Of a stretch of DNA of 64,000 nucleotides, positions 1 through 64,000 are shown piece after piece. The notes under the pieces are model-generated. The model did not search any database. It saw nothing but the letters and a program-made list of their open reading frames with translations, and was not told the origin of the DNA. A program made the position numbers and the translations under genes. Source of the stretch: a virus (Duplodnaviria > Caudoviricetes); IMG/VR virus record IMGVR_UViG_3300042997_000909, positions 59,451 to 123,450 of that record. One strand, written 5' to 3'. Within the stretch, counting starts at the first letter, position 1. Each line of letters starts with the position of its first letter.

Positions 1-37
1 AACTTGTCAAAATACTCAATTTGAGTTAGTAAGATTG

Positions 38-562
38 TCAGAAACTTCCTTTAAAGTCGTTTATGTCAAAACCTGTAGAGTCGTCATTTCCTCTGTTTTT
101 ATTTTTGCGCTCAACAAACTCACGCATTTCAGCTATAATAGCTTTTAATGTTTTCTCATCGTTTGCTAATAACGCTGCAATCGCACGTTTTTGTGAGTCT
201 ACAAAAAACGCTTTGTCCTTTTCACTAAGAGAATCCATTGCATGCTTCATCATTGCTTTGAAATCATTCTCATCAGGAATATCATCACCAGAATGATCAT
301 GCTTTTGCGTGTTCATGTTAGCTTTTTCGTAATTGCTAAGTTCTTCTAAAACTTGCTCACGTGCCTCAGAAAGCTTTTCATGAAGTATGTCAATCACACC
401 TAGTGCAAGAATGGGTGAACATTTCATTTTCACAACCGCACCTATTGGTGTACCATCTTCACTTACTTCTAAAGCTACCAACATGTGGGAAAAATAATCC
501 TTTCCCACTGAATCTACTTCAAGCAACTTATGAAGGTCTACTAATATTGAGTCTTTGCTCAT
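38..562 (-). CDS. hypothetical protein (174 aa)
   Basis: Intact ORF, A-rich upstream context, co-oriented with neighbours. Confidence 0.8.
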   Translation of the reverse strand: MSKDSILVDLHKLLEVDSVGKDYFSHMLVALEVSEDGTPIGAVVKMKCSPILALGVIDILHEKLSEAREQVLEELSNYEKANMNTQKHDHSGDDIPDENDFKAMMKHAMDSLSEKDKAFFVDSQKRAIAALLANDEKTLKAIIAEMREFVERKNKNRGNDDSTGFDINDFKGSF

Positions 563-580
563 AGTTAATGTTTTTGATGG

Positions 581-892
581 TTATTTTACTTCTTGCGCTA
601 ACTCTTTCATTGTTGCATCACATTCTTCAATGAGTTCTACAATTGGCTTTAGCTTAGCCACTATGGAGTTTATCAGTTCATAGTACTGAGATTCTTTGAA
701 CTGTTGAACATGCTCTTCTGGTACTGAAATCATAGCGATTCCATTACCAAAAGGCGTGTCTACATTCTTACTGATCATGTTCTTATCAAGATTTTTATTT
801 AAACCTGTTAAATACTTCTCAAAGCGATAGTAAACCATAATCAATTCTTCATTTGTTAAGCCTTTGAAGGAGGCATTAGTGTTTTCACTCAT
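581..892 (-). CDS. hypothetical protein (103 aa)
   Basis: Intact ORF overlapping the upstream gene's stop (ATGA coupling). Confidence 0.8.
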   Translation of the reverse strand: MSENTNASFKGLTNEELIMVYYRFEKYLTGLNKNLDKNMISKNVDTPFGNGIAMISVPEEHVQQFKESQYYELINSIVAKLKPIVELIEECDATMKELAQEVK

Positions 893-1416
893 GGTAGTTG
901 AATTTGTGTGTCTAATTCATAAAAATTCTTTGGCAACAACTTGCGTCTGACAAACTCGTCAATGACTTCGCGTGTTGTGATTCCTAAGTTACGCAAAGTT
1001 GCAGTTTTAGGCAAATCTAAAAACCAATCAAAATCTTTCTCACCTATTGTTACATGAGGAAAAAGAGCATTGATGATCATAGTTTCAGGTCCAAATAGCT
1101 TTTTTGCTTTAAGAATGTGCAAGAACTGCTTAGCTTTCTTGTAGTCAGCAACAATTCTACTGAGTGTGCTTGGAGAGAAACTCGCAACTTGTTCAGGCGT
1201 GTATTCTTTAAGACCATACATTAGTCTACGATACATGTTACGCTGAACCATGTTGAGATGAATCTTCTCAATTTCCTCTTGAGTTACTTTAACTCTGTTG
1301 GAACGTGTGTTTTTGTTTTGCACAAGTTTGTCATACTTGAACATTTTTGCTTGTCCATTAGGATCATAAGCAACATATCCTTGTGCTGTGGCTGTAATTG
1401 ATGCAAATTTCTGCAT
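889..1416 (-). CDS. hypothetical basic protein
   Basis: ORF track 889..1446; likely start is the ATG at 1416 (MQKFAS) after an A/T-rich leader. Confidence 0.75.
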   Translation of the reverse strand: MQKFASITATAQGYVAYDPNGQAKMFKYDKLVQNKNTRSNRVKVTQEEIEKIHLNMVQRNMYRRLMYGLKEYTPEQVASFSPSTLSRIVADYKKAKQFLHILKAKKLFGPETMIINALFPHVTIGEKDFDWFLDLPKTATLRNLGITTREVIDEFVRRKLLPKNFYELDTQIQLP

Positions 1417-1442
1417 TGTAAAAAAGATTAAATTGTTAATAA

Positions 1443-1670
1443 TCAACGCTGTGCGCTATTTTTGTCATTATCTCTAGACCATAAGATATAGTCAAGAGGT
1501 ATCATGTGTGATAATATCTTTATGAAAAAGATATTCACTACTGTAATTGGGCTAAGAACAATGTGTGCGAGGTCAATAACCTCAAACTTTCCATTTTCTT
1601 TAACGTAGCCAAGAATAACTGTTGTGTTAAAAGCATAACATAACAGAGTAAGAAGATATAATGCGATCAT
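1443..1670 (-). CDS. small membrane protein
   Basis: 75 aa with two hydrophobic stretches. Confidence 0.65.
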   Translation of the reverse strand: MIALYLLTLLCYAFNTTVILGYVKENGKFEVIDLAHIVLSPITVVNIFFIKILSHMIPLDYILWSRDNDKNSAQR

Positions 1671-1673
1671 AGT

Positions 1674-1892
1674 TTATGGTAATGGATCCTCAAAATCGTG
1701 CGCAGCACACGGTGGAATTTTCTTGTTGACTGGCAACTCTGCTTGTCTATTCATTTCTTCACGTAACTCTTTCTCATAGAGTTCTTGATATTTGGCTTGA
1801 TCCTGCCAATAAGCGTCATCTACTCCATCATATGGATCTTCTTCTTGTTCTTTTTCACGCATTTGCATGAATAACTCTTTCATTCTACCCAT
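1674..1892 (-). CDS. small acidic hypothetical protein (MGRMKELF...)
   Basis: Tightly packed in the operon; MGxMKE start is common in small phage proteins. Confidence 0.7.
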   Translation of the reverse strand: MGRMKELFMQMREKEQEEDPYDGVDDAYWQDQAKYQELYEKELREEMNRQAELPVNKKIPPCAAHDFEDPLP

Positions 1893-1893
1893 C

Positions 1894-2136
1894 TTAGTAA
1901 TTTTTAGATTGATAATCTCTGATTTTGTTTAGCAAATCCTGATTGAAATTGGTAAAAAACCTTTTGTAAGCTCCTGAAATGCCAATTTGTGCTTGTTCAG
2001 TGCCATTGTAAGGAACATACCTACAACCTTTGCATATTGAAACTTCTTTACCTTCCTCATTGGTATAAGTTATGTTGACATCCAAATTAAATCCTATTAC
2101 AGAAGTAATAATGTCTTTCTTATATGATAGTGCCAT
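1894..2136 (-). CDS. hypothetical protein
   Basis: 80 aa ORF with 1-2 nt spacing to neighbours. Confidence 0.7.
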   Translation of the reverse strand: MALSYKKDIITSVIGFNLDVNITYTNEEGKEVSICKGCRYVPYNGTEQAQIGISGAYKRFFTNFNQDLLNKIRDYQSKNY

Positions 2137-2138
2137 TG

Positions 2139-2405
2139 TCAGTTCAGTTTTAGAAAGTTATACACTAATATTCCAGAAACTATTACAATAAACCCAATCA
2201 ACATCCAAAACAAAGGTCTCATCATCTTTTGTTCTCTTTCAAGATCATCAATGACATCTTCAATCATAGCAACTTGTGCTTCAATTTCATATCTGCGTTG
2301 CTTATACCATCTTTCAGCTGGCTCAGAAATATGCAAATCTTCCAATTCATTAAGGTAGTTGAGTTTCTTTTCTTCAAGTACCTTGAGTCTTTTACTTATA
2401 CTCAT
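2139..2405 (-). CDS. coiled-coil protein with C-terminal TM anchor
   Basis: Likely start MSISKR at 2405; C-terminal LFWMLIGFIVIVSGILVY. Confidence 0.7.
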   Translation of the reverse strand: MSISKRLKVLEEKKLNYLNELEDLHISEPAERWYKQRRYEIEAQVAMIEDVIDDLEREQKMMRPLFWMLIGFIVIVSGILVYNFLKLN

Positions 2406-2430
2406 TGTTTTTAGATTTAGGAGGTAAATA

Positions 2431-2607
2431 CTACGTTGTTTTTCTTGAATTTGCAACCATGGCAAGAGTACCACATACACCTGATAGCAAAAATGCTATT
2501 GTGCAATACATTAAGTCATCACTATTACTAGTCATAAACATACATGCAAACGATGCTAACATGCATCCTAGCATGATATACATTACAATTGTGTCAAATC
2601 TTTTCAT
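2431..2607 (-). CDS. 58-aa two-TM membrane protein (not in ORF track)
   Basis: Read manually: MKRFDTIVMYIMLGCMLASFACMFMTSNSDDLMYCTIAFLLSGMCGTLAMVANSRKTT*; fills the gap between genes. Confidence 0.6.
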   Translation of the reverse strand: MKRFDTIVMYIMLGCMLASFACMFMTSNSDDLMYCTIAFLLSGVCGTLAMVANSRKTT

Positions 2608-2636
2608 ACACTTTTCTGTTTTTAATTAATAATTCC

Positions 2637-2673
2637 AAAAAAAGTGGGTGTATACGCCATTGTACACACCCAC
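2637..2673 (-). terminator. intrinsic terminator
   Basis: GTGGGTGTATAC/GTACACACCCAC stem followed by a U7 tract on the minus strand. Confidence 0.75.
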
Positions 2674-2705
2674 CTTCATGGTCTTTTACAACCACTGCAA
2701 AATAT

Positions 2706-3095
2706 CTACTGTTTCTTCTCCTCTTTCTCCTCTTTGAAAAACTTGTGCTCTAACATGCGAGGTAACAAATCAAGATTGTAATCAATATCAGCATATGTAA
2801 CTGAACCTGTGACATCAAATCCCATTTTGAACGCATACTTCAAACGCTGAATGTTGCTTTTTACAAATTGAAAAATTTCATCATTCTTTTTGTACTCTTG
2901 GTCTAAAAGATTCAAGTAGTGTTCTTCTCCATTTCTTGCTGATGCAGTAGCTTCTTTCCAATATTCAATCTCTTTAAGTTGATTGTTTATTGTTTCTAAC
3001 GCTAAATCAAAATCAGCTCTTGTTAGTTTTGTCTCTTCAGACTTTGTACCATTTTTTTTAAGGTTGATGGTTCCTTTTTCTTTTTTTTCTGCCAT
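2706..3095 (-). CDS. hypothetical protein (129 aa)
   Basis: Intact ORF ending just before the terminator. Confidence 0.7.
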   Translation of the reverse strand: MAEKKEKGTINLKKNGTKSEETKLTRADFDLALETINNQLKEIEYWKEATASARNGEEHYLNLLDQEYKKNDEIFQFVKSNIQRLKYAFKMGFDVTGSVTYADIDYNLDLLPRMLEHKFFKEEKEEKKQ

Positions 3096-3219
3096 GATCT
3101 GTGTGGTTTTGATCCATTAAAAGTTCCTTCAAGGACAACTCTGTCCTCTCTTAATCCATCTACGCATATTGCGCAGACAATTGCTGTGTCTGATATACAG
3201 CGTTTACAAATGCTCTCCA

Positions 3220-3498
3220 TTAATCTGATTCTTTTCCTAAATGTGTCCAATCTCCATCTTCCAAAATCCATACGTCATCAACATAACCTGATGGGTTAAG
3301 AACATACATGGTTGATGGGAATTCAAGTACTATATGGCTATCCTTACGTTTTACAACACTAATAACCTTTTCTTTTTCATACTTGAGAACGCAATTTACG
3401 AATTTTTTCTCATCTTTTGTTAAGCGTTTTGAGTAGGTCTTTTGTGCATCAGCACTGGTCACACCTAATAGGACCATAATAAACATCACTATTTTCAT
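3220..3498 (-). CDS. secreted protein with Sec signal peptide
   Basis: MKIVMFIMVLLGVTSADA|Q: A-x-A cleavage followed by Gln, typical of Bacteroidota secreted proteins. Confidence 0.7.
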   Translation of the reverse strand: MKIVMFIMVLLGVTSADAQKTYSKRLTKDEKKFVNCVLKYEKEKVISVVKRKDSHIVLEFPSTMYVLNPSGYVDDVWILEDGDWTHLGKESD

Positions 3499-3749
3499 AT
3501 CTTTACTTTTTTGATACTTGTAATATGAAACATGTCTTTTGTCAAAAAACCATCAACAATGTGTCCATGTTTTATTAATTCTTTTGGTATTTCGCTGAGG
3601 TTACATATCTTATGAGTTGTAGAAGTTATTCTGCTTCCCACATCAATGTTGTCATCTGCAAGGTTATACATCTGTTTGATTACGACCCAATCATCCTTGC
3701 TCTTTTGTAGTACATTGCTCATTGTAACTACTTTGTCTTTGTTATTCAT
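3495..3749 (-). CDS. hypothetical protein
   Basis: ORF track 3495..3779; likely start MNNKDK at 3749. Confidence 0.55.
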   Translation of the reverse strand: MNNKDKVVTMSNVLQKSKDDWVVIKQMYNLADDNIDVGSRITSTTHKICNLSEIPKELIKHGHIVDGFLTKDMFHITSIKKVKI

Positions 3750-3856
3750 GTTTGTATTATTACAAAGGCATTTAACCACAAAAGAGTCATTCCTTGTAAG
3801 CCAAAGAATAACTCTAATGCAGTTGGAGAGTGAGCTACTTTAGCTCAGGACATATC

Positions 3857-4117
3857 TTACAGATTATCACTTGTGATAAGACTGTCAAGATCAGAATACT
3901 TACCAGAATAAACTTTCTTGGACTGCACGCCTTCAACCCATATTGAGTCTTCAGACACTTCCAAGTAGTATTCAATGTCAATGTTGCCACCAACATCAGT
4001 ATAATCTCCTTTTGGAGAAGTTTCAACTGGATTTGCACATGCTAATCCTATACAAAATCCTGCTACTAATGTACATAGCGCAATGATTGATACTAAAAGT
4101 GTTTGTCTTCCTGACAT
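3857..4117 (-). CDS. membrane-anchored/putative lipoprotein
   Basis: N-terminal hydrophobic helix ending GLAC, then an acidic domain. Confidence 0.65.
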   Translation of the reverse strand: MSGRQTLLVSIIALCTLVAGFCIGLACANPVETSPKGDYTDVGGNIDIEYYLEVSEDSIWVEGVQSKKVYSGKYSDLDSLITSDNL

Positions 4118-4137
4118 ATATTTTGAATTTATGAAAC

Positions 4138-4173
4138 AAAAAAAAATGGAGCCTCATGGTTATCCAAGCTCCA
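4138..4173 (-). terminator. intrinsic terminator
   Basis: TGGAGC/GCTCCA stem plus a 9-U tract on the minus strand. Confidence 0.6.
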
Positions 4174-4207
4174 GCCAACCTTTTTAGTAGGATTTTCTCA
4201 CATAGAA

Positions 4208-4417
4208 TTACTTCAAGCTCGCCTTGTACTTAGCCTTAGCAATCTTCAGCTCTAACTTCTCGCTTGGAGTTTTAGCAAATACACTTTTATCAATAGTCAC
4301 TCTGTGCTTATTGATTTGTATACTTAACTCCTCACGCAAGTTGTTAGCAGCGTTAGATGCATCAGACTTTGGTACAAGTTTCACATTAACTCTTGTGGCA
4401 AAGTGTAACTTCTGCAT
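4208..4417 (-). CDS. small basic protein
   Basis: Likely start MQKLHF at 4417, downstream of a TAnnTTTG box. Confidence 0.65.
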   Translation of the reverse strand: MQKLHFATRVNVKLVPKSDASNAANNLREELSIQINKHRVTIDKSVFAKTPSEKLELKIAKAKYKASLK

Positions 4418-4451
4418 TTGTTTGTATATAAAAACGTTAATAAATTTCTGA

Positions 4452-4459
4452 CAAAGGTA
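4452..4459 (-). promoter_or_regulatory. Bacteroidota sigma-A -7 box
   Basis: TACCTTTG on the minus strand matches TAnnTTTG, ~35 nt upstream of the 4417 start. Confidence 0.55.
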
Positions 4460-4490
4460 AAAAAAGGAGGAATGCATTACACACTCCTCC
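4459..4490 (-). terminator. intrinsic terminator
   Basis: GGAGGA/TCCTCC stem followed by a U tract on the minus strand. Confidence 0.7.
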
Positions 4491-4512
4491 TCGTTGCTTT
4501 AACTTCCCACGG

Positions 4513-4941
4513 TTATTGCATTGTATCTTCAGTAGACTCATGAGCGATTCTTATACAAGAAACCTCTTGAGCAAGAGCTAGTCTGTCTTCTGACAGACCA
4601 TTCTTCAGTTCTTCAAGCGTTACGTTGATCCATGTCTCTTCAATCCATTCCTGACCATCATATTCTCCAACAGAATACTCACAACCATCAGGAATATGAA
4701 CTAATACAAGTTCTGCATGATTTCCAGAGACAAACTCACTGCCTTTCTCTTCAAACAAGTCAATAAGAATTGGATCTTCTCTGTTTAAATCAATGTAGTG
4801 CTTTTCACCATCCATTTCTACAACAAGATTATAACTGTCATCAATAACAGTAAAAACTTTGTTGCTTCTTTTAAGCCATTCAAGACCTGCTTGAACAGAA
4901 GTTCCATAACCACCATAACATTTGTTCACTAATACTTTCAT
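4513..4941 (-). CDS. conserved phage protein of unknown function
   Basis: Motifs KVLVNKCYGGYG, REDPIL, IPDGCEYSVGEYDGQE match a widespread phage family (NxCYGGF...EYDGxE). Confidence 0.75.
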   Translation of the reverse strand: MKVLVNKCYGGYGTSVQAGLEWLKRSNKVFTVIDDSYNLVVEMDGEKHYIDLNREDPILIDLFEEKGSEFVSGNHAELVLVHIPDGCEYSVGEYDGQEWIEETWINVTLEELKNGLSEDRLALAQEVSCIRIAHESTEDTMQ

Positions 4942-4989
4942 ATTCTTTAAATTTACATTGTTTAAACATCAAAAAACTAATGATATGTT

Positions 4990-6080
4990 CAATGCCATAC
5001 TACTATACTTCATATGGCATTAGGAAATCACTCCTATAGGGTTCGCACGACTGGCGTATACCCTACAAACTTCATGCAGTGCACCTGTATTACTACAACG
5101 CTTTGAGCCTAAGCAACTATTTATACTCGCTCAAACGAGTTTGAAAGGCTGAGTGTTGACCTTTCATATCGTGATTCTGACAACTTTCGTCATCTTACAC
5201 ACACTTGCGGTTAAGCAAGTACACGACATACTCAACAGAATAGGTTTCTGTCTGACCACTACGTACTGGCTCATAGGTTCCTTTTCCTACCAACTTCCCT
5301 GCAAAGGATTTACAAGATGCCTCCTGTTAGTTAGATAGTAATCATTTCCCTTGTCATCTGTCTTGCGAACGTCAAACATCTGCATATTACAGCAGAATAA
5401 GAGTATTATCACCAATACGTGCTTGGACACTTTTGCTTTTCTCTTTAAGTTATAAAGTTTTAAGCGGTCCAGGAATTGTGAAAGAAGTGGCCCAAGCGCA
5501 CAGCATCATGCTACCTTTTGAGTAGTTTAGATACGACTTCTTTCTGTTTTCACCTGCCAAGGATACTCACTGTTCATTGTAATTGCCCACGGTATTTCTA
5601 CCAACAGACTACAAAAAACTAACAAACGCTTCAGAGTTGGCGACTCCTACTACAATTTGCTTACTACACTCTTCTATTGAGATTTCTCTCTCAAACTCCT
5701 GCCTGTCAGAAGTTCTGTAATACTGTGCATCAACCGTTAGGCCACAAGCACACCATACTACAGGGAATATAGTACCTTTCAGAAGACAGAGATTACTCTC
5801 TGCGCAATGTGCTACCAACACATCACTTTATACCATCACTGGTTTATCCTATGGTCACGAAGGCTGACCTGTTGTTTCAGTAACTCCACAAGGGAGCTTA
5901 ACGCATACGCCATGAGTATTTCAACTCTGAGGGCAACAACAATGTATACTTATGGTCAGGTTCTCACCCTGACCGTATCCCCCATTCTGCTATGTTTCAA
6001 GACAGACCCAGGGATTCTCACTTGTCTGTTATGGTGAGCCAACGCCAGCAACTTACTGGATAGACGCCTGGTTAAAGGAA
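4990..6080 (-). ncRNA. candidate giant structured ncRNA, GOLLD-like
   Basis: ~1.1 kb without a credible ORF in a gene-dense genome; minus-strand GNRA-capped hairpins (5591-5602, 5677-5694, 5787-5802), stem 5954-5974, long-range helices 5631-5639/5922-5930 and 5480-5488/5536-5544. Confidence 0.6.
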
Positions 6081-6098
6081 AGACGCCAATACTTTATC

Positions 6099-6467
6099 TT
6101 AATAGGTAATTTCAGGGATATACTGCTTGATATTAGCAAGTACTTCCTCAATAGTCCTATAATCCACTTTGACATAACACTGAGAGTCAATGTCAATATC
6201 TCCTTCCCATCCTACATTCTTCACACAAGAGAAATAGAAATACTGATGCTTATCAAGTACAAAGGTATACATAGTACACCTATAATCAAGTTCGCGGAAA
6301 TCTATCTTGTGCTTTTCTTTAAAAGACTCAGAAGCAAAAACATCAGGGTTAAGAGAACACAATGTACCTAATGCTATATTGTATTCATTACTACTAATAA
6401 AAGAACTACTATCTAATGTATGTTCTCTATCAAGTTCTAAGTATGCAATCATACGTGCTCTTTCCAT
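6099..6467 (-). CDS. hypothetical protein (122 aa)
   Basis: Intact ORF with A/T-rich leader. Confidence 0.7.
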   Translation of the reverse strand: MERARMIAYLELDREHTLDSSSFISSNEYNIALGTLCSLNPDVFASESFKEKHKIDFRELDYRCTMYTFVLDKHQYFYFSCVKNVGWEGDIDIDSQCYVKVDYRTIEEVLANIKQYIPEITY

Positions 6468-6506
6468 GGGTAAAAAAGTTTTGAAGGTTTGTACTGAAGG
6501 TGTGAA

Positions 6507-6522
6507 TAGCTATATAGTGTCA
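6507..6522. repeat. 16-bp motif TAGCTATATAGTGTCA, copy 1
   Basis: Exact match to 18973-18988; palindromic core CTATATAG; both copies intergenic. Confidence 0.7.
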
Positions 6523-6556
6523 CAATACTATGCGTTAATCACACAAAAACTCAAGA

Positions 6557-6600
6557 GTAAAGAAAGGTGTAGTGAGGGATTTCTCCCTCACACTCACCTC
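6557..6600 (-). terminator. intrinsic terminator
   Basis: GTGAGGGA-tttc-TCCCTCAC stem (GAAA loop on minus) followed by UUUCUUU. Confidence 0.65.
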
Positions 6601-6621
6601 CTCTAATGCAAGTGGATACTA

Positions 6622-7119
6622 TTATTCTCCACCAGGCAACATGCCTTTGCCACTGTTAAGTGTCTTAGACGCGCTAACCTCTGCCTGATTATCGTGAACC
6701 ACGTTCACATCATGCATTTGATCAGCGGTATCCCACTTAACAAAGCGTAAAATACGCTCTCCACCAGCAGTCAACGCAGGACCATCAGCACCAGCACGCT
6801 TGATATAACTATCAATTGCTTCCTCATAGGCCACGTCATCACGTAGGAACTCCTTCGCGATATCTGCAGGTACTTGAGATTCTAGGTACTCAAGTGCAAC
6901 CAATTTACCTGGTACTTGCAAACCTTTACAAGAGGTCACGAATGCCTCAAGCGTAGCGGTTTTACCACGTAAAAGACAAGTGCGCTTAACTTCGCGTACC
7001 CATCCAGCGGTCATTACAATAGCACTTTGCTCTAATTGTACATAACCAAAATCAGCGTTTGTGTCGTACGCTGTCACGATTGTGCCCTTCTTTCCAGGGA
7101 CGATTCTAACATTACTCAT
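6622..7119 (-). CDS. putative ssDNA-binding protein, paralog 1
   Basis: Clear paralog of 7961..8452 (FGY..LE, GW.R..KRTCL.RG, PG....EYLE...PAD.AK..LRDD, Y.KRAG.DG..LT.GG.RI.RF, HDN.AEV); SSB function is inferred. Confidence 0.55.
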   Translation of the reverse strand: MSNVRIVPGKKGTIVTAYDTNADFGYVQLEQSAIVMTAGWVREVKRTCLLRGKTATLEAFVTSCKGLQVPGKLVALEYLESQVPADIAKEFLRDDVAYEEAIDSYIKRAGADGPALTAGGERILRFVKWDTADQMHDVNVVHDNQAEVSASKTLNSGKGMLPGGE

Positions 7120-7142
7120 ACATCAAGAGTTTTAAATTAATA

Positions 7143-7167
7143 CTGAATTCATTGGGGGTTGTGGTGT
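7143..7167 (-). promoter_or_regulatory. 25-bp repeat copy 1, candidate phage-specific early promoter
   Basis: CTGAATTCATTGGGGGTTGTGGTGT; near-identical copies at 8536-8560 and 8785-8809; ~24 nt upstream of the 7119 start. Confidence 0.55.
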
Positions 7168-7379
7168 TGGACAAATCAGCGTGTCATACACCTTTCCTCA
7201 AGGGTGGCTTAGAACCTATCCTCACCTTGGGGAAAAAACTGCTGCGTATCGTATGCCTACCTGTGCACTCCCCTTCCCCCAAGTTGGGGACAAAAAACTG
7301 CACAACTTGACGCAATGTGTGATAGAGTGTACTCCATCCACTATGCATACTGTGTGCAGCTTGTCCCCAAGGGTTGATT

Positions 7380-7532
7380 TTATTTTGAGAGCATTGGCAT
7401 CAACATGCACGCCCAGAATACGCACATGAATCCAACAGCAGGTAGAATGTGTGTGCCCCTTGACATCAACACTCCACTAAATACACCCAGGCAGACCACT
7501 GCCCAGATGTATAACATCACTTGCTTTTTCAT
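7380..7532 (-). CDS. 50-aa two-TM membrane protein (not in ORF track)
   Basis: Read manually: MKKQVMLYIWAVVCLGVFSGVLMSRGTHILPAVGFMCVFWACMLMPMLSK*; ATGA overlap with the stop of the 7529 gene. Confidence 0.6.
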   Translation of the reverse strand: MKKQVMLYIWAVVCLGVFSGVLMSRGTHILPAVGFMCVFWACMLMPMLSK

Positions 7533-7870
7533 GCTGATAAAGAGTAATCACGTTTGCGATAGTTCTTCACTCTTGTGCAAGTGTAGGAAGACTTAACACT
7601 CTGGCGTCTATTTGCATAAGGCGCCCAAGTGATAAGCATGTACTCGCCAGGGAAATTCTTGTGGCGCTTGTTAGCAACTAAAGTCACTTGCAAGTCGCCA
7701 CATAATCCTGGCACAGTACTGGCCATCATGATTCCATATCCACAAGGAGATATTGCGAATCTGATACCTTCAACCTCTTCAACGTGAAATGTTAACACGT
7801 TATTCTTTTTCATCCAGCTGTGAAGAGGTGTTGAATCAAGCCACTGGAAATTGTAATTTGATGCTTTCAT
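7529..7870 (-). CDS. hypothetical protein
   Basis: ORF track 7529..7903; likely start MKASNY at 7870. Confidence 0.6.
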   Translation of the reverse strand: MKASNYNFQWLDSTPLHSWMKKNNVLTFHVEEVEGIRFAISPCGYGIMMASTVPGLCGDLQVTLVANKRHKNFPGEYMLITWAPYANRRQSVKSSYTCTRVKNYRKRDYSLSA

Positions 7871-7913
7871 GGGAATTGTTTTTAAAGCATTAATAAAAGT
7901 CACGCACTTAATT

Positions 7914-7950
7914 TAAAGAGAGACACGCCTGCGTGATAGACGTGCCTCTC
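7914..7950 (-). terminator. intrinsic terminator
   Basis: GAGAGGCACGTCT/AGGCGTGTCTCTC stem on the minus strand then UUU, right after the stop at 7961. Confidence 0.55.
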
Positions 7951-7960
7951 ATAGGACTGT

Positions 7961-8452
7961 TTAGAATGGTGCGTCCTCTGATTTAGCACCCTCTGCTTTG
8001 GAAGCAGCCACCTCAGCGATGTTATCGTGAGAGATGATGATGTCTTGGGTAATACCCGCTCCATCATACTCTGTGAATCTCACGATACGCTTTCCACCTT
8101 TGGTAAGGTGAACGCCATCTTGACCTGCGCGTTTCAAGTAAGGCTCAAGAGCTTCCTCAAGACTGATGTCATCGCGCAGGTTAGACTTTGCGACATCAGC
8201 AGGAATTTCATCCTCAAGATACTCGCGCACTGCTATGCGTCCTGGAAGTGTTTTGGTAGCAGCGACCAAATCTTCTAAGCGTGCAACAGTACCTCTCATA
8301 AGGCATGTGCGCTTAGAATCACGTATCCAACCCTTCTCAAAAGAGGTTGCAACGGTTTCCAGGACAATGTATCCAAACTCTTTGTTTGTTGAATACACGT
8401 TTACTAATACTCCTTTAGCATTAGCTTTGATAGTTACAGCGTTTGTTGCCAT
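7961..8452 (-). CDS. putative ssDNA-binding protein, paralog 2
   Basis: Start MATNAV at 8452 set by alignment with paralog 1; beta-rich body and acidic-aromatic C-terminus SEDAPF like SSB tails. Confidence 0.6.
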   Translation of the reverse strand: MATNAVTIKANAKGVLVNVYSTNKEFGYIVLETVATSFEKGWIRDSKRTCLMRGTVARLEDLVAATKTLPGRIAVREYLEDEIPADVAKSNLRDDISLEEALEPYLKRAGQDGVHLTKGGKRIVRFTEYDGAGITQDIIISHDNIAEVAASKAEGAKSEDAPF

Positions 8453-8535
8453 AATCGTGGGAATGGTTGACCTAAGCACCAAAAGGTTCAAATATAAAAT
8501 GTGTACTATAATTCTAAAGGCCATAGTACTGATGC

Positions 8536-8560
8536 CTGAATATCTTGGGAGTTGTGGTGT
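8536..8560 (-). promoter_or_regulatory. 25-bp repeat copy 2
   Basis: CTGAATATCTTGGGAGTTGTGGTGT, ~84 nt upstream of the 8452 start. Confidence 0.55.
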
Positions 8561-8784
8561 ACAACGTGCAAGGCAATGTGTGTTGGACAACAGGTTAATA
8601 GAAACACAGAGCATCATGTATGACACTCTGTGGTTCGTCCTGCGCAGGCACGTGGCATCCCACCACGTCTTTGAAATCACTTGCAATTATCTCTGTAGTA
8701 AGCGTATGCTTCTGACAAAGACAATGCAATGATTTGTACTCCTGCAATGTAGTATGTTTTGTACATTGTATGGATTTTGTTGTC

Positions 8785-8809
8785 CTGGATGTCATGGGGG
8801 GTGTGGTGT
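8785..8809 (-). promoter_or_regulatory. 25-bp repeat copy 3
   Basis: CTGGATGTCATGGGGGGTGTGGTGT in non-coding DNA. Confidence 0.5.
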
Positions 8810-8962
8810 AGCTGGGTGATGGCGGGGGTTGATTCAATAGACAGTACTCATATTCTCTTCCTCAGAGAGATTTCAATACTCAAAAAAATTTTATAGATTT
8901 GTGAGTGCATACCAATTTGCACCATAGAGTTTTCTATAGAAATAATTTACTCTAGAAAGATG

Positions 8963-8996
8963 AAAGGGGGGTAGTTGCTGATGCTACCTCTTTTTT
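8963..8996. terminator. possible bidirectional terminator
   Basis: AAAGGGGGGTAG...CTACCTCTTTTTT hairpin at the stop of the PRTase-like gene. Confidence 0.5.
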
Positions 8997-9489
8997 ATGA
9001 CCAGTGGTTATTAGGTTTCTCCCAATAGAATTCTAGTTCGCGGTCTGACTCTTTGTAGTATCTTCCTACTATGTCTGATTTGTATATGCTATCCATGTTT
9101 TCAAACAATGCTGCTGTGTGATATGTGATGCCTGCAACATCTAAGCATTCTGTGATCCATGTGTAGTTCTTACCAGTAATCACGCCTGCTTCTACGAGAA
9201 TCACGTTATCATAGTGCTGGAATTTGCGAATACCCATTGCGTTTGTCTGATCTAATAGCTGTCTTATATATGATACCTTATCCTCATCTGGGTATGGTAC
9301 GTCCACAAAGGTCATATCTAGCATCTCGCCATCTTTGCTCAAGTGATGAGCCACATGCATTCCAACTGTTGCACTATAATCTGGACTAACCACCACGACT
9401 AATGTCTTACTTGGGTGTGTATCCAGACTTTCTAACTTTCTACAAAGTTCTTTGAGCACTGTCCATTCTAAATCACGTGATACATACAT
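8995..9489 (-). CDS. type I phosphoribosyltransferase-like protein
   Basis: VILVEAGVITGKNY resembles the PRPP loop hhhhDDhhxTGxT; C-terminal EFYWE resembles the FPWE of Gpt-like PRTases. Confidence 0.6.
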   Translation of the reverse strand: MYVSRDLEWTVLKELCRKLESLDTHPSKTLVVVVSPDYSATVGMHVAHHLSKDGEMLDMTFVDVPYPDEDKVSYIRQLLDQTNAMGIRKFQHYDNVILVEAGVITGKNYTWITECLDVAGITYHTAALFENMDSIYKSDIVGRYYKESDRELEFYWEKPNNHWS

Positions 9490-9494
9490 AATAA

Positions 9495-9558
9495 AAGTTT
9501 TGACAAATGTAATATAAATTTGTTGAGTTTAAACTTTTGAGTATATTTGTCAAAACTT
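9495..9558. promoter_or_regulatory. divergent Bacteroidota-type promoter pair inside a 14-bp inverted repeat
   Basis: Plus strand: TTTG(9519-22)-19 nt-TATATTTG(9542-49). Minus strand: TACATTTG(9511-9504). IR AAGTTTTGACAAAT/ATTTGTCAAAACTT at the strand switch. Confidence 0.7.
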
Positions 9559-9571
9559 AAATAATATATTT

Positions 9572-9808
9572 ATGACAGAAGAAAAAGAAGAAGTATCACG
9601 CGAAGATGTCTTGGCATGGTACAAAGATCAGATCGAGTTAGCTACAGTACGTGCAGACTTAGCAGAGCAGCAGGCACGCGCAGTACGCTTTGAGTCTGAG
9701 AGATTACAACACGTGGTTATGATTGCAAACATCAAGACTGCAGGTACTAATATCATTGATGGTGAAGATGATAAAGAAGAAGAAAAATCACCAGAAACTA
9801 AATCTTAA
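9572..9808 (+). CDS. small acidic coiled-coil protein
   Basis: First ORF after the promoter; heptad pattern. Confidence 0.75.
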   Translation: MTEEKEEVSREDVLAWYKDQIELATVRADLAEQQARAVRFESERLQHVVMIANIKTAGTNIIDGEDDKEEEKSPETKS

Positions 9809-9819
9809 AAGTTTAAATT

Positions 9820-10095
9820 ATGAAGTTAATAGGAAGACGTGTTTTAATTAACATACCAAAAAGACCAGAGTCAGTAATTGAGTTGACTCCAGAAACAGAA
9901 CGTGAACTTGAAATGAAAATGATTGACAAGTGGATAGCACTTGAAGTCTTTGCAACAGGGGCTGATGTAGATTCAGTGAGTGTGGGGGATAAGGTTTATG
10001 TACCTTCTTCTGCTTTACAGAACGCAGAACGTATACCAGTGGATGGTGATACAAAAATGATGATTGGAGAATTTGATATTGCCATTGTATGGTAA
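9820..10095 (+). CDS. GroES/Cpn10-like co-chaperonin
   Basis: 91 aa; KLIGRRVLI, EVFATGADV..VSVGDKVY, GEFDIAIV match the GroES layout. Confidence 0.75.
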   Translation: MKLIGRRVLINIPKRPESVIELTPETERELEMKMIDKWIALEVFATGADVDSVSVGDKVYVPSSALQNAERIPVDGDTKMMIGEFDIAIVW

Positions 10096-10123
10096 GGTTG
10101 ACAATTTTTAAAAACCAAATAAT

Positions 10124-10441
10124 ATGAGTACAGAAAAAGAAAAACCAGAATTAACAGAACCAACAATTGTCAATGAGGAGTTAATTGACATGAATAACAT
10201 TTCCACTGAGAGTCGTGGAGAGCAGTTGGTAGGTATTGCATTTAACCCATCTAGAGATAGTGAGGTTGATACAGTCAAACGCGCATGTGCATACTTGATT
10301 GATGTTATTGAAAAGCATCGTGAAGACAGCAGTGTTAATGGAACTCTTACAGCAAACAGAGAGTTCTTAATGAATCATGCTCTTGGTGAAATCATCAATG
10401 CCCAAATGAATGTTGTCAAAGTTATTACATTCCAAAAGTAA
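10124..10441 (+). CDS. helical-hairpin protein, possibly Acb2/Tad1-like nucleotide sponge
   Basis: GEQLVGIAFNPS..VDTVKRACAYLID...ALGEIINAQMNVVKVIT resembles the FNPS/xIK/AxMWAVK hairpin family. Confidence 0.45.
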   Translation: MSTEKEKPELTEPTIVNEELIDMNNISTESRGEQLVGIAFNPSRDSEVDTVKRACAYLIDVIEKHREDSSVNGTLTANREFLMNHALGEIINAQMNVVKVITFQK

Positions 10442-10445
10442 GACT

Positions 10446-10796
10446 ATGGATAAAAACTTTGAGTGTGTAGCAAAACCTAGTAATCCTTTATTAGTGAATA
10501 TGCAGCAAACGTTTGACAATTGTTACACTGTTGCTAAAGCTAAAAACAATGATTATGGTGGCACTAACAAAGACCCATTTGCCAATTTCAGAAATAGCAC
10601 CATTGCAGGTGTGACTGTTGAGAAAGGTATTTTGGTGAGATTGATGGACAAGATGTCCAGAATATCTACCCTACTTGACAAAGAAGCTATGGTAAAAGAT
10701 GAATCTATTATTGACACAATACAAGATGCTATCAACTACCTGGCTATCATGAAAGCATTTATTGAACTAAAAGAAAAAAGAGATGAGCGTTGCTAA
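10446..10796 (+). CDS. DUF1599 / nucleotide-modification-associated domain protein
   Basis: KNNDYG, DPFANF, GILVRLMDKMSRI, ESIIDTIQDAINY; likely ATG at 10446. Confidence 0.75.
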   Translation: MDKNFECVAKPSNPLLVNMQQTFDNCYTVAKAKNNDYGGTNKDPFANFRNSTIAGVTVEKGILVRLMDKMSRISTLLDKEAMVKDESIIDTIQDAINYLAIMKAFIELKEKRDERC

Positions 10797-11025
10797 ATAT
10801 ACCAAAAAACCTGTGACCATTGAAGCATTACAATGGACAGGTGACAATAGAAAAGAGTTATTTGATTTCTGTGATCAATCTTACATGAACGGAGATGAGT
10901 TAAGAATTCAAACGCTTGAAGGCTCAATGATTGCATCTATTGGTGATTACATCATCAAGGGTGTAAAAGGTGAGTTCTATCCTTGCAAGCCAGACATCTT
11001 TGATCTTACGTATACTAAACTTTAA
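10783..11025 (+). CDS. conserved small phage protein (TLEG...GDYIIKGVKGEFYPCKPDIF family)
   Basis: Characteristic KKPVTIEA, QTLEGSM, GDYIIKG, YPCKPDIF motifs; function not established. Confidence 0.75.
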   Translation: MSVAKYTKKPVTIEALQWTGDNRKELFDFCDQSYMNGDELRIQTLEGSMIASIGDYIIKGVKGEFYPCKPDIFDLTYTKL

Positions 11026-11030
11026 AAAAA

Positions 11031-11417
11031 ATGGAAGAAAAATCACTACACAACACCACAGCCAACGGTGCTAAAAAGAATGTTAGAGACATTCAATTTT
11101 GGGGAGATGGCGATACATTCAGACTTATCAGCAAAGCATCAAGCCAGGCTGAAGGTTGGATGAAATCAACCAAAGCAATGCCTGCAGGTAAGTCTGTAGT
11201 GGTACAGGTTACTACTCAGCAAAGAAACCCTGATGGAAGTTATTCCATTGCAGAAGCGTTGACAACAGTTCCTAATGCAATTATTGCTGAATTTTTAGAC
11301 AATGATGATGTAGTAAAATACAGAGCAATCATTGAACGCGATATCAGACATTCTGGTTTAGTAACTGTTATTGAAAAAAATGTTGAAGTAGAACTTGCTG
11401 AAGATGGAAGTAACTAA
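11031..11417 (+). CDS. conserved phage protein (KASS..EGWMKSTKAM family)
   Basis: Motifs EGWMKSTKAM and VQVTTQQ..DGSY..AEA. Confidence 0.7.
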   Translation: MEEKSLHNTTANGAKKNVRDIQFWGDGDTFRLISKASSQAEGWMKSTKAMPAGKSVVVQVTTQQRNPDGSYSIAEALTTVPNAIIAEFLDNDDVVKYRAIIERDIRHSGLVTVIEKNVEVELAEDGSN

Positions 11418-11799
11418 AGTTGAAAAAAAGTACAGATTGACTCATTATGACCTGGTTAAGTATCAGGTCATAACTGAGTTTGTGTTCTTTAAGAAAGAGA
11501 ATCTTATTGACACTGATTTAGAACTGCTTACGCTTTTGGCCATTGAGGGGCCAGTAGATTTGACAAAGTTTTGTAACTTAACTGTCAAAAATACGTATCC
11601 TGATGTTAGTCCAGAGGAGTTTGGTGTAAAGTCTCAGAATGTGCGAAACAAACTAACAAAACTAGAAAAGCGTGGTCTGATAAAAAAGTCAGATACCTTC
11701 AAGAAAACTATAGAGATAGCAATGTCTGTACCTGTATTAAGTTCTGGTAACGTGATGTTAGATTATAAATTTTTAGCTCTTGAGACCAATAAAGCGTAA
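11405..11799 (+). CDS. putative winged-helix DNA-binding protein
   Basis: DLELLTLL...SQNVRNKLTKLEKRGLIKK is MarR/wHTH-like; likely ATG near 11405. Confidence 0.55.
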
Positions 11800-12169
11800 A
11801 GAGATTTCTGAGAAAGTTGCAGAAAGATTAAATTTGTCTTCAGAAACAGTTGACGAAATAGTATCTTGTTATTACAACATGATTCAGAGAAAACTTAGTC
11901 AGTTAGAGTTTCCAAGTATTACAGTAGATAACTTAGGTACGTTTTTCGTCAAGCGTCCAAAGTTAGAAGAAAAATTAATGATATACAGGAAGTCTCTAGA
12001 AAAGTATGAAAGTATAAAGCAACCAGACATGGCTCAATTCAAGTCAATCATGGAACTTAAAGCTGACATACAGAAATTTGAAAACATTCTTGCAGAACTT
12101 GACAAGTTAGATGTTAAGAAGCAAGAGAAACAACAAGAAAAAATAACCTATAAAAATAACAAATCATGA
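11780..12169 (+). CDS. HU/IHF-like DNA-binding protein
   Basis: KEISEKVAERLNLS..VDEIV...ITVDNLGTFFVK. Confidence 0.7.
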   Translation: MRPIKRKEISEKVAERLNLSSETVDEIVSCYYNMIQRKLSQLEFPSITVDNLGTFFVKRPKLEEKLMIYRKSLEKYESIKQPDMAQFKSIMELKADIQKFENILAELDKLDVKKQEKQQEKITYKNNKS

Positions 12170-12471
12170 ACTTAATAAAAATCTGGAAAGAGAAAGGAAA
12201 GATTTTAGAGGGTGTAAAGAACAGTATGTTCAAGCAGGAGCATATTGAAGAAATTGCAGCATCTAGAATGGCAATCTGCGAGGATTGCTTTTTTATTGAT
12301 AAAGAGGGTTCTAAGTGCTACATGAAAGGAACTCAACCTTGCTGTGGAGAATGTGGCTGTAAGCTTTCATTTAAGACACGTTCTTTGTCATCGTCATGTC
12401 CTAAGAACAAATGGGAATCAATCACGTCTGAAGAGGAGGAAGACGCCATTATTAACAGTATAAAAGACTAA
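12166..12471 (+). CDS. Cys-rich putative zinc-binding protein
   Basis: RMAICEDC...CCGECGC...K...CPKNKW. Confidence 0.7.
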   Translation: MNLIKIWKEKGKILEGVKNSMFKQEHIEEIAASRMAICEDCFFIDKEGSKCYMKGTQPCCGECGCKLSFKTRSLSSSCPKNKWESITSEEEEDAIINSIKD

Positions 12472-12473
12472 GC

Positions 12474-13319
12474 ATGTTATCATTTGAACCAGAACATCAC
12501 AAGTACGTATCACTTGATCCAAACGACCAAACAGATTGGATTAGTGTGACAACCTTAATATCATATTTTAAACAACCATTTGATGCTAAGGCTATATCTA
12601 AGAAGAGTTCCAAATCAAGTAAGAAGTGGAAAGGATTAACACCTGACACAATCCAAGAAATTTGGAAAGCTGAGGCAAAACGTGCAACTGACTTAGGAAC
12701 CTGGTATCATGATCAACGTGAACAAGACATAGTATCATGTGATACTATTAATCGCCATGATGCTACACTTGCAGTAATTAAACCAATTGTTAATGAAAAA
12801 GGATATAAAGTAGCGTCATCACAAAAAATACTTTCTGGCATATATCCAGAACATCTTGTATTCTTGCGTTCTATAGGCGTGTGTGGACAATCAGATTTGG
12901 TAGAGATTGCACATGGCCTGATACACATTACAGATTACAAAACAAACAAAGAAATTAAGACATCATCTTACGTGAACTGGGAAGGACTTTCTCAGAAAAT
13001 GAATCACCCAGTTTCACATTTAGATGACTGCAATTATTATCATTACGCGCTACAACTTTCAGCGTACATGTACATGATTCAGAAACATAACCCTACACTG
13101 CAACCTGGAAGTCTTGTCTTACATCACATTATATTTGAAGTAGAAGGTGAAGATGATTATGGTTATCCAATTGTCAGTCGTACTGAACAGGGAGATCCAA
13201 TTGTAAAAGATGTTGTTCAATATAATTTACCATACTTGAAAGAAGAGGTAATGGCAATTTTTCAGTATCTTAAAGACAACAAAACTGAGATAATTAACTT
13301 CTCAAAAAACAAAAAATAA
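12474..13319 (+). CDS. PD-(D/E)XK (RecB/Cas4-like) nuclease
   Basis: SVTT, GTWYH, CGQSDL, ITDYKT, YALQLSAY motifs. Confidence 0.85.
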   Translation: MLSFEPEHHKYVSLDPNDQTDWISVTTLISYFKQPFDAKAISKKSSKSSKKWKGLTPDTIQEIWKAEAKRATDLGTWYHDQREQDIVSCDTINRHDATLAVIKPIVNEKGYKVASSQKILSGIYPEHLVFLRSIGVCGQSDLVEIAHGLIHITDYKTNKEIKTSSYVNWEGLSQKMNHPVSHLDDCNYYHYALQLSAYMYMIQKHNPTLQPGSLVLHHIIFEVEGEDDYGYPIVSRTEQGDPIVKDVVQYNLPYLKEEVMAIFQYLKDNKTEIINFSKNKK

Positions 13320-13834
13320 TGGTAAAGTTATTTGACATACAAAATGGTGTAATAGTACCAACAGAACACTGTTACGCCTTGAAAGCATTAAAAGACATTA
13401 TGGATAACTATCCTAATGACTTTTTAAAGATATACCAATATATCTTTTATATGTCTTGCCCTAATCCAGATATTAACCCTTTCTTTGATGTACGCGAACA
13501 TGAAAAAGAAGAACTTATACTTGCACAACTTCAAGCAGAATTTTCTACTGAAGATGAAGATATTTTTATTGCTTTGGAATTCTGTAAAAAGATGTATGAA
13601 ACACCTTCGTACAGGGCTTACATGGGTATTAAATCTATGTTGGATCGCCTTGCTACATATATGGAACATACCCCAATACACCATGGTCGTGATGGTAATA
13701 TCACACCGCTGGTCAACGCTGCAGCAAAGTTTGAGCAAATACGTGGCTCATATAAAGGCGCGTACAAAGACCTTATGGAAGAACAAAAAAGCCATGTTAG
13801 GGGAGGTCAAAATCTTGCGTATGACCAATTCTAA
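13319..13834 (+). CDS. conserved crAss-like protein upstream of TerL (possible small terminase)
   Basis: Position and helical 171-aa size; TerS role is inferred. Confidence 0.55.
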   Translation: MVKLFDIQNGVIVPTEHCYALKALKDIMDNYPNDFLKIYQYIFYMSCPNPDINPFFDVREHEKEELILAQLQAEFSTEDEDIFIALEFCKKMYETPSYRAYMGIKSMLDRLATYMEHTPIHHGRDGNITPLVNAAAKFEQIRGSYKGAYKDLMEEQKSHVRGGQNLAYDQF

Positions 13835-14033
13835 AGATACACAACAGTTTATGTTCTTTGTTAAAGTAGAGCATATTACAGATGGACCTTTGATACAAAG
13901 AGATTTACCATGTGTACCATCAAAAGGTGATTGGATAGAACTTGGTAAAGAAAACTTTGTAGTAAAAAATGTTTCTTGGAACTTTTCTGATAGAAGAACA
14001 GTAACTTTATTAGTTGATACACCAAAATTTTAA
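13821..14033 (+). CDS. 70-aa hypothetical protein
   Basis: 3' part of ORF-track 13485..14033 from the ATG at 13821; fills the gap; LPCVPSKGDWI motif. Confidence 0.55.
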   Translation: MTNSKDTQQFMFFVKVEHITDGPLIQRDLPCVPSKGDWIELGKENFVVKNVSWNFSDRRTVTLLVDTPKF

Positions 14034-14034
14034 G

Positions 14035-16239
14035 ATGTACAGAGAAATACCAACATACAATTACGAGACTGACGAATGGAGTTATACTGTGTTTGACACA
14101 CGAGAAGAGTTAGCAGATTTTGTAGAAAGCATATTTAAAGAACCAGGTCAATATGAGTTTGATGAGTGTTCAGAAAAGTTTAATGCTGAAGGTAGAAAGT
14201 TTAATAAAAACAGGGTATACTGCCTTGCACCTGAGCGTTCAAAAGATTTTGTAAACTACTGGAATACAGAAAAAGACAAATGCAGAAATGGTGTAATCTA
14301 CAAGAACAATGGTAAGAGTTGGTATTTGCCACGCGATTACTACATGTGGTTAAATTTTTTACCTATCTATAATAAGGAAGTAAACAGATTTACATTTGCT
14401 GATGTGCGTGATGCTCAGTATCATATGGCACTTTATGAAGAGTTGGCTCAATTAAAAAATAAACATGCAGCTATTCTTAAGAAACGTCAGATTGCATCTT
14501 CATATTATCACTCAGGAAAGATTGCAAACTTATTTTATTTTGAGGAAGGTTCTGTTGCAAAGATGGCAGGATCACTTAAAGACTATATAAATGAAAAAGG
14601 TACATGGCGTTTTCTTGAAGAGTATCGTAACTTCTTAAATAAACACACAGCATGGTATCGTCCATGTAATCCAGACAAGGTTCTTAACTGGGAGCAGAAG
14701 ACTGAAGTAACCCAAGGTGGTAGAAAAGTGGACATTGGTCTCAAGTCTGTTATCATGGGTGTGGTTCTTGAGAAAGATCCAACCAATGGTGTAGGGGGTC
14801 CTTGTACTTTATTCTTCCACGAGGAGGCAGGAATTGCTCCTAAGATGAACATTACACTTGAGTACTTATTACCTGCCATGAAATCAGGTATGGTTTATAC
14901 AGGTATGTTTGTTGTTGCTGGTTCTGTGGGTGACTTGGATCAGTGTGAACCTCTAAAAGAGTTAATACTTAATCCAGATTCCAAGGACGTTTTAGCAGTG
15001 CAAACAGATTTATTAGATGACAAAGGCACTAAAGGTCTTTGTGGTTTATTCATTCCAGAACAATGGTCAATGCTTCCATGTATAGATCAGTATGGGAACT
15101 CTGAAGTGGAAAAAGCATTAGAGATGATTCTTATTGAGCGTGAAGACTGGAAGAAAAAACTTAAACCAGAGGATTATAGACTACGTATTTCTCAGAAACC
15201 TATTAACATAAAAGAGGCTTTTGATTATAGAAAAGAAGCTAGATTTCCAGAGCACTTGGTATCACAACAAATTAGACGTATAGAAGAAAAGGAGTATCCT
15301 ACTGAGTATGTGGATTTGGTGTGGGAAGATGACAAAATAGTTCAAAAGTCTACACGCAAGATACCTATCATGGAGTTCCCAATATCTCCAAAGACAGAAA
15401 GCAAAGAAGGTGTCATCATTATTTATGAGAAACCAATTGAGAATCCAAAGTTTGGAACATATTACGCATCCATTGACCCTGTTTCTGAAGGTAAAACCAC
15501 TACATCTGAGTCATTATGTTCTATATTTGTGTACAAAACAATACAGGAAGTCAAAGTGAATAAGAAAGATGGTACAGTTGAAACACGCGTAGAGGGCGAC
15601 AAGATTGTTGCAGCTTGGTGTGGACGCTTTGATGACTTAAAGAAAACACATGAACGTCTTGAAATACTTATTGAATACTACAACGCATGGACAATTGTAG
15701 AGAACAATGTTCACTTGTTTATTCAGTACATGATTTCTAGACGTAAACAAAAATATCTTGTACCTAAAAACCAAATTATGTTCCTCAAAGAACTTGGTAG
15801 TAATAACAACGTCTTTCAGGAGTATGGTTGGAAAAATACAGGTACATTGTTTAAAGCAAACCTGGTGTCTTATGCTATTCAGTTTCTTGAAGAAGAGATT
15901 GATGTAGAGACAAAACCAGATGGAACCATAACCAAAGTGACATATGGTGTAGAAAGAATTCCTGATATCATGCTTTTGAAAGAAATGCAAGCATACAGAG
16001 ATGGACTTAACGTTGACCGCTTGGTTGCGTTTTGTGCGTTGGTTGCATTTGCTAAAGTGCAAGAATCAAATAGAGGATTCTCAAAACGCACTGAGCATGA
16101 AAACACTGAACATTTGGAAAATAAAAATAAAAATAGTAACTTATTTATGAGTCCATTTCGTCATATTGGTAATACTGCATCTAATGCAGAATCAACAGCA
16201 ATGAAGAAACCTAGGAATCCATTTAAAAACATGAGGTAA
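14035..16239 (+). CDS. terL: terminase large subunit
   Basis: Walker A-like LKKRQIASSY, Walker B FFHEEAG, RNase H-like YASIDPV and DRLVA; immediately upstream of the portal. Confidence 0.9.
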   Translation: MYREIPTYNYETDEWSYTVFDTREELADFVESIFKEPGQYEFDECSEKFNAEGRKFNKNRVYCLAPERSKDFVNYWNTEKDKCRNGVIYKNNGKSWYLPRDYYMWLNFLPIYNKEVNRFTFADVRDAQYHMALYEELAQLKNKHAAILKKRQIASSYYHSGKIANLFYFEEGSVAKMAGSLKDYINEKGTWRFLEEYRNFLNKHTAWYRPCNPDKVLNWEQKTEVTQGGRKVDIGLKSVIMGVVLEKDPTNGVGGPCTLFFHEEAGIAPKMNITLEYLLPAMKSGMVYTGMFVVAGSVGDLDQCEPLKELILNPDSKDVLAVQTDLLDDKGTKGLCGLFIPEQWSMLPCIDQYGNSEVEKALEMILIEREDWKKKLKPEDYRLRISQKPINIKEAFDYRKEARFPEHLVSQQIRRIEEKEYPTEYVDLVWEDDKIVQKSTRKIPIMEFPISPKTESKEGVIIIYEKPIENPKFGTYYASIDPVSEGKTTTSESLCSIFVYKTIQEVKVNKKDGTVETRVEGDKIVAAWCGRFDDLKKTHERLEILIEYYNAWTIVENNVHLFIQYMISRRKQKYLVPKNQIMFLKELGSNNNVFQEYGWKNTGTLFKANLVSYAIQFLEEEIDVETKPDGTITKVTYGVERIPDIMLLKEMQAYRDGLNVDRLVAFCALVAFAKVQESNRGFSKRTEHENTEHLENKNKNSNLFMSPFRHIGNTASNAESTAMKKPRNPFKNMR

Positions 16240-16240
16240 T

Positions 16241-18970
16241 ATGCAAGTATTTAACGCACTACAAATTAAGAATGGCGCCAAAGTTGATGCTAACAGAATG
16301 GGTACTTTTACTCAACCTGTACAATTTTTAAGAGTAAAGGATAAAGATGAAGCATGGGGTGCTTGGAATATGGACTGGTATGAAATGCAAGGTCTTAAAC
16401 AAATACGCAGGAATGCTAGAAGATTGCTAAAGAACTACAAGTTAGCAACAGGTATCATAGACAAGACAGACTACATTGTTGAAGAAGACAATGATATGGC
16501 TGAGTTGGTTGATATTCTCACAAAAGAGGATGCTTCTGCCTTTGAGTTAAAGTTCTTTCCCATTATACCAAACGTAATCAACGTAATGGTTGGTGAATTT
16601 GCCAAGCGTAACGATAAGATTATGTATAGGTCTGTGGATGATACTTCCTACAATGAAATGCTTGAGCAAAAAAGAGCAATGTTGGAGGAAACATTGTTAT
16701 CAGATGCTGAAATGAAAATGAAAGCTAAGGTTGATAGCATGGGTCTTGACATGAATAATGAAGAGCAAGCACAACAAGCTCAGCAAATGATGTCTCCAGA
16801 GGCTATTAAAACCTTACCTGAAATAGAAGAATTCTTTAAAAAGAATTACAAGTCGCTCATTGAAGAGTGGGCAGGACACCAGCATAATGTAGATGAAGAA
16901 CGTTTCAATTTGAAAGAACTTGAAACTTTAGCATTCAGAGATAGTCTTATAGCAGACAGAGAATTTTGGCACTTTAACATGTTGGAAGATGATTATGAAC
17001 TTGAGGTTTGGAATCCTGTAATTACATTCTATCACAAATCTCCAGGTGCAAGATACATATCTCAGTCAAACTGGGCTGGTAAGATTGACCTAATGACACC
17101 TTCTGATGTGATTGATAAGTATGGTTATCAGATGACAGGTGATCAGTTAAAAAGTCTGGAAGCAATTTACCCTGTTAAATCTGCAGGATATATTCTACCA
17201 GGTGTACAAAATGATGGTTCTTTCTATGATGCTACGCGCTCGCACGAGTGGAATGTTGATGGTCCTTCTTTAGGAATGCGTCAGTTTACATCATACAGAG
17301 ATACTGTAAATGGTGCTGGTGATGACATTATTCTAAAAATTCTTGCAGAGTCTGAAGACCTTATGGACTTTGATAATACTGGATTACTACGCGTAACTAC
17401 AGGTTATTGGAAGTCTCAGAGAATGGTTGGCCACTTGACAAGAATTGATGAGATGGGAATGCTTGTTGACATGATTGTTGATGAGACTTACAAAGTCACT
17501 GAGAAGCCAGTTTATGACACAAAAGTATTAAGAACAAAATCACGTGAGACTCTTGTATTTGGAGAACATATTGATTGGATATGGATTAACCAAACATGGG
17601 GTGGTGTTAAGATTGGTCCTAATAGACCAACATTCTATGGTAACAGTGACAATCTAAATTTCTCTCCTATATACTTAAACGTAGCACCAGTAAAATTTCA
17701 ATTCAAAGGTGACTTTACATTATATGGTTGCAAGTTACCAGTAGAAGGAGCAGTATTCTCTGATAGAAATACCAAATCGCGTTCTCTTGTAGATAAGATG
17801 AAACCCTACCAAATTGGCTACAATCTAGTTAATAACCAAATAGCTGATATCCTAATTGATGAGTTAGGTACTGTAATCTTGTTAGATCAGAATGCATTAC
17901 CACGCCACTCTGCAGGTGAAGACTGGGGACATGGTAATTTTGGAAAAGCATACGTTGCCATGAAGAACTTTGGTATTTTACCATTAGATACTTCAATTAC
18001 AAATACAGAAAACGCTCTTAACTTCCAACACTATCAAGTGTTGAATCTTGAACAGACTCAACGTTTGATGTCAAGGATACAATTAGCAAACCATTTTAAA
18101 CAACAATGTTTTGACACAATTGGTATATCACCTCAGCGTCTAGGTGCAGTAAACGCACAAGAAACAGCGCAAGGTATAGAGCAAGCAATAAACCAAAGTT
18201 ATTCTCAGACTGAAATGTACTTTGTACAACACTCAGAATACTTAATGCCACGCGTACATCAAATGCGTACAGACTTAGCTCAGTACTATCATTCTAATAA
18301 GCCAAGCTTAAGACTTCAATATATGACCACTTTAGACGAAAAAGTGAACTTTGAGATGAATGGTACAGAACTTTTGGCAAGAGAATTAAACATCTTTATT
18401 TCTACCAAAGTAAATCAAAGACAGATAATGGAGCAGATTAGACAACTTGCTCTTAATAACAATACATCTGGTGCTTCTATATATGACTTAGGTAACTTGA
18501 TTAAAGCAGATTCACTTGCTGAAATCACACATACTCTTAAAGCTGTTGAAGAGAAAGTACAAGCTCAGCAACAACAACAAATGCAATCACAAACTGAAGC
18601 AGAACAAGCGCGTCAGGATGGTGAGAACAAACGTCAAGAGGCTGAACTTAAGTTTAAAGCAGAACAAGCACAACTTGATAGAGATGTGGAAATCCAAGTT
18701 GCTGAGATTCGCTCTGCAGGATTTACTGGTATGAAAGATCAGAACATGAATCAGCAAACTGATTACATTGATACACTTGAATATCTTGACAAACGTAGAG
18801 AAAAAGATCGTGACCAATCTATCTCAGAAGCGCGTGAAACAAACAGGATGATTGAGAATCAAACTAAGAATGATTTACAACGTCAAGAGTTACAAACACG
18901 TAATGCAATTGCAGACAAACAAGTACAAATCGCTCTTGTCAACAAAAATAAATATGACAAGAAAAAATAG
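16241..18970 (+). CDS. portal protein
   Basis: 909 aa after TerL; FPIIPNVINVMVGE, SLVDKMKPYQ..YN, IGISPQRLG motifs of crAss-like portals; Q-rich coiled C-terminus. Confidence 0.85.
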   Translation: MQVFNALQIKNGAKVDANRMGTFTQPVQFLRVKDKDEAWGAWNMDWYEMQGLKQIRRNARRLLKNYKLATGIIDKTDYIVEEDNDMAELVDILTKEDASAFELKFFPIIPNVINVMVGEFAKRNDKIMYRSVDDTSYNEMLEQKRAMLEETLLSDAEMKMKAKVDSMGLDMNNEEQAQQAQQMMSPEAIKTLPEIEEFFKKNYKSLIEEWAGHQHNVDEERFNLKELETLAFRDSLIADREFWHFNMLEDDYELEVWNPVITFYHKSPGARYISQSNWAGKIDLMTPSDVIDKYGYQMTGDQLKSLEAIYPVKSAGYILPGVQNDGSFYDATRSHEWNVDGPSLGMRQFTSYRDTVNGAGDDIILKILAESEDLMDFDNTGLLRVTTGYWKSQRMVGHLTRIDEMGMLVDMIVDETYKVTEKPVYDTKVLRTKSRETLVFGEHIDWIWINQTWGGVKIGPNRPTFYGNSDNLNFSPIYLNVAPVKFQFKGDFTLYGCKLPVEGAVFSDRNTKSRSLVDKMKPYQIGYNLVNNQIADILIDELGTVILLDQNALPRHSAGEDWGHGNFGKAYVAMKNFGILPLDTSITNTENALNFQHYQVLNLEQTQRLMSRIQLANHFKQQCFDTIGISPQRLGAVNAQETAQGIEQAINQSYSQTEMYFVQHSEYLMPRVHQMRTDLAQYYHSNKPSLRLQYMTTLDEKVNFEMNGTELLARELNIFISTKVNQRQIMEQIRQLALNNNTSGASIYDLGNLIKADSLAEITHTLKAVEEKVQAQQQQQMQSQTEAEQARQDGENKRQEAELKFKAEQAQLDRDVEIQVAEIRSAGFTGMKDQNMNQQTDYIDTLEYLDKRREKDRDQSISEARETNRMIENQTKNDLQRQELQTRNAIADKQVQIALVNKNKYDKKK

Positions 18971-18972
18971 TT

Positions 18973-18988
18973 TAGCTATATAGTGTCA
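18973..18988. repeat. 16-bp motif TAGCTATATAGTGTCA, copy 2
   Basis: Exact match to 6507-6522; lies between portal and scaffold. Confidence 0.7.
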
Positions 18989-19083
18989 AAAACTTTATAA
19001 CAAGTGTATTGCTAGTTTAAATTTTTGAAGTTTATTTGCTAACTTAATATTGAAGAAAGAAGAAGAACCACAAAAACAGAAGT

Positions 19084-20310
19084 ATGGAAGATTTGAATAA
19101 AACAACAACTGAAACTCAAGACGTGAGTTCAGTAACACTTGAAAACATTGATGACTTTTTGCCACTTCCTGGTGCAGACAGTGTAGTAACATCTGATGAA
19201 GAAGAAACTAAAACAGTTTTCTCAAAACCTGATGGAGCAACTGACTTAAGTTTTATTGACAATGCTGACGATAAAACACCAACAGCAAGTAAAGAAGATG
19301 TAGAAAATGCATTATCTGAATTAGATGCTGATATTGCAGATGATGCAGATGACACTTCTAAAGCTGGTCGCAAGAAGATTGATAAAAGTGGAATGGTAGA
19401 AACATTCTCAAAACTTATTGATGAGGGTGTCCTCATGGGTTTTGAAGATGACAAACCAATGGATGAATACTCTATGAAGGATTGGAAAGAATTAATCCAA
19501 GCCAACTTAGATGAAAAGGAGCGAGCATTACGTGAGCAAACTCCAAAAGAGTTCTTTGAAGCATTACCTGAAGAGTTGCAGTATGCAGCTGAGTATGTAG
19601 CAAAAGGTGGTAAAGATATGAAAGGATTGTTCAGAGCATTAGCTCAAGTAGAAGAACAACGTTCATTAGATCCTTCAAATGATGAACACCAAGAGATGAT
19701 TGTTCGTCAGTACCTTTATGCAACTAATTTTGGAAGTGGTGATCAAGCATTGATTGAAGATCAAATTGAAGAGTGGGTTAATAGTGGAACAATCTCTAAA
19801 CGCGCAAATCAATTCAAACCAAAATTAGATGACATGCAAGCGCAAGTGTTACAATCTAAACTAGCACAACAAGAGCAGTTTAAATTGCAACAGCAACACC
19901 AAAAAGAGCAGTATATGGAAAACATATACAATACTCTAAAACCAGGAGATTTGAATGGTGTAAAGGTTGATAACAAACGTCAAAAGTTCTTATGGGAAGA
20001 ATTGACAACTTTAAAGTATCAAAGCTTACAAGGAAAACCAACAAATCTTTTAGGAAGATTACTTGAAGATTATCAGTTCAGTCAAAGTCCTAGATATGAC
20101 CTTATTGCAGAAACACTGTGGTTATTGTCAGATCCAGATGACTACAAAGAACAGATAAGAAGACAAGGAAGAAACGAGGCAACTCAGGACACTGTGAAAA
20201 AATTAAAAACTGAAGAGGCAAGAAGGCTGTCTTCTACAGTAACAGAAGAAAAAGAACCACAGAATGCAAGACCTTCATTGAAGAAACCACGTAACATTTT
20301 TGCAAGATAA
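19084..20310 (+). CDS. putative capsid scaffolding protein
   Basis: Highly acidic N-terminus, helical; sits between portal and MCP as in crAss-like phages. Confidence 0.65.
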   Translation: MEDLNKTTTETQDVSSVTLENIDDFLPLPGADSVVTSDEEETKTVFSKPDGATDLSFIDNADDKTPTASKEDVENALSELDADIADDADDTSKAGRKKIDKSGMVETFSKLIDEGVLMGFEDDKPMDEYSMKDWKELIQANLDEKERALREQTPKEFFEALPEELQYAAEYVAKGGKDMKGLFRALAQVEEQRSLDPSNDEHQEMIVRQYLYATNFGSGDQALIEDQIEEWVNSGTISKRANQFKPKLDDMQAQVLQSKLAQQEQFKLQQQHQKEQYMENIYNTLKPGDLNGVKVDNKRQKFLWEELTTLKYQSLQGKPTNLLGRLLEDYQFSQSPRYDLIAETLWLLSDPDDYKEQIRRQGRNEATQDTVKKLKTEEARRLSSTVTEEKEPQNARPSLKKPRNIFAR

Positions 20311-20339
20311 CAAATTTATTAACTCTAATACAATAACAA

Positions 20340-21968
20340 ATGGCAACACCAGTTTTAAACAACGGTCTGTTTCTGAGAGACACGAGCTACAAAGTTTCGT
20401 CTCACTTAGATTCATACCACCTAGTTAACATGCTGAAGTCTGCAGAACCAATGGATTTGGGTCCTGTTGATCTTTGGGCAATGTCTCAGAAAGTAGAAAT
20501 GCCTCTTTACCAAATGTCTTCATTTGGAGGTAAGAATACAATTTTGGTAGATACACCACGTGGCGAGTACAAGTGGCAAACTCCAATTGTGCAAGACCTT
20601 CCATATGTAACTGAGGATATTGAGCCAACAGCTGCTATTCTTGGACAAGATGGTACTACTTTCAAACTTAAGTTAAACAGACGTGTATTTGGACATGGTG
20701 ATATTATCACTTATGACAAGTATCGTGGGTTGGAATTATACATCACTGCTGATGATATTCTTCCTTCTGCAGATGGTTACATCTACACTGTTCAACTTGT
20801 GAACAACAACAACAATGCATCTTTGGATCACAAATATTTGAAACCAGGAACTAAATTCTTTAGAAAAGGTTCTGCTCGTGGAGAGTATGGAGAAAGATTC
20901 TCTGACATTGGTGAATTGACAAATGGATACCGTGAGTACTACAACTTTGTTGGTGGTGCTGAAGCTCACGTTCACTATTCAGTATCTTCTCGTGCAGAAA
21001 TGATGATGAAAGGTGGTCTTAATGCAGATGGTTCAGTTCCTGTAACTGAAATCTGGAGAACATTTGACAAAAACTTGGATCCTTCTATTGCGAACATTGA
21101 CCAAATGTTAGCAGTAATGGGTAAAGAGTATATCAAAAAAGCATATGACAATGGTTCATTGACACGTTCTTTCTTGACGAAAATGGAAGCTGCTCACTTG
21201 ACTAAGATTGCTACTGACATTGAGACTTACTTAATGTGGGGACAAGGTGGTCGCATCAAGCAAGATGGTCCAGATGATATGAGATTATCTGTTGGACTTT
21301 GGGCACAGTTAGATAACTCTTACAAGAGAATCTACAACAAATCAGGATTTACTCTTGACTTGTTCCGCTCTGAGATCTTCAACTTCTACAATGGTAAAGT
21401 TGAGTTCAAAGGACCAGACCCACAACGTAACTTGATTGTACAAACAGGTATGGCAGGTATGAAAATGATCAACCAACAAATCAAGAAAGAGGCGTTTGGT
21501 ACAGGTCTTACTGTCAACATGGATCAATCAGGTGTTGGTGCAATCTCTGGAAACAACGCAATGGATTTGAACTTTGGATTCGCATTCACAAGCTACACAA
21601 TTCCTTTCTTGGCAAATGTGAAGTTTGTATTGAACCCAGCGTTTGACAACGTACATACAAATGATATTGAAAACCCAATCATTGATGGTTATCCATTATC
21701 TTCTTACAACTTTATTATCTTTGATATCACTGATAACACAAATGACAACATCTTCTTGTTGAAATTGAAGTGGGATAGTGAGTTGAAGTGGTTCTACCAA
21801 AATGGTACTATGGACTACATGGGACGTTCACAAGGATTCCAGTCTTCTGGAAACTTCAATGGATACCGTGTCATGATGTCTCAAACAATGCCATCTATTT
21901 GGGTTAAAGATCCAACTAAAGTGTTGAAGATAGTTATGAGAAATCCAGTGACTGGAGGATCATTCTAA
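20340..21968 (+). CDS. major capsid protein
   Basis: 542 aa, position after the scaffold, strongly biased codons; EYKW, LMWG.GG, GLWAQL, VQTGMAG, NPAFD motifs of crAss-like HK97-fold MCPs. Confidence 0.85.
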   Translation: MATPVLNNGLFLRDTSYKVSSHLDSYHLVNMLKSAEPMDLGPVDLWAMSQKVEMPLYQMSSFGGKNTILVDTPRGEYKWQTPIVQDLPYVTEDIEPTAAILGQDGTTFKLKLNRRVFGHGDIITYDKYRGLELYITADDILPSADGYIYTVQLVNNNNNASLDHKYLKPGTKFFRKGSARGEYGERFSDIGELTNGYREYYNFVGGAEAHVHYSVSSRAEMMMKGGLNADGSVPVTEIWRTFDKNLDPSIANIDQMLAVMGKEYIKKAYDNGSLTRSFLTKMEAAHLTKIATDIETYLMWGQGGRIKQDGPDDMRLSVGLWAQLDNSYKRIYNKSGFTLDLFRSEIFNFYNGKVEFKGPDPQRNLIVQTGMAGMKMINQQIKKEAFGTGLTVNMDQSGVGAISGNNAMDLNFGFAFTSYTIPFLANVKFVLNPAFDNVHTNDIENPIIDGYPLSSYNFIIFDITDNTNDNIFLLKLKWDSELKWFYQNGTMDYMGRSQGFQSSGNFNGYRVMMSQTMPSIWVKDPTKVLKIVMRNPVTGGSF

Positions 21969-21988
21969 GGACGCTCCACCTCCTCAAT

Positions 21989-22109
21989 ATCAGATGTGAA
22001 TCTGATGGAAGCAACGCTAAGAGGGATTAATTCCCTCTTGGTACTCTCAAAAGTAACAGCCTTGACGTGGCTTGAGAGCTAAGTAGCAGAAATGCAAAAC
22101 CAATGTTAC
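21989..22109 (+). ncRNA. structured RNA element downstream of MCP
   Basis: Hairpins 21989-22006 (GUGA loop), 22019-22039, 22044-22078, 22086-22095 (GAAA loop); no U tract. Confidence 0.4.
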
Positions 22110-22151
22110 ACAGAAGAAAAGAAGAAAAACCCAAAACAAAAAAAAAGAAAG

Positions 22152-23168
22152 ATGGAAAACATGACTGTAGTTGAAAAAGACAGAGGACTGAAGCGAACAA
22201 GTTCAGTCTCAATTAAGCCTTTTGTAAATGGTTCAGTGTCAAATATGGGACTGGAGAAATATGAGATGGCTGTATTTGAAGGAGTTGTTCATGAAGAAGT
22301 TGTTGCATGCTTGGAATTCAATGGAATTAAAAGATATGTGACAGGTTTGAATGAGTTTGCTCCTGAGATAAAAAGTTTACCAACAGATGAGCGTGAGGCT
22401 GCTGTTAAAGAAATCAGAACAGTAGTTGCTCAATTAGAAAAAGAATTAGCATCAAACTACATTGATCCAAAGGATGAGAACTTTTGGAACAAGGTTACAT
22501 TGCTAAGACCTGACAACTCTGAGTTCTGGGAAAAAATTGTATTGAGAATGGGTAATGACCCAATTTTTTTAGATCCAACACTTGATCCATATGACCTTAT
22601 TAAATTAAGAGCAATTCAAGCAGGTGGATTTTCATTAGTAGCAAAATCATTTGACCATGCTAGAACAAGTCCAACACACAAGTTCTACTTGGATAAATTT
22701 GAAGAAACTGTTACTATCAAGACTGAGGTTAAAAAATTACGCAACAAAGCGTTGGCAGAACTTCAAAAACTTTATGACAAGAATGCTAACAAGTTATTCT
22801 TGATTGCTAAGATTATTGATTCTAACTCTACTCAGTACAAAAAGTCAACACCAAATGATGTACTTTATGACAATATGGACAAATACATCAATGGAGAAAC
22901 TGTTGATAAGGATAAAAAGAAAACTGCAGCAAGATTCTTAGAGGTTAGTAATTATGATATGGAAACATTGAAATTACGTTCTCTAGTGAAAGATGGCAAT
23001 TATTATAAAGTTATTGCAACGCGTGGTGATGGTAATATTTACCATATGTCAAGTGGTGCATTACTTGGCAAAACTCCAGCTGATGTAGCTGAGTACTTGA
23101 AGAATCCTCTAAACGAAGAGATTCTTATGGATATCACAAGAAATGTTGAACAACACTGGAATAGCTAA
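22152..23168 (+). CDS. conserved crAss-like protein following MCP
   Basis: Likely ATG at 22152; RYVTGLNE, NSEFWE, LDP..PYD motifs. Confidence 0.65.
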   Translation: MENMTVVEKDRGLKRTSSVSIKPFVNGSVSNMGLEKYEMAVFEGVVHEEVVACLEFNGIKRYVTGLNEFAPEIKSLPTDEREAAVKEIRTVVAQLEKELASNYIDPKDENFWNKVTLLRPDNSEFWEKIVLRMGNDPIFLDPTLDPYDLIKLRAIQAGGFSLVAKSFDHARTSPTHKFYLDKFEETVTIKTEVKKLRNKALAELQKLYDKNANKLFLIAKIIDSNSTQYKKSTPNDVLYDNMDKYINGETVDKDKKKTAARFLEVSNYDMETLKLRSLVKDGNYYKVIATRGDGNIYHMSSGALLGKTPADVAEYLKNPLNEEILMDITRNVEQHWNS

Positions 23169-23869
23169 TGGATAATAATCTTCTCAGAATTAAGATATAT
23201 GAGCGTTTGAATAAACTCGCTTCATTTGACTATGACAATATTGAATGCTGGCAGATATCTGAAGCATTTAATAAGGCACAGATTGAATGGATACGTAGAC
23301 AGATACATATTAGTCCTAATCATACAGATTCTGATGAGTCATCCAAAATGCAAATTGATGATATTCAAAATATTCTTTTAACAGATGATATTGCTATTAA
23401 CAAGCAAGATTTGTTTTATGAAACAGAGTTAATACCAACAGACTACTTGTATTTTAAACGTGTGTCGATAAAAGGTGTAAAAGATTGTTGTCCTCCAAGA
23501 GCACTTACAGTATATCTTGATGAAGCAGCAGATGTTGACAACCTTTTGTCTGATGAGTTTAAAAGACCAAGTTGGGAGTGGGGTGAAACATTTTGTACTA
23601 TGCAAAGTAATAAAATTCGCATATACACAAACAATGAGTTTGAAATAGTAGAACCAACTCTTACATACTATAGAAAACCAAGACTTGTTGAATTTGCAGG
23701 ATGCATAAATCCTTCAACAGGAATTGCATCAGTGGCAGATGTAATATGTGAGTTTAAAGATGATGTTGTAGAAGTTATGATTGATAATGCAGTTTCTATT
23801 ATTGCAGGAGATATTGAATCTTTCAACCAAATGTCTCGTAACCAGCAGAATGCATCAATAAATGACTAA
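23168..23869 (+). CDS. head-tail adaptor / ring protein
   Basis: FNKAQIEW, IPTDYLYF, LTYYRKP, CEF..VEVMID.AV motifs typical of crAss-like ring proteins. Confidence 0.65.
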   Translation: MDNNLLRIKIYERLNKLASFDYDNIECWQISEAFNKAQIEWIRRQIHISPNHTDSDESSKMQIDDIQNILLTDDIAINKQDLFYETELIPTDYLYFKRVSIKGVKDCCPPRALTVYLDEAADVDNLLSDEFKRPSWEWGETFCTMQSNKIRIYTNNEFEIVEPTLTYYRKPRLVEFAGCINPSTGIASVADVICEFKDDVVEVMIDNAVSIIAGDIESFNQMSRNQQNASIND

Positions 23870-23881
23870 AACAAATAAATA

Positions 23882-24361
23882 ATGGAAGATTTTGCAGGAT
23901 CATATATGTTAAAAAGAAGACCTCTAAAAGGCGCACTAGGTGACTCAGAAGGTTATCACAACTCTGAGTATCCTCTTGACCAAGAAGTGGCAGAATTAGG
24001 ATATGAACTTATGACAGCAGCAACATGCTTTCACAAGTTGCATCTAAAAGTAAAAGATCTTGGTTCTTTTGCAGCTCATTTAGCTTTAAAAGAGTTGTAT
24101 GAAGCACTATCAGATCATGCAGATACTTTGATAGAAAGCTATCAAGGAGCTGTAGAAAGAATAATAGAATGTTCTCACGAGGAAGAAAAATCAAAAAAAG
24201 TTTGCAATTCTGTAGAAGATGCATTATCTTATATACGAGAGCTTACTGGTGAGATCACAGAACTACAAGCTATGATACCATATAGTGAAATAGTAAATGA
24301 CCTTGACACTGTCAAATCAACTTTGAACTCTGCCAAGTATAAACTTAAATTTTTGAAGTAA
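23882..24361 (+). CDS. ferritin/Dps-like (DUF5856-type) protein
   Basis: FHKLHL, FAAHLALKELYEAL..HADTLIESYQG, C-terminal AKYKLKFL. Confidence 0.75.
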   Translation: MEDFAGSYMLKRRPLKGALGDSEGYHNSEYPLDQEVAELGYELMTAATCFHKLHLKVKDLGSFAAHLALKELYEALSDHADTLIESYQGAVERIIECSHEEEKSKKVCNSVEDALSYIRELTGEITELQAMIPYSEIVNDLDTVKSTLNSAKYKLKFLK

Positions 24362-24398
24362 TAGTTTTTTTTTGTTTAATTTTTAAATTGTAAATGTT

Positions 24399-25940
24399 AT
24401 GAGTTATTTTCCACACGCGTTTCAGAAAATGTTAGTTGGGACGCACCCAGCAGGAGCAGCAACACCTGTTCCATTTCCAAGTCCAGCACCAGCTACTACA
24501 GTAGCTATTCCAGCTGGTCAAATTGGTATTGTCAATGCTTTGACAAATGTTCCAATTGACCCTGCAGTAGCTCCAGGTTTTGGTACTGGCGTTAACCAAT
24601 ATACGCAAGTATATTTGGCACAAGGTAGTTTCCACCTAAATGACAAGATTGGTCCTTTCCATGGAGGTTATAAGGAAACTGTAAAGTCAAAAGGTATTAA
24701 TGCTAAACTTGTTAGTTCTTTTTACAGAACTGACCCTGCTCAACCAGTTAATGAGGTGGTTGAGGTATGTCAAACAAACTGCGGTCTTGATTGTGATACA
24801 ATGTATGACTTACGTATTGACATCAAAGGTTCACCAGCATTACGCTTTTTGAATCACAATTTGTACCAAACCCTTAGTGCATACTCTGGATGTTGTACAT
24901 TTTCAGGTGGTTCTACAACTCCTGATAAAGTTGATCCAACTGTAGTTTTACTACAATGGGCTAACCAAATCAATGGATTGTTTGACGCAAATGGTTTACC
25001 AGTAGTTGGTGGTAACAGTTCTATTCCATTCTTAAATCAGTTTGTAAATGCTGTAGTATGGGTTAAAACTGCATTAAACACAACTGCAACTGGTGTGGCT
25101 GGTGCTTCAACAATCACTGTAGTTTCTGCTGGTTCAGGTGCTACTGCAATCCAAGCTGGTAATAAAGTAAAAGTAGCTGGTTACAGTGCTTATGTAGGCC
25201 CAACTTATACTACTGGAACATCAATTCCATTGGTAAATGCAGATGGTACTCCATTCATTATTCCAGTTCCAGGAATCCCTGCATTGTCAGCGGTTAAATT
25301 CTACAGAACTACAACTAGTGCAGCATATACTCCTGCAACAGGAGCAGCTGCTGTAACAGTTGATTCTTGTATGGACATCGTTGGTGCTTACATGGACACA
25401 GTATTTGGTGATTGTTCATTCAATCCTAATGACCATTTTGAAACAGAACCAATTTTGATTTATGCTTCTGTTGCATCTTACGCAAACAACTCAAATGACA
25501 TTAATCCTGGAAACGGTGATTCATGTGTTGTGTCTTGTTTTGTGATCAATGAGATTCAGCAAGCTAAACAAGGAAAAGGATTTGGTGAAACTTTAGTTCG
25601 TGAGTTAATCCTTGCTAAGCGTTACCAACAAGAACCTTGGTATCAAGATCCACGTATGCGTGAAGTAATGCAAGATACAACTCTTGGAACTAGCAATGCT
25701 GGTGGACCAGAGATTGTTCGTGGTAACAAGTATAGTGTTTATTACTTGCTACATAGCATTCCACGTAAGAGCAACCCAACAGGTGTTTATGACAATGATC
25801 AATATTTAATTAAAATTGTTGTTCCTTCATATTTAACTGCAGCAGGTGCTACTTTGACAAGTTTGAATAACTTCCAAACTTGGTGGAATACTTGGTTAGC
25901 AGCAGCTCAAGCTGGTGTAACTTTACAGGTTGTTGCGTAA
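24399..25940 (+). CDS. virion structural protein (possible auxiliary capsid protein)
   Basis: A/T/P/G-rich, biased codons, followed by a terminator; GKGFGETL and YYLLHS motifs. Confidence 0.6.
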   Translation: MSYFPHAFQKMLVGTHPAGAATPVPFPSPAPATTVAIPAGQIGIVNALTNVPIDPAVAPGFGTGVNQYTQVYLAQGSFHLNDKIGPFHGGYKETVKSKGINAKLVSSFYRTDPAQPVNEVVEVCQTNCGLDCDTMYDLRIDIKGSPALRFLNHNLYQTLSAYSGCCTFSGGSTTPDKVDPTVVLLQWANQINGLFDANGLPVVGGNSSIPFLNQFVNAVVWVKTALNTTATGVAGASTITVVSAGSGATAIQAGNKVKVAGYSAYVGPTYTTGTSIPLVNADGTPFIIPVPGIPALSAVKFYRTTTSAAYTPATGAAAVTVDSCMDIVGAYMDTVFGDCSFNPNDHFETEPILIYASVASYANNSNDINPGNGDSCVVSCFVINEIQQAKQGKGFGETLVRELILAKRYQQEPWYQDPRMREVMQDTTLGTSNAGGPEIVRGNKYSVYYLLHSIPRKSNPTGVYDNDQYLIKIVVPSYLTAAGATLTSLNNFQTWWNTWLAAAQAGVTLQVVA

Positions 25941-25963
25941 TTGCAAATCTGGCTACTATAGAC

Positions 25964-26007
25964 AAAGAGGAAAAGAAGGGCATCACGCTCTTCTTTTTCT
26001 TTTTTTT
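25964..26007 (+). terminator. intrinsic terminator
   Basis: AAAGAGGAAAAGAAGGGC/GCTCTTCTTTTTCTTT stem plus a long U tract. Confidence 0.75.
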
Positions 26008-26068
26008 GTTGTATCTTTAAGGAAATTTTCTTAAATTTTATTGAAGGGTATTATTAAAACCTCAAACT

Positions 26069-26626
26069 ATGGCAATAAAACATATTTTACAGTTGGATGT
26101 ACCTGAAACAGCTTGTGAGAACATTCTCAGAGTTGTGGATACATCTATATATGCTGATCCAAATTTGCTACCAATTGAATGTCAACAACTTGATATTACT
26201 CTACCTGGTACAAACCAACCAATATATATAACCGCTGGGCTTACACCAAATTTCTGTGAAGTGTTTGATGCAACAGATTTAGGTATAGCATGCCCTCCAG
26301 GATCACCACTACATGATGGTGTATATACTATTAGATACAGCATTTCTCCAAATGACGTGACACATATCACGTACTACCATCTAAGAACAACATCTACACT
26401 GAATAGATATTTTGGAGAAATTTGCAAATTACACTTAGAAGAGTGTGAACCTGCTTCAGAAGAAAGACAAAAACTTAATGACCTGCGATATATCAAAATG
26501 CTAATTGATGCAGCAAAAGCTAAAGTTGAATACTGTCATGCACCAACACAAGGTGTAGACATGCTTGCTTATGCAAACAGATTACTTGATAACTATATTA
26601 TGGGTTGTTGTATAACATGTAGATAA
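26069..26626 (+). CDS. putative tail hub/fibre-attachment protein
   Basis: Ig-like N-terminus (LHDGVYTIRYS) plus a helical Cys-containing C-terminus. Confidence 0.55.
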   Translation: MAIKHILQLDVPETACENILRVVDTSIYADPNLLPIECQQLDITLPGTNQPIYITAGLTPNFCEVFDATDLGIACPPGSPLHDGVYTIRYSISPNDVTHITYYHLRTTSTLNRYFGEICKLHLEECEPASEERQKLNDLRYIKMLIDAAKAKVEYCHAPTQGVDMLAYANRLLDNYIMGCCITCR

Positions 26627-26637
26627 AACAGAAGATT

Positions 26638-26817
26638 ATGAAATGCCAAAATTGTGGAAACAAATTAACGTGTGGTTGCCAACAAAAGATTGCAAGTAAT
26701 GGCAAATCTGTATGTGCAAATTGTATTGCAGCGTATGAAAGTTCTTTAAGACCAAACATTACGCCACAGAATCAACCATATATATGGGACATACCAAAAA
26801 ATTATTATCCTAAATAA
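26638..26817 (+). CDS. 59-aa Cys-rich protein (not in ORF track)
   Basis: Read manually: MKCQNCGNKLTCGCQQKIASNGKSVCANCIAAYE...YPK*; fits between neighbours. Confidence 0.7.
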   Translation: MKCQNCGNKLTCGCQQKIASNGKSVCANCIAAYESSLRPNITPQNQPYIWDIPKNYYPK

Positions 26818-26818
26818 C

Positions 26819-27043
26819 ATGAGCGCACTGACATACATAAATGAACTTTTTGCTGATTCTTTATACCAAGAGTTTAACAAAGATCGTTATGGATTGAAAG
26901 GTTGTAAAAAACGCCTTGATCCAGATTATGCGTATGAAATGAAGGCTCTGTATGAAAGAGGATTAGAACGCAAAAACTGCAATTTAACAAGTAATTGTTG
27001 TTGTACTTTTGAAGCAATAGAAGAACAAATTAATACATTGTAG
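26819..27043 (+). CDS. small structural protein
   Basis: 74 aa, abuts both neighbours. Confidence 0.65.
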   Translation: MSALTYINELFADSLYQEFNKDRYGLKGCKKRLDPDYAYEMKALYERGLERKNCNLTSNCCCTFEAIEEQINTL

Positions 27044-28630
27044 ATGAAACCAGTATCTTCAAACATAGACAAGTACAGAAAAGGTGGCTGCATGCCAATC
27101 TCTGCATCTTGCGTTACATGGGATGGCCCTGATATTTCTTGCATAAACTTATGCAAAGGGGATACAATTGATGTTGTTATATACGAGTTAGCTAAAATAT
27201 TATGTGATATTACTGAAAATGTTTTGGATGTTACAACACTTGATTTTGAGTGTTTAGTTGAAAATGGACAATGTCCACCAGAAACACTTTTAGAAACATT
27301 GCAATTATTGATAACAAATGCTTGTACAACACCAACACCTCCAGATCCTCCTGGACCAACTCCTTTACCAAACGTTGATTTACCAGAGTGTCTTTGGTAT
27401 GTAGATGGTGAAGGTGATACTGTAACAGCGTTACCTCTTGATGAATATGTTGAATACTTGGCATCTCAAATTTGTCAGATTTTAACTGATATAGGTAGTA
27501 TTAATGCAGTAATTACATCTCTCAATACAAGGGTAACTATTCTTGAAGCTGCTATTGGTGGAGGTGGAGGTAGTTCACCAGTAATTAATATTACTACAAA
27601 ATGTTTAAGTGGTAGTGCACCTGGACAGGTTCTACCAATAACTACTGCGTTCTCAAACTTAGAACAAAAACTTTGTGAATATCTGGCATTACTTGGCACA
27701 TTAACAGAGTGGCAAACAATGTTTGATAATATCTGTATTGATAATACTACAACATTGCCTTGTGGTACTGGAACTTATGGTGATATAGCTGGTTGGATAA
27801 CTGATCCACAAACTGTCGCTGGTTCAATAAATAATCTATGGCTGGTTGTTTGCAAGATAAATGATTGCATATCAGGATCATCTGAATTACCATGTGTTAT
27901 AGTTCCACCTGTATCAGCATCATTATCCAATTTGACTACTACAAGTTGTAGAGTAAATTGGGTTCCTCCATCTACACCAACATCGCAAGCTCCTATTTCT
28001 TATAAGATTGAAGTTTTCAACTTGTCAGGAACAATACCACCATTAATTAGTGTAATTGTAGGCACTACACCAAATTATTACAATATAGTTGATCCTGCAA
28101 TTGTTGCTGGTACTCAATACATTGTAAAAGTGGCTGCTATTTTTGATTGTGGAAATTCTTCTACTGTACAAACACAAGGGGTATTAAAAGATAATCCATA
28201 TGTTGCAAAATTGTTTTACGCAAAAACAGTTGAATCAAGTACTGCAAAAATATGTACTAACCCAGTATCTGGTATAGCTACTCCTTATACAGAAAGAATT
28301 GACAGAATTACAATGTCACTTAAAGATGGATCTGGCAATCCTGTATTAAATTCAGGTTCTCAGATTGACACAGTAATCACTCTAAAAAGAGATGCATGTA
28401 CTGGTCCAGATATATATATTAATTTGACAATTTCAATACCAACAGGATTTAGTACAGGATTTGCTACGTTTGTTGCATTTCAAGATGTATATTGTGTTGG
28501 ACTTAGTACAACTTGTCAATTACAAACTACTACAGTTTCTTGTTGGGATGGTTCTACTTATACAGGTGGAGCACCACTGCCAACAACAATAGGAATAGAC
28601 ACATCATTATCAGGATTAGGCACATGTTAA
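27044..28630 (+). CDS. Cys-rich tail fibre with FN3 domain
   Basis: N-terminal CVTWDGPDISC module; coiled coil; FN3-like LTTTSCRVNW...YIVKVAA. Confidence 0.7.
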   Translation: MKPVSSNIDKYRKGGCMPISASCVTWDGPDISCINLCKGDTIDVVIYELAKILCDITENVLDVTTLDFECLVENGQCPPETLLETLQLLITNACTTPTPPDPPGPTPLPNVDLPECLWYVDGEGDTVTALPLDEYVEYLASQICQILTDIGSINAVITSLNTRVTILEAAIGGGGGSSPVINITTKCLSGSAPGQVLPITTAFSNLEQKLCEYLALLGTLTEWQTMFDNICIDNTTTLPCGTGTYGDIAGWITDPQTVAGSINNLWLVVCKINDCISGSSELPCVIVPPVSASLSNLTTTSCRVNWVPPSTPTSQAPISYKIEVFNLSGTIPPLISVIVGTTPNYYNIVDPAIVAGTQYIVKVAAIFDCGNSSTVQTQGVLKDNPYVAKLFYAKTVESSTAKICTNPVSGIATPYTERIDRITMSLKDGSGNPVLNSGSQIDTVITLKRDACTGPDIYINLTISIPTGFSTGFATFVAFQDVYCVGLSTTCQLQTTTVSCWDGSTYTGGAPLPTTIGIDTSLSGLGTC

Positions 28631-28646
28631 AAAAAAAATATGAATT

Positions 28647-29396
28647 ATGTATAGTAAAGATGGATGTATGAAAACTTCTTCAAACTGTGTAATCTGGGAA
28701 GGTCCAGATATACCATGTTTGAAGTTATGCAAAGGTGACACAATCACTGAAGTGCTTTTCAAACTTGCAACAAAGTTTTGTGACACGCTTGTTATGCTTG
28801 ATCCAAGCACATATGATATTTCATGTTTTAATTATATTGGGTGTCCACCTGAAGATTTTGCTGAGCTGTTTCAAATTGTAATAGATCAGATATGTACCAT
28901 ACAACTCCTACCTGGCCCTCCAGGAACAAAAGGTGCAGATGGTGCAGATGGCAAAAGTGGTAACTATGTAAAAGTTGAAGAGGTATTGATTGGTAGTCCA
29001 TTTTGTCCATGTGGTGGTGTAGAAATACAACTATACAATGGCATATCAAATACAATCATCAATAGATACTATGCTTGTACTGGATGTAATGGTACAGCTG
29101 GCACAACAGGTCCTCAGGGTCCTCAAGGAGCTGATGGTTCTCAGGGTCCAAGAGGTGCAACTGGTCCACAAGGTCCAGCAGGGCCAGCAGGGCCAAGTAT
29201 ATATACAGGTCCAGATCTTATTTGTCAAGGTGAAACAATATTGTTATCAGGAATGCAATTCTCGCAAGCATTGATTAATATTGTTACATATGTGCAAAAG
29301 ATAAATAATATTGATTGTAACCAAACGCCATGTACAAATGGGTATGTAGCAATAACTGATTATGTTTTAGAAGAATGGGCAAAAGTACCTGCATAA
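28647..29396 (+). CDS. Cys-rich fibre protein with collagen-like repeats
   Basis: N-terminus paralogous to the 27044 gene; G-X-Y runs at ~28913-28960 and ~29082-29198. Confidence 0.75.
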   Translation: MYSKDGCMKTSSNCVIWEGPDIPCLKLCKGDTITEVLFKLATKFCDTLVMLDPSTYDISCFNYIGCPPEDFAELFQIVIDQICTIQLLPGPPGTKGADGADGKSGNYVKVEEVLIGSPFCPCGGVEIQLYNGISNTIINRYYACTGCNGTAGTTGPQGPQGADGSQGPRGATGPQGPAGPAGPSIYTGPDLICQGETILLSGMQFSQALINIVTYVQKINNIDCNQTPCTNGYVAITDYVLEEWAKVPA

Positions 29397-29423
29397 AATG
29401 TTTATTAAAAAATAGAAAATACT

Positions 29424-30104
29424 ATGATTACTGATACAGCTGCCATAGCACCTCGTCCTGATTCTCCATTTTGGATACTGTACGATATACTTGATACAGG
29501 ACAAAACTATCCAACTGGAAGTCCAAATGTATGTTGTCCTTCATGTGGACCTTACATTATAAGTTCAGTAGAAACTTTTTTAAAGTATGCAGAGGCTGTG
29601 GGTTATCCACAAAATTGTTGTGCATGTTGCTTAAATGCCTATGCAGCTCCAGAAGTAATAGCTGTACTTGAAAAGGCACTTAGTCGTCAACCAATACCTA
29701 AGCCAGCATTAGCAAAAGCTGCAATAGCAGAACCTGTTCCTACTAATGAGTTTTATCTAGGGTGCACAAATCATTTTACAGAAGAAGTGGAAAGTTTAAA
29801 GTTATTACTTACGCCAACAGAACAGTTAGATTTTGCTGACATAGGCATTGTGGAATATGGAAGTTTAAATGCTGATTTAACATCAAATGTATCTGACTTA
29901 AAAGCAATGCTTGTTGCGTTTTTTACAGCGCCTGGTAACTTGTTGACATATGGTGCAATGCTAGAAAACTTATTGAGTATAGGTTTCGTTCTATGGTGTG
30001 CAAATGGTAGAACATATCTATCATCAGTAGAAAACTATTTGAAATGGGCTGAGGCAGTGGGAGTAGCAAAAGGAAGAGAAGCAACATATGCAAAAGAAAT
30101 ATAA
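29424..30104 (+). CDS. hypothetical structural protein with internal repeat
   Basis: YIISSVETFLKYAEAVG repeated as YLSSVENYLKWAEAVG. Confidence 0.7.
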   Translation: MITDTAAIAPRPDSPFWILYDILDTGQNYPTGSPNVCCPSCGPYIISSVETFLKYAEAVGYPQNCCACCLNAYAAPEVIAVLEKALSRQPIPKPALAKAAIAEPVPTNEFYLGCTNHFTEEVESLKLLLTPTEQLDFADIGIVEYGSLNADLTSNVSDLKAMLVAFFTAPGNLLTYGAMLENLLSIGFVLWCANGRTYLSSVENYLKWAEAVGVAKGREATYAKEI

Positions 30105-30128
30105 ATTATAAATTTAAAATAAACAGAA

Positions 30129-31808
30129 ATGGCAACAAATGATAATTGTGAAGGTTGTGGATGTGGACCATCAATACCAGAACCATGTATTACTCCACCA
30201 CCAGTATGTCCTGATCCACAGCCATGTACTGAAATAACTGATGCCCAGTGTGTTAAGTACACAGGACCTGCATTAACATGTAATGATGTACCAATTATTC
30301 CAACAAACACATCGCTTGCTGATGCACTTGCAGCACTTGTTGATTTGACATGTGAAGACGCATGTTGTACAATACCAGCTGTAACAAGTATAGAAGATCC
30401 TGATTACATTATGCTTTGTGTAGATGATACTGCATTTTGTCCTTATGATGGGTTACTCTATAACTGGTTTGCAATTAACATTGCAACTGCTGGCAATGGT
30501 CGTGTAGCTGGAGGTATTGTCAATATAAATGCTGTTGATAATCCAATTAATACGTGGAGAGTTCCAAACAACAATGACTGGCAAGCATTGGTAACAGCAA
30601 TTAATCCAACTGCAACATTTGCACCATGGAATAATATTGCAGCAGGTCCAATGAAATCATTGACATGTTGGAGTATACCAAACAGTGCAGCTAATAATTC
30701 AACAACATTAGCAGTAATGCCATCTGTGTATCGTCTTGATACTGGTGTGTTTACACTAAACAATGGTCAAATTGGTACATACTGGGGTTGGGATAGTGTA
30801 GCTACTGCAACAGGATATATGTATTCACTTGAGTTTGATGATGATACATTGTTTAGAACAGTAGTAGATAAAAACCAAGGTTTGCGTTTAAGACTTGTAA
30901 GACCTGCTGAATGTAATGAGGATCCAGGAGATGCAATTCCAAATGCATATAAAGACAATTCTGGCAACTTGTATAACGGTATTGTTATTGGAAGTCTTGT
31001 CTGGTTAACTGCAGATCTTAAGGATTTAAAATACAATAATGGAAATGTTATACCTGTAGAAACAGTTAATGCTACATGGGCAGGTTTAACTACAGGCGCA
31101 TTGTGTTACCCATTAAATGACACTACCTATGAGATAGAGTATGTTATTGGATGTAAACAAGTAAAAATATCTTTTGAGAACTTTGTTGAGAACTTACCAT
31201 CAGGACCTGGTACAAAAATTGTAACTGTTACAGGTGGTTATGGTATTACTGTTACTGAGCGCATTATTAGTCCAACAAAAACTGATTACTTGATAGATGC
31301 AGATTGTTGCGAAGACTTATCTAAAGAGATTCAGGAAATTACAAAAATTACTGAGACTTTAATTGGTGATATAAATACACTAGAAGAATGTTGTGCTACA
31401 AATACTGAGCAGATTGCAAATTTAAACAGAAGACCACAATATGAAGGTTATTTTGCAGCTGGTGAGGTTTTTGTAACAAATCCTGCATGGCATGTTCAAA
31501 GTAATCCATACAATACATTGGAGTTTACTGCAACTGAAACGCGTCAGCATCTTGTAACAATAACAGTAAATACTAGTGAAGAAGATCCTAATTCAAGAAT
31601 GGGAATGGGTTTTGGCATAAATGGTAGTAATCCAGTTGGGAATGTAAACACAAACCCTTTTGTAATAAAATATGTTATTGGTGCAGATGGTACTACTACA
31701 CACACATACATACTTGATTTAACTGCTGGTGATGACGTTGTTTTAATGTTTCAAGCAATTACAGGTGTTGTTGTGATGGATCCACTTTGGATGGTTGTTC
31801 AGTACTAA
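30129..31808 (+). CDS. fibre/receptor-binding protein with FISUMP (Fib_succ_major)-like domain
   Basis: GLLYNWFA, WRVPNNNDWQAL, GTYWGW, GLRLRLVR, then DNSGNLY..IVIG..W...LK..KYNNG..IP...GALCY; C-terminal beta-sandwich. Confidence 0.7.
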   Translation: MATNDNCEGCGCGPSIPEPCITPPPVCPDPQPCTEITDAQCVKYTGPALTCNDVPIIPTNTSLADALAALVDLTCEDACCTIPAVTSIEDPDYIMLCVDDTAFCPYDGLLYNWFAINIATAGNGRVAGGIVNINAVDNPINTWRVPNNNDWQALVTAINPTATFAPWNNIAAGPMKSLTCWSIPNSAANNSTTLAVMPSVYRLDTGVFTLNNGQIGTYWGWDSVATATGYMYSLEFDDDTLFRTVVDKNQGLRLRLVRPAECNEDPGDAIPNAYKDNSGNLYNGIVIGSLVWLTADLKDLKYNNGNVIPVETVNATWAGLTTGALCYPLNDTTYEIEYVIGCKQVKISFENFVENLPSGPGTKIVTVTGGYGITVTERIISPTKTDYLIDADCCEDLSKEIQEITKITETLIGDINTLEECCATNTEQIANLNRRPQYEGYFAAGEVFVTNPAWHVQSNPYNTLEFTATETRQHLVTITVNTSEEDPNSRMGMGFGINGSNPVGNVNTNPFVIKYVIGADGTTTHTYILDLTAGDDVVLMFQAITGVVVMDPLWMVVQY

Positions 31809-31829
31809 GATTATACTCTTGTAATAGCG

Positions 31830-31858
31830 AACCCTCATTCTTTGAGGGTTTTGTTTTT
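31830..31858 (+). terminator. intrinsic terminator
   Basis: AACCCTCA-ttctt-TGAGGGTT followed by TTGTTTTT. Confidence 0.75.
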
Positions 31859-31914
31859 ATGCTTATATTTGCTTAACTCATTTATTTTGCCTATATTTTT
31901 ATTGAGGAACAAGT

Positions 31915-32493
31915 ATGAAAAACTTTGCACCAGATATTAAAGGACCAAGATTCAGAAAGCCAACAAAAAAAACTGTTGTGGCATCACTGATTAATGACAT
32001 TCAGTCTCAAGTCTTTGCTGCAAAATACTTGTCAGAAGAACAAATTAAAAAAGTATTACTTGAGTTCAACAAAGAAGTTTATGTGACTGCTATTGACAAA
32101 AGAGATGGTGTAGAAATACCAAGTCAGATTGGTCACTTGTTCATTGGAACATGTCCACGTACAAAAAATAAAAACGTTGACTACAAGAAAACTGCTGAAG
32201 TGGGTAAAGCTGTTCAGTATAACAACTGGGAAACAGACAGTCACTTAGCAAAGATATTTTTTACAACATTTGCAAGCAGATACAAGTTTAAGAATAATGA
32301 ATTATGGGGATTCTCAGGTGTACGCAACTTTAAAAGAAGTGTTTCTAAGGAGTATCCAAAGAAGTGGAATACATACATACAAGTTGATCCACATAAGAAA
32401 ATCAGTACACTTTTCAGAAGTAGACTTTATAAAATTGAACGCACTGAAAATGATACTGAGAATTTGAAAATGTATAACGAATTTGAGTTTTAA
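31915..32493 (+). CDS. divergent IHF/HU-like basic protein
   Basis: IKKVLLEFN...IDKRDGVEIPSQIGHLFI; position before ring genes as in crAss-like phages. Confidence 0.55.
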   Translation: MKNFAPDIKGPRFRKPTKKTVVASLINDIQSQVFAAKYLSEEQIKKVLLEFNKEVYVTAIDKRDGVEIPSQIGHLFIGTCPRTKNKNVDYKKTAEVGKAVQYNNWETDSHLAKIFFTTFASRYKFKNNELWGFSGVRNFKRSVSKEYPKKWNTYIQVDPHKKISTLFRSRLYKIERTENDTENLKMYNEFEF

Positions 32494-32494
32494 C

Positions 32495-33163
32495 ATGACA
32501 GTTGGAGAAGCAATATCAAGAGTACGTAACCAAGTAAAGGCTGTTAAGCAGGATGCTAACATAACCAATAGGTTTTTGTACTCAGTGATTATGAAACATG
32601 CGCGATTCTTTATGCATCGCCAAGATAATCTTAATCGCATAATGAAATACAACAGTGTATTTCAAACTTTAAATTTTGTTGAGCTTATCACTGTAGATGT
32701 TGCAGAAGCGCAATGTTATGGTGTAGATACTGGTTGCTACTTTAAAAGAACAAAAAAGAAACTTCCTAGAATGATTGAAGGTTATTATGGACCATTACTT
32801 AGGTCAGTAACATCTTTAGATTTATCTCAACAAGCTATTCCAACATTTCCAATTACATTTCAACAAATCTCAAGACAAAGCACATTCAAGTATAATAGCA
32901 AAAAGTATTACTGGTATCTAAATGGATACTTATATTTTCCAAATCTTGAATGGGAAGCTATAAGATTAGAAGGTGTTTTTGAAGAAGATATATCAAGCAT
33001 GAACTGTGATACAACAGATGACTGTTTGTTTGTCACTGACCAGAAAATAAATGTGCCAGAATTCTTATTCTCAGAAATTGAACAACTTGTGATGCGTGAT
33101 CTTGGTGTGATGATTCAAATTCCTTCAGATCCTGGTCAAAATGCATCAAGTGTAACATCATAA
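32495..33163 (+). CDS. tail ring / tubular protein
   Basis: KRTKKKLP, YYWYLNGYLYFPN, EGVFE motifs; likely ATG at 32495. Confidence 0.65.
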   Translation: MTVGEAISRVRNQVKAVKQDANITNRFLYSVIMKHARFFMHRQDNLNRIMKYNSVFQTLNFVELITVDVAEAQCYGVDTGCYFKRTKKKLPRMIEGYYGPLLRSVTSLDLSQQAIPTFPITFQQISRQSTFKYNSKKYYWYLNGYLYFPNLEWEAIRLEGVFEEDISSMNCDTTDDCLFVTDQKINVPEFLFSEIEQLVMRDLGVMIQIPSDPGQNASSVTS

Positions 33164-33166
33164 CAA

Positions 33167-34336
33167 ATGAAAGCAGAACTAAAATATAGAACATTTGATG
33201 AACTTCTTGACAGTGTTAAGATAGACATAAGAACGTTTGATCTTGAGGGAATGATAGATGATCAAACTTTAATCAAGGTTGTTCAACGTGTAAATTATGA
33301 TTTGGGTTTAAAGATAAATCCTAATCGCACAAAGATGCTTGAAGTCTCAAACTATCGCGCAAAACTCCCTTCAGACTTTGCTGTTTTAAACCATGCACTT
33401 TTGTGCACTGGTTCTATTGATACGCACATGCCACCACTATGGTCATATAAAACATATAATCAGGGGGTGGCTGATGGAATATACCAAGCTGAATTTGAAA
33501 TCTATAGAAAAATGGTAGAACAATATACGCAAATAGTAAACATTGTACCTGGTATAAATACTATTACACATAACCTAGGTACAAACTATGTGATTGTCCA
33601 AGCATTAGCAATGGATCATTCACTGCTTACGCTAGATGTTATCATTATTGATGATGATACAATACAACTTGTGTCTGAATATCCAGGTGCATACAATGGT
33701 GTAATTGTTACAATAATGGGTTCTAAAGCAAGTAATGGTGAACATTGTCCACCAGATCCATGTCCTATTCCACCAAACCCATGTGTGCAAGATCCAAAGC
33801 CATGTCATAATACGTCCATTACACATGAAAATGGGCATCCTGTTGTAATAGACAGATGTAATGGAAGAACGCGAAAGTTCAAAAACATGTTTAGACTTGA
33901 GATTGTAAAGAACAACTCAATGTCTGCTGATTGTGTAGATGTAAATTCACGCAACTACTATTCAGTGTTTTTGAAAAATGGATTTCTTGAAACAAACTTT
34001 AAGGAAGGTGAAGTACTTGTGATGTATGATAGTGTAATGGAAACAGACAAAGGAGAGTTAATGGTTCTTAGTCATCCATATGCTGATGAGTATTATGAGT
34101 ATGCACTTAAGGAACGTATTTATGAGAACCTTGCTCAGGCAGGTGAGAACACAGTTCAGTTAATGCAACTTATGTCTGGTAAATTACGCGAAGCAAGAAA
34201 CAAAGCACTTGGCTTTATAAATACTCCTGACTTTGGTGAATTGAAACAAATGTGGGAGACAAATAGAAAAGCACAGTATTCGCGATTCTATGACATGTTT
34301 AAAAATCATATGCCGTATCATCCATATTACACATAA
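33167..34336 (+). CDS. tail ring protein with inserted domain
   Basis: AKLPSDF, NGFLETNFKEGEV..Y...D..GE motifs (P22 gp4-like); insert with ITHNLGT and a Cys/Pro linker. Confidence 0.65.
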   Translation: MKAELKYRTFDELLDSVKIDIRTFDLEGMIDDQTLIKVVQRVNYDLGLKINPNRTKMLEVSNYRAKLPSDFAVLNHALLCTGSIDTHMPPLWSYKTYNQGVADGIYQAEFEIYRKMVEQYTQIVNIVPGINTITHNLGTNYVIVQALAMDHSLLTLDVIIIDDDTIQLVSEYPGAYNGVIVTIMGSKASNGEHCPPDPCPIPPNPCVQDPKPCHNTSITHENGHPVVIDRCNGRTRKFKNMFRLEIVKNNSMSADCVDVNSRNYYSVFLKNGFLETNFKEGEVLVMYDSVMETDKGELMVLSHPYADEYYEYALKERIYENLAQAGENTVQLMQLMSGKLREARNKALGFINTPDFGELKQMWETNRKAQYSRFYDMFKNHMPYHPYYT

Positions 34337-34339
34337 CAG

Positions 34340-37300
34340 ATGGCTGACAATACACAAAACACAACAGGTGTCAAAACCAATTCTTTTAACAAGGGAATGG
34401 TTAAAGACAACACAGACATTTTTATGTCTGAAGGTCTTTGGTATAACGCTATTAATGCAATAAACAATTCGCATTATGGTGAAACAGGTTCTATAGGAAA
34501 TGAACCTTCAAACAAGTTTTGTGCTCAGGCTCCATATACTATTATTGGCTATGCATTTATACGTGAAACAGAATGGTTAGTGTTTTCAACAAATAATATT
34601 GATTCTGAAATAGGTATTTTTGATGAGTCAAAATGTAGTTACACAAAACTTATCAATGACACATGCCTTAATTTTAAGACAACAAATCTTATTACAGCGT
34701 TTGTAAAAGAAAATTATGATTGTACTTTTTCTGGATACTGGCAAGATAACTTGAATCCAGATAGAGTTATGAATCTAAATAATATTCCATACATATGTGT
34801 TCCTGCAAGTGAAGATCCTTGTGATGGCGATATTTGTACTGATAGATTGGATTGTAACAAAATTCGTTTACATCCACTAGTAAAACAACCTTGTGTAAAT
34901 ATTAGAAAAGCAATTGGTTCAGGTCAAATTATTAATGGTAGCTACATGGCTGCTATTGCTTATTCTGAAAATGGAATACGTTTGACAGAATACTCAATGC
35001 CAAGTGTACCACAAGGTCTTTGGAAAGATAGTGGATTTGGAGGAAGTCTTGAAATAAATCTTGATGACCTTGATCCACAGTTTGAAGAATATGAATTAGT
35101 AATCATATCTGTCAATACGCAAAACGCGATTGCAAAAAAGATAGGATACTACAACATAAATCAAAAAATTGTAATCATTGATGTTATTCAAGGAGCACTT
35201 GAAACAATTCCATTGTCTTATATACCATTAAGAAATGTGGTGTATGATAAGAGTGAGAAAATGGCTGTTGTTAATGGATATCTTATCAGAAGTGGTGTAA
35301 GTACACAACCATACATTAACTATCAAATACAAGCTAACAAAATACAAACAAATTGGGTTGCTGTTGAATATGATACAAATTATTACTGGAATGGTGGTAA
35401 TGTTATGGGATACATGCGTGATGAAGTTTATTCATACTTTATCAGATGGATATATAACACAGGAAATCGTACAGCATCTTATCATATACCAGGACGTGCA
35501 GCAATACCTTCTGATTTACTTCCAGTTAGTGGCGATGATATTGTTGATCCTACTGAACAATTTGCTTGGCAAGTATATGACACTTCTACAAAAGTACCTG
35601 CGTCAGGTTCAGAAAAAGATGGAGGGATTGTTATTGCAAGAGGAAATATGGGTTATTGGGAATCAATTGAAAGATATCCTGTAAACCCTGAAGTATGGGG
35701 TGACTTATGTTACAAGCCTATACGCCATCACAAGATGCCTTCAAATGAAACTATTCATATCCATAATCAAGGAGGTAGTAGAATTATTGTACTTGGTGTA
35801 GAATTTAGTAATATAGAACCACCAGTAGATTTAGATGGTAATCCTATTTCTGAGATTGTTGGTTATGAAATACTACGTGGTTCAAGAGAAGGGAACAAGT
35901 CAATTGTTGCAAAAGGAATTTTTGCTAATATGTTGGAATTCAACATAAATGGTCAAACAAGTAAAAAAGGTTTGATGCAAAACTATCCATACAATGATGT
36001 ACGTCCTGATCCATTCTTGTCTGATGACTATACAATTCTTGATAACAATGAAAATGAAGACCCATGGGAAAATGCTTCTAAATTAAACAAGTATAAAAAG
36101 AATTATTTATCTTTTCACTCTGTAGAAACAAACTTTGAAAGACCAGCATTTGGTACAAACTATATCAAGGTTTATACAGAAGAAAAGGGTACTGCTACAG
36201 GTCAGTTTGAATTACCATACAAGCATCCTAGATTTAAGTTACTTACTGATAATGCATTTACATTGTCTGTTGCAGTAGGTTTAGGGATTGCACTGATTGA
36301 AGCTTTAGGGAAATCAACAGTAAAGGGAGGAAACTTTCCATTGGTTGCAGCTACTGGTGCACCTTATGCTGATGCTGCTAGAGAATCTGGATCAGCTACA
36401 ACAATTTCAGATTTAATTACTGGTGGTATTCTTTCAGGACTTTCTACTGGCGGTCAAGCTAACGTAGTGGGAACAGTAGCTGGTATTGTACAATTTGCAA
36501 TAAGCTTAGGGTTTTGGATACCACGTGGAATGAGTGTTGTTCTTGATTTGATTAGAAATATGTCAAATTACAGAGACTACTTGCTTCAGTATAATAGTCA
36601 TGGTTTTTATTCTAACTACACAAATGTTAATAACACAAGTGTTCCTTCAGGATACAACAAAGCATTTAGACGTAGAATAGAAGATAACATGATCAAGTAT
36701 GTTGGAATGCACATCCAGGATTTTGATAATACCTATAGAATAAACAATCTTTACAGAACAAAGTTTGTAGGTTTAAAACTTACAAAGGATTTGCCATTAC
36801 CAGTATCAATAGACAACTCAAAAAAACGTGTTAAAGATGTATCAGGCATTTCATACAAAGATCCTTTTGGTGAATTTACGTCTAGCATTTGTCAATATTA
36901 TGGTGCTATTAAAGTAGACTATCAAAATCAGTATGGTCAGCTTTATGGCATAGTACAGATACCTACTGATTCATGTGTATATGAAACAGTACCTGCAGTA
37001 GGCGTTACTTACAATACAAATGCAATATTTGGTGGTGATGTTTATATAAATAGATACACTGAAAAGAATGCACATTTTTTCTTTAACACATGGATGTTAG
37101 GTGAAATGGATGGAACAGAATGGGACTACAGAAACTATGTGAATGGTCCTGCTCCAAGATACTGGGCATCTTATCAAAACTTTGACGCTTCAGATTTTAA
37201 CATAACATTTGATTGGAATTTTCCATCACAGTTACTTCCTGATTTAGATTTAACAACACCATCTGACAATTATAGACTTGATGCTGCAAACAATGGATTT

Positions 37301-39934
37301 ACACTACGTCTTGTAAGAAAGAATTCATGGTTCTATCTTTTCTATAATGGTGTACGCGATTACTTTACTGAGTCAGAGTTAAACATGGCATATAGGGATT
37401 ATGGTGTAGAAGACTCTCAGAAATTCTATGACGTTTATGGACGTTCTTTTAATGATTTGTCTACAATGTTCAGGTCAGATCAAATTACTAAACCAGCATT
37501 TTACAAATATGATTTATCACTCAGTAGTTCCAAGTTATTCAACAACCTCGCAAATTGGGGAAATATCTTACCACGCGACTATGACCCACAACTCTACTCA
37601 ACATGTTTTGAGTACTATCCAAGAAGAAGTGTCTATTCGCTACGTCAACAAGCAGGACTTAGAAGAGACAACTGGAGAAACTTTTTGCCTCTCAATTACA
37701 AAGACTTCAATGGCAGAATAAATATAATCAAACCACTTAATGCAACTGGTTGTGTAATTCTTTTTGAAAATGCAGAACCTACTACATTTGTGGGTGTTGA
37801 TCAGTTACAAACACAGGGAGGAGTTAAAGTTACAATTGGTGATAGTGGATTATTCCAGCAAAACTTTCAAAGTCTTGTAAATGCAGATGATGCCTTATCA
37901 TATGGTTCATCTATATCATCACGTGCTGCGGTAAACACACCATATGGGTTATTCTTTGTGTCACAAGATATAGGAAAAATATTTGTGACAACTGGAACTA
38001 ATCTTGATGAGATATCTCGTAGTGGTTTAAAATTCTGGTTTGCAGAAAACCTTCCTTCAAAAATGTTGGAAGTATATCCTGACTATCCACTATATGATAA
38101 TCCAGTAGCAGGGATTGGTGTACAAGCAATATATGATTCAATGTATGAGTTAGTCTACTTTACAAAAAGAGACTATGTGCCATTGCGTAATGACTTATTA
38201 TTTGATGATCCATCTGGCGTACCTTACTATTTATGTGGTACTGCTGAACCTAATCCAGACACACCAGATGCAAAACGTTCAGATAATATTGACTTTAAAT
38301 CTTTGACATTAAAAAGTGAAACTGACTGTACGCCACCATTGGATATAGCTATTGTTTTAGATATAACAGGTAGTATGGGTGCGGTTTTAGCTAATACTAA
38401 GGCAAGTATTGTAGCTATTGCAAATCAAGCTGCTACTACTTCTAACAATGATTATAGAATAGGTGTAATTACTGTGAATCAGATAACTTCTACTTCTACA
38501 AACAATACAATTGTTGAACCTTTTAGCTTAAACAATATTGCAACACTTCAACCAAACGTTAATGCAATAACATTAGGATCTGGTGTAGGTATTCCTGAAC
38601 CAACGGATGTTGCAATAAGAGATATACTTGAAGATGCATTGGGTGCGTTTAGAACAGATGCAACAAAGATGATTATAGTAATAACTGATGCTGTACCTTC
38701 TGGAGAAAATGATGATACATTCAATGCAATAGATCAAGCAGAAGTACTTGCAATATCCAATATTGCAGCATCAATGGGAGTTCAAATTTATCCAATTGCA
38801 ACAGGTGCAGGTGTATCAATTCCTAATGTGCAAGCAGTACATGATACGTATGCAACAATATCAGGTGGTACAGCATACAATTCACCATCTGGTGCTATTG
38901 GAACAATTGTAGAAGATATTATCAAAAGTGTTGAGTGTCCTGTATCTTGTGAGTTCTCAATAAACAAAGTTGATATTAACCAAGGAGAAACTATTCAGTT
39001 GGTATGGAATTCATCTGGAGCCACAAATGGTATTATTACACCTGGTAATTATGAAGTATATCCAAGTGGTTCACTTACATTGACACCTTTGGTTAGTACT
39101 ACATACACATTAACAATGTTTGGTGCTAATGATACAACAAGTGTTTGTACAGTTAGTGTTAAAGTAGATCCTGCACCATTGAAATGTCCTTGTGCATTTG
39201 ATGATCCACTTTGTTTTGAACCTTGTAACTGGACAGTAAGCTATGATCCAAAATCTAAAATATGGATAAGCTTCCATGACTGGCATCCAACACTTATGAT
39301 GCCTTCTTATCAGAACTTCTTTACAATAAACAATAACAAAATTTGGAAACATAATGATCGTTGGGATAGTTTCTGTAACTACTATGGTACTAACTATCCA
39401 TGGGAAATTGAGTATCCTGTTGTGACACCAAATCAAGTTACTACTCTTAGAAGTTTTGAGTATTATCTAGATGTGTATAAATTCTACAATGATGGTAAAG
39501 ATTTTCACCATGTGCTAGATCAAAACTTTGACAGAGCAGTTATCTATAACTCTGAACAGATTTCTGGTATCCTTAAAATGCGAATAAAGCAAAAAGGTAA
39601 TCCATTAGACATCCTTGCAAATCCTGTAATTGGTCCTGACTATATTGAAATACTTTTTGCCAAAGAAGAAAACAAATATAGATTCAATACATTTTGGGAT
39701 ATTACAGATGATAGAGGAGAATTTTCTGGTACAAAACTTCCAATGTGGAGAACTAAATGTTCTGGCTATAAGAAAGATATAAATCCTGAGTATGTAGACT
39801 ACAACAAGTCACCATTGGAACACAAAAAGTTTAGACACTATGGTAACAGAGTTATTCTAAGAAAGAACATAAGTGGTGATAACAAAATGATTCTTAAACT
39901 TGTAAATACTAAAAACTTAAATAGTCCAAGATGA
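34340..39934 (+). CDS. tail stabilisation / muzzle protein with vWA and Ig-like insertion
   Basis: 1864 aa; GNEPSN, YMRDEVYSY, FGGDVYINRY, TPYGLFF, WTVSYD...WISFHDW.P motifs; vWA DITGS...TD...ITDA at ~38330-38940. Confidence 0.75.
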   Translation: MADNTQNTTGVKTNSFNKGMVKDNTDIFMSEGLWYNAINAINNSHYGETGSIGNEPSNKFCAQAPYTIIGYAFIRETEWLVFSTNNIDSEIGIFDESKCSYTKLINDTCLNFKTTNLITAFVKENYDCTFSGYWQDNLNPDRVMNLNNIPYICVPASEDPCDGDICTDRLDCNKIRLHPLVKQPCVNIRKAIGSGQIINGSYMAAIAYSENGIRLTEYSMPSVPQGLWKDSGFGGSLEINLDDLDPQFEEYELVIISVNTQNAIAKKIGYYNINQKIVIIDVIQGALETIPLSYIPLRNVVYDKSEKMAVVNGYLIRSGVSTQPYINYQIQANKIQTNWVAVEYDTNYYWNGGNVMGYMRDEVYSYFIRWIYNTGNRTASYHIPGRAAIPSDLLPVSGDDIVDPTEQFAWQVYDTSTKVPASGSEKDGGIVIARGNMGYWESIERYPVNPEVWGDLCYKPIRHHKMPSNETIHIHNQGGSRIIVLGVEFSNIEPPVDLDGNPISEIVGYEILRGSREGNKSIVAKGIFANMLEFNINGQTSKKGLMQNYPYNDVRPDPFLSDDYTILDNNENEDPWENASKLNKYKKNYLSFHSVETNFERPAFGTNYIKVYTEEKGTATGQFELPYKHPRFKLLTDNAFTLSVAVGLGIALIEALGKSTVKGGNFPLVAATGAPYADAARESGSATTISDLITGGILSGLSTGGQANVVGTVAGIVQFAISLGFWIPRGMSVVLDLIRNMSNYRDYLLQYNSHGFYSNYTNVNNTSVPSGYNKAFRRRIEDNMIKYVGMHIQDFDNTYRINNLYRTKFVGLKLTKDLPLPVSIDNSKKRVKDVSGISYKDPFGEFTSSICQYYGAIKVDYQNQYGQLYGIVQIPTDSCVYETVPAVGVTYNTNAIFGGDVYINRYTEKNAHFFFNTWMLGEMDGTEWDYRNYVNGPAPRYWASYQNFDASDFNITFDWNFPSQLLPDLDLTTPSDNYRLDAANNGFTLRLVRKNSWFYLFYNGVRDYFTESELNMAYRDYGVEDSQKFYDVYGRSFNDLSTMFRSDQITKPAFYKYDLSLSSSKLFNNLANWGNILPRDYDPQLYSTCFEYYPRRSVYSLRQQAGLRRDNWRNFLPLNYKDFNGRINIIKPLNATGCVILFENAEPTTFVGVDQLQTQGGVKVTIGDSGLFQQNFQSLVNADDALSYGSSISSRAAVNTPYGLFFVSQDIGKIFVTTGTNLDEISRSGLKFWFAENLPSKMLEVYPDYPLYDNPVAGIGVQAIYDSMYELVYFTKRDYVPLRNDLLFDDPSGVPYYLCGTAEPNPDTPDAKRSDNIDFKSLTLKSETDCTPPLDIAIVLDITGSMGAVLANTKASIVAIANQAATTSNNDYRIGVITVNQITSTSTNNTIVEPFSLNNIATLQPNVNAITLGSGVGIPEPTDVAIRDILEDALGAFRTDATKMIIVITDAVPSGENDDTFNAIDQAEVLAISNIAASMGVQIYPIATGAGVSIPNVQAVHDTYATISGGTAYNSPSGAIGTIVEDIIKSVECPVSCEFSINKVDINQGETIQLVWNSSGATNGIITPGNYEVYPSGSLTLTPLVSTTYTLTMFGANDTTSVCTVSVKVDPAPLKCPCAFDDPLCFEPCNWTVSYDPKSKIWISFHDWHPTLMMPSYQNFFTINNNKIWKHNDRWDSFCNYYGTNYPWEIEYPVVTPNQVTTLRSFEYYLDVYKFYNDGKDFHHVLDQNFDRAVIYNSEQISGILKMRIKQKGNPLDILANPVIGPDYIEILFAKEENKYRFNTFWDITDDRGEFSGTKLPMWRTKCSGYKKDINPEYVDYNKSPLEHKKFRHYGNRVILRKNISGDNKMILKLVNTKNLNSPR

Positions 39935-41721
39935 TGAATTCAAATGATAAAAAATGGACAGTAGCTGAGGTTCTGACAAATTTTGGTCAGAGACAATCTC
40001 AGATACAACAAGAAAAAATGGTCAAACAGCAATTGAAAGATGCATTAATGCAGAATCAAGCGCAAAGTTTGAGTCAGTTTGTTCCAGGTATGCAGCAGGA
40101 AATGCCACCTATGCAACAAGATATGTCTTTAGATCAGGCATATCAAGAAGCAAAGCGTGGGGGTATTCATTTAGACCCACGTAAAAAAGGCACGTTCAAA
40201 GCTCAAGCTACGCGCATGGGCATGTCTATTCAAGAAGCAGCATCTCACATTTTGGCTAATAGAAAAGAGTATTCACCAGCAATGGTCAAGAAGGCAAACT
40301 TTGCTAGAAACTTTGCAAAGGAAGAAGGTGGTGAGATGATGGATAATCCATGTCCTGATGGCTATGTTTGGGATGGTGTAAATTGTATCCCTGCTGGACA
40401 ACGTATTGATCAACTTAAAAACTTGCTATTAGAAAAACAAACAGCAAATCGCGCAACTGGGAACAAGAGAACAATAGAAATGGTTTACACAAATCCAGGG
40501 ACATACATTGTAAAAGATGAAAATGGTCAAGTTTTGTATGAAGGACCTAACGATACTCTTGCTAAATCTATATATGCAGCAGGTAAGGAAGGACCAAAAG
40601 ATGTCAGAATGATGCCTTCAATGATTGGTGTAGAACCTACAGATCCTAGATTAAAAGGGTGGGCACAAGATCCAAATACACCTTTTAAAAAAGGCGGTGA
40701 GATGATCAAACGTGCAGATGGCAGTTATTCTCAAAGAGGTCTTTGGGATAATATCAGAGCAAATCGTGGTAGTGGTAAAGAACCAACAAAGGAAATGTTG
40801 CAACAAGAACGCAAAATAAGACGTAAAGCTGAAGGTGGTCCAACTGACTGTCCTGAAGATTTTGAATGGAATGAAACATTACAATCATGTGTACCAATAG
40901 TAACTGAAAACTACGCAAAAGATTATCTAACAGATTGGTACTCGCGCAGAGGAAAAGTTGTAAATGATCCAAATTTTGATGGATTATCTAAACCAAAAGG
41001 TCATGCAGAATGGTTGGGTAAAGTCTTACCAATGATAAATGAAAGAATGGCTACGTCACCTTTAACATATGCGTATCCTGATATAATTGATGGTGATCCA
41101 GCTTTACGTGGTACATACACTCGTCAGACAAAAACGCAAGGTCCAGTAATTGAGATATCTTCTATGGCAAGACAAAATCCTTTTGAGCATGCTGCAACTG
41201 ATTTACACGAACGAACGACAGACTCAACTTTTACTGCTGAAAAGTATGTAGAACCTCAACATCAGAAAATCATAAATGAAAACATAAAGTCATATGAAGA
41301 TTTTCGCGATGCAAGTCCAATAGCTGACCAAGTAAAAGCTGATCAAGCACTTGACGATGAGTTATATGATGAGTACATGTATTCAACTGGTCAAACACCT
41401 GAAGGTTTAGGAAACATGCACTCATACGTAATGAATTGGCGTAAAATGTTTAATATGGATCCAACAAAGGTATACTCAGAAGAAGAAATAGCTGATATGG
41501 TTAAACAAGCTGAAAACGCTGGAATGTTTACAAAAGGTAGTCCAGCATTTAATGATGATATGTACAAGCTGTTTAAACTTTCTAAAGATAACAAAAGTAT
41601 GACAGATCTGTTTAACTTGATGGTAAACAATACATCACCAGTAAAACCAAACAGATTTAATGATGACATACAGTATGCAAAGCATGGTGGTAGTTTTGGA
41701 TATATGCCTGATTTTTTTTAA
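39931..41721 (+). CDS. GG-punctuated multidomain cargo protein with degenerate zincin
   Basis: AKRGG, EEGG, FKKGG, AEGG, KHGG; two CPx[GD][YF]xW..C modules; basic mini-domains; HERTT. Confidence 0.75.
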   Translation: MMNSNDKKWTVAEVLTNFGQRQSQIQQEKMVKQQLKDALMQNQAQSLSQFVPGMQQEMPPMQQDMSLDQAYQEAKRGGIHLDPRKKGTFKAQATRMGMSIQEAASHILANRKEYSPAMVKKANFARNFAKEEGGEMMDNPCPDGYVWDGVNCIPAGQRIDQLKNLLLEKQTANRATGNKRTIEMVYTNPGTYIVKDENGQVLYEGPNDTLAKSIYAAGKEGPKDVRMMPSMIGVEPTDPRLKGWAQDPNTPFKKGGEMIKRADGSYSQRGLWDNIRANRGSGKEPTKEMLQQERKIRRKAEGGPTDCPEDFEWNETLQSCVPIVTENYAKDYLTDWYSRRGKVVNDPNFDGLSKPKGHAEWLGKVLPMINERMATSPLTYAYPDIIDGDPALRGTYTRQTKTQGPVIEISSMARQNPFEHAATDLHERTTDSTFTAEKYVEPQHQKIINENIKSYEDFRDASPIADQVKADQALDDELYDEYMYSTGQTPEGLGNMHSYVMNWRKMFNMDPTKVYSEEEIADMVKQAENAGMFTKGSPAFNDDMYKLFKLSKDNKSMTDLFNLMVNNTSPVKPNRFNDDIQYAKHGGSFGYMPDFF

Positions 41722-41727
41722 CTTTAA

Positions 41728-44604
41728 GTGATGGCAATATTTACTCAAGATAGAATGTATGAAATGCTTGGAGATATTTCCAAGAAGCAAAAGCGCACTT
41801 ATAAAAGAGGTGGGTTAACAGAGGCAGATTGTCCTTTTGGATACAGTCTTGTAAATGGGGAATGTGTTCCAGATCCAGATTGTGAAGATGGTCAATGTCG
41901 TGAGACTGATGAGATTCAGGCAATATATGACAAAGCAGACAGTATTCCAAACAGAGTTGTTGATTTTGAAAAAGGAGTTGTTGAACGTGCTAAACAAACA
42001 GGAACAGATACGCAGTATCCAGATGCCAGAAAGATATGGAGAGAAGAAGGTATAAAAAGTTTTGTTGAACCAAGTTGCATGTATATTGCAGGTCTTGGTT
42101 ATAGATGTGCACCAGAAACTGAAGACTATTTTAAAAAATTCAACCCAGTGCATTTCAATTCTAATATTGGATTTATACATGCTGTAGATAGAGGAGATGT
42201 TCCATTTAAAAGAACTGGAAAGTTTTCTGATAGAAACTTTGACGCATTGGAAAAAGGAAATGTGCAAGTTGGTGATATTGTAAATTTTAAAGGTGCTGAT
42301 AATTCCCATGCTATGACTTTTATAGGATATACAGATGATGGGCATCCTAAATATATAGATAGCAATGGTTCACCAGTAGATTATGGTATTGGAAGTGTTT
42401 GGAAAAACTTAAGACCTAACACAGTTGGTCTAGGACCTGATCATGCGTATGTTAATAGATTTGATACTGAGAGATACGTTCAAGATACTTATGGTAAACA
42501 GGTAGCTGATCTTGAAAAACAAGCACGTGAGAATCCTACATTTTACAAACAAGGTGGTTTAACTCAGTATGCACCAGGTGGTGATTGGCCTCCACTTAAA
42601 AAAGGTGCAGTTTATGTTAATCCCCTTTACATGGGTAACTTTGTTGGAGGTAATAATAGTTTTGATACTTTAACTGGAGAAAATGCTGCATATGATATAT
42701 ACAATCCATACAGTGCTTCTTCTTTTAATGTAGGTGTACAATTACCACTTAGCAAAAATAGAAGAATTGATTCAGAGAAAACAAAAGGTTGGATGATGGA
42801 TGCTTATGTTGGTATGCCATACAGTCAAATGATTGGAGAAGATGCAAAATTTTTACCATCAGCTGGAGTAAAATTTGATTATGAAAACTCTCCTCAAAAT
42901 GATCCAACATATGGTTTTAGAAAATTTAGACCATTTGTTAATGTTGGTGCTGAATACAGTCCTACTGATGGATTTGGTGTTGGTGTATTTGGTGGAGGAA
43001 GAACACCTTTTGGTAAAACAGTTAAACCAGGTTATGGCGCTGGTCATATGGATGCATATGCTGGATTTCAAGGAGGTTTAAATCTTGGTAAAGGAAAAGC
43101 CCAAATGTCACCAATAATAGGTGGAAGACTAAAAGGTGAATATGAACCTGATAGAAAGTCTTTTCTTAATAAAGTTTTAGGAGATGATGTTTCTATTTTT
43201 GGAGAAGCTGGTGCAACTGCTAATTTCTTTAAAGGTAAAATGACCCAAAGAGAAACAGATGATATGGAAGTAGTAGCTACTGGTAATAATAGTGTATATG
43301 GAGGACCTGATTTTGGCACTGCTGAAAGAGAGATTCAATCTCAACCAGATACAGTTGGTGTAGGATTTGACTTCTATGGAAATGTTGGACTTAAAAAGAA
43401 ATTTAGTGATTTTAAATCAACAAAAAAGAAAGTTGCTGATAAAAGAATTCAAGAAAAACAAGAAGATGAACAAAGAGCTTTTCAAGAAAATGAAATAGAA
43501 AAAGAAGAACCTAAAAAGGAGAAACCTAAAAAGGAATGTCCTGAAGGAGAAAGAAGATATTGTGCAGATTGTCCATGTGAGCCAGTAGAAAAAGTTAAAC
43601 ATCCTAGATGGTTAGAATTTGGTGGTTCAATAAATACATATGCAGAAGGTGGGGAACCATGTCCTGATGGTTACATAAGAAATGAAAATGGACGATGTAT
43701 TCCTGCAAATTATGATCCTAATGTTGCAAAAGAAAACACAGATTTTTTAAAATCAATGGCAAATAGTCCATTGTTTACAGAAAGATATGCACGTATGGTT
43801 GGTAAGCCTCTTGAAGATGTTACTCAAGAAGCAGAAAATTACAAACAACAAATACTTCAAAATTTAGAAACTGTACAAATGGGTGATTCAGCATATCCCC
43901 CTGTTCCTTATGAAACAGCAGCAGCATACTATTTCAATAATCCAGAATTAGAACAGTATTCTGAAAACTTAAAGAATGTAGAAACATTAATGAATAGTTT
44001 ACCTACTAGAGGAAAATATAACAAAGAGTTAAGAGCACAGTATCAAAATATGTATGATGATGCTAAAAAAGTATTAGATGCCAAATCAGAAATTTCACAT
44101 AAAGTTTATTTTAAAGATTGGAACAAAGCTCATGACTTACATGAAAGATCACATGCTTCTGTAAAAGGTGATTTAAAAGTTGCAAATCCATATAAATTTA
44201 AAGATTTATCTAAAGATCCTTTGCAAAAGATGATAGTTGAACTTATGTATCCACCAGATGATCAAGAGTATTATGAGTCTCCTGATGAAATAAAATCAGC
44301 AAAAGATGTGTCTGCAGAAGTAATGATGAAATTAGGACTTTATGATCCAGTGAATGGAAACTTTACTCCAGAACATTATAAAAAACTTATTGACTTAAGA
44401 AAATCTGGAAAATTAGATCCAAAAACAGAAAGTCAGATATATAGGATAACAGCACCATATACTGAAGAAGAAACAATAAGAATGTTTAATGATATAGTTC
44501 AAAAAGATTTAAACACTAACACAGAGTTTCAAACACAAACTGCAAGATTTGGAGGTCAATCAAATTTTGAAAAGGTAACTTTGCTAAACAAATTTTTCAG
44601 ATAA
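41728..44604 (+). CDS. GG-punctuated cargo protein: NlpC/P60-like + beta-barrel + zincin
   Basis: PSCM...VGDIVNF..SHAM; amphipathic beta strands; HERSH...PDE; segments separated by paired GG motifs. Confidence 0.75.
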   Translation: MMAIFTQDRMYEMLGDISKKQKRTYKRGGLTEADCPFGYSLVNGECVPDPDCEDGQCRETDEIQAIYDKADSIPNRVVDFEKGVVERAKQTGTDTQYPDARKIWREEGIKSFVEPSCMYIAGLGYRCAPETEDYFKKFNPVHFNSNIGFIHAVDRGDVPFKRTGKFSDRNFDALEKGNVQVGDIVNFKGADNSHAMTFIGYTDDGHPKYIDSNGSPVDYGIGSVWKNLRPNTVGLGPDHAYVNRFDTERYVQDTYGKQVADLEKQARENPTFYKQGGLTQYAPGGDWPPLKKGAVYVNPLYMGNFVGGNNSFDTLTGENAAYDIYNPYSASSFNVGVQLPLSKNRRIDSEKTKGWMMDAYVGMPYSQMIGEDAKFLPSAGVKFDYENSPQNDPTYGFRKFRPFVNVGAEYSPTDGFGVGVFGGGRTPFGKTVKPGYGAGHMDAYAGFQGGLNLGKGKAQMSPIIGGRLKGEYEPDRKSFLNKVLGDDVSIFGEAGATANFFKGKMTQRETDDMEVVATGNNSVYGGPDFGTAEREIQSQPDTVGVGFDFYGNVGLKKKFSDFKSTKKKVADKRIQEKQEDEQRAFQENEIEKEEPKKEKPKKECPEGERRYCADCPCEPVEKVKHPRWLEFGGSINTYAEGGEPCPDGYIRNENGRCIPANYDPNVAKENTDFLKSMANSPLFTERYARMVGKPLEDVTQEAENYKQQILQNLETVQMGDSAYPPVPYETAAAYYFNNPELEQYSENLKNVETLMNSLPTRGKYNKELRAQYQNMYDDAKKVLDAKSEISHKVYFKDWNKAHDLHERSHASVKGDLKVANPYKFKDLSKDPLQKMIVELMYPPDDQEYYESPDEIKSAKDVSAEVMMKLGLYDPVNGNFTPEHYKKLIDLRKSGKLDPKTESQIYRITAPYTEEETIRMFNDIVQKDLNTNTEFQTQTARFGGQSNFEKVTLLNKFFR

Positions 44605-47600
44605 TGAAAGAGTACAACTACAATGGCGTAAGATATAAGAGGGACAACAATGGCCAGTGGCAATACTTTGATCCTACATACAATAAGTGGGTTTATACTT
44701 ATTATAATGCTCCATCTATTAATGGTACTGCTGTATATGACTCCACACAACTTGAAAAAATCTTTAAATCAAAAGATCCATACCTAAAAGAAACTACTAC
44801 AGAAAAAGTAGATTTAGATGCAGCAAATGCAAAGAAAGCTCAGGATCGTTCGAACATACTAAACAGTGCTCTTATACCTACACAAAATAAGATTAACTAC
44901 GTATCTAAAAATGCACCAACAATAGAAAATGCAAATGCCTTAAAGGACTTGCAGGTGCAAAAGCAAAAAGAAGATGAGCAGGCTCGTAAAGAGAATGAGT
45001 TGAAACAACAGGAGGCTGACAGACTTCAAGCTTTAAGAAATTCTGGTTCTGACAATACACGTGTACAAATCAATACTGATGCATTTACAAAGATTCCCAC
45101 AATGGAAGAAAATTTCCAACAGTGGGAGAACATAACAAAAAGACAAAAGGAAGAAGCAAGAAGACTAGTAATGAATGGTGATGTTGCAAAGCATTTTCCT
45201 CATTTAACTGAATACTATCTATCTAAAGAAAATTCTCACAGACCTGGTGGTCCATTGACATTAGAGGAAATTGTATTAGAAAGAATGCGTACAAATCCTA
45301 ACTTTTTTGAAGCATTGGATCAACGAAAGTTTGCTGACTTTAAACGCAGAGAACAGAAAGCATATGATGATATGAACTGGTTTGAAAAAGGAGCCAACTT
45401 TATTACAGCAGTAGCTGCAGATCCACTACAAACACCTTGGAATTTAATTACAAGAGGAGAAGGTCCTTTAGCATATCAAGCATCAATGTCTCTTGAACCT
45501 GAAGGTTTAGGAGAAGATTACAAGTACTATGATAAGATGACACACAAAAGTGATGGTCTTTTATCACCACTAAATGACATGATTAACTATGTTAATCCAT
45601 TTAGATCTGCTGTATCAGCAGGTATGAATCTTGGACAAGGTGATTATGGCGATGCAGCATGGGATGCCGCTACAATAATACCTTTGCTTAAAGGTGCTAA
45701 GTATGGTTGGAAAGGTATGAATGCTTTAATGAAAGCTAAGCCAATATCTATACTAGATAATCTTGGTCCAAATATGCTGCGCAACTCGTCACCACTTGTT
45801 CAAAAAATTGCTAATAAAGCATCTGTAGGATCAATGTTGGGTGGGTATGGTGCTTATGAAGGTGTGTCTCATAATTTTCCAAATGCTTTTAAAGCATATA
45901 GTGAAGGTGATATTGGGAAAGGTAATGAAGAATTAATAATGGGTATGTTGATGACAACGCCTCTTGCTATGGAAGTAAATGCAAGTAAGGTACTACCAAG
46001 AACTGTAAATGCTTTAAAAAATACAAAAAGCACAGCACTACCTGTTATGGGTGAGACTGCTGAATTTGCACCTGCAACATTGGCATCAGAAGTAGATGAT
46101 GCTGCAAGACTTAAACCATATTCTGATAATGCTAGATATGAATATAAAACACTAACAGCAGATGATGCAGCAAAACTAAAAGCTGAAAATCCAAACATAA
46201 ATACAGAAAAAGTACTTAAAGACACAGGTGTACCAACACAAGAAGTATCAATCTACAATGAAGGCAAACTAGGACAAGCAGAAGCATTTGATGATTCAGG
46301 TGATTTTGCTGTAAACTGGGGTGTAAAAGATATTGACAAGTACAATGAAATGGTTGCAAGTACTTCTGAAGCTGATATGTTATCTGCTAAAATAACTAGA
46401 CTAAATGCTTCTCCAACAAACCAGCAAATAATGCAGAAGGCTAGTGATATCAATAAGGTAATAATGGATGACTATTATGCTGCAAACAATATAAAATCTT
46501 ATGATGAGTTTTTAAAAACTGACCTCAATGATTTTTACAAATTTCAAAATCAAAAAATTTCTGAATTAGCAGCACAAGATCCAGATGTTATTACTATTCT
46601 TAAAAATAATGAGAATCTTTGGAACCAGCGACAGGCATTGATTAATAAAAGAGATGCTATCAGAACAAAACTTGCTGGAGGTGCTGAAGATGCAATTGAT
46701 CCAACATTTAAACAAAAGGTGATTAACTTGTATAAAGAAGCTGGTGTACCTGAAGATCAAATTCCTAAGAATGCTTTTCAAAATAGAGGACAGTTAATAA
46801 CAGATTTTGGCAAAGAAAGAACCAAACTTGTTGACATGGATTATCGCGATCCATTGTCAGAACCATCTTTTGCTGCATTATCAGATTCTGATCAAATGAC
46901 ATTAGCTAATGATTGGAAAGATATAGGTGGTGTAAGAACAGGCGAATCTTCAATAACACTTGCTTCAAAAGTACATGAACCACAATTTCACACAGTTAGA
47001 AGAAGAGACTTTAGTCCAGTTACAAGAATGCTTGAAGAACCAAGAGAATACACACCTTGGAAACCATGGACATGGAAAAACAAAAACTTTGTACCAAGAT
47101 CAAGAACAGATTGGGAACCATTCTATCATGACGAACCAACACTAATAGAAACAAGTATTAAAACTTCATATTCACCAGAATATGTTGGAGGCGTAAATGT
47201 ACATGAGGTAGGTCATGACTATCAGAAGTTTTATGACTATTGGGCGTCATTATTAGGAGACTATGATCCTGCAGTTGGTTATTTTACAGGTAGTGGTAAA
47301 AATCCAATTGCACAAAGATTTAAAGATGCAATGGTTGAAGCAAAACCAGTAGATCCTGTAACTGGAAAACGTGTAGCTGGAACATGGGCAAGTGCACCTA
47401 TTGAGCTTCATTCAGAATTGATGAGAGCTAGATATGACTTTTATACGCAAATGAAAGCAGCAAAACCTGAGTTATCTCAAAAGCAAATTATGGACTGGAT
47501 TAAAAATGCTGAGGCCAATGATGACGCAAGTCTTTTTGATTTTTACAATCAAACATTAAAAAGTCATTTTAAAGAAACAACACCAATGACAGAAAGAAGA

Positions 47601-47744
47601 GATTTGATAAAACTTTTACCTGTAGCAATTCCAGCTGTTGGTTTTGGTATAATGGAAGGCATGAAAAATGGAACTGAATCAGAAACACCACAGAATAGAT
47701 ATGGTGGTAATATAAAAACTTTAAGTAAATTTATCAGAAAATGA
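44604..47744 (+). CDS. large cargo protein with zincin metallopeptidase domain
   Basis: HEVGH (47202-47216) plus downstream PIELHSE..R; hydrophobic central helices; terminal NRYGG. Confidence 0.75.
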   Translation: MKEYNYNGVRYKRDNNGQWQYFDPTYNKWVYTYYNAPSINGTAVYDSTQLEKIFKSKDPYLKETTTEKVDLDAANAKKAQDRSNILNSALIPTQNKINYVSKNAPTIENANALKDLQVQKQKEDEQARKENELKQQEADRLQALRNSGSDNTRVQINTDAFTKIPTMEENFQQWENITKRQKEEARRLVMNGDVAKHFPHLTEYYLSKENSHRPGGPLTLEEIVLERMRTNPNFFEALDQRKFADFKRREQKAYDDMNWFEKGANFITAVAADPLQTPWNLITRGEGPLAYQASMSLEPEGLGEDYKYYDKMTHKSDGLLSPLNDMINYVNPFRSAVSAGMNLGQGDYGDAAWDAATIIPLLKGAKYGWKGMNALMKAKPISILDNLGPNMLRNSSPLVQKIANKASVGSMLGGYGAYEGVSHNFPNAFKAYSEGDIGKGNEELIMGMLMTTPLAMEVNASKVLPRTVNALKNTKSTALPVMGETAEFAPATLASEVDDAARLKPYSDNARYEYKTLTADDAAKLKAENPNINTEKVLKDTGVPTQEVSIYNEGKLGQAEAFDDSGDFAVNWGVKDIDKYNEMVASTSEADMLSAKITRLNASPTNQQIMQKASDINKVIMDDYYAANNIKSYDEFLKTDLNDFYKFQNQKISELAAQDPDVITILKNNENLWNQRQALINKRDAIRTKLAGGAEDAIDPTFKQKVINLYKEAGVPEDQIPKNAFQNRGQLITDFGKERTKLVDMDYRDPLSEPSFAALSDSDQMTLANDWKDIGGVRTGESSITLASKVHEPQFHTVRRRDFSPVTRMLEEPREYTPWKPWTWKNKNFVPRSRTDWEPFYHDEPTLIETSIKTSYSPEYVGGVNVHEVGHDYQKFYDYWASLLGDYDPAVGYFTGSGKNPIAQRFKDAMVEAKPVDPVTGKRVAGTWASAPIELHSELMRARYDFYTQMKAAKPELSQKQIMDWIKNAEANDDASLFDFYNQTLKSHFKETTPMTERRDLIKLLPVAIPAVGFGIMEGMKNGTESETPQNRYGGNIKTLSKFIRK

Positions 47745-50700
47745 ATAACATGTTTGAATACTTAGCAGGAGGACAATGCTACTCGTGTGGTGGCAAAGTA
47801 AGATATAATGATGGTGGCGAAAGCATGCAGCAACAATCTCCTATTGCTGACATGTCTGGACAAGCTCAACAAAGACCACAAGCGTCTACAATTGATGCAA
47901 ATGCAAAACAATTGATGACATTTCTTTTGGATCAGTTAAGCAAGGGAACAAGTGAAAGAATCTTAAAAAGAACACTCATTGACTCAGGTTTAAAGTCAGA
48001 ACAAGCTAGTCAGTTACTTGAAGTTGCTAAACAGGAGTTTGACAAATCTGTTAAGCAAGGTGATTATTCAACAGAAGCAGAAGATAATCAAATAAGAATG
48101 CAAGCGCAACAGCAACAAATGGCGCAGATGCAACAAGCTGGTCCTAATGCTGGTATGGATCCATCAATGATGGCAATGGACCAGAATGCTGACCAATCAC
48201 AAGTTGCTGATTCTGAAATGCAACAAGCATCTTTTGGTGGTTTTTTCAGTAACAACAATGCAAGACGTTTGAAAAACAAAAAGAACGTTGTTAATATTAT
48301 CTATAATGTTAATGGTGAACCTATTGAAACAGATGAATTTGGAAATCCATTAGTACCTGATGCACAAGCAATGGTTGCTCCAGAGCAATTATACAATCCA
48401 GGCACGCGAGTTTCTGGTGATATTTTTAATGGTGGTAATGCATATACTACTACGCCAAGAATGAATATGGGTGGAACTTGTCCAGCTGGTTATGAGTGGA
48501 ATGATACGACAGGTTCTTGTGTTCCTTCTACAGCAACTGTCAATACAATGAAAGCAGGTTCTGGTCCAGTTAGTATGGGTGGTAATCCTGCACAAACACA
48601 AGCTAGTACTAAACAGACAACTGATACATATAATCAAAATATGCAGTTGCAGGCTGAGGCAAAAGATAAACAACGTAATGCTGAAATGGGTTATTATGAC
48701 AAGATGTTGAATTCTGGTAATACAAAAAACACTCAACGTTTTAATAACTCAATGGCTGCAATGGGAGCATTCCATCAGCAAATGTTAAATGGTCAACTAC
48801 CATTTCAACAAACACAAGCACAACCTCCAATGATACCTGGCGTAAATACCAATCCTACTCCTAACCAAGGAACAACTCAGGATTTTGGTACTACTACAAA
48901 TGCGCGTTTTGGTGGCCTTGCTAGATTTGTCAATGGTGGAATGAAACAATATGGTGCTGGTGGTACTGAAGATGGATGTCCAGTAGGATACTATAAAGGT
49001 CCTGATGGAGATTGTTTAAAAATATTTGGTTCTGATCAATCACAAAAACAGTTTCAAGAATATCAAAACTGGTATGGTAAGGATGCACTTGATCCTGGAA
49101 TGAGTAGAGCAGCACCATTGTCACAAGATGAATGGAATAAAGAAAATCCTGCACAAGATCAGATGGCTGCAGAAAATAAAAAATATCTATGGGACCAAGG
49201 TGCTACTGATAGACAGAAAAAATTTCAAGGATATCTTGATTGGCATAATAAAGATGCAGTTGAGCCTGGTATGAATAGAGCTGCTCCTCAAACTTATGAT
49301 GAGTGGGAAAAGGAAAACTATGAGGGACAAAATCCTAATGCTACTAACAACACTGCAAATAACAATAATACAAATGCAAATGGTGCGCCAATAGATCCAA
49401 GATTAACAAACAGTCCATACATTGTAAGAACTGACAAAAACAAAATTGCAAATCTTGATAACAACTGGGTAAACAAAGCATTAGCAGTAGGAAGTAATTT
49501 AGGTAGTGCACAAACACTTGGTGCTACTGGGGCATTTGGTCCATATCTTCAAATGTTATTAGGAGCCACAGGTGCAGTATCTAGTGCAGCACTTGGAGCT
49601 AAGAAAATATTTTCTGGTACTAAGCGTACTGTATACGATGATAAAGGAAACGTGTTTGAGTATGATAATAAACGTTCATACAAAGATGCAGGTAGAGGAG
49701 ATTCTCAGAACCAAGGTAATCCAGGTTCAGGTAATATTACTGATACTGGTGTTAATGGTGATATCCCAAAAGGTTCATTCCTGAAGACAAGCACTGATAA
49801 GTATGGACAACCTCAAGGTATTGGTAGACAAGGTGAACTTGTTTCATATGATAATCCATTGCGTAATGCACCAAGAAGAGAAGGTACAGATGAAGAGGGT
49901 AATCCAATTATGGGTAAATATGATGACCAAGATAGATTAAATGACATGCTTGAGTTTACTGGAAAAACGCAGAAAGATTTTAAATCACAGGGTCCTGCAT
50001 TATTTGGAGAAAATAAGTATGGTTCAAAAGAAGAGTTACAACAAGATTATGAAGATGCTGGATTTTTTGGCAAAATGAGACAGAGAAATCAGTTTAAACG
50101 TGATGCTATGTGGAGTCCAGATCTTAGTAAATCAACTGAAGTAGATGAACTTAATAATAGAACAAATCCTCCTGTTGAAGATCCTGCAGTAGTAAAAAGA
50201 GATGGTGGTGAATGGAATCCTTTTGTAGACAACAGACGTAAGTTAAGAATATCTATGCCAATGTATGGTGGTGGTGGGCCACTCAATAATGAAACAACTC
50301 CATATACACAGCAAGAATGGGCACAAGTACAATCAAAAACTTTTCCTTTAAAGCCAGAAGATATACAACCATACAATGATTATGTTGCAGGTTTTAATAA
50401 CACTGCTGGAACTAACGCCTCTAACTTGAATGTTGCTGGCACAAGTAATGCTAACAATGCATTAAGTGCAAATCCAAACGCAAACATGGTTGACACAAAA
50501 GAAGTTACTGTTGATCGTGGTGATGCGTTAGGTGCGCGAGTAGCACAGAATCTTTATTCAGGTTTAGCTGGTTGGAATGCTGGTTTGAATGAGATTCAAG
50601 GAAACAAAAGAATGAAGCAAATACAAAAGAAAAGACAAGACATTGGTAACTCAATGGAGATTTCTGCAGTCAATCCAATTAACATGTATGGTTCTTGGCA

Positions 50701-50884
50701 AGCAAATGCAAATCAAGGTTCCAACTATGATTTGGCTAATCAAGGTGCAACTCAAGACTGGCAAACAACACTGAATGCAAAATTTGGTGGAACAAAGTAC
50801 AGAAGAGGTGGAACTTACCAAGTATCTCCTGAAGAACTCAGAGCTATAATAGCAATGGGTGGTGAAGTTGAATTTTTGGATTAG
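47741..50884 (+). CDS. Q/N/G-rich GG-punctuated cargo protein
   Basis: More than 10 GG motifs, two CPxGY modules, a ~36-aa internal duplication, hydrophobic segment. Confidence 0.75.
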   Translation: MNNMFEYLAGGQCYSCGGKVRYNDGGESMQQQSPIADMSGQAQQRPQASTIDANAKQLMTFLLDQLSKGTSERILKRTLIDSGLKSEQASQLLEVAKQEFDKSVKQGDYSTEAEDNQIRMQAQQQQMAQMQQAGPNAGMDPSMMAMDQNADQSQVADSEMQQASFGGFFSNNNARRLKNKKNVVNIIYNVNGEPIETDEFGNPLVPDAQAMVAPEQLYNPGTRVSGDIFNGGNAYTTTPRMNMGGTCPAGYEWNDTTGSCVPSTATVNTMKAGSGPVSMGGNPAQTQASTKQTTDTYNQNMQLQAEAKDKQRNAEMGYYDKMLNSGNTKNTQRFNNSMAAMGAFHQQMLNGQLPFQQTQAQPPMIPGVNTNPTPNQGTTQDFGTTTNARFGGLARFVNGGMKQYGAGGTEDGCPVGYYKGPDGDCLKIFGSDQSQKQFQEYQNWYGKDALDPGMSRAAPLSQDEWNKENPAQDQMAAENKKYLWDQGATDRQKKFQGYLDWHNKDAVEPGMNRAAPQTYDEWEKENYEGQNPNATNNTANNNNTNANGAPIDPRLTNSPYIVRTDKNKIANLDNNWVNKALAVGSNLGSAQTLGATGAFGPYLQMLLGATGAVSSAALGAKKIFSGTKRTVYDDKGNVFEYDNKRSYKDAGRGDSQNQGNPGSGNITDTGVNGDIPKGSFLKTSTDKYGQPQGIGRQGELVSYDNPLRNAPRREGTDEEGNPIMGKYDDQDRLNDMLEFTGKTQKDFKSQGPALFGENKYGSKEELQQDYEDAGFFGKMRQRNQFKRDAMWSPDLSKSTEVDELNNRTNPPVEDPAVVKRDGGEWNPFVDNRRKLRISMPMYGGGGPLNNETTPYTQQEWAQVQSKTFPLKPEDIQPYNDYVAGFNNTAGTNASNLNVAGTSNANNALSANPNANMVDTKEVTVDRGDALGARVAQNLYSGLAGWNAGLNEIQGNKRMKQIQKKRQDIGNSMEISAVNPINMYGSWQANANQGSNYDLANQGATQDWQTTLNAKFGGTKYRRGGTYQVSPEELRAIIAMGGEVEFLD

Positions 50885-50986
50885 ATTTGCTACATTTGTA
50901 CTATGGAGGATTGGATTAATCAGAATATTTTTGTAACTTCTAATGAGGGATGTGGTAGACCATGTCCCTTTCTAAAACTTTAGAAT

Positions 50987-53900
50987 ATGTATAGAGTACG
51001 TATAAAAACATCTCCAGAAGGTGGGACTCATAAAATGACTGGTGATCAAGAAGGTTATGGTCTTGTAAGAAACACGTCTGCAATCCAAACTTCTCCACAT
51101 GCTGTTAGCGTAAATAACAAGATGGGTGCAATTCCAAGAGAAGAAGCAAACATTGAAGTTGAAGGTGGTGAATCAGTTATTGGTGATGTAAACCAAGATG
51201 GAACAATGGAGCTTATGCACTTTCAAGGTAAGCGTCATTCTGAAGGAGGAATACCTGTAAATATTCCTGAAGGTTCATTTATTTTCTCAGACACCAAATC
51301 ACTAACTATAAAAGATAGAGAGGTGATTGAAAAGATATTCAATCTTCCTTTTAGAAAACAAGGATATACGCCTGGAGAAATTTCTAAAAAATATGAGATA
51401 AACGCATACATAGAAGTTCTTAAAGATGAGAATGCTGACCCTTTGGCAAAACGTTCTGCTGGAGAAATGCTTAAAAAGAATAAGCAAAAGTTAGGTATTC
51501 TAGCTTTTATACAAGAATCAATGAAAGGTTTTCCTGATGGAATTCCTGCTATTGCTGAAGATGTTCTTTCTACAATGGGTATTGACCCAAATCAAATGGC
51601 AGAACAATTTGCTCCTCAACAACCTCAACAAGGTATGGGTGCTATGCCTCCACAAGAAATGGAAGGTCAAGGTATTCCAATGTCTGAAGATGAAGATGCA
51701 ATGCAAGGTATGATGCCAGAAGGTCCTATGATGGGACCTGATGATGTTGCACAACAAATGACTGGTCAATTTGGTGGTTCTATACCATCATATCAGAAAG
51801 CTGGAACTGTGACAACACCATCATGTCCTATTGGGTACAAATGGAATCCATATGTAAAAGCATGCGTAACTATTCCATATGCAGGTATTGCCTCAAAAGG
51901 TATGATACCTATGATTGCATATCAAAACTATTTTAATCTTACACCAACAAAACAAACACCAAAAAAACCTGCACCAAAAAAGCAAGATGACTGGAGTATA
52001 GAAGATGTTAAAGAACGAATGATAGAAGGTAGTAAGAAAAAAACACCACCTCCATCATTGACAACATCTGGTAAAAGACCTTCTCAAGAACCTTTAGGTG
52101 ATAACAGTGCTGCTGCGCAATTTAAAAGAAACAATTCAGCAGCAGAAGTAAAACAAAAAGAAGCTCTGAGAACATACTATGATAATGAAACTAAAAAGAC
52201 ATTAGCAGAAGGTAAAAAGAAAGAAGCAGAAGCATTAGCAAAAAATCCATACAAAAATGATGTACCAGGATTTGGTAAAAAATCTGATTTAGATGAGTAC
52301 ATGAAATCTGGTGCTGAGCAATGGGCTGCTGGTAATACATTTTACCAAGCACTTGCTTCACAAGATCCTGCAAAAATGCTTGATGCTGCTAAAACAATTA
52401 AGGATACAGATGTTCCATACAGTGTTGGATGGTTGCCTTTTACAGATCAAGATAAGATTGATGATATGGTTGCTATACTGCATCAAGAGGCATATAAATA
52501 TCTCAATAAGAATGAGCAGACTAAACTTCAAAAATACTATAGTCCTGAGATTCTTAACAAGAATGTTGACATGCTTATTAAAGATGCTAAAGCTAAAGCT
52601 GAAAGTGCAACTGACTACAAACAAAAAATTGCATTTGCAAATGAAGTGGCTAAGTATGAAAGATATAAAGAGTATTTGAACAATGATAACCATAAAGACT
52701 TTAGAAAGGATATTAAGAATTCAAGAGTTTCATATAATGATTCTTGGTTCTTTACTGAAGGTGACTTTGGAGAACCAATTCAGGATAGAGAACTTGTAAA
52801 TACGCAAGCAGGTACAGAAGGATCAGGGCCATATAATATGTTCTTTAATGACACTGAGATTTTAGGTATAAACATTGGTGCTAATGAGATTGACCAAAGT
52901 ACAGATCAATGGTTTAGAGGACCACGTAGTAAGACGTATTTAGAAATGTACGATGAGATTACAAAGGCTTCTGACAAAATCAATAAGACTAATATTGCAA
53001 CAATCGCCCCATTAGGTAATAAAGGTTTATTACATACAAAAGAGCGTGCAGGTTGGATGAACTGGGATGCTCCTGAGTTAGAAGACAATGTAAAATACAT
53101 CTATAATCAGTCAACTAAATATGACAATAAACCAGACAAAGCTGCAAATTACAAACCAGAATATACATTACCAGCAGCTCCACGTTCTGTTTTTAAAGTA
53201 GGCACAGATGCTGATGGTGTTGCGCAATGGGTTGAATATACTGAAGAGGGTGCACAAATGGCTGTATCAAATCCTGAATGGGTAAAAGCATTGAATACAA
53301 ATGCTCAAATGAAGGAACCTGACAAGATATTTTTAATCAAACCAGCAAAAAATGTTATGGATGGAAGTATCATTGACATTCTTGAAGAAGAGATAAAAAT
53401 GAATCCTCAAATACAACAACCAGTAAATGCTAATCCTTCTAATAATACAGGTCAACCACCTGTCAAAAAATCAGTTGTTGCTCCTATTGTTCCAGCAAAA
53501 CAACAATCAAAGTTTGATAATGGTCTTACAGAAAATGATTTTAAACTTGAAAGAGGTGGTGTTGTTGGACAGATGATGACTATTAATAATCAGCAATATA
53601 GATATGGTGGTCTTATAGATGAAGATGGTAAACTACGTTATAATAGAGGTGGTTCTGTTCTTCCTAAATATGCAGGTGCAGGTACTGTTACAGGTCCTGG
53701 TGATCCACCAAAAGAAGAACTTGTTGATGCAAATTTTACAACAAGTAATGGTACAAAAGCTAAAAAATATAAACTAATAATCACAGACCCTAATGGTGGT
53801 GCTCCATCCACAATTGTTATTATACGTGATGCTGCTGATGAAACCAAGATTCTTGGTAGAATGAATGTTGAAACAGGAGAATCTTATAAAGATCCAAATC

Positions 53901-55705
53901 AAACCATTACACGTGCAAGTTCTACATGGATAACTGCTGATAACCTTGATGACTGGGAAAAGACTCAAATTAAAGACAGATGGGGTGGTAATACACAAGC
54001 ATATATTGACTTTCAAAATTCAAATAATCAGATACGTCTTAACACAGATTTTAAAAATGCAATTGTTAAACAATATCAAGAAGACGTAAAGGATTCTAAA
54101 AAACGAATGTATACTGGTAAAAAGCAAGGTACACGTGATACTTTCCATACATCATATGGTAAAAATGTAGAAGCGCTTGCTGCCAGTCCTGAAGAAATCA
54201 TCAACACAATGATGAATTTTGAAAGAAATAATGCAAGACTTGCTGCTTATGGATTTGATCCTTCAACTAGTAATCAAAATGTTGCTTCATCTTCAACGTC
54301 AACTGGTAGAACAGATAATCAAGGTTCATATGTAAATGAGGAAGCACGCGCTTTGATTGAAAAAAACAAAGGATTACAAGATATAGATTTTAGTAAAAAC
54401 TACTTAGGTCAAGGTACGTATATATCATATAGACGTGCTCTTCAGAATAATGCTCAATTTCAAGATCTTGCTGAACATAAACAAGTAGGTGTAGATGATG
54501 AAACAACATTTGATATTACAGGAAGAGTTTCTGGTATTGACAACTACAATACTAATACAACATTAGGTGAACGTTTAGGTTATAAAACAAAACCACCAAC
54601 ACCACCTCCAGCACCTCCTGGTGAAAAACAGAAATTTTATTGTGTTGAATATTCTGATGGTACTAAAGCAGTTCAAACTGTTAACTATAAAGAGGGTGAA
54701 ACACCTACTGAACCAAAAGGAGATAAGGTTGTTAAATCAACTGAGTATTCAAGTCTTGAGTTGGCTAATACAAATTGTGAGCCTCCAAAAACTCCACCTC
54801 CTCCAGATACTCCTCCACCACCACCTAATAAGCCAGGTCCATGGTTTACGCCTGATGTCATCAACCTATCAACAGGTTTAAGACAACGTATTCCACATCC
54901 TAGTGTAACGTTACGCCAGATGCCACAAATCTATTCAGGTTATGATTTGAATAATCCAATAACTCAGATAGCTGGTGCAACAGGTTTAATGCGTCAACAA
55001 CAAGATCTTGCCATGAACACAATGGATGCAACTACTGGGTTTGCAGCTATGGCAGGACAAGGATATGACGCACTTGCAAAAGGTATTAGTGGCATTGAGG
55101 AGAAAAATGTTGACACAGTTAACAATTATCTTGGCAGAATTGGAAGCTTACAGTATCAATATGACTTAGCTAATCTTGGTCAAAAACGTCAATTTGATGT
55201 TGACACAGGTGTTGCTACAGACGAATGGGCTGGAGATCTTAACAAGAACGATGCACAAAATGCAATGCTTTATAACACAGGTTGGGGTAATGTATTTAAA
55301 GATGAAGGTTTCAAACTTGCATATCCACAAGCATATCATGCAAATAGAATAACTCCTGATTATAGTTGGTCAGGAAGAGGACGCAACATAATGGGGCCAA
55401 ATACACATGTATCTCCAGGAAGTGGTGCAACAGCACAAGCTGACTGTACTGCTGTTTATGCTCAAGCATATAATAGTGTAAAAAATGATGCAACACGAGA
55501 TGAAGCAGCAAAAAGAGATTATGCTTCAAGAATGGAAGCATCTTGTATTTCTCAGAATAATTCTCGTGCAAATTCAAATAACAAGACACAACAACAATCA
55601 TACGTGGCAAATGCAAATTCATTATTTGGTTCTGAGTTTGGTGGTACATTTTATACAGCACCAGGATCATATGAATTTGGTGGAACTTACTTTGATGATT
55701 TTTAA
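50987..55705 (+). CDS. large virion cargo protein
   Basis: N-terminal ANIEVEGGE...G.RHSEGGI...PEGSFIFSD domain seen in crAss-like cargo proteins; GG motifs; Pro-rich linkers. Confidence 0.75.
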   Translation: MYRVRIKTSPEGGTHKMTGDQEGYGLVRNTSAIQTSPHAVSVNNKMGAIPREEANIEVEGGESVIGDVNQDGTMELMHFQGKRHSEGGIPVNIPEGSFIFSDTKSLTIKDREVIEKIFNLPFRKQGYTPGEISKKYEINAYIEVLKDENADPLAKRSAGEMLKKNKQKLGILAFIQESMKGFPDGIPAIAEDVLSTMGIDPNQMAEQFAPQQPQQGMGAMPPQEMEGQGIPMSEDEDAMQGMMPEGPMMGPDDVAQQMTGQFGGSIPSYQKAGTVTTPSCPIGYKWNPYVKACVTIPYAGIASKGMIPMIAYQNYFNLTPTKQTPKKPAPKKQDDWSIEDVKERMIEGSKKKTPPPSLTTSGKRPSQEPLGDNSAAAQFKRNNSAAEVKQKEALRTYYDNETKKTLAEGKKKEAEALAKNPYKNDVPGFGKKSDLDEYMKSGAEQWAAGNTFYQALASQDPAKMLDAAKTIKDTDVPYSVGWLPFTDQDKIDDMVAILHQEAYKYLNKNEQTKLQKYYSPEILNKNVDMLIKDAKAKAESATDYKQKIAFANEVAKYERYKEYLNNDNHKDFRKDIKNSRVSYNDSWFFTEGDFGEPIQDRELVNTQAGTEGSGPYNMFFNDTEILGINIGANEIDQSTDQWFRGPRSKTYLEMYDEITKASDKINKTNIATIAPLGNKGLLHTKERAGWMNWDAPELEDNVKYIYNQSTKYDNKPDKAANYKPEYTLPAAPRSVFKVGTDADGVAQWVEYTEEGAQMAVSNPEWVKALNTNAQMKEPDKIFLIKPAKNVMDGSIIDILEEEIKMNPQIQQPVNANPSNNTGQPPVKKSVVAPIVPAKQQSKFDNGLTENDFKLERGGVVGQMMTINNQQYRYGGLIDEDGKLRYNRGGSVLPKYAGAGTVTGPGDPPKEELVDANFTTSNGTKAKKYKLIITDPNGGAPSTIVIIRDAADETKILGRMNVETGESYKDPNQTITRASSTWITADNLDDWEKTQIKDRWGGNTQAYIDFQNSNNQIRLNTDFKNAIVKQYQEDVKDSKKRMYTGKKQGTRDTFHTSYGKNVEALAASPEEIINTMMNFERNNARLAAYGFDPSTSNQNVASSSTSTGRTDNQGSYVNEEARALIEKNKGLQDIDFSKNYLGQGTYISYRRALQNNAQFQDLAEHKQVGVDDETTFDITGRVSGIDNYNTNTTLGERLGYKTKPPTPPPAPPGEKQKFYCVEYSDGTKAVQTVNYKEGETPTEPKGDKVVKSTEYSSLELANTNCEPPKTPPPPDTPPPPPNKPGPWFTPDVINLSTGLRQRIPHPSVTLRQMPQIYSGYDLNNPITQIAGATGLMRQQQDLAMNTMDATTGFAAMAGQGYDALAKGISGIEEKNVDTVNNYLGRIGSLQYQYDLANLGQKRQFDVDTGVATDEWAGDLNKNDAQNAMLYNTGWGNVFKDEGFKLAYPQAYHANRITPDYSWSGRGRNIMGPNTHVSPGSGATAQADCTAVYAQAYNSVKNDATRDEAAKRDYASRMEASCISQNNSRANSNNKTQQQSYVANANSLFGSEFGGTFYTAPGSYEFGGTYFDDF

Positions 55706-55715
55706 TTAAAAGATT

Positions 55716-64000: not shown

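Follow-up and report, generated by a model that had tools for sequence, protein, structure and literature searches.

A divergent GOLLD RNA adjoined by a pistol ribozyme in a crAss-like phage without tRNA genes

Background

GOLLD RNAs, among the largest RNAs of bacteria or phages, were reportedly described by Weinberg and colleagues in 2009, and the discovery of the pistol ribozymes is likewise credited to Weinberg and colleagues, in 2015.

The Rfam model of GOLLD (RF02032) represents only the universally conserved 3' region of the RNA, the 5' region being variable (10.1101/2024.12.08.627333; PMC12990946). The GOLLD RNAs of env-38 and S. agalactiae form RNA-only cages as seen by cryo-EM (10.1101/2024.12.08.627333; PMC12990946), and the known GOLLDs are 10-, 12- or 14-mers (PMC12990946). 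Members of the family often, and not obligatorily, lie beside tRNAs; according to one structural study, the env-38 GOLLD follows a tRNA-Met and others occur in the tRNA arrays of Mycobacterium (Morgado 2020, via 10.1101/2024.12.08.627333). ROOL (Rfam; Weinberg 2017, PMC5737381) is a second large ornate phage RNA that occurs near tRNAs and forms cages, but it is unrelated in fold and sequence to the locus described here. Pistol ribozymes cleave themselves to leave a 2',3'-cyclic phosphate and a 5'-OH (Harris et al. 2015, PMC4604425), and the processing of polycistronic transcripts has been proposed as a role for ribozymes (review PMC6765202).

In this study we describe a locus in a 64,000-nt stretch of phage DNA (hereafter the window) that joins these two families. 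It shares with GOLLD a 3' domain matching the whole model, the L14 hairpin, the pseudoknot, a phage origin, a size of about 0.8 kb and a division into two domains of which the 5' one is variable. It differs from the described members in its score (117 bits, under the 150-bit cut-off), its crAss-like host, the lack of tRNA genes not only beside it but throughout the phage, and a pistol ribozyme fused to its 3' end. No published link between GOLLD and pistol was found in the literature searched, outside the coverage of which lay the 2015 pistol discovery paper. The one paper found to name both makes no connection between them, GOLLD is not mentioned in the pistol biochemistry paper (PMC4604425), no association with giant RNAs is described in what a 2019 ribozyme review (PMC6765202) says on genetic context and large non-coding RNAs, and no ribozyme-flanked GOLLD is described in the accessible parts of the 2024-2026 GOLLD structure papers (10.1101/2024.12.08.627333, PMC12990946). 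Both families are known, and it is the ribozyme-ended, tRNA-free GOLLD architecture that is new relative to the literature searched.

Results

The window makes up the final 64 kb of a virus record of 123,450 bp that is complete and bounded by direct terminal repeats. A match to the Crassvirus capsid family was obtained for the major capsid protein (20340-21968), and a tail ring protein gives a weak crAss family match just under the cut-off; because of these matches and because the capsid is only 23-28% identical to those of the nearest GenBank phages, we regard the host as an uncultured, distant crAss-like phage. Its late region holds a run of very large plus-strand ORFs (34340-63517), of 1864, 596, 958, 1046, 1047, 1572, 895 and 1704 aa. 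Between 38 and 9489, all gene-like ORFs of at least 80 aa are on the minus strand. An earlier note on this DNA had singled out, inside this block, the longest non-coding stretch of the window, with raised GC and without tRNA neighbours. At a threshold of 80 aa the longest ORF-free stretch is indeed found there (4942-6098, 1157 nt), with ORFs of 76 aa at most, some of them of 61-76 aa, and there are no tRNA genes in the window or in the whole phage. The GC content of the stretch does exceed the window mean (0.425 against 0.36), but that of the adjacent 6100-9500 is nearly as high (0.418), so that raised GC is not unique to the RNA region.

A blastn search of the region against 50,697 GenBank phage records gave no match. 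When the whole window was scanned with Rfam at gathering thresholds, only the pistol ribozyme was returned, and a lax scan of 4400-6700 returned only GOLLD and pistol, with no second ribozyme at the 5' border; no match to ROOL was obtained in the window by the Rfam scans. A promoter scan gave 4 promoter-like sites against 6.5 expected, with nothing convincing among them, a visual search near 5990-5935 for boxes of the Bacteroidota or sigma-70 type turned up no clear site, and a terminator scan from GOLLD to the next gene found none.

All elements of the locus are on the minus strand. The last gene ahead of the RNA in the gene block is an ORF of 122 aa without family match (6099..6467), and it is followed by a spacer of about 140 nt (5961..6098; z -1.75) that cannot be aligned in two close relatives, contains hairpins, among them 5974-5954, and could include a promoter or the upstream gene's terminator. 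Next are the GOLLD 5' domain (5545..5960), in which a conserved block starts from 5953-5960 and the alignable core spans about 5945..5545, and the GOLLD 3' domain (5146..5544), which is the full match to RF02032. A 5-nt linker (5141..5145) leads to the pistol ribozyme (5079..5140). The downstream leader (4975..5078), with hairpins at 5067..5035 and 5022..4990 and without a canonical terminator, is 92-94% identical in the relatives, and beyond it lies an ORF of 142 aa (4513..4941; phrog_16527).

The GOLLD match was found by a sensitive scan of 4400-6700. At 5544..5146, on the minus strand, cmscan aligned the full length of RF02032 (model positions 1-416) with 116.9 bits and an E-value of 1.6e-31, below the gathering score of 150 bits; 11 other phage GOLLD-like matches score 70-123 bits. 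The alignment keeps the helices of the model with few non-canonical pairs. The first helix (5544-5536 with 5488-5480) is maintained by a different sequence, the conserved hairpin with the UCAAAAG (L14) loop is CUACUCAAAAGGUAG (5525-5511), and the 10-bp pseudoknot of the 3' domain is kept, both of its strands differing from the consensus. A further 3'-domain hairpin, 5217-5215/5208-5206, shows compensatory changes in one relative (L126). The earlier note had proposed either a giant phage RNA resembling GOLLD, with hairpins on the minus strand, or a new, larger RNA in a region of about 1.1 kb. The first proposal is supported by the match to the whole model, and two of the elements that the note had listed, the sequence at 5525-5511 and the long-range pairing 5480-5488/5536-5544, prove to be the L14 hairpin and the first model helix. 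The second proposal is very unlikely: the comparison supports the region as a divergent member of the known GOLLD family rather than an RNA of a new kind. The RNA measures about 0.8 kb, or about 0.87 kb with the ribozyme. The 140 nt or so at 6098..5961 are not conserved in the relatives.

The pistol ribozyme, absent from the reading in the earlier note, lies 5 nt beyond the GOLLD 3' end (5140..5079, minus strand) and matches RF02679 over model positions 1-68 with 56.5 bits against a cut-off of 34.5. The match contains P1, the P1-loop pseudoknot, P2, P3 (5 bp, with a GUAA loop), the conserved AUAAA linker and the G-U dinucleotide, the predicted cleavage site being G5084/U5083; in the pseudoknot two pairs deviate from the consensus at both of their positions, and the first pair of P2 is non-canonical. 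In its score above the cut-off, its helices, pseudoknot and linker nucleotides, its G/U site and its phage context, the element agrees with the class (RF02679; PMC4604425), but its P3 is short (5 bp), its P2 has 3-4 pairs, and it adjoins a giant structured RNA.

The 416-nt 5' domain, which lies outside the Rfam model, folds better than its shuffles (z = -4.1; 0 of 100 as good). We aligned 12 sequences (RNAalifold), including the 5' domains of nine further sub-threshold GOLLDs (70-104 bits; G133, G135, G138, G140, G164, G169, G171, G187 and G192) from a low-scoring group found in phage records of 82-412 kb and in one 8.6-kb fragment. The covariation that the earlier note had looked to homologs for is present in four hairpins of this domain, at 5869-5865/5857-5853, 5843-5840/5835-5832, 5646-5643/5637-5634 and 5601-5599/5594-5592, the second and the fourth being capped by GNRA loops (GUGA and GAAA, respectively). 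In these hairpins 16 of 18 pairs have changed on both sides, and the share of paired cells is 95.8%, compared with 62% in shuffles and 30-41% after sliding of the partners. This type of 5' domain is absent from classical GOLLDs and is common only to the low-scoring GOLLDs of large phages, and we therefore assign the locus to a distinct 5'-domain subclass.

The individual structures that had been read by eye in the 5' half fared unevenly. The hairpin ggua-GAAA-uacc (5602-5591) is present and covaries in distant homologs, and cagaga-GUAA-ucucug (5802-5787) is also present but does not vary among those relatives in which it occurs. At 5694-5677 there is a stem of 6 bp, but its loop is a GAGAAA hexaloop and not a GNRA tetraloop. 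The stem given as 8 bp at 5974-5954 exists with 7 bp, at or outside the edge of the conserved block, and its CAGG-N7-CCUG core is kept in relatives. As for the long-range complements, 5563-5569/5913-5919 is complementary but broken at two positions in L126, and 5631-5639/5922-5930 is a perfect 9-mer complement that competes with the covarying hairpin 5646-5643/5637-5634; we hold both pairings unproven.

Two close relatives, G011 (119 kb, crAss-like) and G102, came from the pistol scan described below. From 5960/5953 to 5144 they are 96.5-97.6% identical to the window, but their flanking genes are only 65-80% identical. Plotted along the window (against L012 and L103), the identity forms an island at 4131-5960, with 97% in GOLLD and 92-94% in the pistol, leader and 142-aa gene, beyond which the next gene has 80-84% and the genome background 65-77%; this pattern suggests a cassette-like exchange. 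A compensatory change is present at 5896/5884 in the near relatives. Because the 140 nt upstream cannot be aligned in the relatives, the functional RNA appears to start near 5953-5960 or slightly downstream. Both relatives carry an insert of about 275 nt (L121:1903-2177; the same in L126 and L103) exactly where the GOLLD 3' end adjoins the pistol. The insert contains no ORF reaching 40 aa, has no Rfam match (best E 0.89) and folds no better than its shuffles (z -1.57). In G102 the 142-aa gene is absent, and GOLLD, the pistol and the start of the leader are present.

To assess recurrence, IMG/VR was scanned with a strict pistol pattern, which yielded at least 117 loci, and the whole records were searched for GOLLD. 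Among the matches listed, 8 of the 117 pistol-bearing viral records contain a GOLLD, in all 8 on the same strand and within 1.5 kb of the pistol, and the GOLLD 3' domains of these loci form three groups that differ greatly in sequence. In four of the loci the pistol precedes the 3' domain by 300-361 nt, either directly after the stop of the upstream gene or within about 60 nt of it; in two it precedes the 3' domain by about 1.4 kb, and in the remaining two, which are the close relatives, it follows the 3' domain at about 280 nt. Each of five records tested has exactly one pistol. The probability of such nearness under random placement is about 1e-10, by arithmetic from the record lengths with the eight taken as independent, and it is still small if they are counted as three lineages.

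In the reverse direction, a GOLLD motif scan led to 92 records, of which 47 were chance matches and were dropped, leaving at least 45 true GOLLD records. Among the matches listed, none of these 45 pattern-found records has a pistol (positive control 5/5), so that pistol-flanked GOLLDs are a recurrent minority; the GOLLD and pistol fractions are rough, being drawn from the matches listed of pattern scans. A pattern for a GOLLD end followed by a pistol found 14 loci in IMG/VR, none with a GOLLD by an nhmmer profile, the sensitivity of which was not separately controlled.

We also scanned 25 pistol-free GOLLD loci, among the matches listed, with Rfam. In 12 of the 25 a tRNA begins 6-49 nt past the GOLLD 3' end (at 6, 8, 9, 9, 11, 12, 14, 15, 37, 40, 44 and 49 nt), and in seven the 3' domain is preceded, at a distance of 338-574 nt, by the end of a tRNA, which places that tRNA at the start of the 5' domain. 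The pistol-flanked records show the complement of this pattern: this phage, G011 and G090, all complete or nearly so, were found to have no tRNA gene, and the same holds for three fragments. Both G090 and G011 are crAss-like, whereas the phages with tRNA-flanked low-scoring GOLLDs are not. The tRNA-flanked loci resemble ours in having a small, self-folding, cleavage-directing RNA placed 5-49 nt past the 3' end or directly before the 5' domain. They differ in that a tRNA is cut by RNase P/RNase Z, whereas here the ribozyme is predicted to cut itself, and the cut would fall on the far side of the element, which would thereby stay on GOLLD. As general neighbours of tRNAs pistols did not stand up, only 4 of 123 lying within 500 nt on the same strand among the matches listed. 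In the phage and prophage records with classical GOLLD loci we also observed neighbouring tmRNA genes (L225:978-1364 and L241:3643-3940), and in L241 a tRNA lies inside GOLLD (1784-1854), an arrangement that we take to be the known GOLLD with a tRNA in its linker.

Discussion

We read the locus as a divergent GOLLD with a pistol that serves as a tRNA-independent end-maker for a cage-forming RNA, and we give this reading as a whole a probability of roughly 0.7. Since the locus is inside a minus-strand gene block and no recognisable terminator precedes the next ORF, GOLLD is probably made as part of a longer minus-strand transcript. By the chemistry of its family, the pistol would cut this transcript between G5084 and U5083, giving an upstream product that consists of GOLLD and the 62-nt ribozyme with a 2',3'-cyclic phosphate end, and a downstream product that is the mRNA of the 142-aa ORF with a 5'-OH start. 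The cut probably frees the GOLLD RNA from the downstream mRNA, in place of the tRNA/RNase P cut, and because the ribozyme occupies the usual slot of the tRNA in a tRNA-free phage, it may be read as an end-maker that is independent of the host. More generally, GOLLD would be cut out at its borders by a flanking signal, either by RNase P/RNase Z at tRNAs or by self-cleavage of a pistol. The released RNA may then assemble into an RNA-only multimeric cage, as homology with the env-38 and S. agalactiae GOLLDs suggests, and its unusual ends could stabilise the product. A more tentative proposal, to which we give slightly less than an even chance, is that in tRNA-free phages GOLLD cage RNAs rely on pistols for a maturation that needs no tRNA. 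Because two relatives carry the insert of about 275 nt, precise trimming of the GOLLD 3' end is not required and cannot be the only point of the cut. It also counts against the end-maker reading that this cut would leave a 62-nt ribozyme on GOLLD, compared with 6-49 nt after a tRNA/RNase P cut.

A different division of labour, in which the pistol serves the downstream message by uncoupling the mRNA of the 142-aa gene from the structured RNA or by giving it a 5'-OH, would make the nearness of GOLLD secondary. The cut product would consist of a conserved two-hairpin leader followed by the ORF, the relatives tolerate 275 nt between GOLLD and pistol yet keep the pistol directly before the same leader, 109 of the 117 pistols are not near a GOLLD among the matches listed, and the processing of polycistronic transcripts is among the roles put forward in PMC6765202. 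However, G102 has kept GOLLD, pistol and the start of the leader without the downstream gene, the pistol takes the position held by a tRNA at pistol-free loci, and in four members of the lineage it sits between the upstream gene and GOLLD. As the pistol of these four lies on the opposite flank of GOLLD, the common neighbour is GOLLD and no single gene, and we consider a role confined to the downstream message improbable. Still further down the scale, with very little probability left to it, is the reading of the region as a new RNA family larger than GOLLD or as small coding ORFs that tile it. The Rfam score is below the gathering cut-off, the ORFs of 61-76 aa do occur in the region, and the 5'-domain type is not found in classical GOLLDs; but the match extends across all 416 model positions at E 1.6e-31 with the helices kept, the same 5'-domain type precedes other GOLLD 3' domains, and variability of the 5' region is described as a feature of GOLLD (10.1101/2024.12.08.627333; PMC12990946). 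Moreover, the distant homologs have no ORF in common with the region, and its covariation is that of an RNA.

The pairing could also be viewed as the result of exchange, GOLLD and pistol forming a recombining cassette that has recently passed among crAss-like phages. The identity declines on both sides from 97% through 92-94% and 80-84% to 65-77%, the borders at 5953-5960 are sharp, the 275-nt module, found in some of the phages and missing in another, sits precisely at the joint, and G102 lacks the downstream gene. Recent recombination, and not constraint, could lie behind the high identity of the block, since the downstream gene, too, is 94% identical. Against this, the same island with the same borders is seen in both relatives, the few internal substitutions include compensatory pairs, as expected under selection on an RNA, and slow evolution is to be expected of a cage RNA held together by many tertiary and quaternary contacts (10.1101/2024.12.08.627333). 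We judge this explanation unlikely, less so than the two preceding ones, and it is compatible with the function that we propose for the pistol as an end-maker of GOLLD.

Together with eight other loci, the present one ties GOLLD to pistol at the border position that tRNAs hold elsewhere, and it leads to the testable idea that the neighbours of GOLLD are processing signals that cut the RNA from a longer transcript. It places GOLLD in crAss-like phages, and the comparison indicates that an entire group of divergent GOLLDs of large phages is missed at the Rfam cut-off. If the more tentative proposal on maturation by pistols is true, GOLLD function or cage assembly would require that the RNA have a defined end or be released from the mRNA next to it, and the pistol class would gain one of its first concrete biological jobs.

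The pistol scan also uncovered other arrangements. In L095:6096-8240 (G094) and in L013/L122 (G012), about 2.1 kb without an ORF of more than 69 aa comprise a pistol, a gap of about 1.45 kb and a GOLLD 3' domain (130 bits), the gap being either a very long 5' region or further RNA modules that have no listed family. On one viral contig, three same-strand pistol-pattern matches lie within 1.1 kb (L070:308-1429), forming a tandem pistol array.

Follow-up and report, generated by a model that had tools for sequence, protein, structure and literature searches.

We found that five consecutive genes of a crAss-like phage, referred to here as O1 to O5, encode strings of swappable modules that are joined by a seam in which an aromatic residue shortly precedes a Gly-Gly dipeptide (aromatic-x-x-GG). 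The genes span positions 39931-55705 of the window, i.e., the whole 64,000-nucleotide stretch of DNA that was analyzed, and all five open reading frames that an earlier note on this DNA had placed there are real as stated. Their source is a divergent uncultured crAss-like phage, whose genome is a complete 123-kb record with direct terminal repeats and a match to the Crass_capsid profile (Pfam, E=1e-31). Few known phages are as abundant as crassviruses, which carry megadaltons of cargo protein.

The features described here all lie on the + strand. The muzzle/cargo block starts with tail ring proteins 2 and 1 (32483..34336), for which Pfam gave matches to CrAss_Ring_2 (E=7.7e-22 at 32483..34336) and CrAss_Ring_1 (E=4e-6; 26.9 bits, slightly below the 27-bit cut-off). 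O0 follows (1864 aa, 34340..39934), which occupies the muzzle-protein position by synteny with crAss001 gp44 and with the syntenic phages L005 and L006, matches a PHROG annotated as virion structural protein and carries a VWA insert (aa 1335-1491); its three aromatic-GG motifs do not amount to enrichment. Cargo slots 1 to 5 are then filled by O1 (596 aa, 39931-41721), O2 (958 aa, 41728-44604), the candidate metallopeptidase O3 (1046 aa, 44604-47744), O4 (1047 aa, 47741-50884) and O5 (1572 aa, 50987-55705). Two large genes (55716..63517), encoding 895 and 1704 aa, separate the cargo block from the RNAP gene; both have zero aromatic-GG motifs, and the 895-aa protein has no GG of any kind. The contig ends in 157 open codons (63529..64000), and its first bases open a 3887-aa, 5'-open giant ORF that is virion RNA polymerase-like; we assumed that the two are continuous across the direct terminal repeat. 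By blastp, the giant ORF matches crAss001 gp50 (E=1e-9, DFDID included) and gp47 (E=5e-9). When O0, the 895-aa and 1704-aa proteins, the giant ORF and a 2028-aa protein were compared with gp44-gp50, none matched gp45 or gp46. The gene order of ring 2, ring 1, muzzle-sized O0, O1-O5 and, later, the gp47/gp50-like giant ORF is identical in L005 and L006. O1-O5 thus lie between tail ring/muzzle genes and virion RNAP genes, which is the position that marks Crassvirales cargo (Bayfield et al., 2023), and this synteny suggests that they are most likely proteins packed into the particle and injected.

Using 2000 shuffles of each protein as the null model for motif counts, we counted 51 GG dipeptides in O1-O5, relative to 35.5±5.6 expected, a number reached by 6 of the 2000 shuffles. 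The earlier note had described these ORFs as rich in [YFMAK]xxGG, which the counts bear out (28 vs. 9.5±3.0 expected; 0/2000), and at each of its example coordinates a real GG begins with its first Gly codon. The conserved side chain near GG is an aromatic at -3 (29%) or -1, not an aliphatic at -2, and GG with an aromatic at either position, here called aromatic-GG, occurs 27 times against 6.0±2.4 expected (0/2000). Comparison with the remaining proteome, which the note had proposed as a check, showed no enrichment of aromatic-GG outside O1-O5: the window's 27 other ORFs have 8, relative to 9.2 expected. The motif is most frequent in O4 (11), followed by O2 (8) and O5 (6), with one each in O1 and O3; the sole copy in O3 is C-terminal. 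Pairing of motifs about 8 aa apart, also described previously, was apparent from seven GG-GG spacings of 7-9 aa, relative to 0.62 expected (0/3000 shuffles). Furthermore, seven GG sites are followed within 1-15 aa by a hairpin of the form C-P-x-[GDE]-[YFW]-x(4-9)-C, and all seven copies of this CP hairpin in the 123-kb genome sit in O1, O2, O4 and O5. We found no published description of an aromatic-x-x-GG seam.

Comparison with 100 homologs and five syntenic phages revealed that breaks in homology cluster at the seams. In the O2 family, internal breakpoints number 54, and 61% of them lie no more than 6 aa from a GG, relative to 9-13% of random positions (at most 30% in 5000 trials); the corresponding figure for the O4 family is 37.5% of 168 breakpoints, relative to 13.5% at random (maximum 22.6%). 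These breakpoints place GG at domain borders, as the earlier note had supposed, and substantiate its suggestion of cassette shuffling, as it is at GG sites that modules have been exchanged, gained, lost or fused among relatives. For example, homolog P0017 consists of O1(1-137), module B of O2 and O1(252-596), and beta-barrel, SET and VanY modules shift between seams among homologs. In L005 and L006, slots 2 and 3 are fused, with a GG doublet followed by O3 from its residue 2, which indicates that the O2|O3 gene boundary here corresponds to a GG doublet in these two relatives. Within the O2 family alignment, no column other than G276 and G277 is invariant. Swap boundaries away from GG also occur, at approximately aa 472-500 of O3 and at aa 334-418 of O5. 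Structure prediction modelled seams and tails as low-pLDDT extensions and the CP hairpins as beta-hairpins, with a weak model for O2 (mean pLDDT 49). None of O1-O5 has a Pfam match, and most cassettes fit no Pfam family.

The individual proteins illustrate this organization. O1 features a conserved leader, a variable bay that extends from GG133 and its hairpin to FKKGG at aa 252-256, and a conserved C-terminal half with tail. Orthologs diverge after aa 137-154, at the first seam (EEGG with a CPDGY..C hairpin, aa 129-155, 40315..40395), and homology resumes at aa 249-252, next to the FKKGG seam that forms the downstream edge of the bay (40684..40698). The second hairpin-bearing seam, AEGG with CPEDF..C (aa 298-322, 40822..40896), precedes the tail YAKHGG-SFGYMPDFF (41674..41718), which is identical in L001 and near-identical in L003-L005. 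O2 comprises a leader, module A, a beta-barrel-like module B, a helical module C with HERSH, and a tail. Its post-leader seam, YKRGG with a CPFGY..C hairpin (aa 25-48, 41800..41871), has breakpoints at aa 25 and 47-51, and G28 and G29 are conserved in more than 90% of the family. The GG doublet YKQGG-LTQ-YAPGG (aa 273-285, 42544..42582) lies in the region, aa 262-290, that holds 25 of the 54 breakpoints, and eleven more fall at aa 630-642, within a doublet plus hairpin (LEFGG..YAEGG-EP-CPDGY..C, aa 629-659, 43612..43704) whose CPDGY..C segment was modelled as a beta-hairpin. The O2 tail, ARFGG-QSNFEKVTLLNKFFR (44542..44601), recurs in P0002, P0003 and P0008-10, with close variants in P0015/16/18.

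O4, the ORF richest in the motif, begins with a triple GG containing CxxC (aa 7-26, 47759..47818) that is near-invariant in six phages. An O4-specific cassette runs from ASFGG (aa 163-167) to MNMGG and its hairpin (aa 240-262; 48227..48526 overall); aa 168-239 are missing from most homologs, with breakpoints at 167/178 and 240/244. Another triple GG with hairpin (ARFGG, FVNGG, YGAGG, CPVGY..C; aa 388-427, 48902..49021) has breakpoints at aa 388-408. The O4 tail, AKFGG-TK-YRRGG-..-MGG-EVEFLD (50777..50881), is conserved in six phages and is related to the GG..LGYTFEKI tail class. O5 contains a GQFGG seam with a CPIGY..C hairpin (aa 260-295, 51764..51871), a GG pair YRYGG..YNRGG (aa 871-889, 53597..53653) that is conserved in L001 R5, and a tail, SEFGG..YEFGG-TYFDDF (55631..55702), that is conserved in L003, L004 and L006.

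Breakpoint clustering would also arise if the seam were a linker with a generic disulfide hairpin that spread along with cassettes and was regenerated by paralogous recombination, with no biochemical role of its own. The hairpin is indeed a generic repeat, which forms long tandem arrays in unrelated Cys-rich proteins (CBM_14, TIL, cEGF and DUF4215 matches). However, the stretches shared by junction copies are no longer than 17-37 nt (65-94% identity), and synonymous positions vary, which indicates that homologous exchange has no extended DNA identity to act on. GG is also invariant across homologs at only 25-40% identity, and the GG rule also holds at termini, which join nothing, and in a distant cargo family described below, so we consider a seam of solely evolutionary origin very doubtful. 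That O1-O5 are modular ejection proteins with uncleaved flexible seams and address or docking tails is, in our judgment, an even bet. Each protein would then be a string of independently folding cassettes, with aromatic-x-x-GG as the conserved seam between them, often doubled about 8 aa apart and often followed by the two-Cys beta-hairpin. The seams would probably stay uncut and act as flexible joints, so that modules could unfold and thread singly through the portal and tail, and they would be the places of evolutionary cassette exchange. A joint that is flexible and nothing more would not obviously require a conserved aromatic or an 8-aa doublet, which suggests that the seam probably binds some partner.

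We also examined the protein ends. The distance from the last GG to the C-terminus is 9, 15, 11, 6 and 6 residues in O1-O5, respectively, and a GG occurs within the last 35 aa of 99/99 full-length homologs, relative to 9/100 other ORFs of the phage genome, which extends to homologs the earlier observation of a GG near each C-terminus. The tail after the last GG belongs to one of a few discrete, conserved classes. An early GG follows a conserved leader in O2 (GG 28-29), O4 (GG 10-26) and O5 (GG 12-13); O1 and O3 lack one. Leaders and tails are slot-specific, and the slot order is conserved in six phages. The alternative in the earlier note, that GG is a capsid-loading tag, comes closer than cleavage does, in that the idea of a tag stands and GG itself as the tag does not. 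The better tag candidates would be the conserved slot-specific peptides after the last or before the first GG, with GG as the seam that sets them off; such leaders and tails would likely be the address or docking tags by which the proteins enter the particle and take their order in it. Fixed, GG-preceded end peptides combined with a changing payload offer handles on how crassviruses choose, load, order and eject cargo and, if the tags work, a route for loading foreign proteins into crass-type capsids. The seam also gives a practical way to divide giant phage ORFs that otherwise resist annotation into their modules.

Slot-specific ends in a conserved order could instead reflect a head-to-tail ejection chain, in which the tail of each protein binds the next protein at its leader or N-terminal module and thereby fixes the order of exit, with the GG doublet of fused genes as the covalent equivalent of a tail-leader joint. 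Consistent with such a chain, where slots 2 and 3 are fused, in L005 and L006, the C module and tail of slot 2 are gone, and tail class is not strictly tied to the body, as either of two tail classes can accompany O2-type N-terminal modules. However, slot-2, slot-3 and some slot-1 tails end in a shared L.KF[FI]R[KR] core, a pattern more in keeping with one common receptor than with pair-specific docking, and we regard the chain as distinctly unlikely.

An experimental anchor is provided by gp45 of PhicrAss001, which is verified cargo, protein C1, and the only crassvirus cargo protein whose structure in the virion has been solved (PDB 7QOG, 7QOI, 7QOJ, 7QOL and 8CKB; Bayfield et al., 2023, PMC10172136). 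Cryo-EM resolved a ring-bound helix (214-245) and a portal-bound domain (425-552), and virion mass spectrometry found peptides from all parts of gp45, with no processing reported (PMC10172136). We found six aromatic-GG motifs in gp45, relative to 2.0 expected (p=0.016), which bracket both resolved segments, and indels among gp45 relatives begin right at aromatic-GG sites; the motif goes unmentioned in PMC10172136. Like O1-O5, gp45 is encoded between the muzzle and virion RNAP genes, carries the aromatic-GG motif and shows segment gain and loss at GG; unlike them, it lacks the CP hairpin and their tail classes and has no detectable sequence homology to them. The Pfam family of the gp45 domain (crAss_CARG1, PF25725) has no match in the phage genome at E<=10, and the O5 N-terminus aligns to that domain at E=0.7. 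The motif around the resolved pieces of gp45 ties an uncultured environmental lineage to the only crassvirus virion solved and suggests that the seam rule is order-wide.

The same structure argues against the cutting of the seams that the earlier note had proposed. The ordered domain at 425-552 includes A425-F426-G427-G428, which indicates that the chain is continuous across G428-W429, at one GG of a distant relative; because the segment begins at A425, it leaves room for a cut just before the motif. In polyprotein processing, a protease would cut at or next to aromatic-x-x-GG after loading or ejection, setting the cassettes free as separate effectors and discarding leaders and tails as propeptides. 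Candidates for that enzyme would be O3, a host protease and, within the giant RNAP-like protein, its HEAFH region. The motif occurs at every type of border, among them the protein ends (6-30 aa short of each C-terminus and, for three N-termini, 10-29 aa into the protein), and its presence at termini makes a mere inter-domain linker hard to uphold. In addition, a gene start here corresponds to the position after a GG doublet in L005 and L006, as in viral polyprotein products. However, six-frame Pfam profile scans of the complete genome found no C5 (PF00770) or C48 (PF02902) match at E<=1 and no match to C39 (PF03412), OTU, M23 or the prohead proteases S77 (PF03420), S78 (PF04586) and ClpP (PF00574), and the ORF between portal and MCP matched no family. 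Pro directly follows GG at two sites, which also argues against cleavage.

The sole protease candidate found in the genome is O3, a conserved HE.GH protein that could act in processing and that all six phages encode. Its HEVGH motif (aa 867-871, 47202..47216) is HE.GH in 17/18 homologs, and alignment A3 shows no variation at the H, E, G, H or a downstream Glu. In the model (pLDDT 86), HEVGH lies in a helix after two strands, and the tail, NRYGG-NIKTLSKFIRK (47694..47741), which is almost unchanged across 18 homologs with identities as low as 28%, forms a low-pLDDT extension that ends in a short helix, with YGG undocked from the domain. A zincin-like metallopeptidase would have HExxH in a helix and a third ligand downstream, on a zincin fold; for O3, Foldseek found no match, no sequence relative is present in the PDB, and the VIA search chiefly reflected a different part of the model. 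Precedents exist in both directions, as autoproteolysis by embedded metallopeptidase domains has been proposed for polyvalent proteins and phage P1 DdrB is processed prior to packaging, whereas N4 vRNAP is packaged unprocessed (Iyer et al., 2017; PMC5512222). We consider processing at the seams improbable overall. The same low expectation applies to a version in which one address tag loads a whole effector string that O3 or a host enzyme cuts in the capsid or after ejection, which, if true, would be a polyprotein-style, cassette-exchangeable mode of effector delivery without a described counterpart among tailed phages that lack a prohead protease.

Known systems share parts of this arrangement. 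T4 gp21 and phiKZ-type prohead proteases, which are precedents for processing, cut internal head proteins at short motifs, after Glu: gp21 cuts the capsid-targeting sequence of T4 internal proteins and Alt, and head proteins of phiKZ and SPN3US are cut by the prohead protease. The likeness to O1-O5 would lie in a short conserved peptide by which unrelated proteins are directed into the head and in a short motif at processing sites; those phages have an identified prohead protease, whereas none of the S77, S78 or ClpP type was found in this genome. Adenovirus, ASFV and C39 systems likewise have GG at protein or domain borders. However, adenain recognizes (M/I/L)-x-G-G|x, with a hydrophobic P4, and ASFV pS273R cuts G-G|x, whereas O1-O5 have an aromatic at P5 or P3 and no CE-clan protease gene was found in the genome by Pfam. 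C39 peptidases usually reside on ABC exporters and remove leaders of 15-30 aa ending in GG; we saw no resemblance between the O1-O5 leaders and the double-glycine leader consensus. Encapsulin cargo proteins, unrelated to one another, are targeted into an HK97-fold shell by a short conserved peptide at the C-terminus, which a flexible Gly-rich linker precedes; the O1-O5 tails resemble it in layout only, by analogy, with no sequence similarity.

We know of no sequence motif common to O1-O5 and the ejection proteins of N4 and other Schitoviridae, which number three and do not form a shuffled multi-slot array. In N4, gp50 (vRNAP), gp51 and gp52 are stored in the order tail, portal, capsid; one ejection protein docks on the next, and vRNAP is a beads-on-a-string protein with long flexible linkers (PMC13434306). 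Polyvalent proteins, like O1-O5, are large, mosaic and multidomain, reside in late or virion gene contexts, and are predicted to be packaged and delivered; they carry enzymatic cassettes and metallopeptidase-like domains (PMC5512222), to which the SET and VanY cassettes of the homologs and the candidate metallopeptidase O3 may correspond. That paper describes no conserved junction peptide and no terminal tags, with zero occurrences of "linker" and "crAss". O1-O5 display at least two unrelated domains per polypeptide and extensive mosaicism between relatives, by which polyvalent proteins are recognized (Iyer et al., 2017), and an atlas lead connects them weakly (0.79) to an LPD23-bearing cluster.

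Judged from its sequence, the source of the window is a divergent crAss-like phage, whose terminase, portal and major capsid protein match crass-type PHROGs. The window covers the final 64 kb of a virus record that is complete at 123,450 bp and has direct terminal repeats. The capsid protein also matches Pfam Crass_capsid (E=1e-31), and two genes ahead of the large-gene block match CrAss_Ring_2 (E=8e-22) and, slightly below cut-off, CrAss_Ring_1 (E=4e-6). Portal identity to any entry in the phage collection is only 22-33%, with a Leptolyngbya phage as best match. The genes run in the order ring 2, ring 1, O0 (1864 aa, muzzle position), the five ORFs O1-O5 (39931-41721, 41728-44604, 44604-47744, 47741-50884 and 50987-55705, plus strand), two further large genes and a giant open frame. 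In PhicrAss001, gp45 and gp46 are encoded between the muzzle gene gp44 and the RNA polymerase genes; both are cargo proteins detected in virions by mass spectrometry. From this arrangement we infer that O1-O5 occupy the cargo position. Searches of the phage collection with this region by megablast and with O4 by tblastn each gave 0 matches, and a search of viral contigs with O4 recovered no locus.

The final 157 codons of the window run off the end of the contig, which starts with a 3887-aa open frame (genome 1-11664); we assumed that both belong to one gene spanning the terminal repeat. Weak blastp matches connect this frame to PhicrAss001 gp50 around the DFDID motif (E=1e-9) and to gp47 (E=5e-9). 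The gp47-like and gp50-like regions lie within one polypeptide, at aa ~896-1078 and 2544-2635, with HEAFH at aa 950, DFDID at aa 2628 and a single Cys in 3887 residues. Neither the giant ORF nor a 2028-aa ORF gave a Pfam match or a useful PHROG match.

The earlier note had reported repeated Gly-Gly motifs in O1-O5, and its example coordinates are all correct. Relative to per-protein shuffles, O1-O5 contain 51 GG where 35.5 are expected and 28 of the proposed [YFMAK]xxGG motifs where 9.5 are expected. An aromatic residue at -3 or -1 before GG occurs 27 times against an expectation of 6.0±2.4, a count reached in 0/2000 shuffles, and the window's other 27 ORFs contain 8 such motifs (9.2 expected), so that they show no enrichment. 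Among the large neighbours, O0 has three, the giant RNAP-like ORF two, the 2028-aa ORF one, and the 895-aa and 1704-aa proteins none. Tyr stands at -3 in 13 of the 51 GG sites, compared with a 4.6% background. The pairing of motifs about 8 aa apart is likewise real, with seven GG-GG spacings of 7-9 aa where 0.62 are expected. Seven GG sites precede a C-P-x-[GDE]-[YFW]-x(4-9)-C element, in most cases with [VI]-P next, and these are the sole seven copies in the genome. The composite is stereotyped among relatives (e.g., Y.QGG-L..-YAEGG-EP-CPDGYI.NENG.C-IP), and its Cys hairpin may be doubled or tripled. A comparison of O1-O5 for paralogy found nothing in common beyond these hairpin and GG elements.

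The motifs mark module borders, as had been proposed in the idea of domains shuffled like cassettes. Most of the 33 O2 homologs (575-1657 aa) match O2 over just 24-45% of its length, with identity as high as 97%; SET or VanY domains are found in some. Where blocks shared with O2 end internally, the ends cluster at YKRGG plus hairpin (aa 25 and 47-51), YKQGG/YAPGG (262-290) and LEFGG/YAEGG (630-642). Of 54 such ends, 61% are no more than 6 aa from a GG, compared with 9-13% for random positions, and the family alignment has just two invariant columns, G276 and G277. The 49 homologs of O4 show the same pattern (37.5% versus 13.5%), and an O4-specific insert is bracketed exactly by ASFGG and MNMGG. 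One homolog, P0017, consists of O1(1-137), O2 module B and O1(252-596), with both joints at O1's own GG sites, and O1 orthologs in five syntenic phages have a variable bay between two GG sites. In the related phages L005 and L006, the genes at positions 2 and 3 are fused into one that runs from a slot-2-like leader through a beta-module and ..KYGG-LTKFVGGG-NPGD- into O3 from residue 2. Borders without GG also occur, at the O3 swap point (~aa 472-500) and the O5 variable stretch (aa 334-418). The predicted O2 model is weak (pLDDT 49), and places the seams in its lowest-confidence coil (mean 36, versus 56 for GGs within the beta-module) and both hairpins as beta-hairpins; Foldseek with it returned sub-threshold matches only (best E=8e-3).

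An origin of the seams in a DNA-level signal, such as a Chi-like GGTGG hotspot, was rejected by codon analysis: the second Gly codon is at background, and there is no conserved octamer. The first Gly codon is GGT in 78% of cases versus 63% background, a small bias that arises because GGAGG is avoided. The DNA shared between junction copies, only 17-37 nt, also counts against a hotspot. That these borders are evolutionary seams without any function seems to us very improbable.

Between GG seams, the O2 relatives P0007, P0019 and P0020 carry a SET-domain methyltransferase cassette and P0031 a VanY D-Ala-D-Ala carboxypeptidase cassette, which are candidate injected effectors. In the model, O2 module B (window 42607-43401, aa ~294-558) consists of consecutive antiparallel strands of 10-17 residues. 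Its weak matches in Foldseek are with few exceptions beta-barrels of the outer membrane (OpcA E=8e-3, EspP, Pla, KdgM), and in relatives it relocates among slot 1, slot 2 and the fused slot 2/3. It is possible that module B serves as an outer-membrane pore module of the ejection apparatus.

The GG that the earlier note saw close to each C-terminus is also present in 99/99 full-length O2, O3 and O4 homologs (last 35 residues), compared with 9/100 other genome ORFs. What follows this GG falls into a small set of tail classes: ..FGG-QSNFEKVTLLNKFFR; ..YGG-LLKFFRR and ..RYGG-NIKTLSKFIRK; GG-..YELGDEVDE..M.ELKKLGYTFEKI, of which the O4 tail is a variant; GG-..GWLDNYK; and ..YAKHGG-SFGYMPDFF. Across six syntenic phages, leader and tail are fixed per gene position and the interior varies; the O3 tail is almost invariant among homologs with 28% identity elsewhere. 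In the model of O3 aa 500-1046 (pLDDT 86), the fold stops ~30 residues ahead of YGG; the tail extends from it at low confidence and finishes in a short helix. We consider it about an even chance that the seams stay uncleaved and that the ends act as address or docking elements. At least four candidate receptors for the tails are equally weak, namely the portal, the ring proteins, the ORF between portal and major capsid protein, and the leader of the next protein; a head-to-tail docking chain of the cargo proteins is improbable in our judgement. Between its N-terminal GG repeats, O4 has a CxxC (C-Y-S/K-C; aa 12-16, window 47774-47788) that is near-invariant in six phages and, having two Cys only, could form a metal site or disulfide only together with a partner.

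PhicrAss001 gp45 offers a structural comparison. Like O1-O5, gp45 is enriched in aromatic-GG motifs (6 versus 2.0 expected, p=0.016; 17-21, 206-210, 260-264, 329-333, 424-428 and 559-563). Cryo-EM resolved two gp45 segments, a helix bound to the ring (214-245) and a domain bound to the portal (425-552) (PMC10172136), and each is bracketed by these motifs. The Pfam CARG1 model covers gp45 424-555. Relatives at 46-51% identity keep the flanking motifs, with indels starting directly after GG, and three lack ~266-372, joined GG to GG. In the published model, 179 unresolved residues link the tail-bound and capsid-bound parts over 420 A (PMC10172136). This proposed bridge (aa 246-424) holds three GG motifs, and the deletion of ~266-372 in relatives would shorten it. 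A CARG1 portal-binding domain at the O5 N-terminus was rejected (BLASTP E=0.7, no Pfam match).

The ordered gp45 domain contains A425-F426-G427-G428 (PMC10172136), and the chain is therefore continuous across this GG in the mature particle, which tells against the idea that cutting after GG is obligatory; because order begins at A425, cleavage immediately before the motif would still be compatible. Six-frame Pfam scans of the complete genome for the proteases that the earlier note had invoked (CE-clan, C39 or other) found no C48, C5, C39, S78, S77, ClpP, OTU or M23, and no head-module ORF matched a protease family. Iyer et al. (PMC5512222) proposed autoprocessing of polyvalent proteins by metallopeptidase domains and also stated that the N4 vRNAP is packaged unprocessed; recent work presents this vRNAP as a beads-on-a-string protein that docks on a further ejection protein (PMC13434306). 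Cutting of the seams by a protease is unlikely, and of the earlier note the motif observation and the cassettes stand, whereas cleavage is slightly disfavoured.

HExxH occurs in O2 module C, O3, R3 and the giant ORF. Invariance of HE.GH and a downstream Glu in its family makes O3 a candidate peptidase, which could act as an effector or in processing; fold searches did not confirm a zincin fold. Foldseek against PDB with the O3 model found no match, a profile of the O3-family alignment found no relative among PDB sequences, and in a VIA wide structure search a helical hairpin dominated the matches, such that the catalytic part was barely probed. The confident model of the O3 C-terminal half (aa 500-1046, window 46101-47741; pTM 0.76), with no PDB match by sequence or Foldseek, may represent a new family with a metallopeptidase-like fold, which all six related phages conserve.

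A search of 1.84 billion representatives with a 39-position GG-plus-hairpin profile recovered 543 clusters (E<=1e-3). Proteins matched full-length are large (up to 3766 aa), have GGs early in the chain, contain many aromatic-GGs and end in the tail classes given above. The hairpin alone is a generic disulfide-type beta-hairpin, since matches confined to it come from unrelated Cys-rich proteins that carry it in tandem arrays and match CBM_14, TIL, cEGF and DUF4215. Literature searches found no published description of the seam or tails.

Outside the five ORFs, O0 (window 34340-39934) has a VWA domain at aa 1335-1491 and is also mosaic, with ~aa 1300-1497 replaced in its ortholog in the related phage L001 and GG seams absent there. 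The 895-aa protein directly 3' of the cargo block (window 55716-58403) has no family match, 0 GG (4.3 expected) and 0 Cys, and its length is kept at 882-895 aa across all relatives. The head module includes a DUF5856/ferritin-like protein (window 23882-24361). Window 27044-31808 encodes a Cys-rich fn3 protein (25 Cys), a collagen-repeat protein and a Fib_succ_major-domain protein (21 Cys), which are likely fibres or receptor-binding parts.
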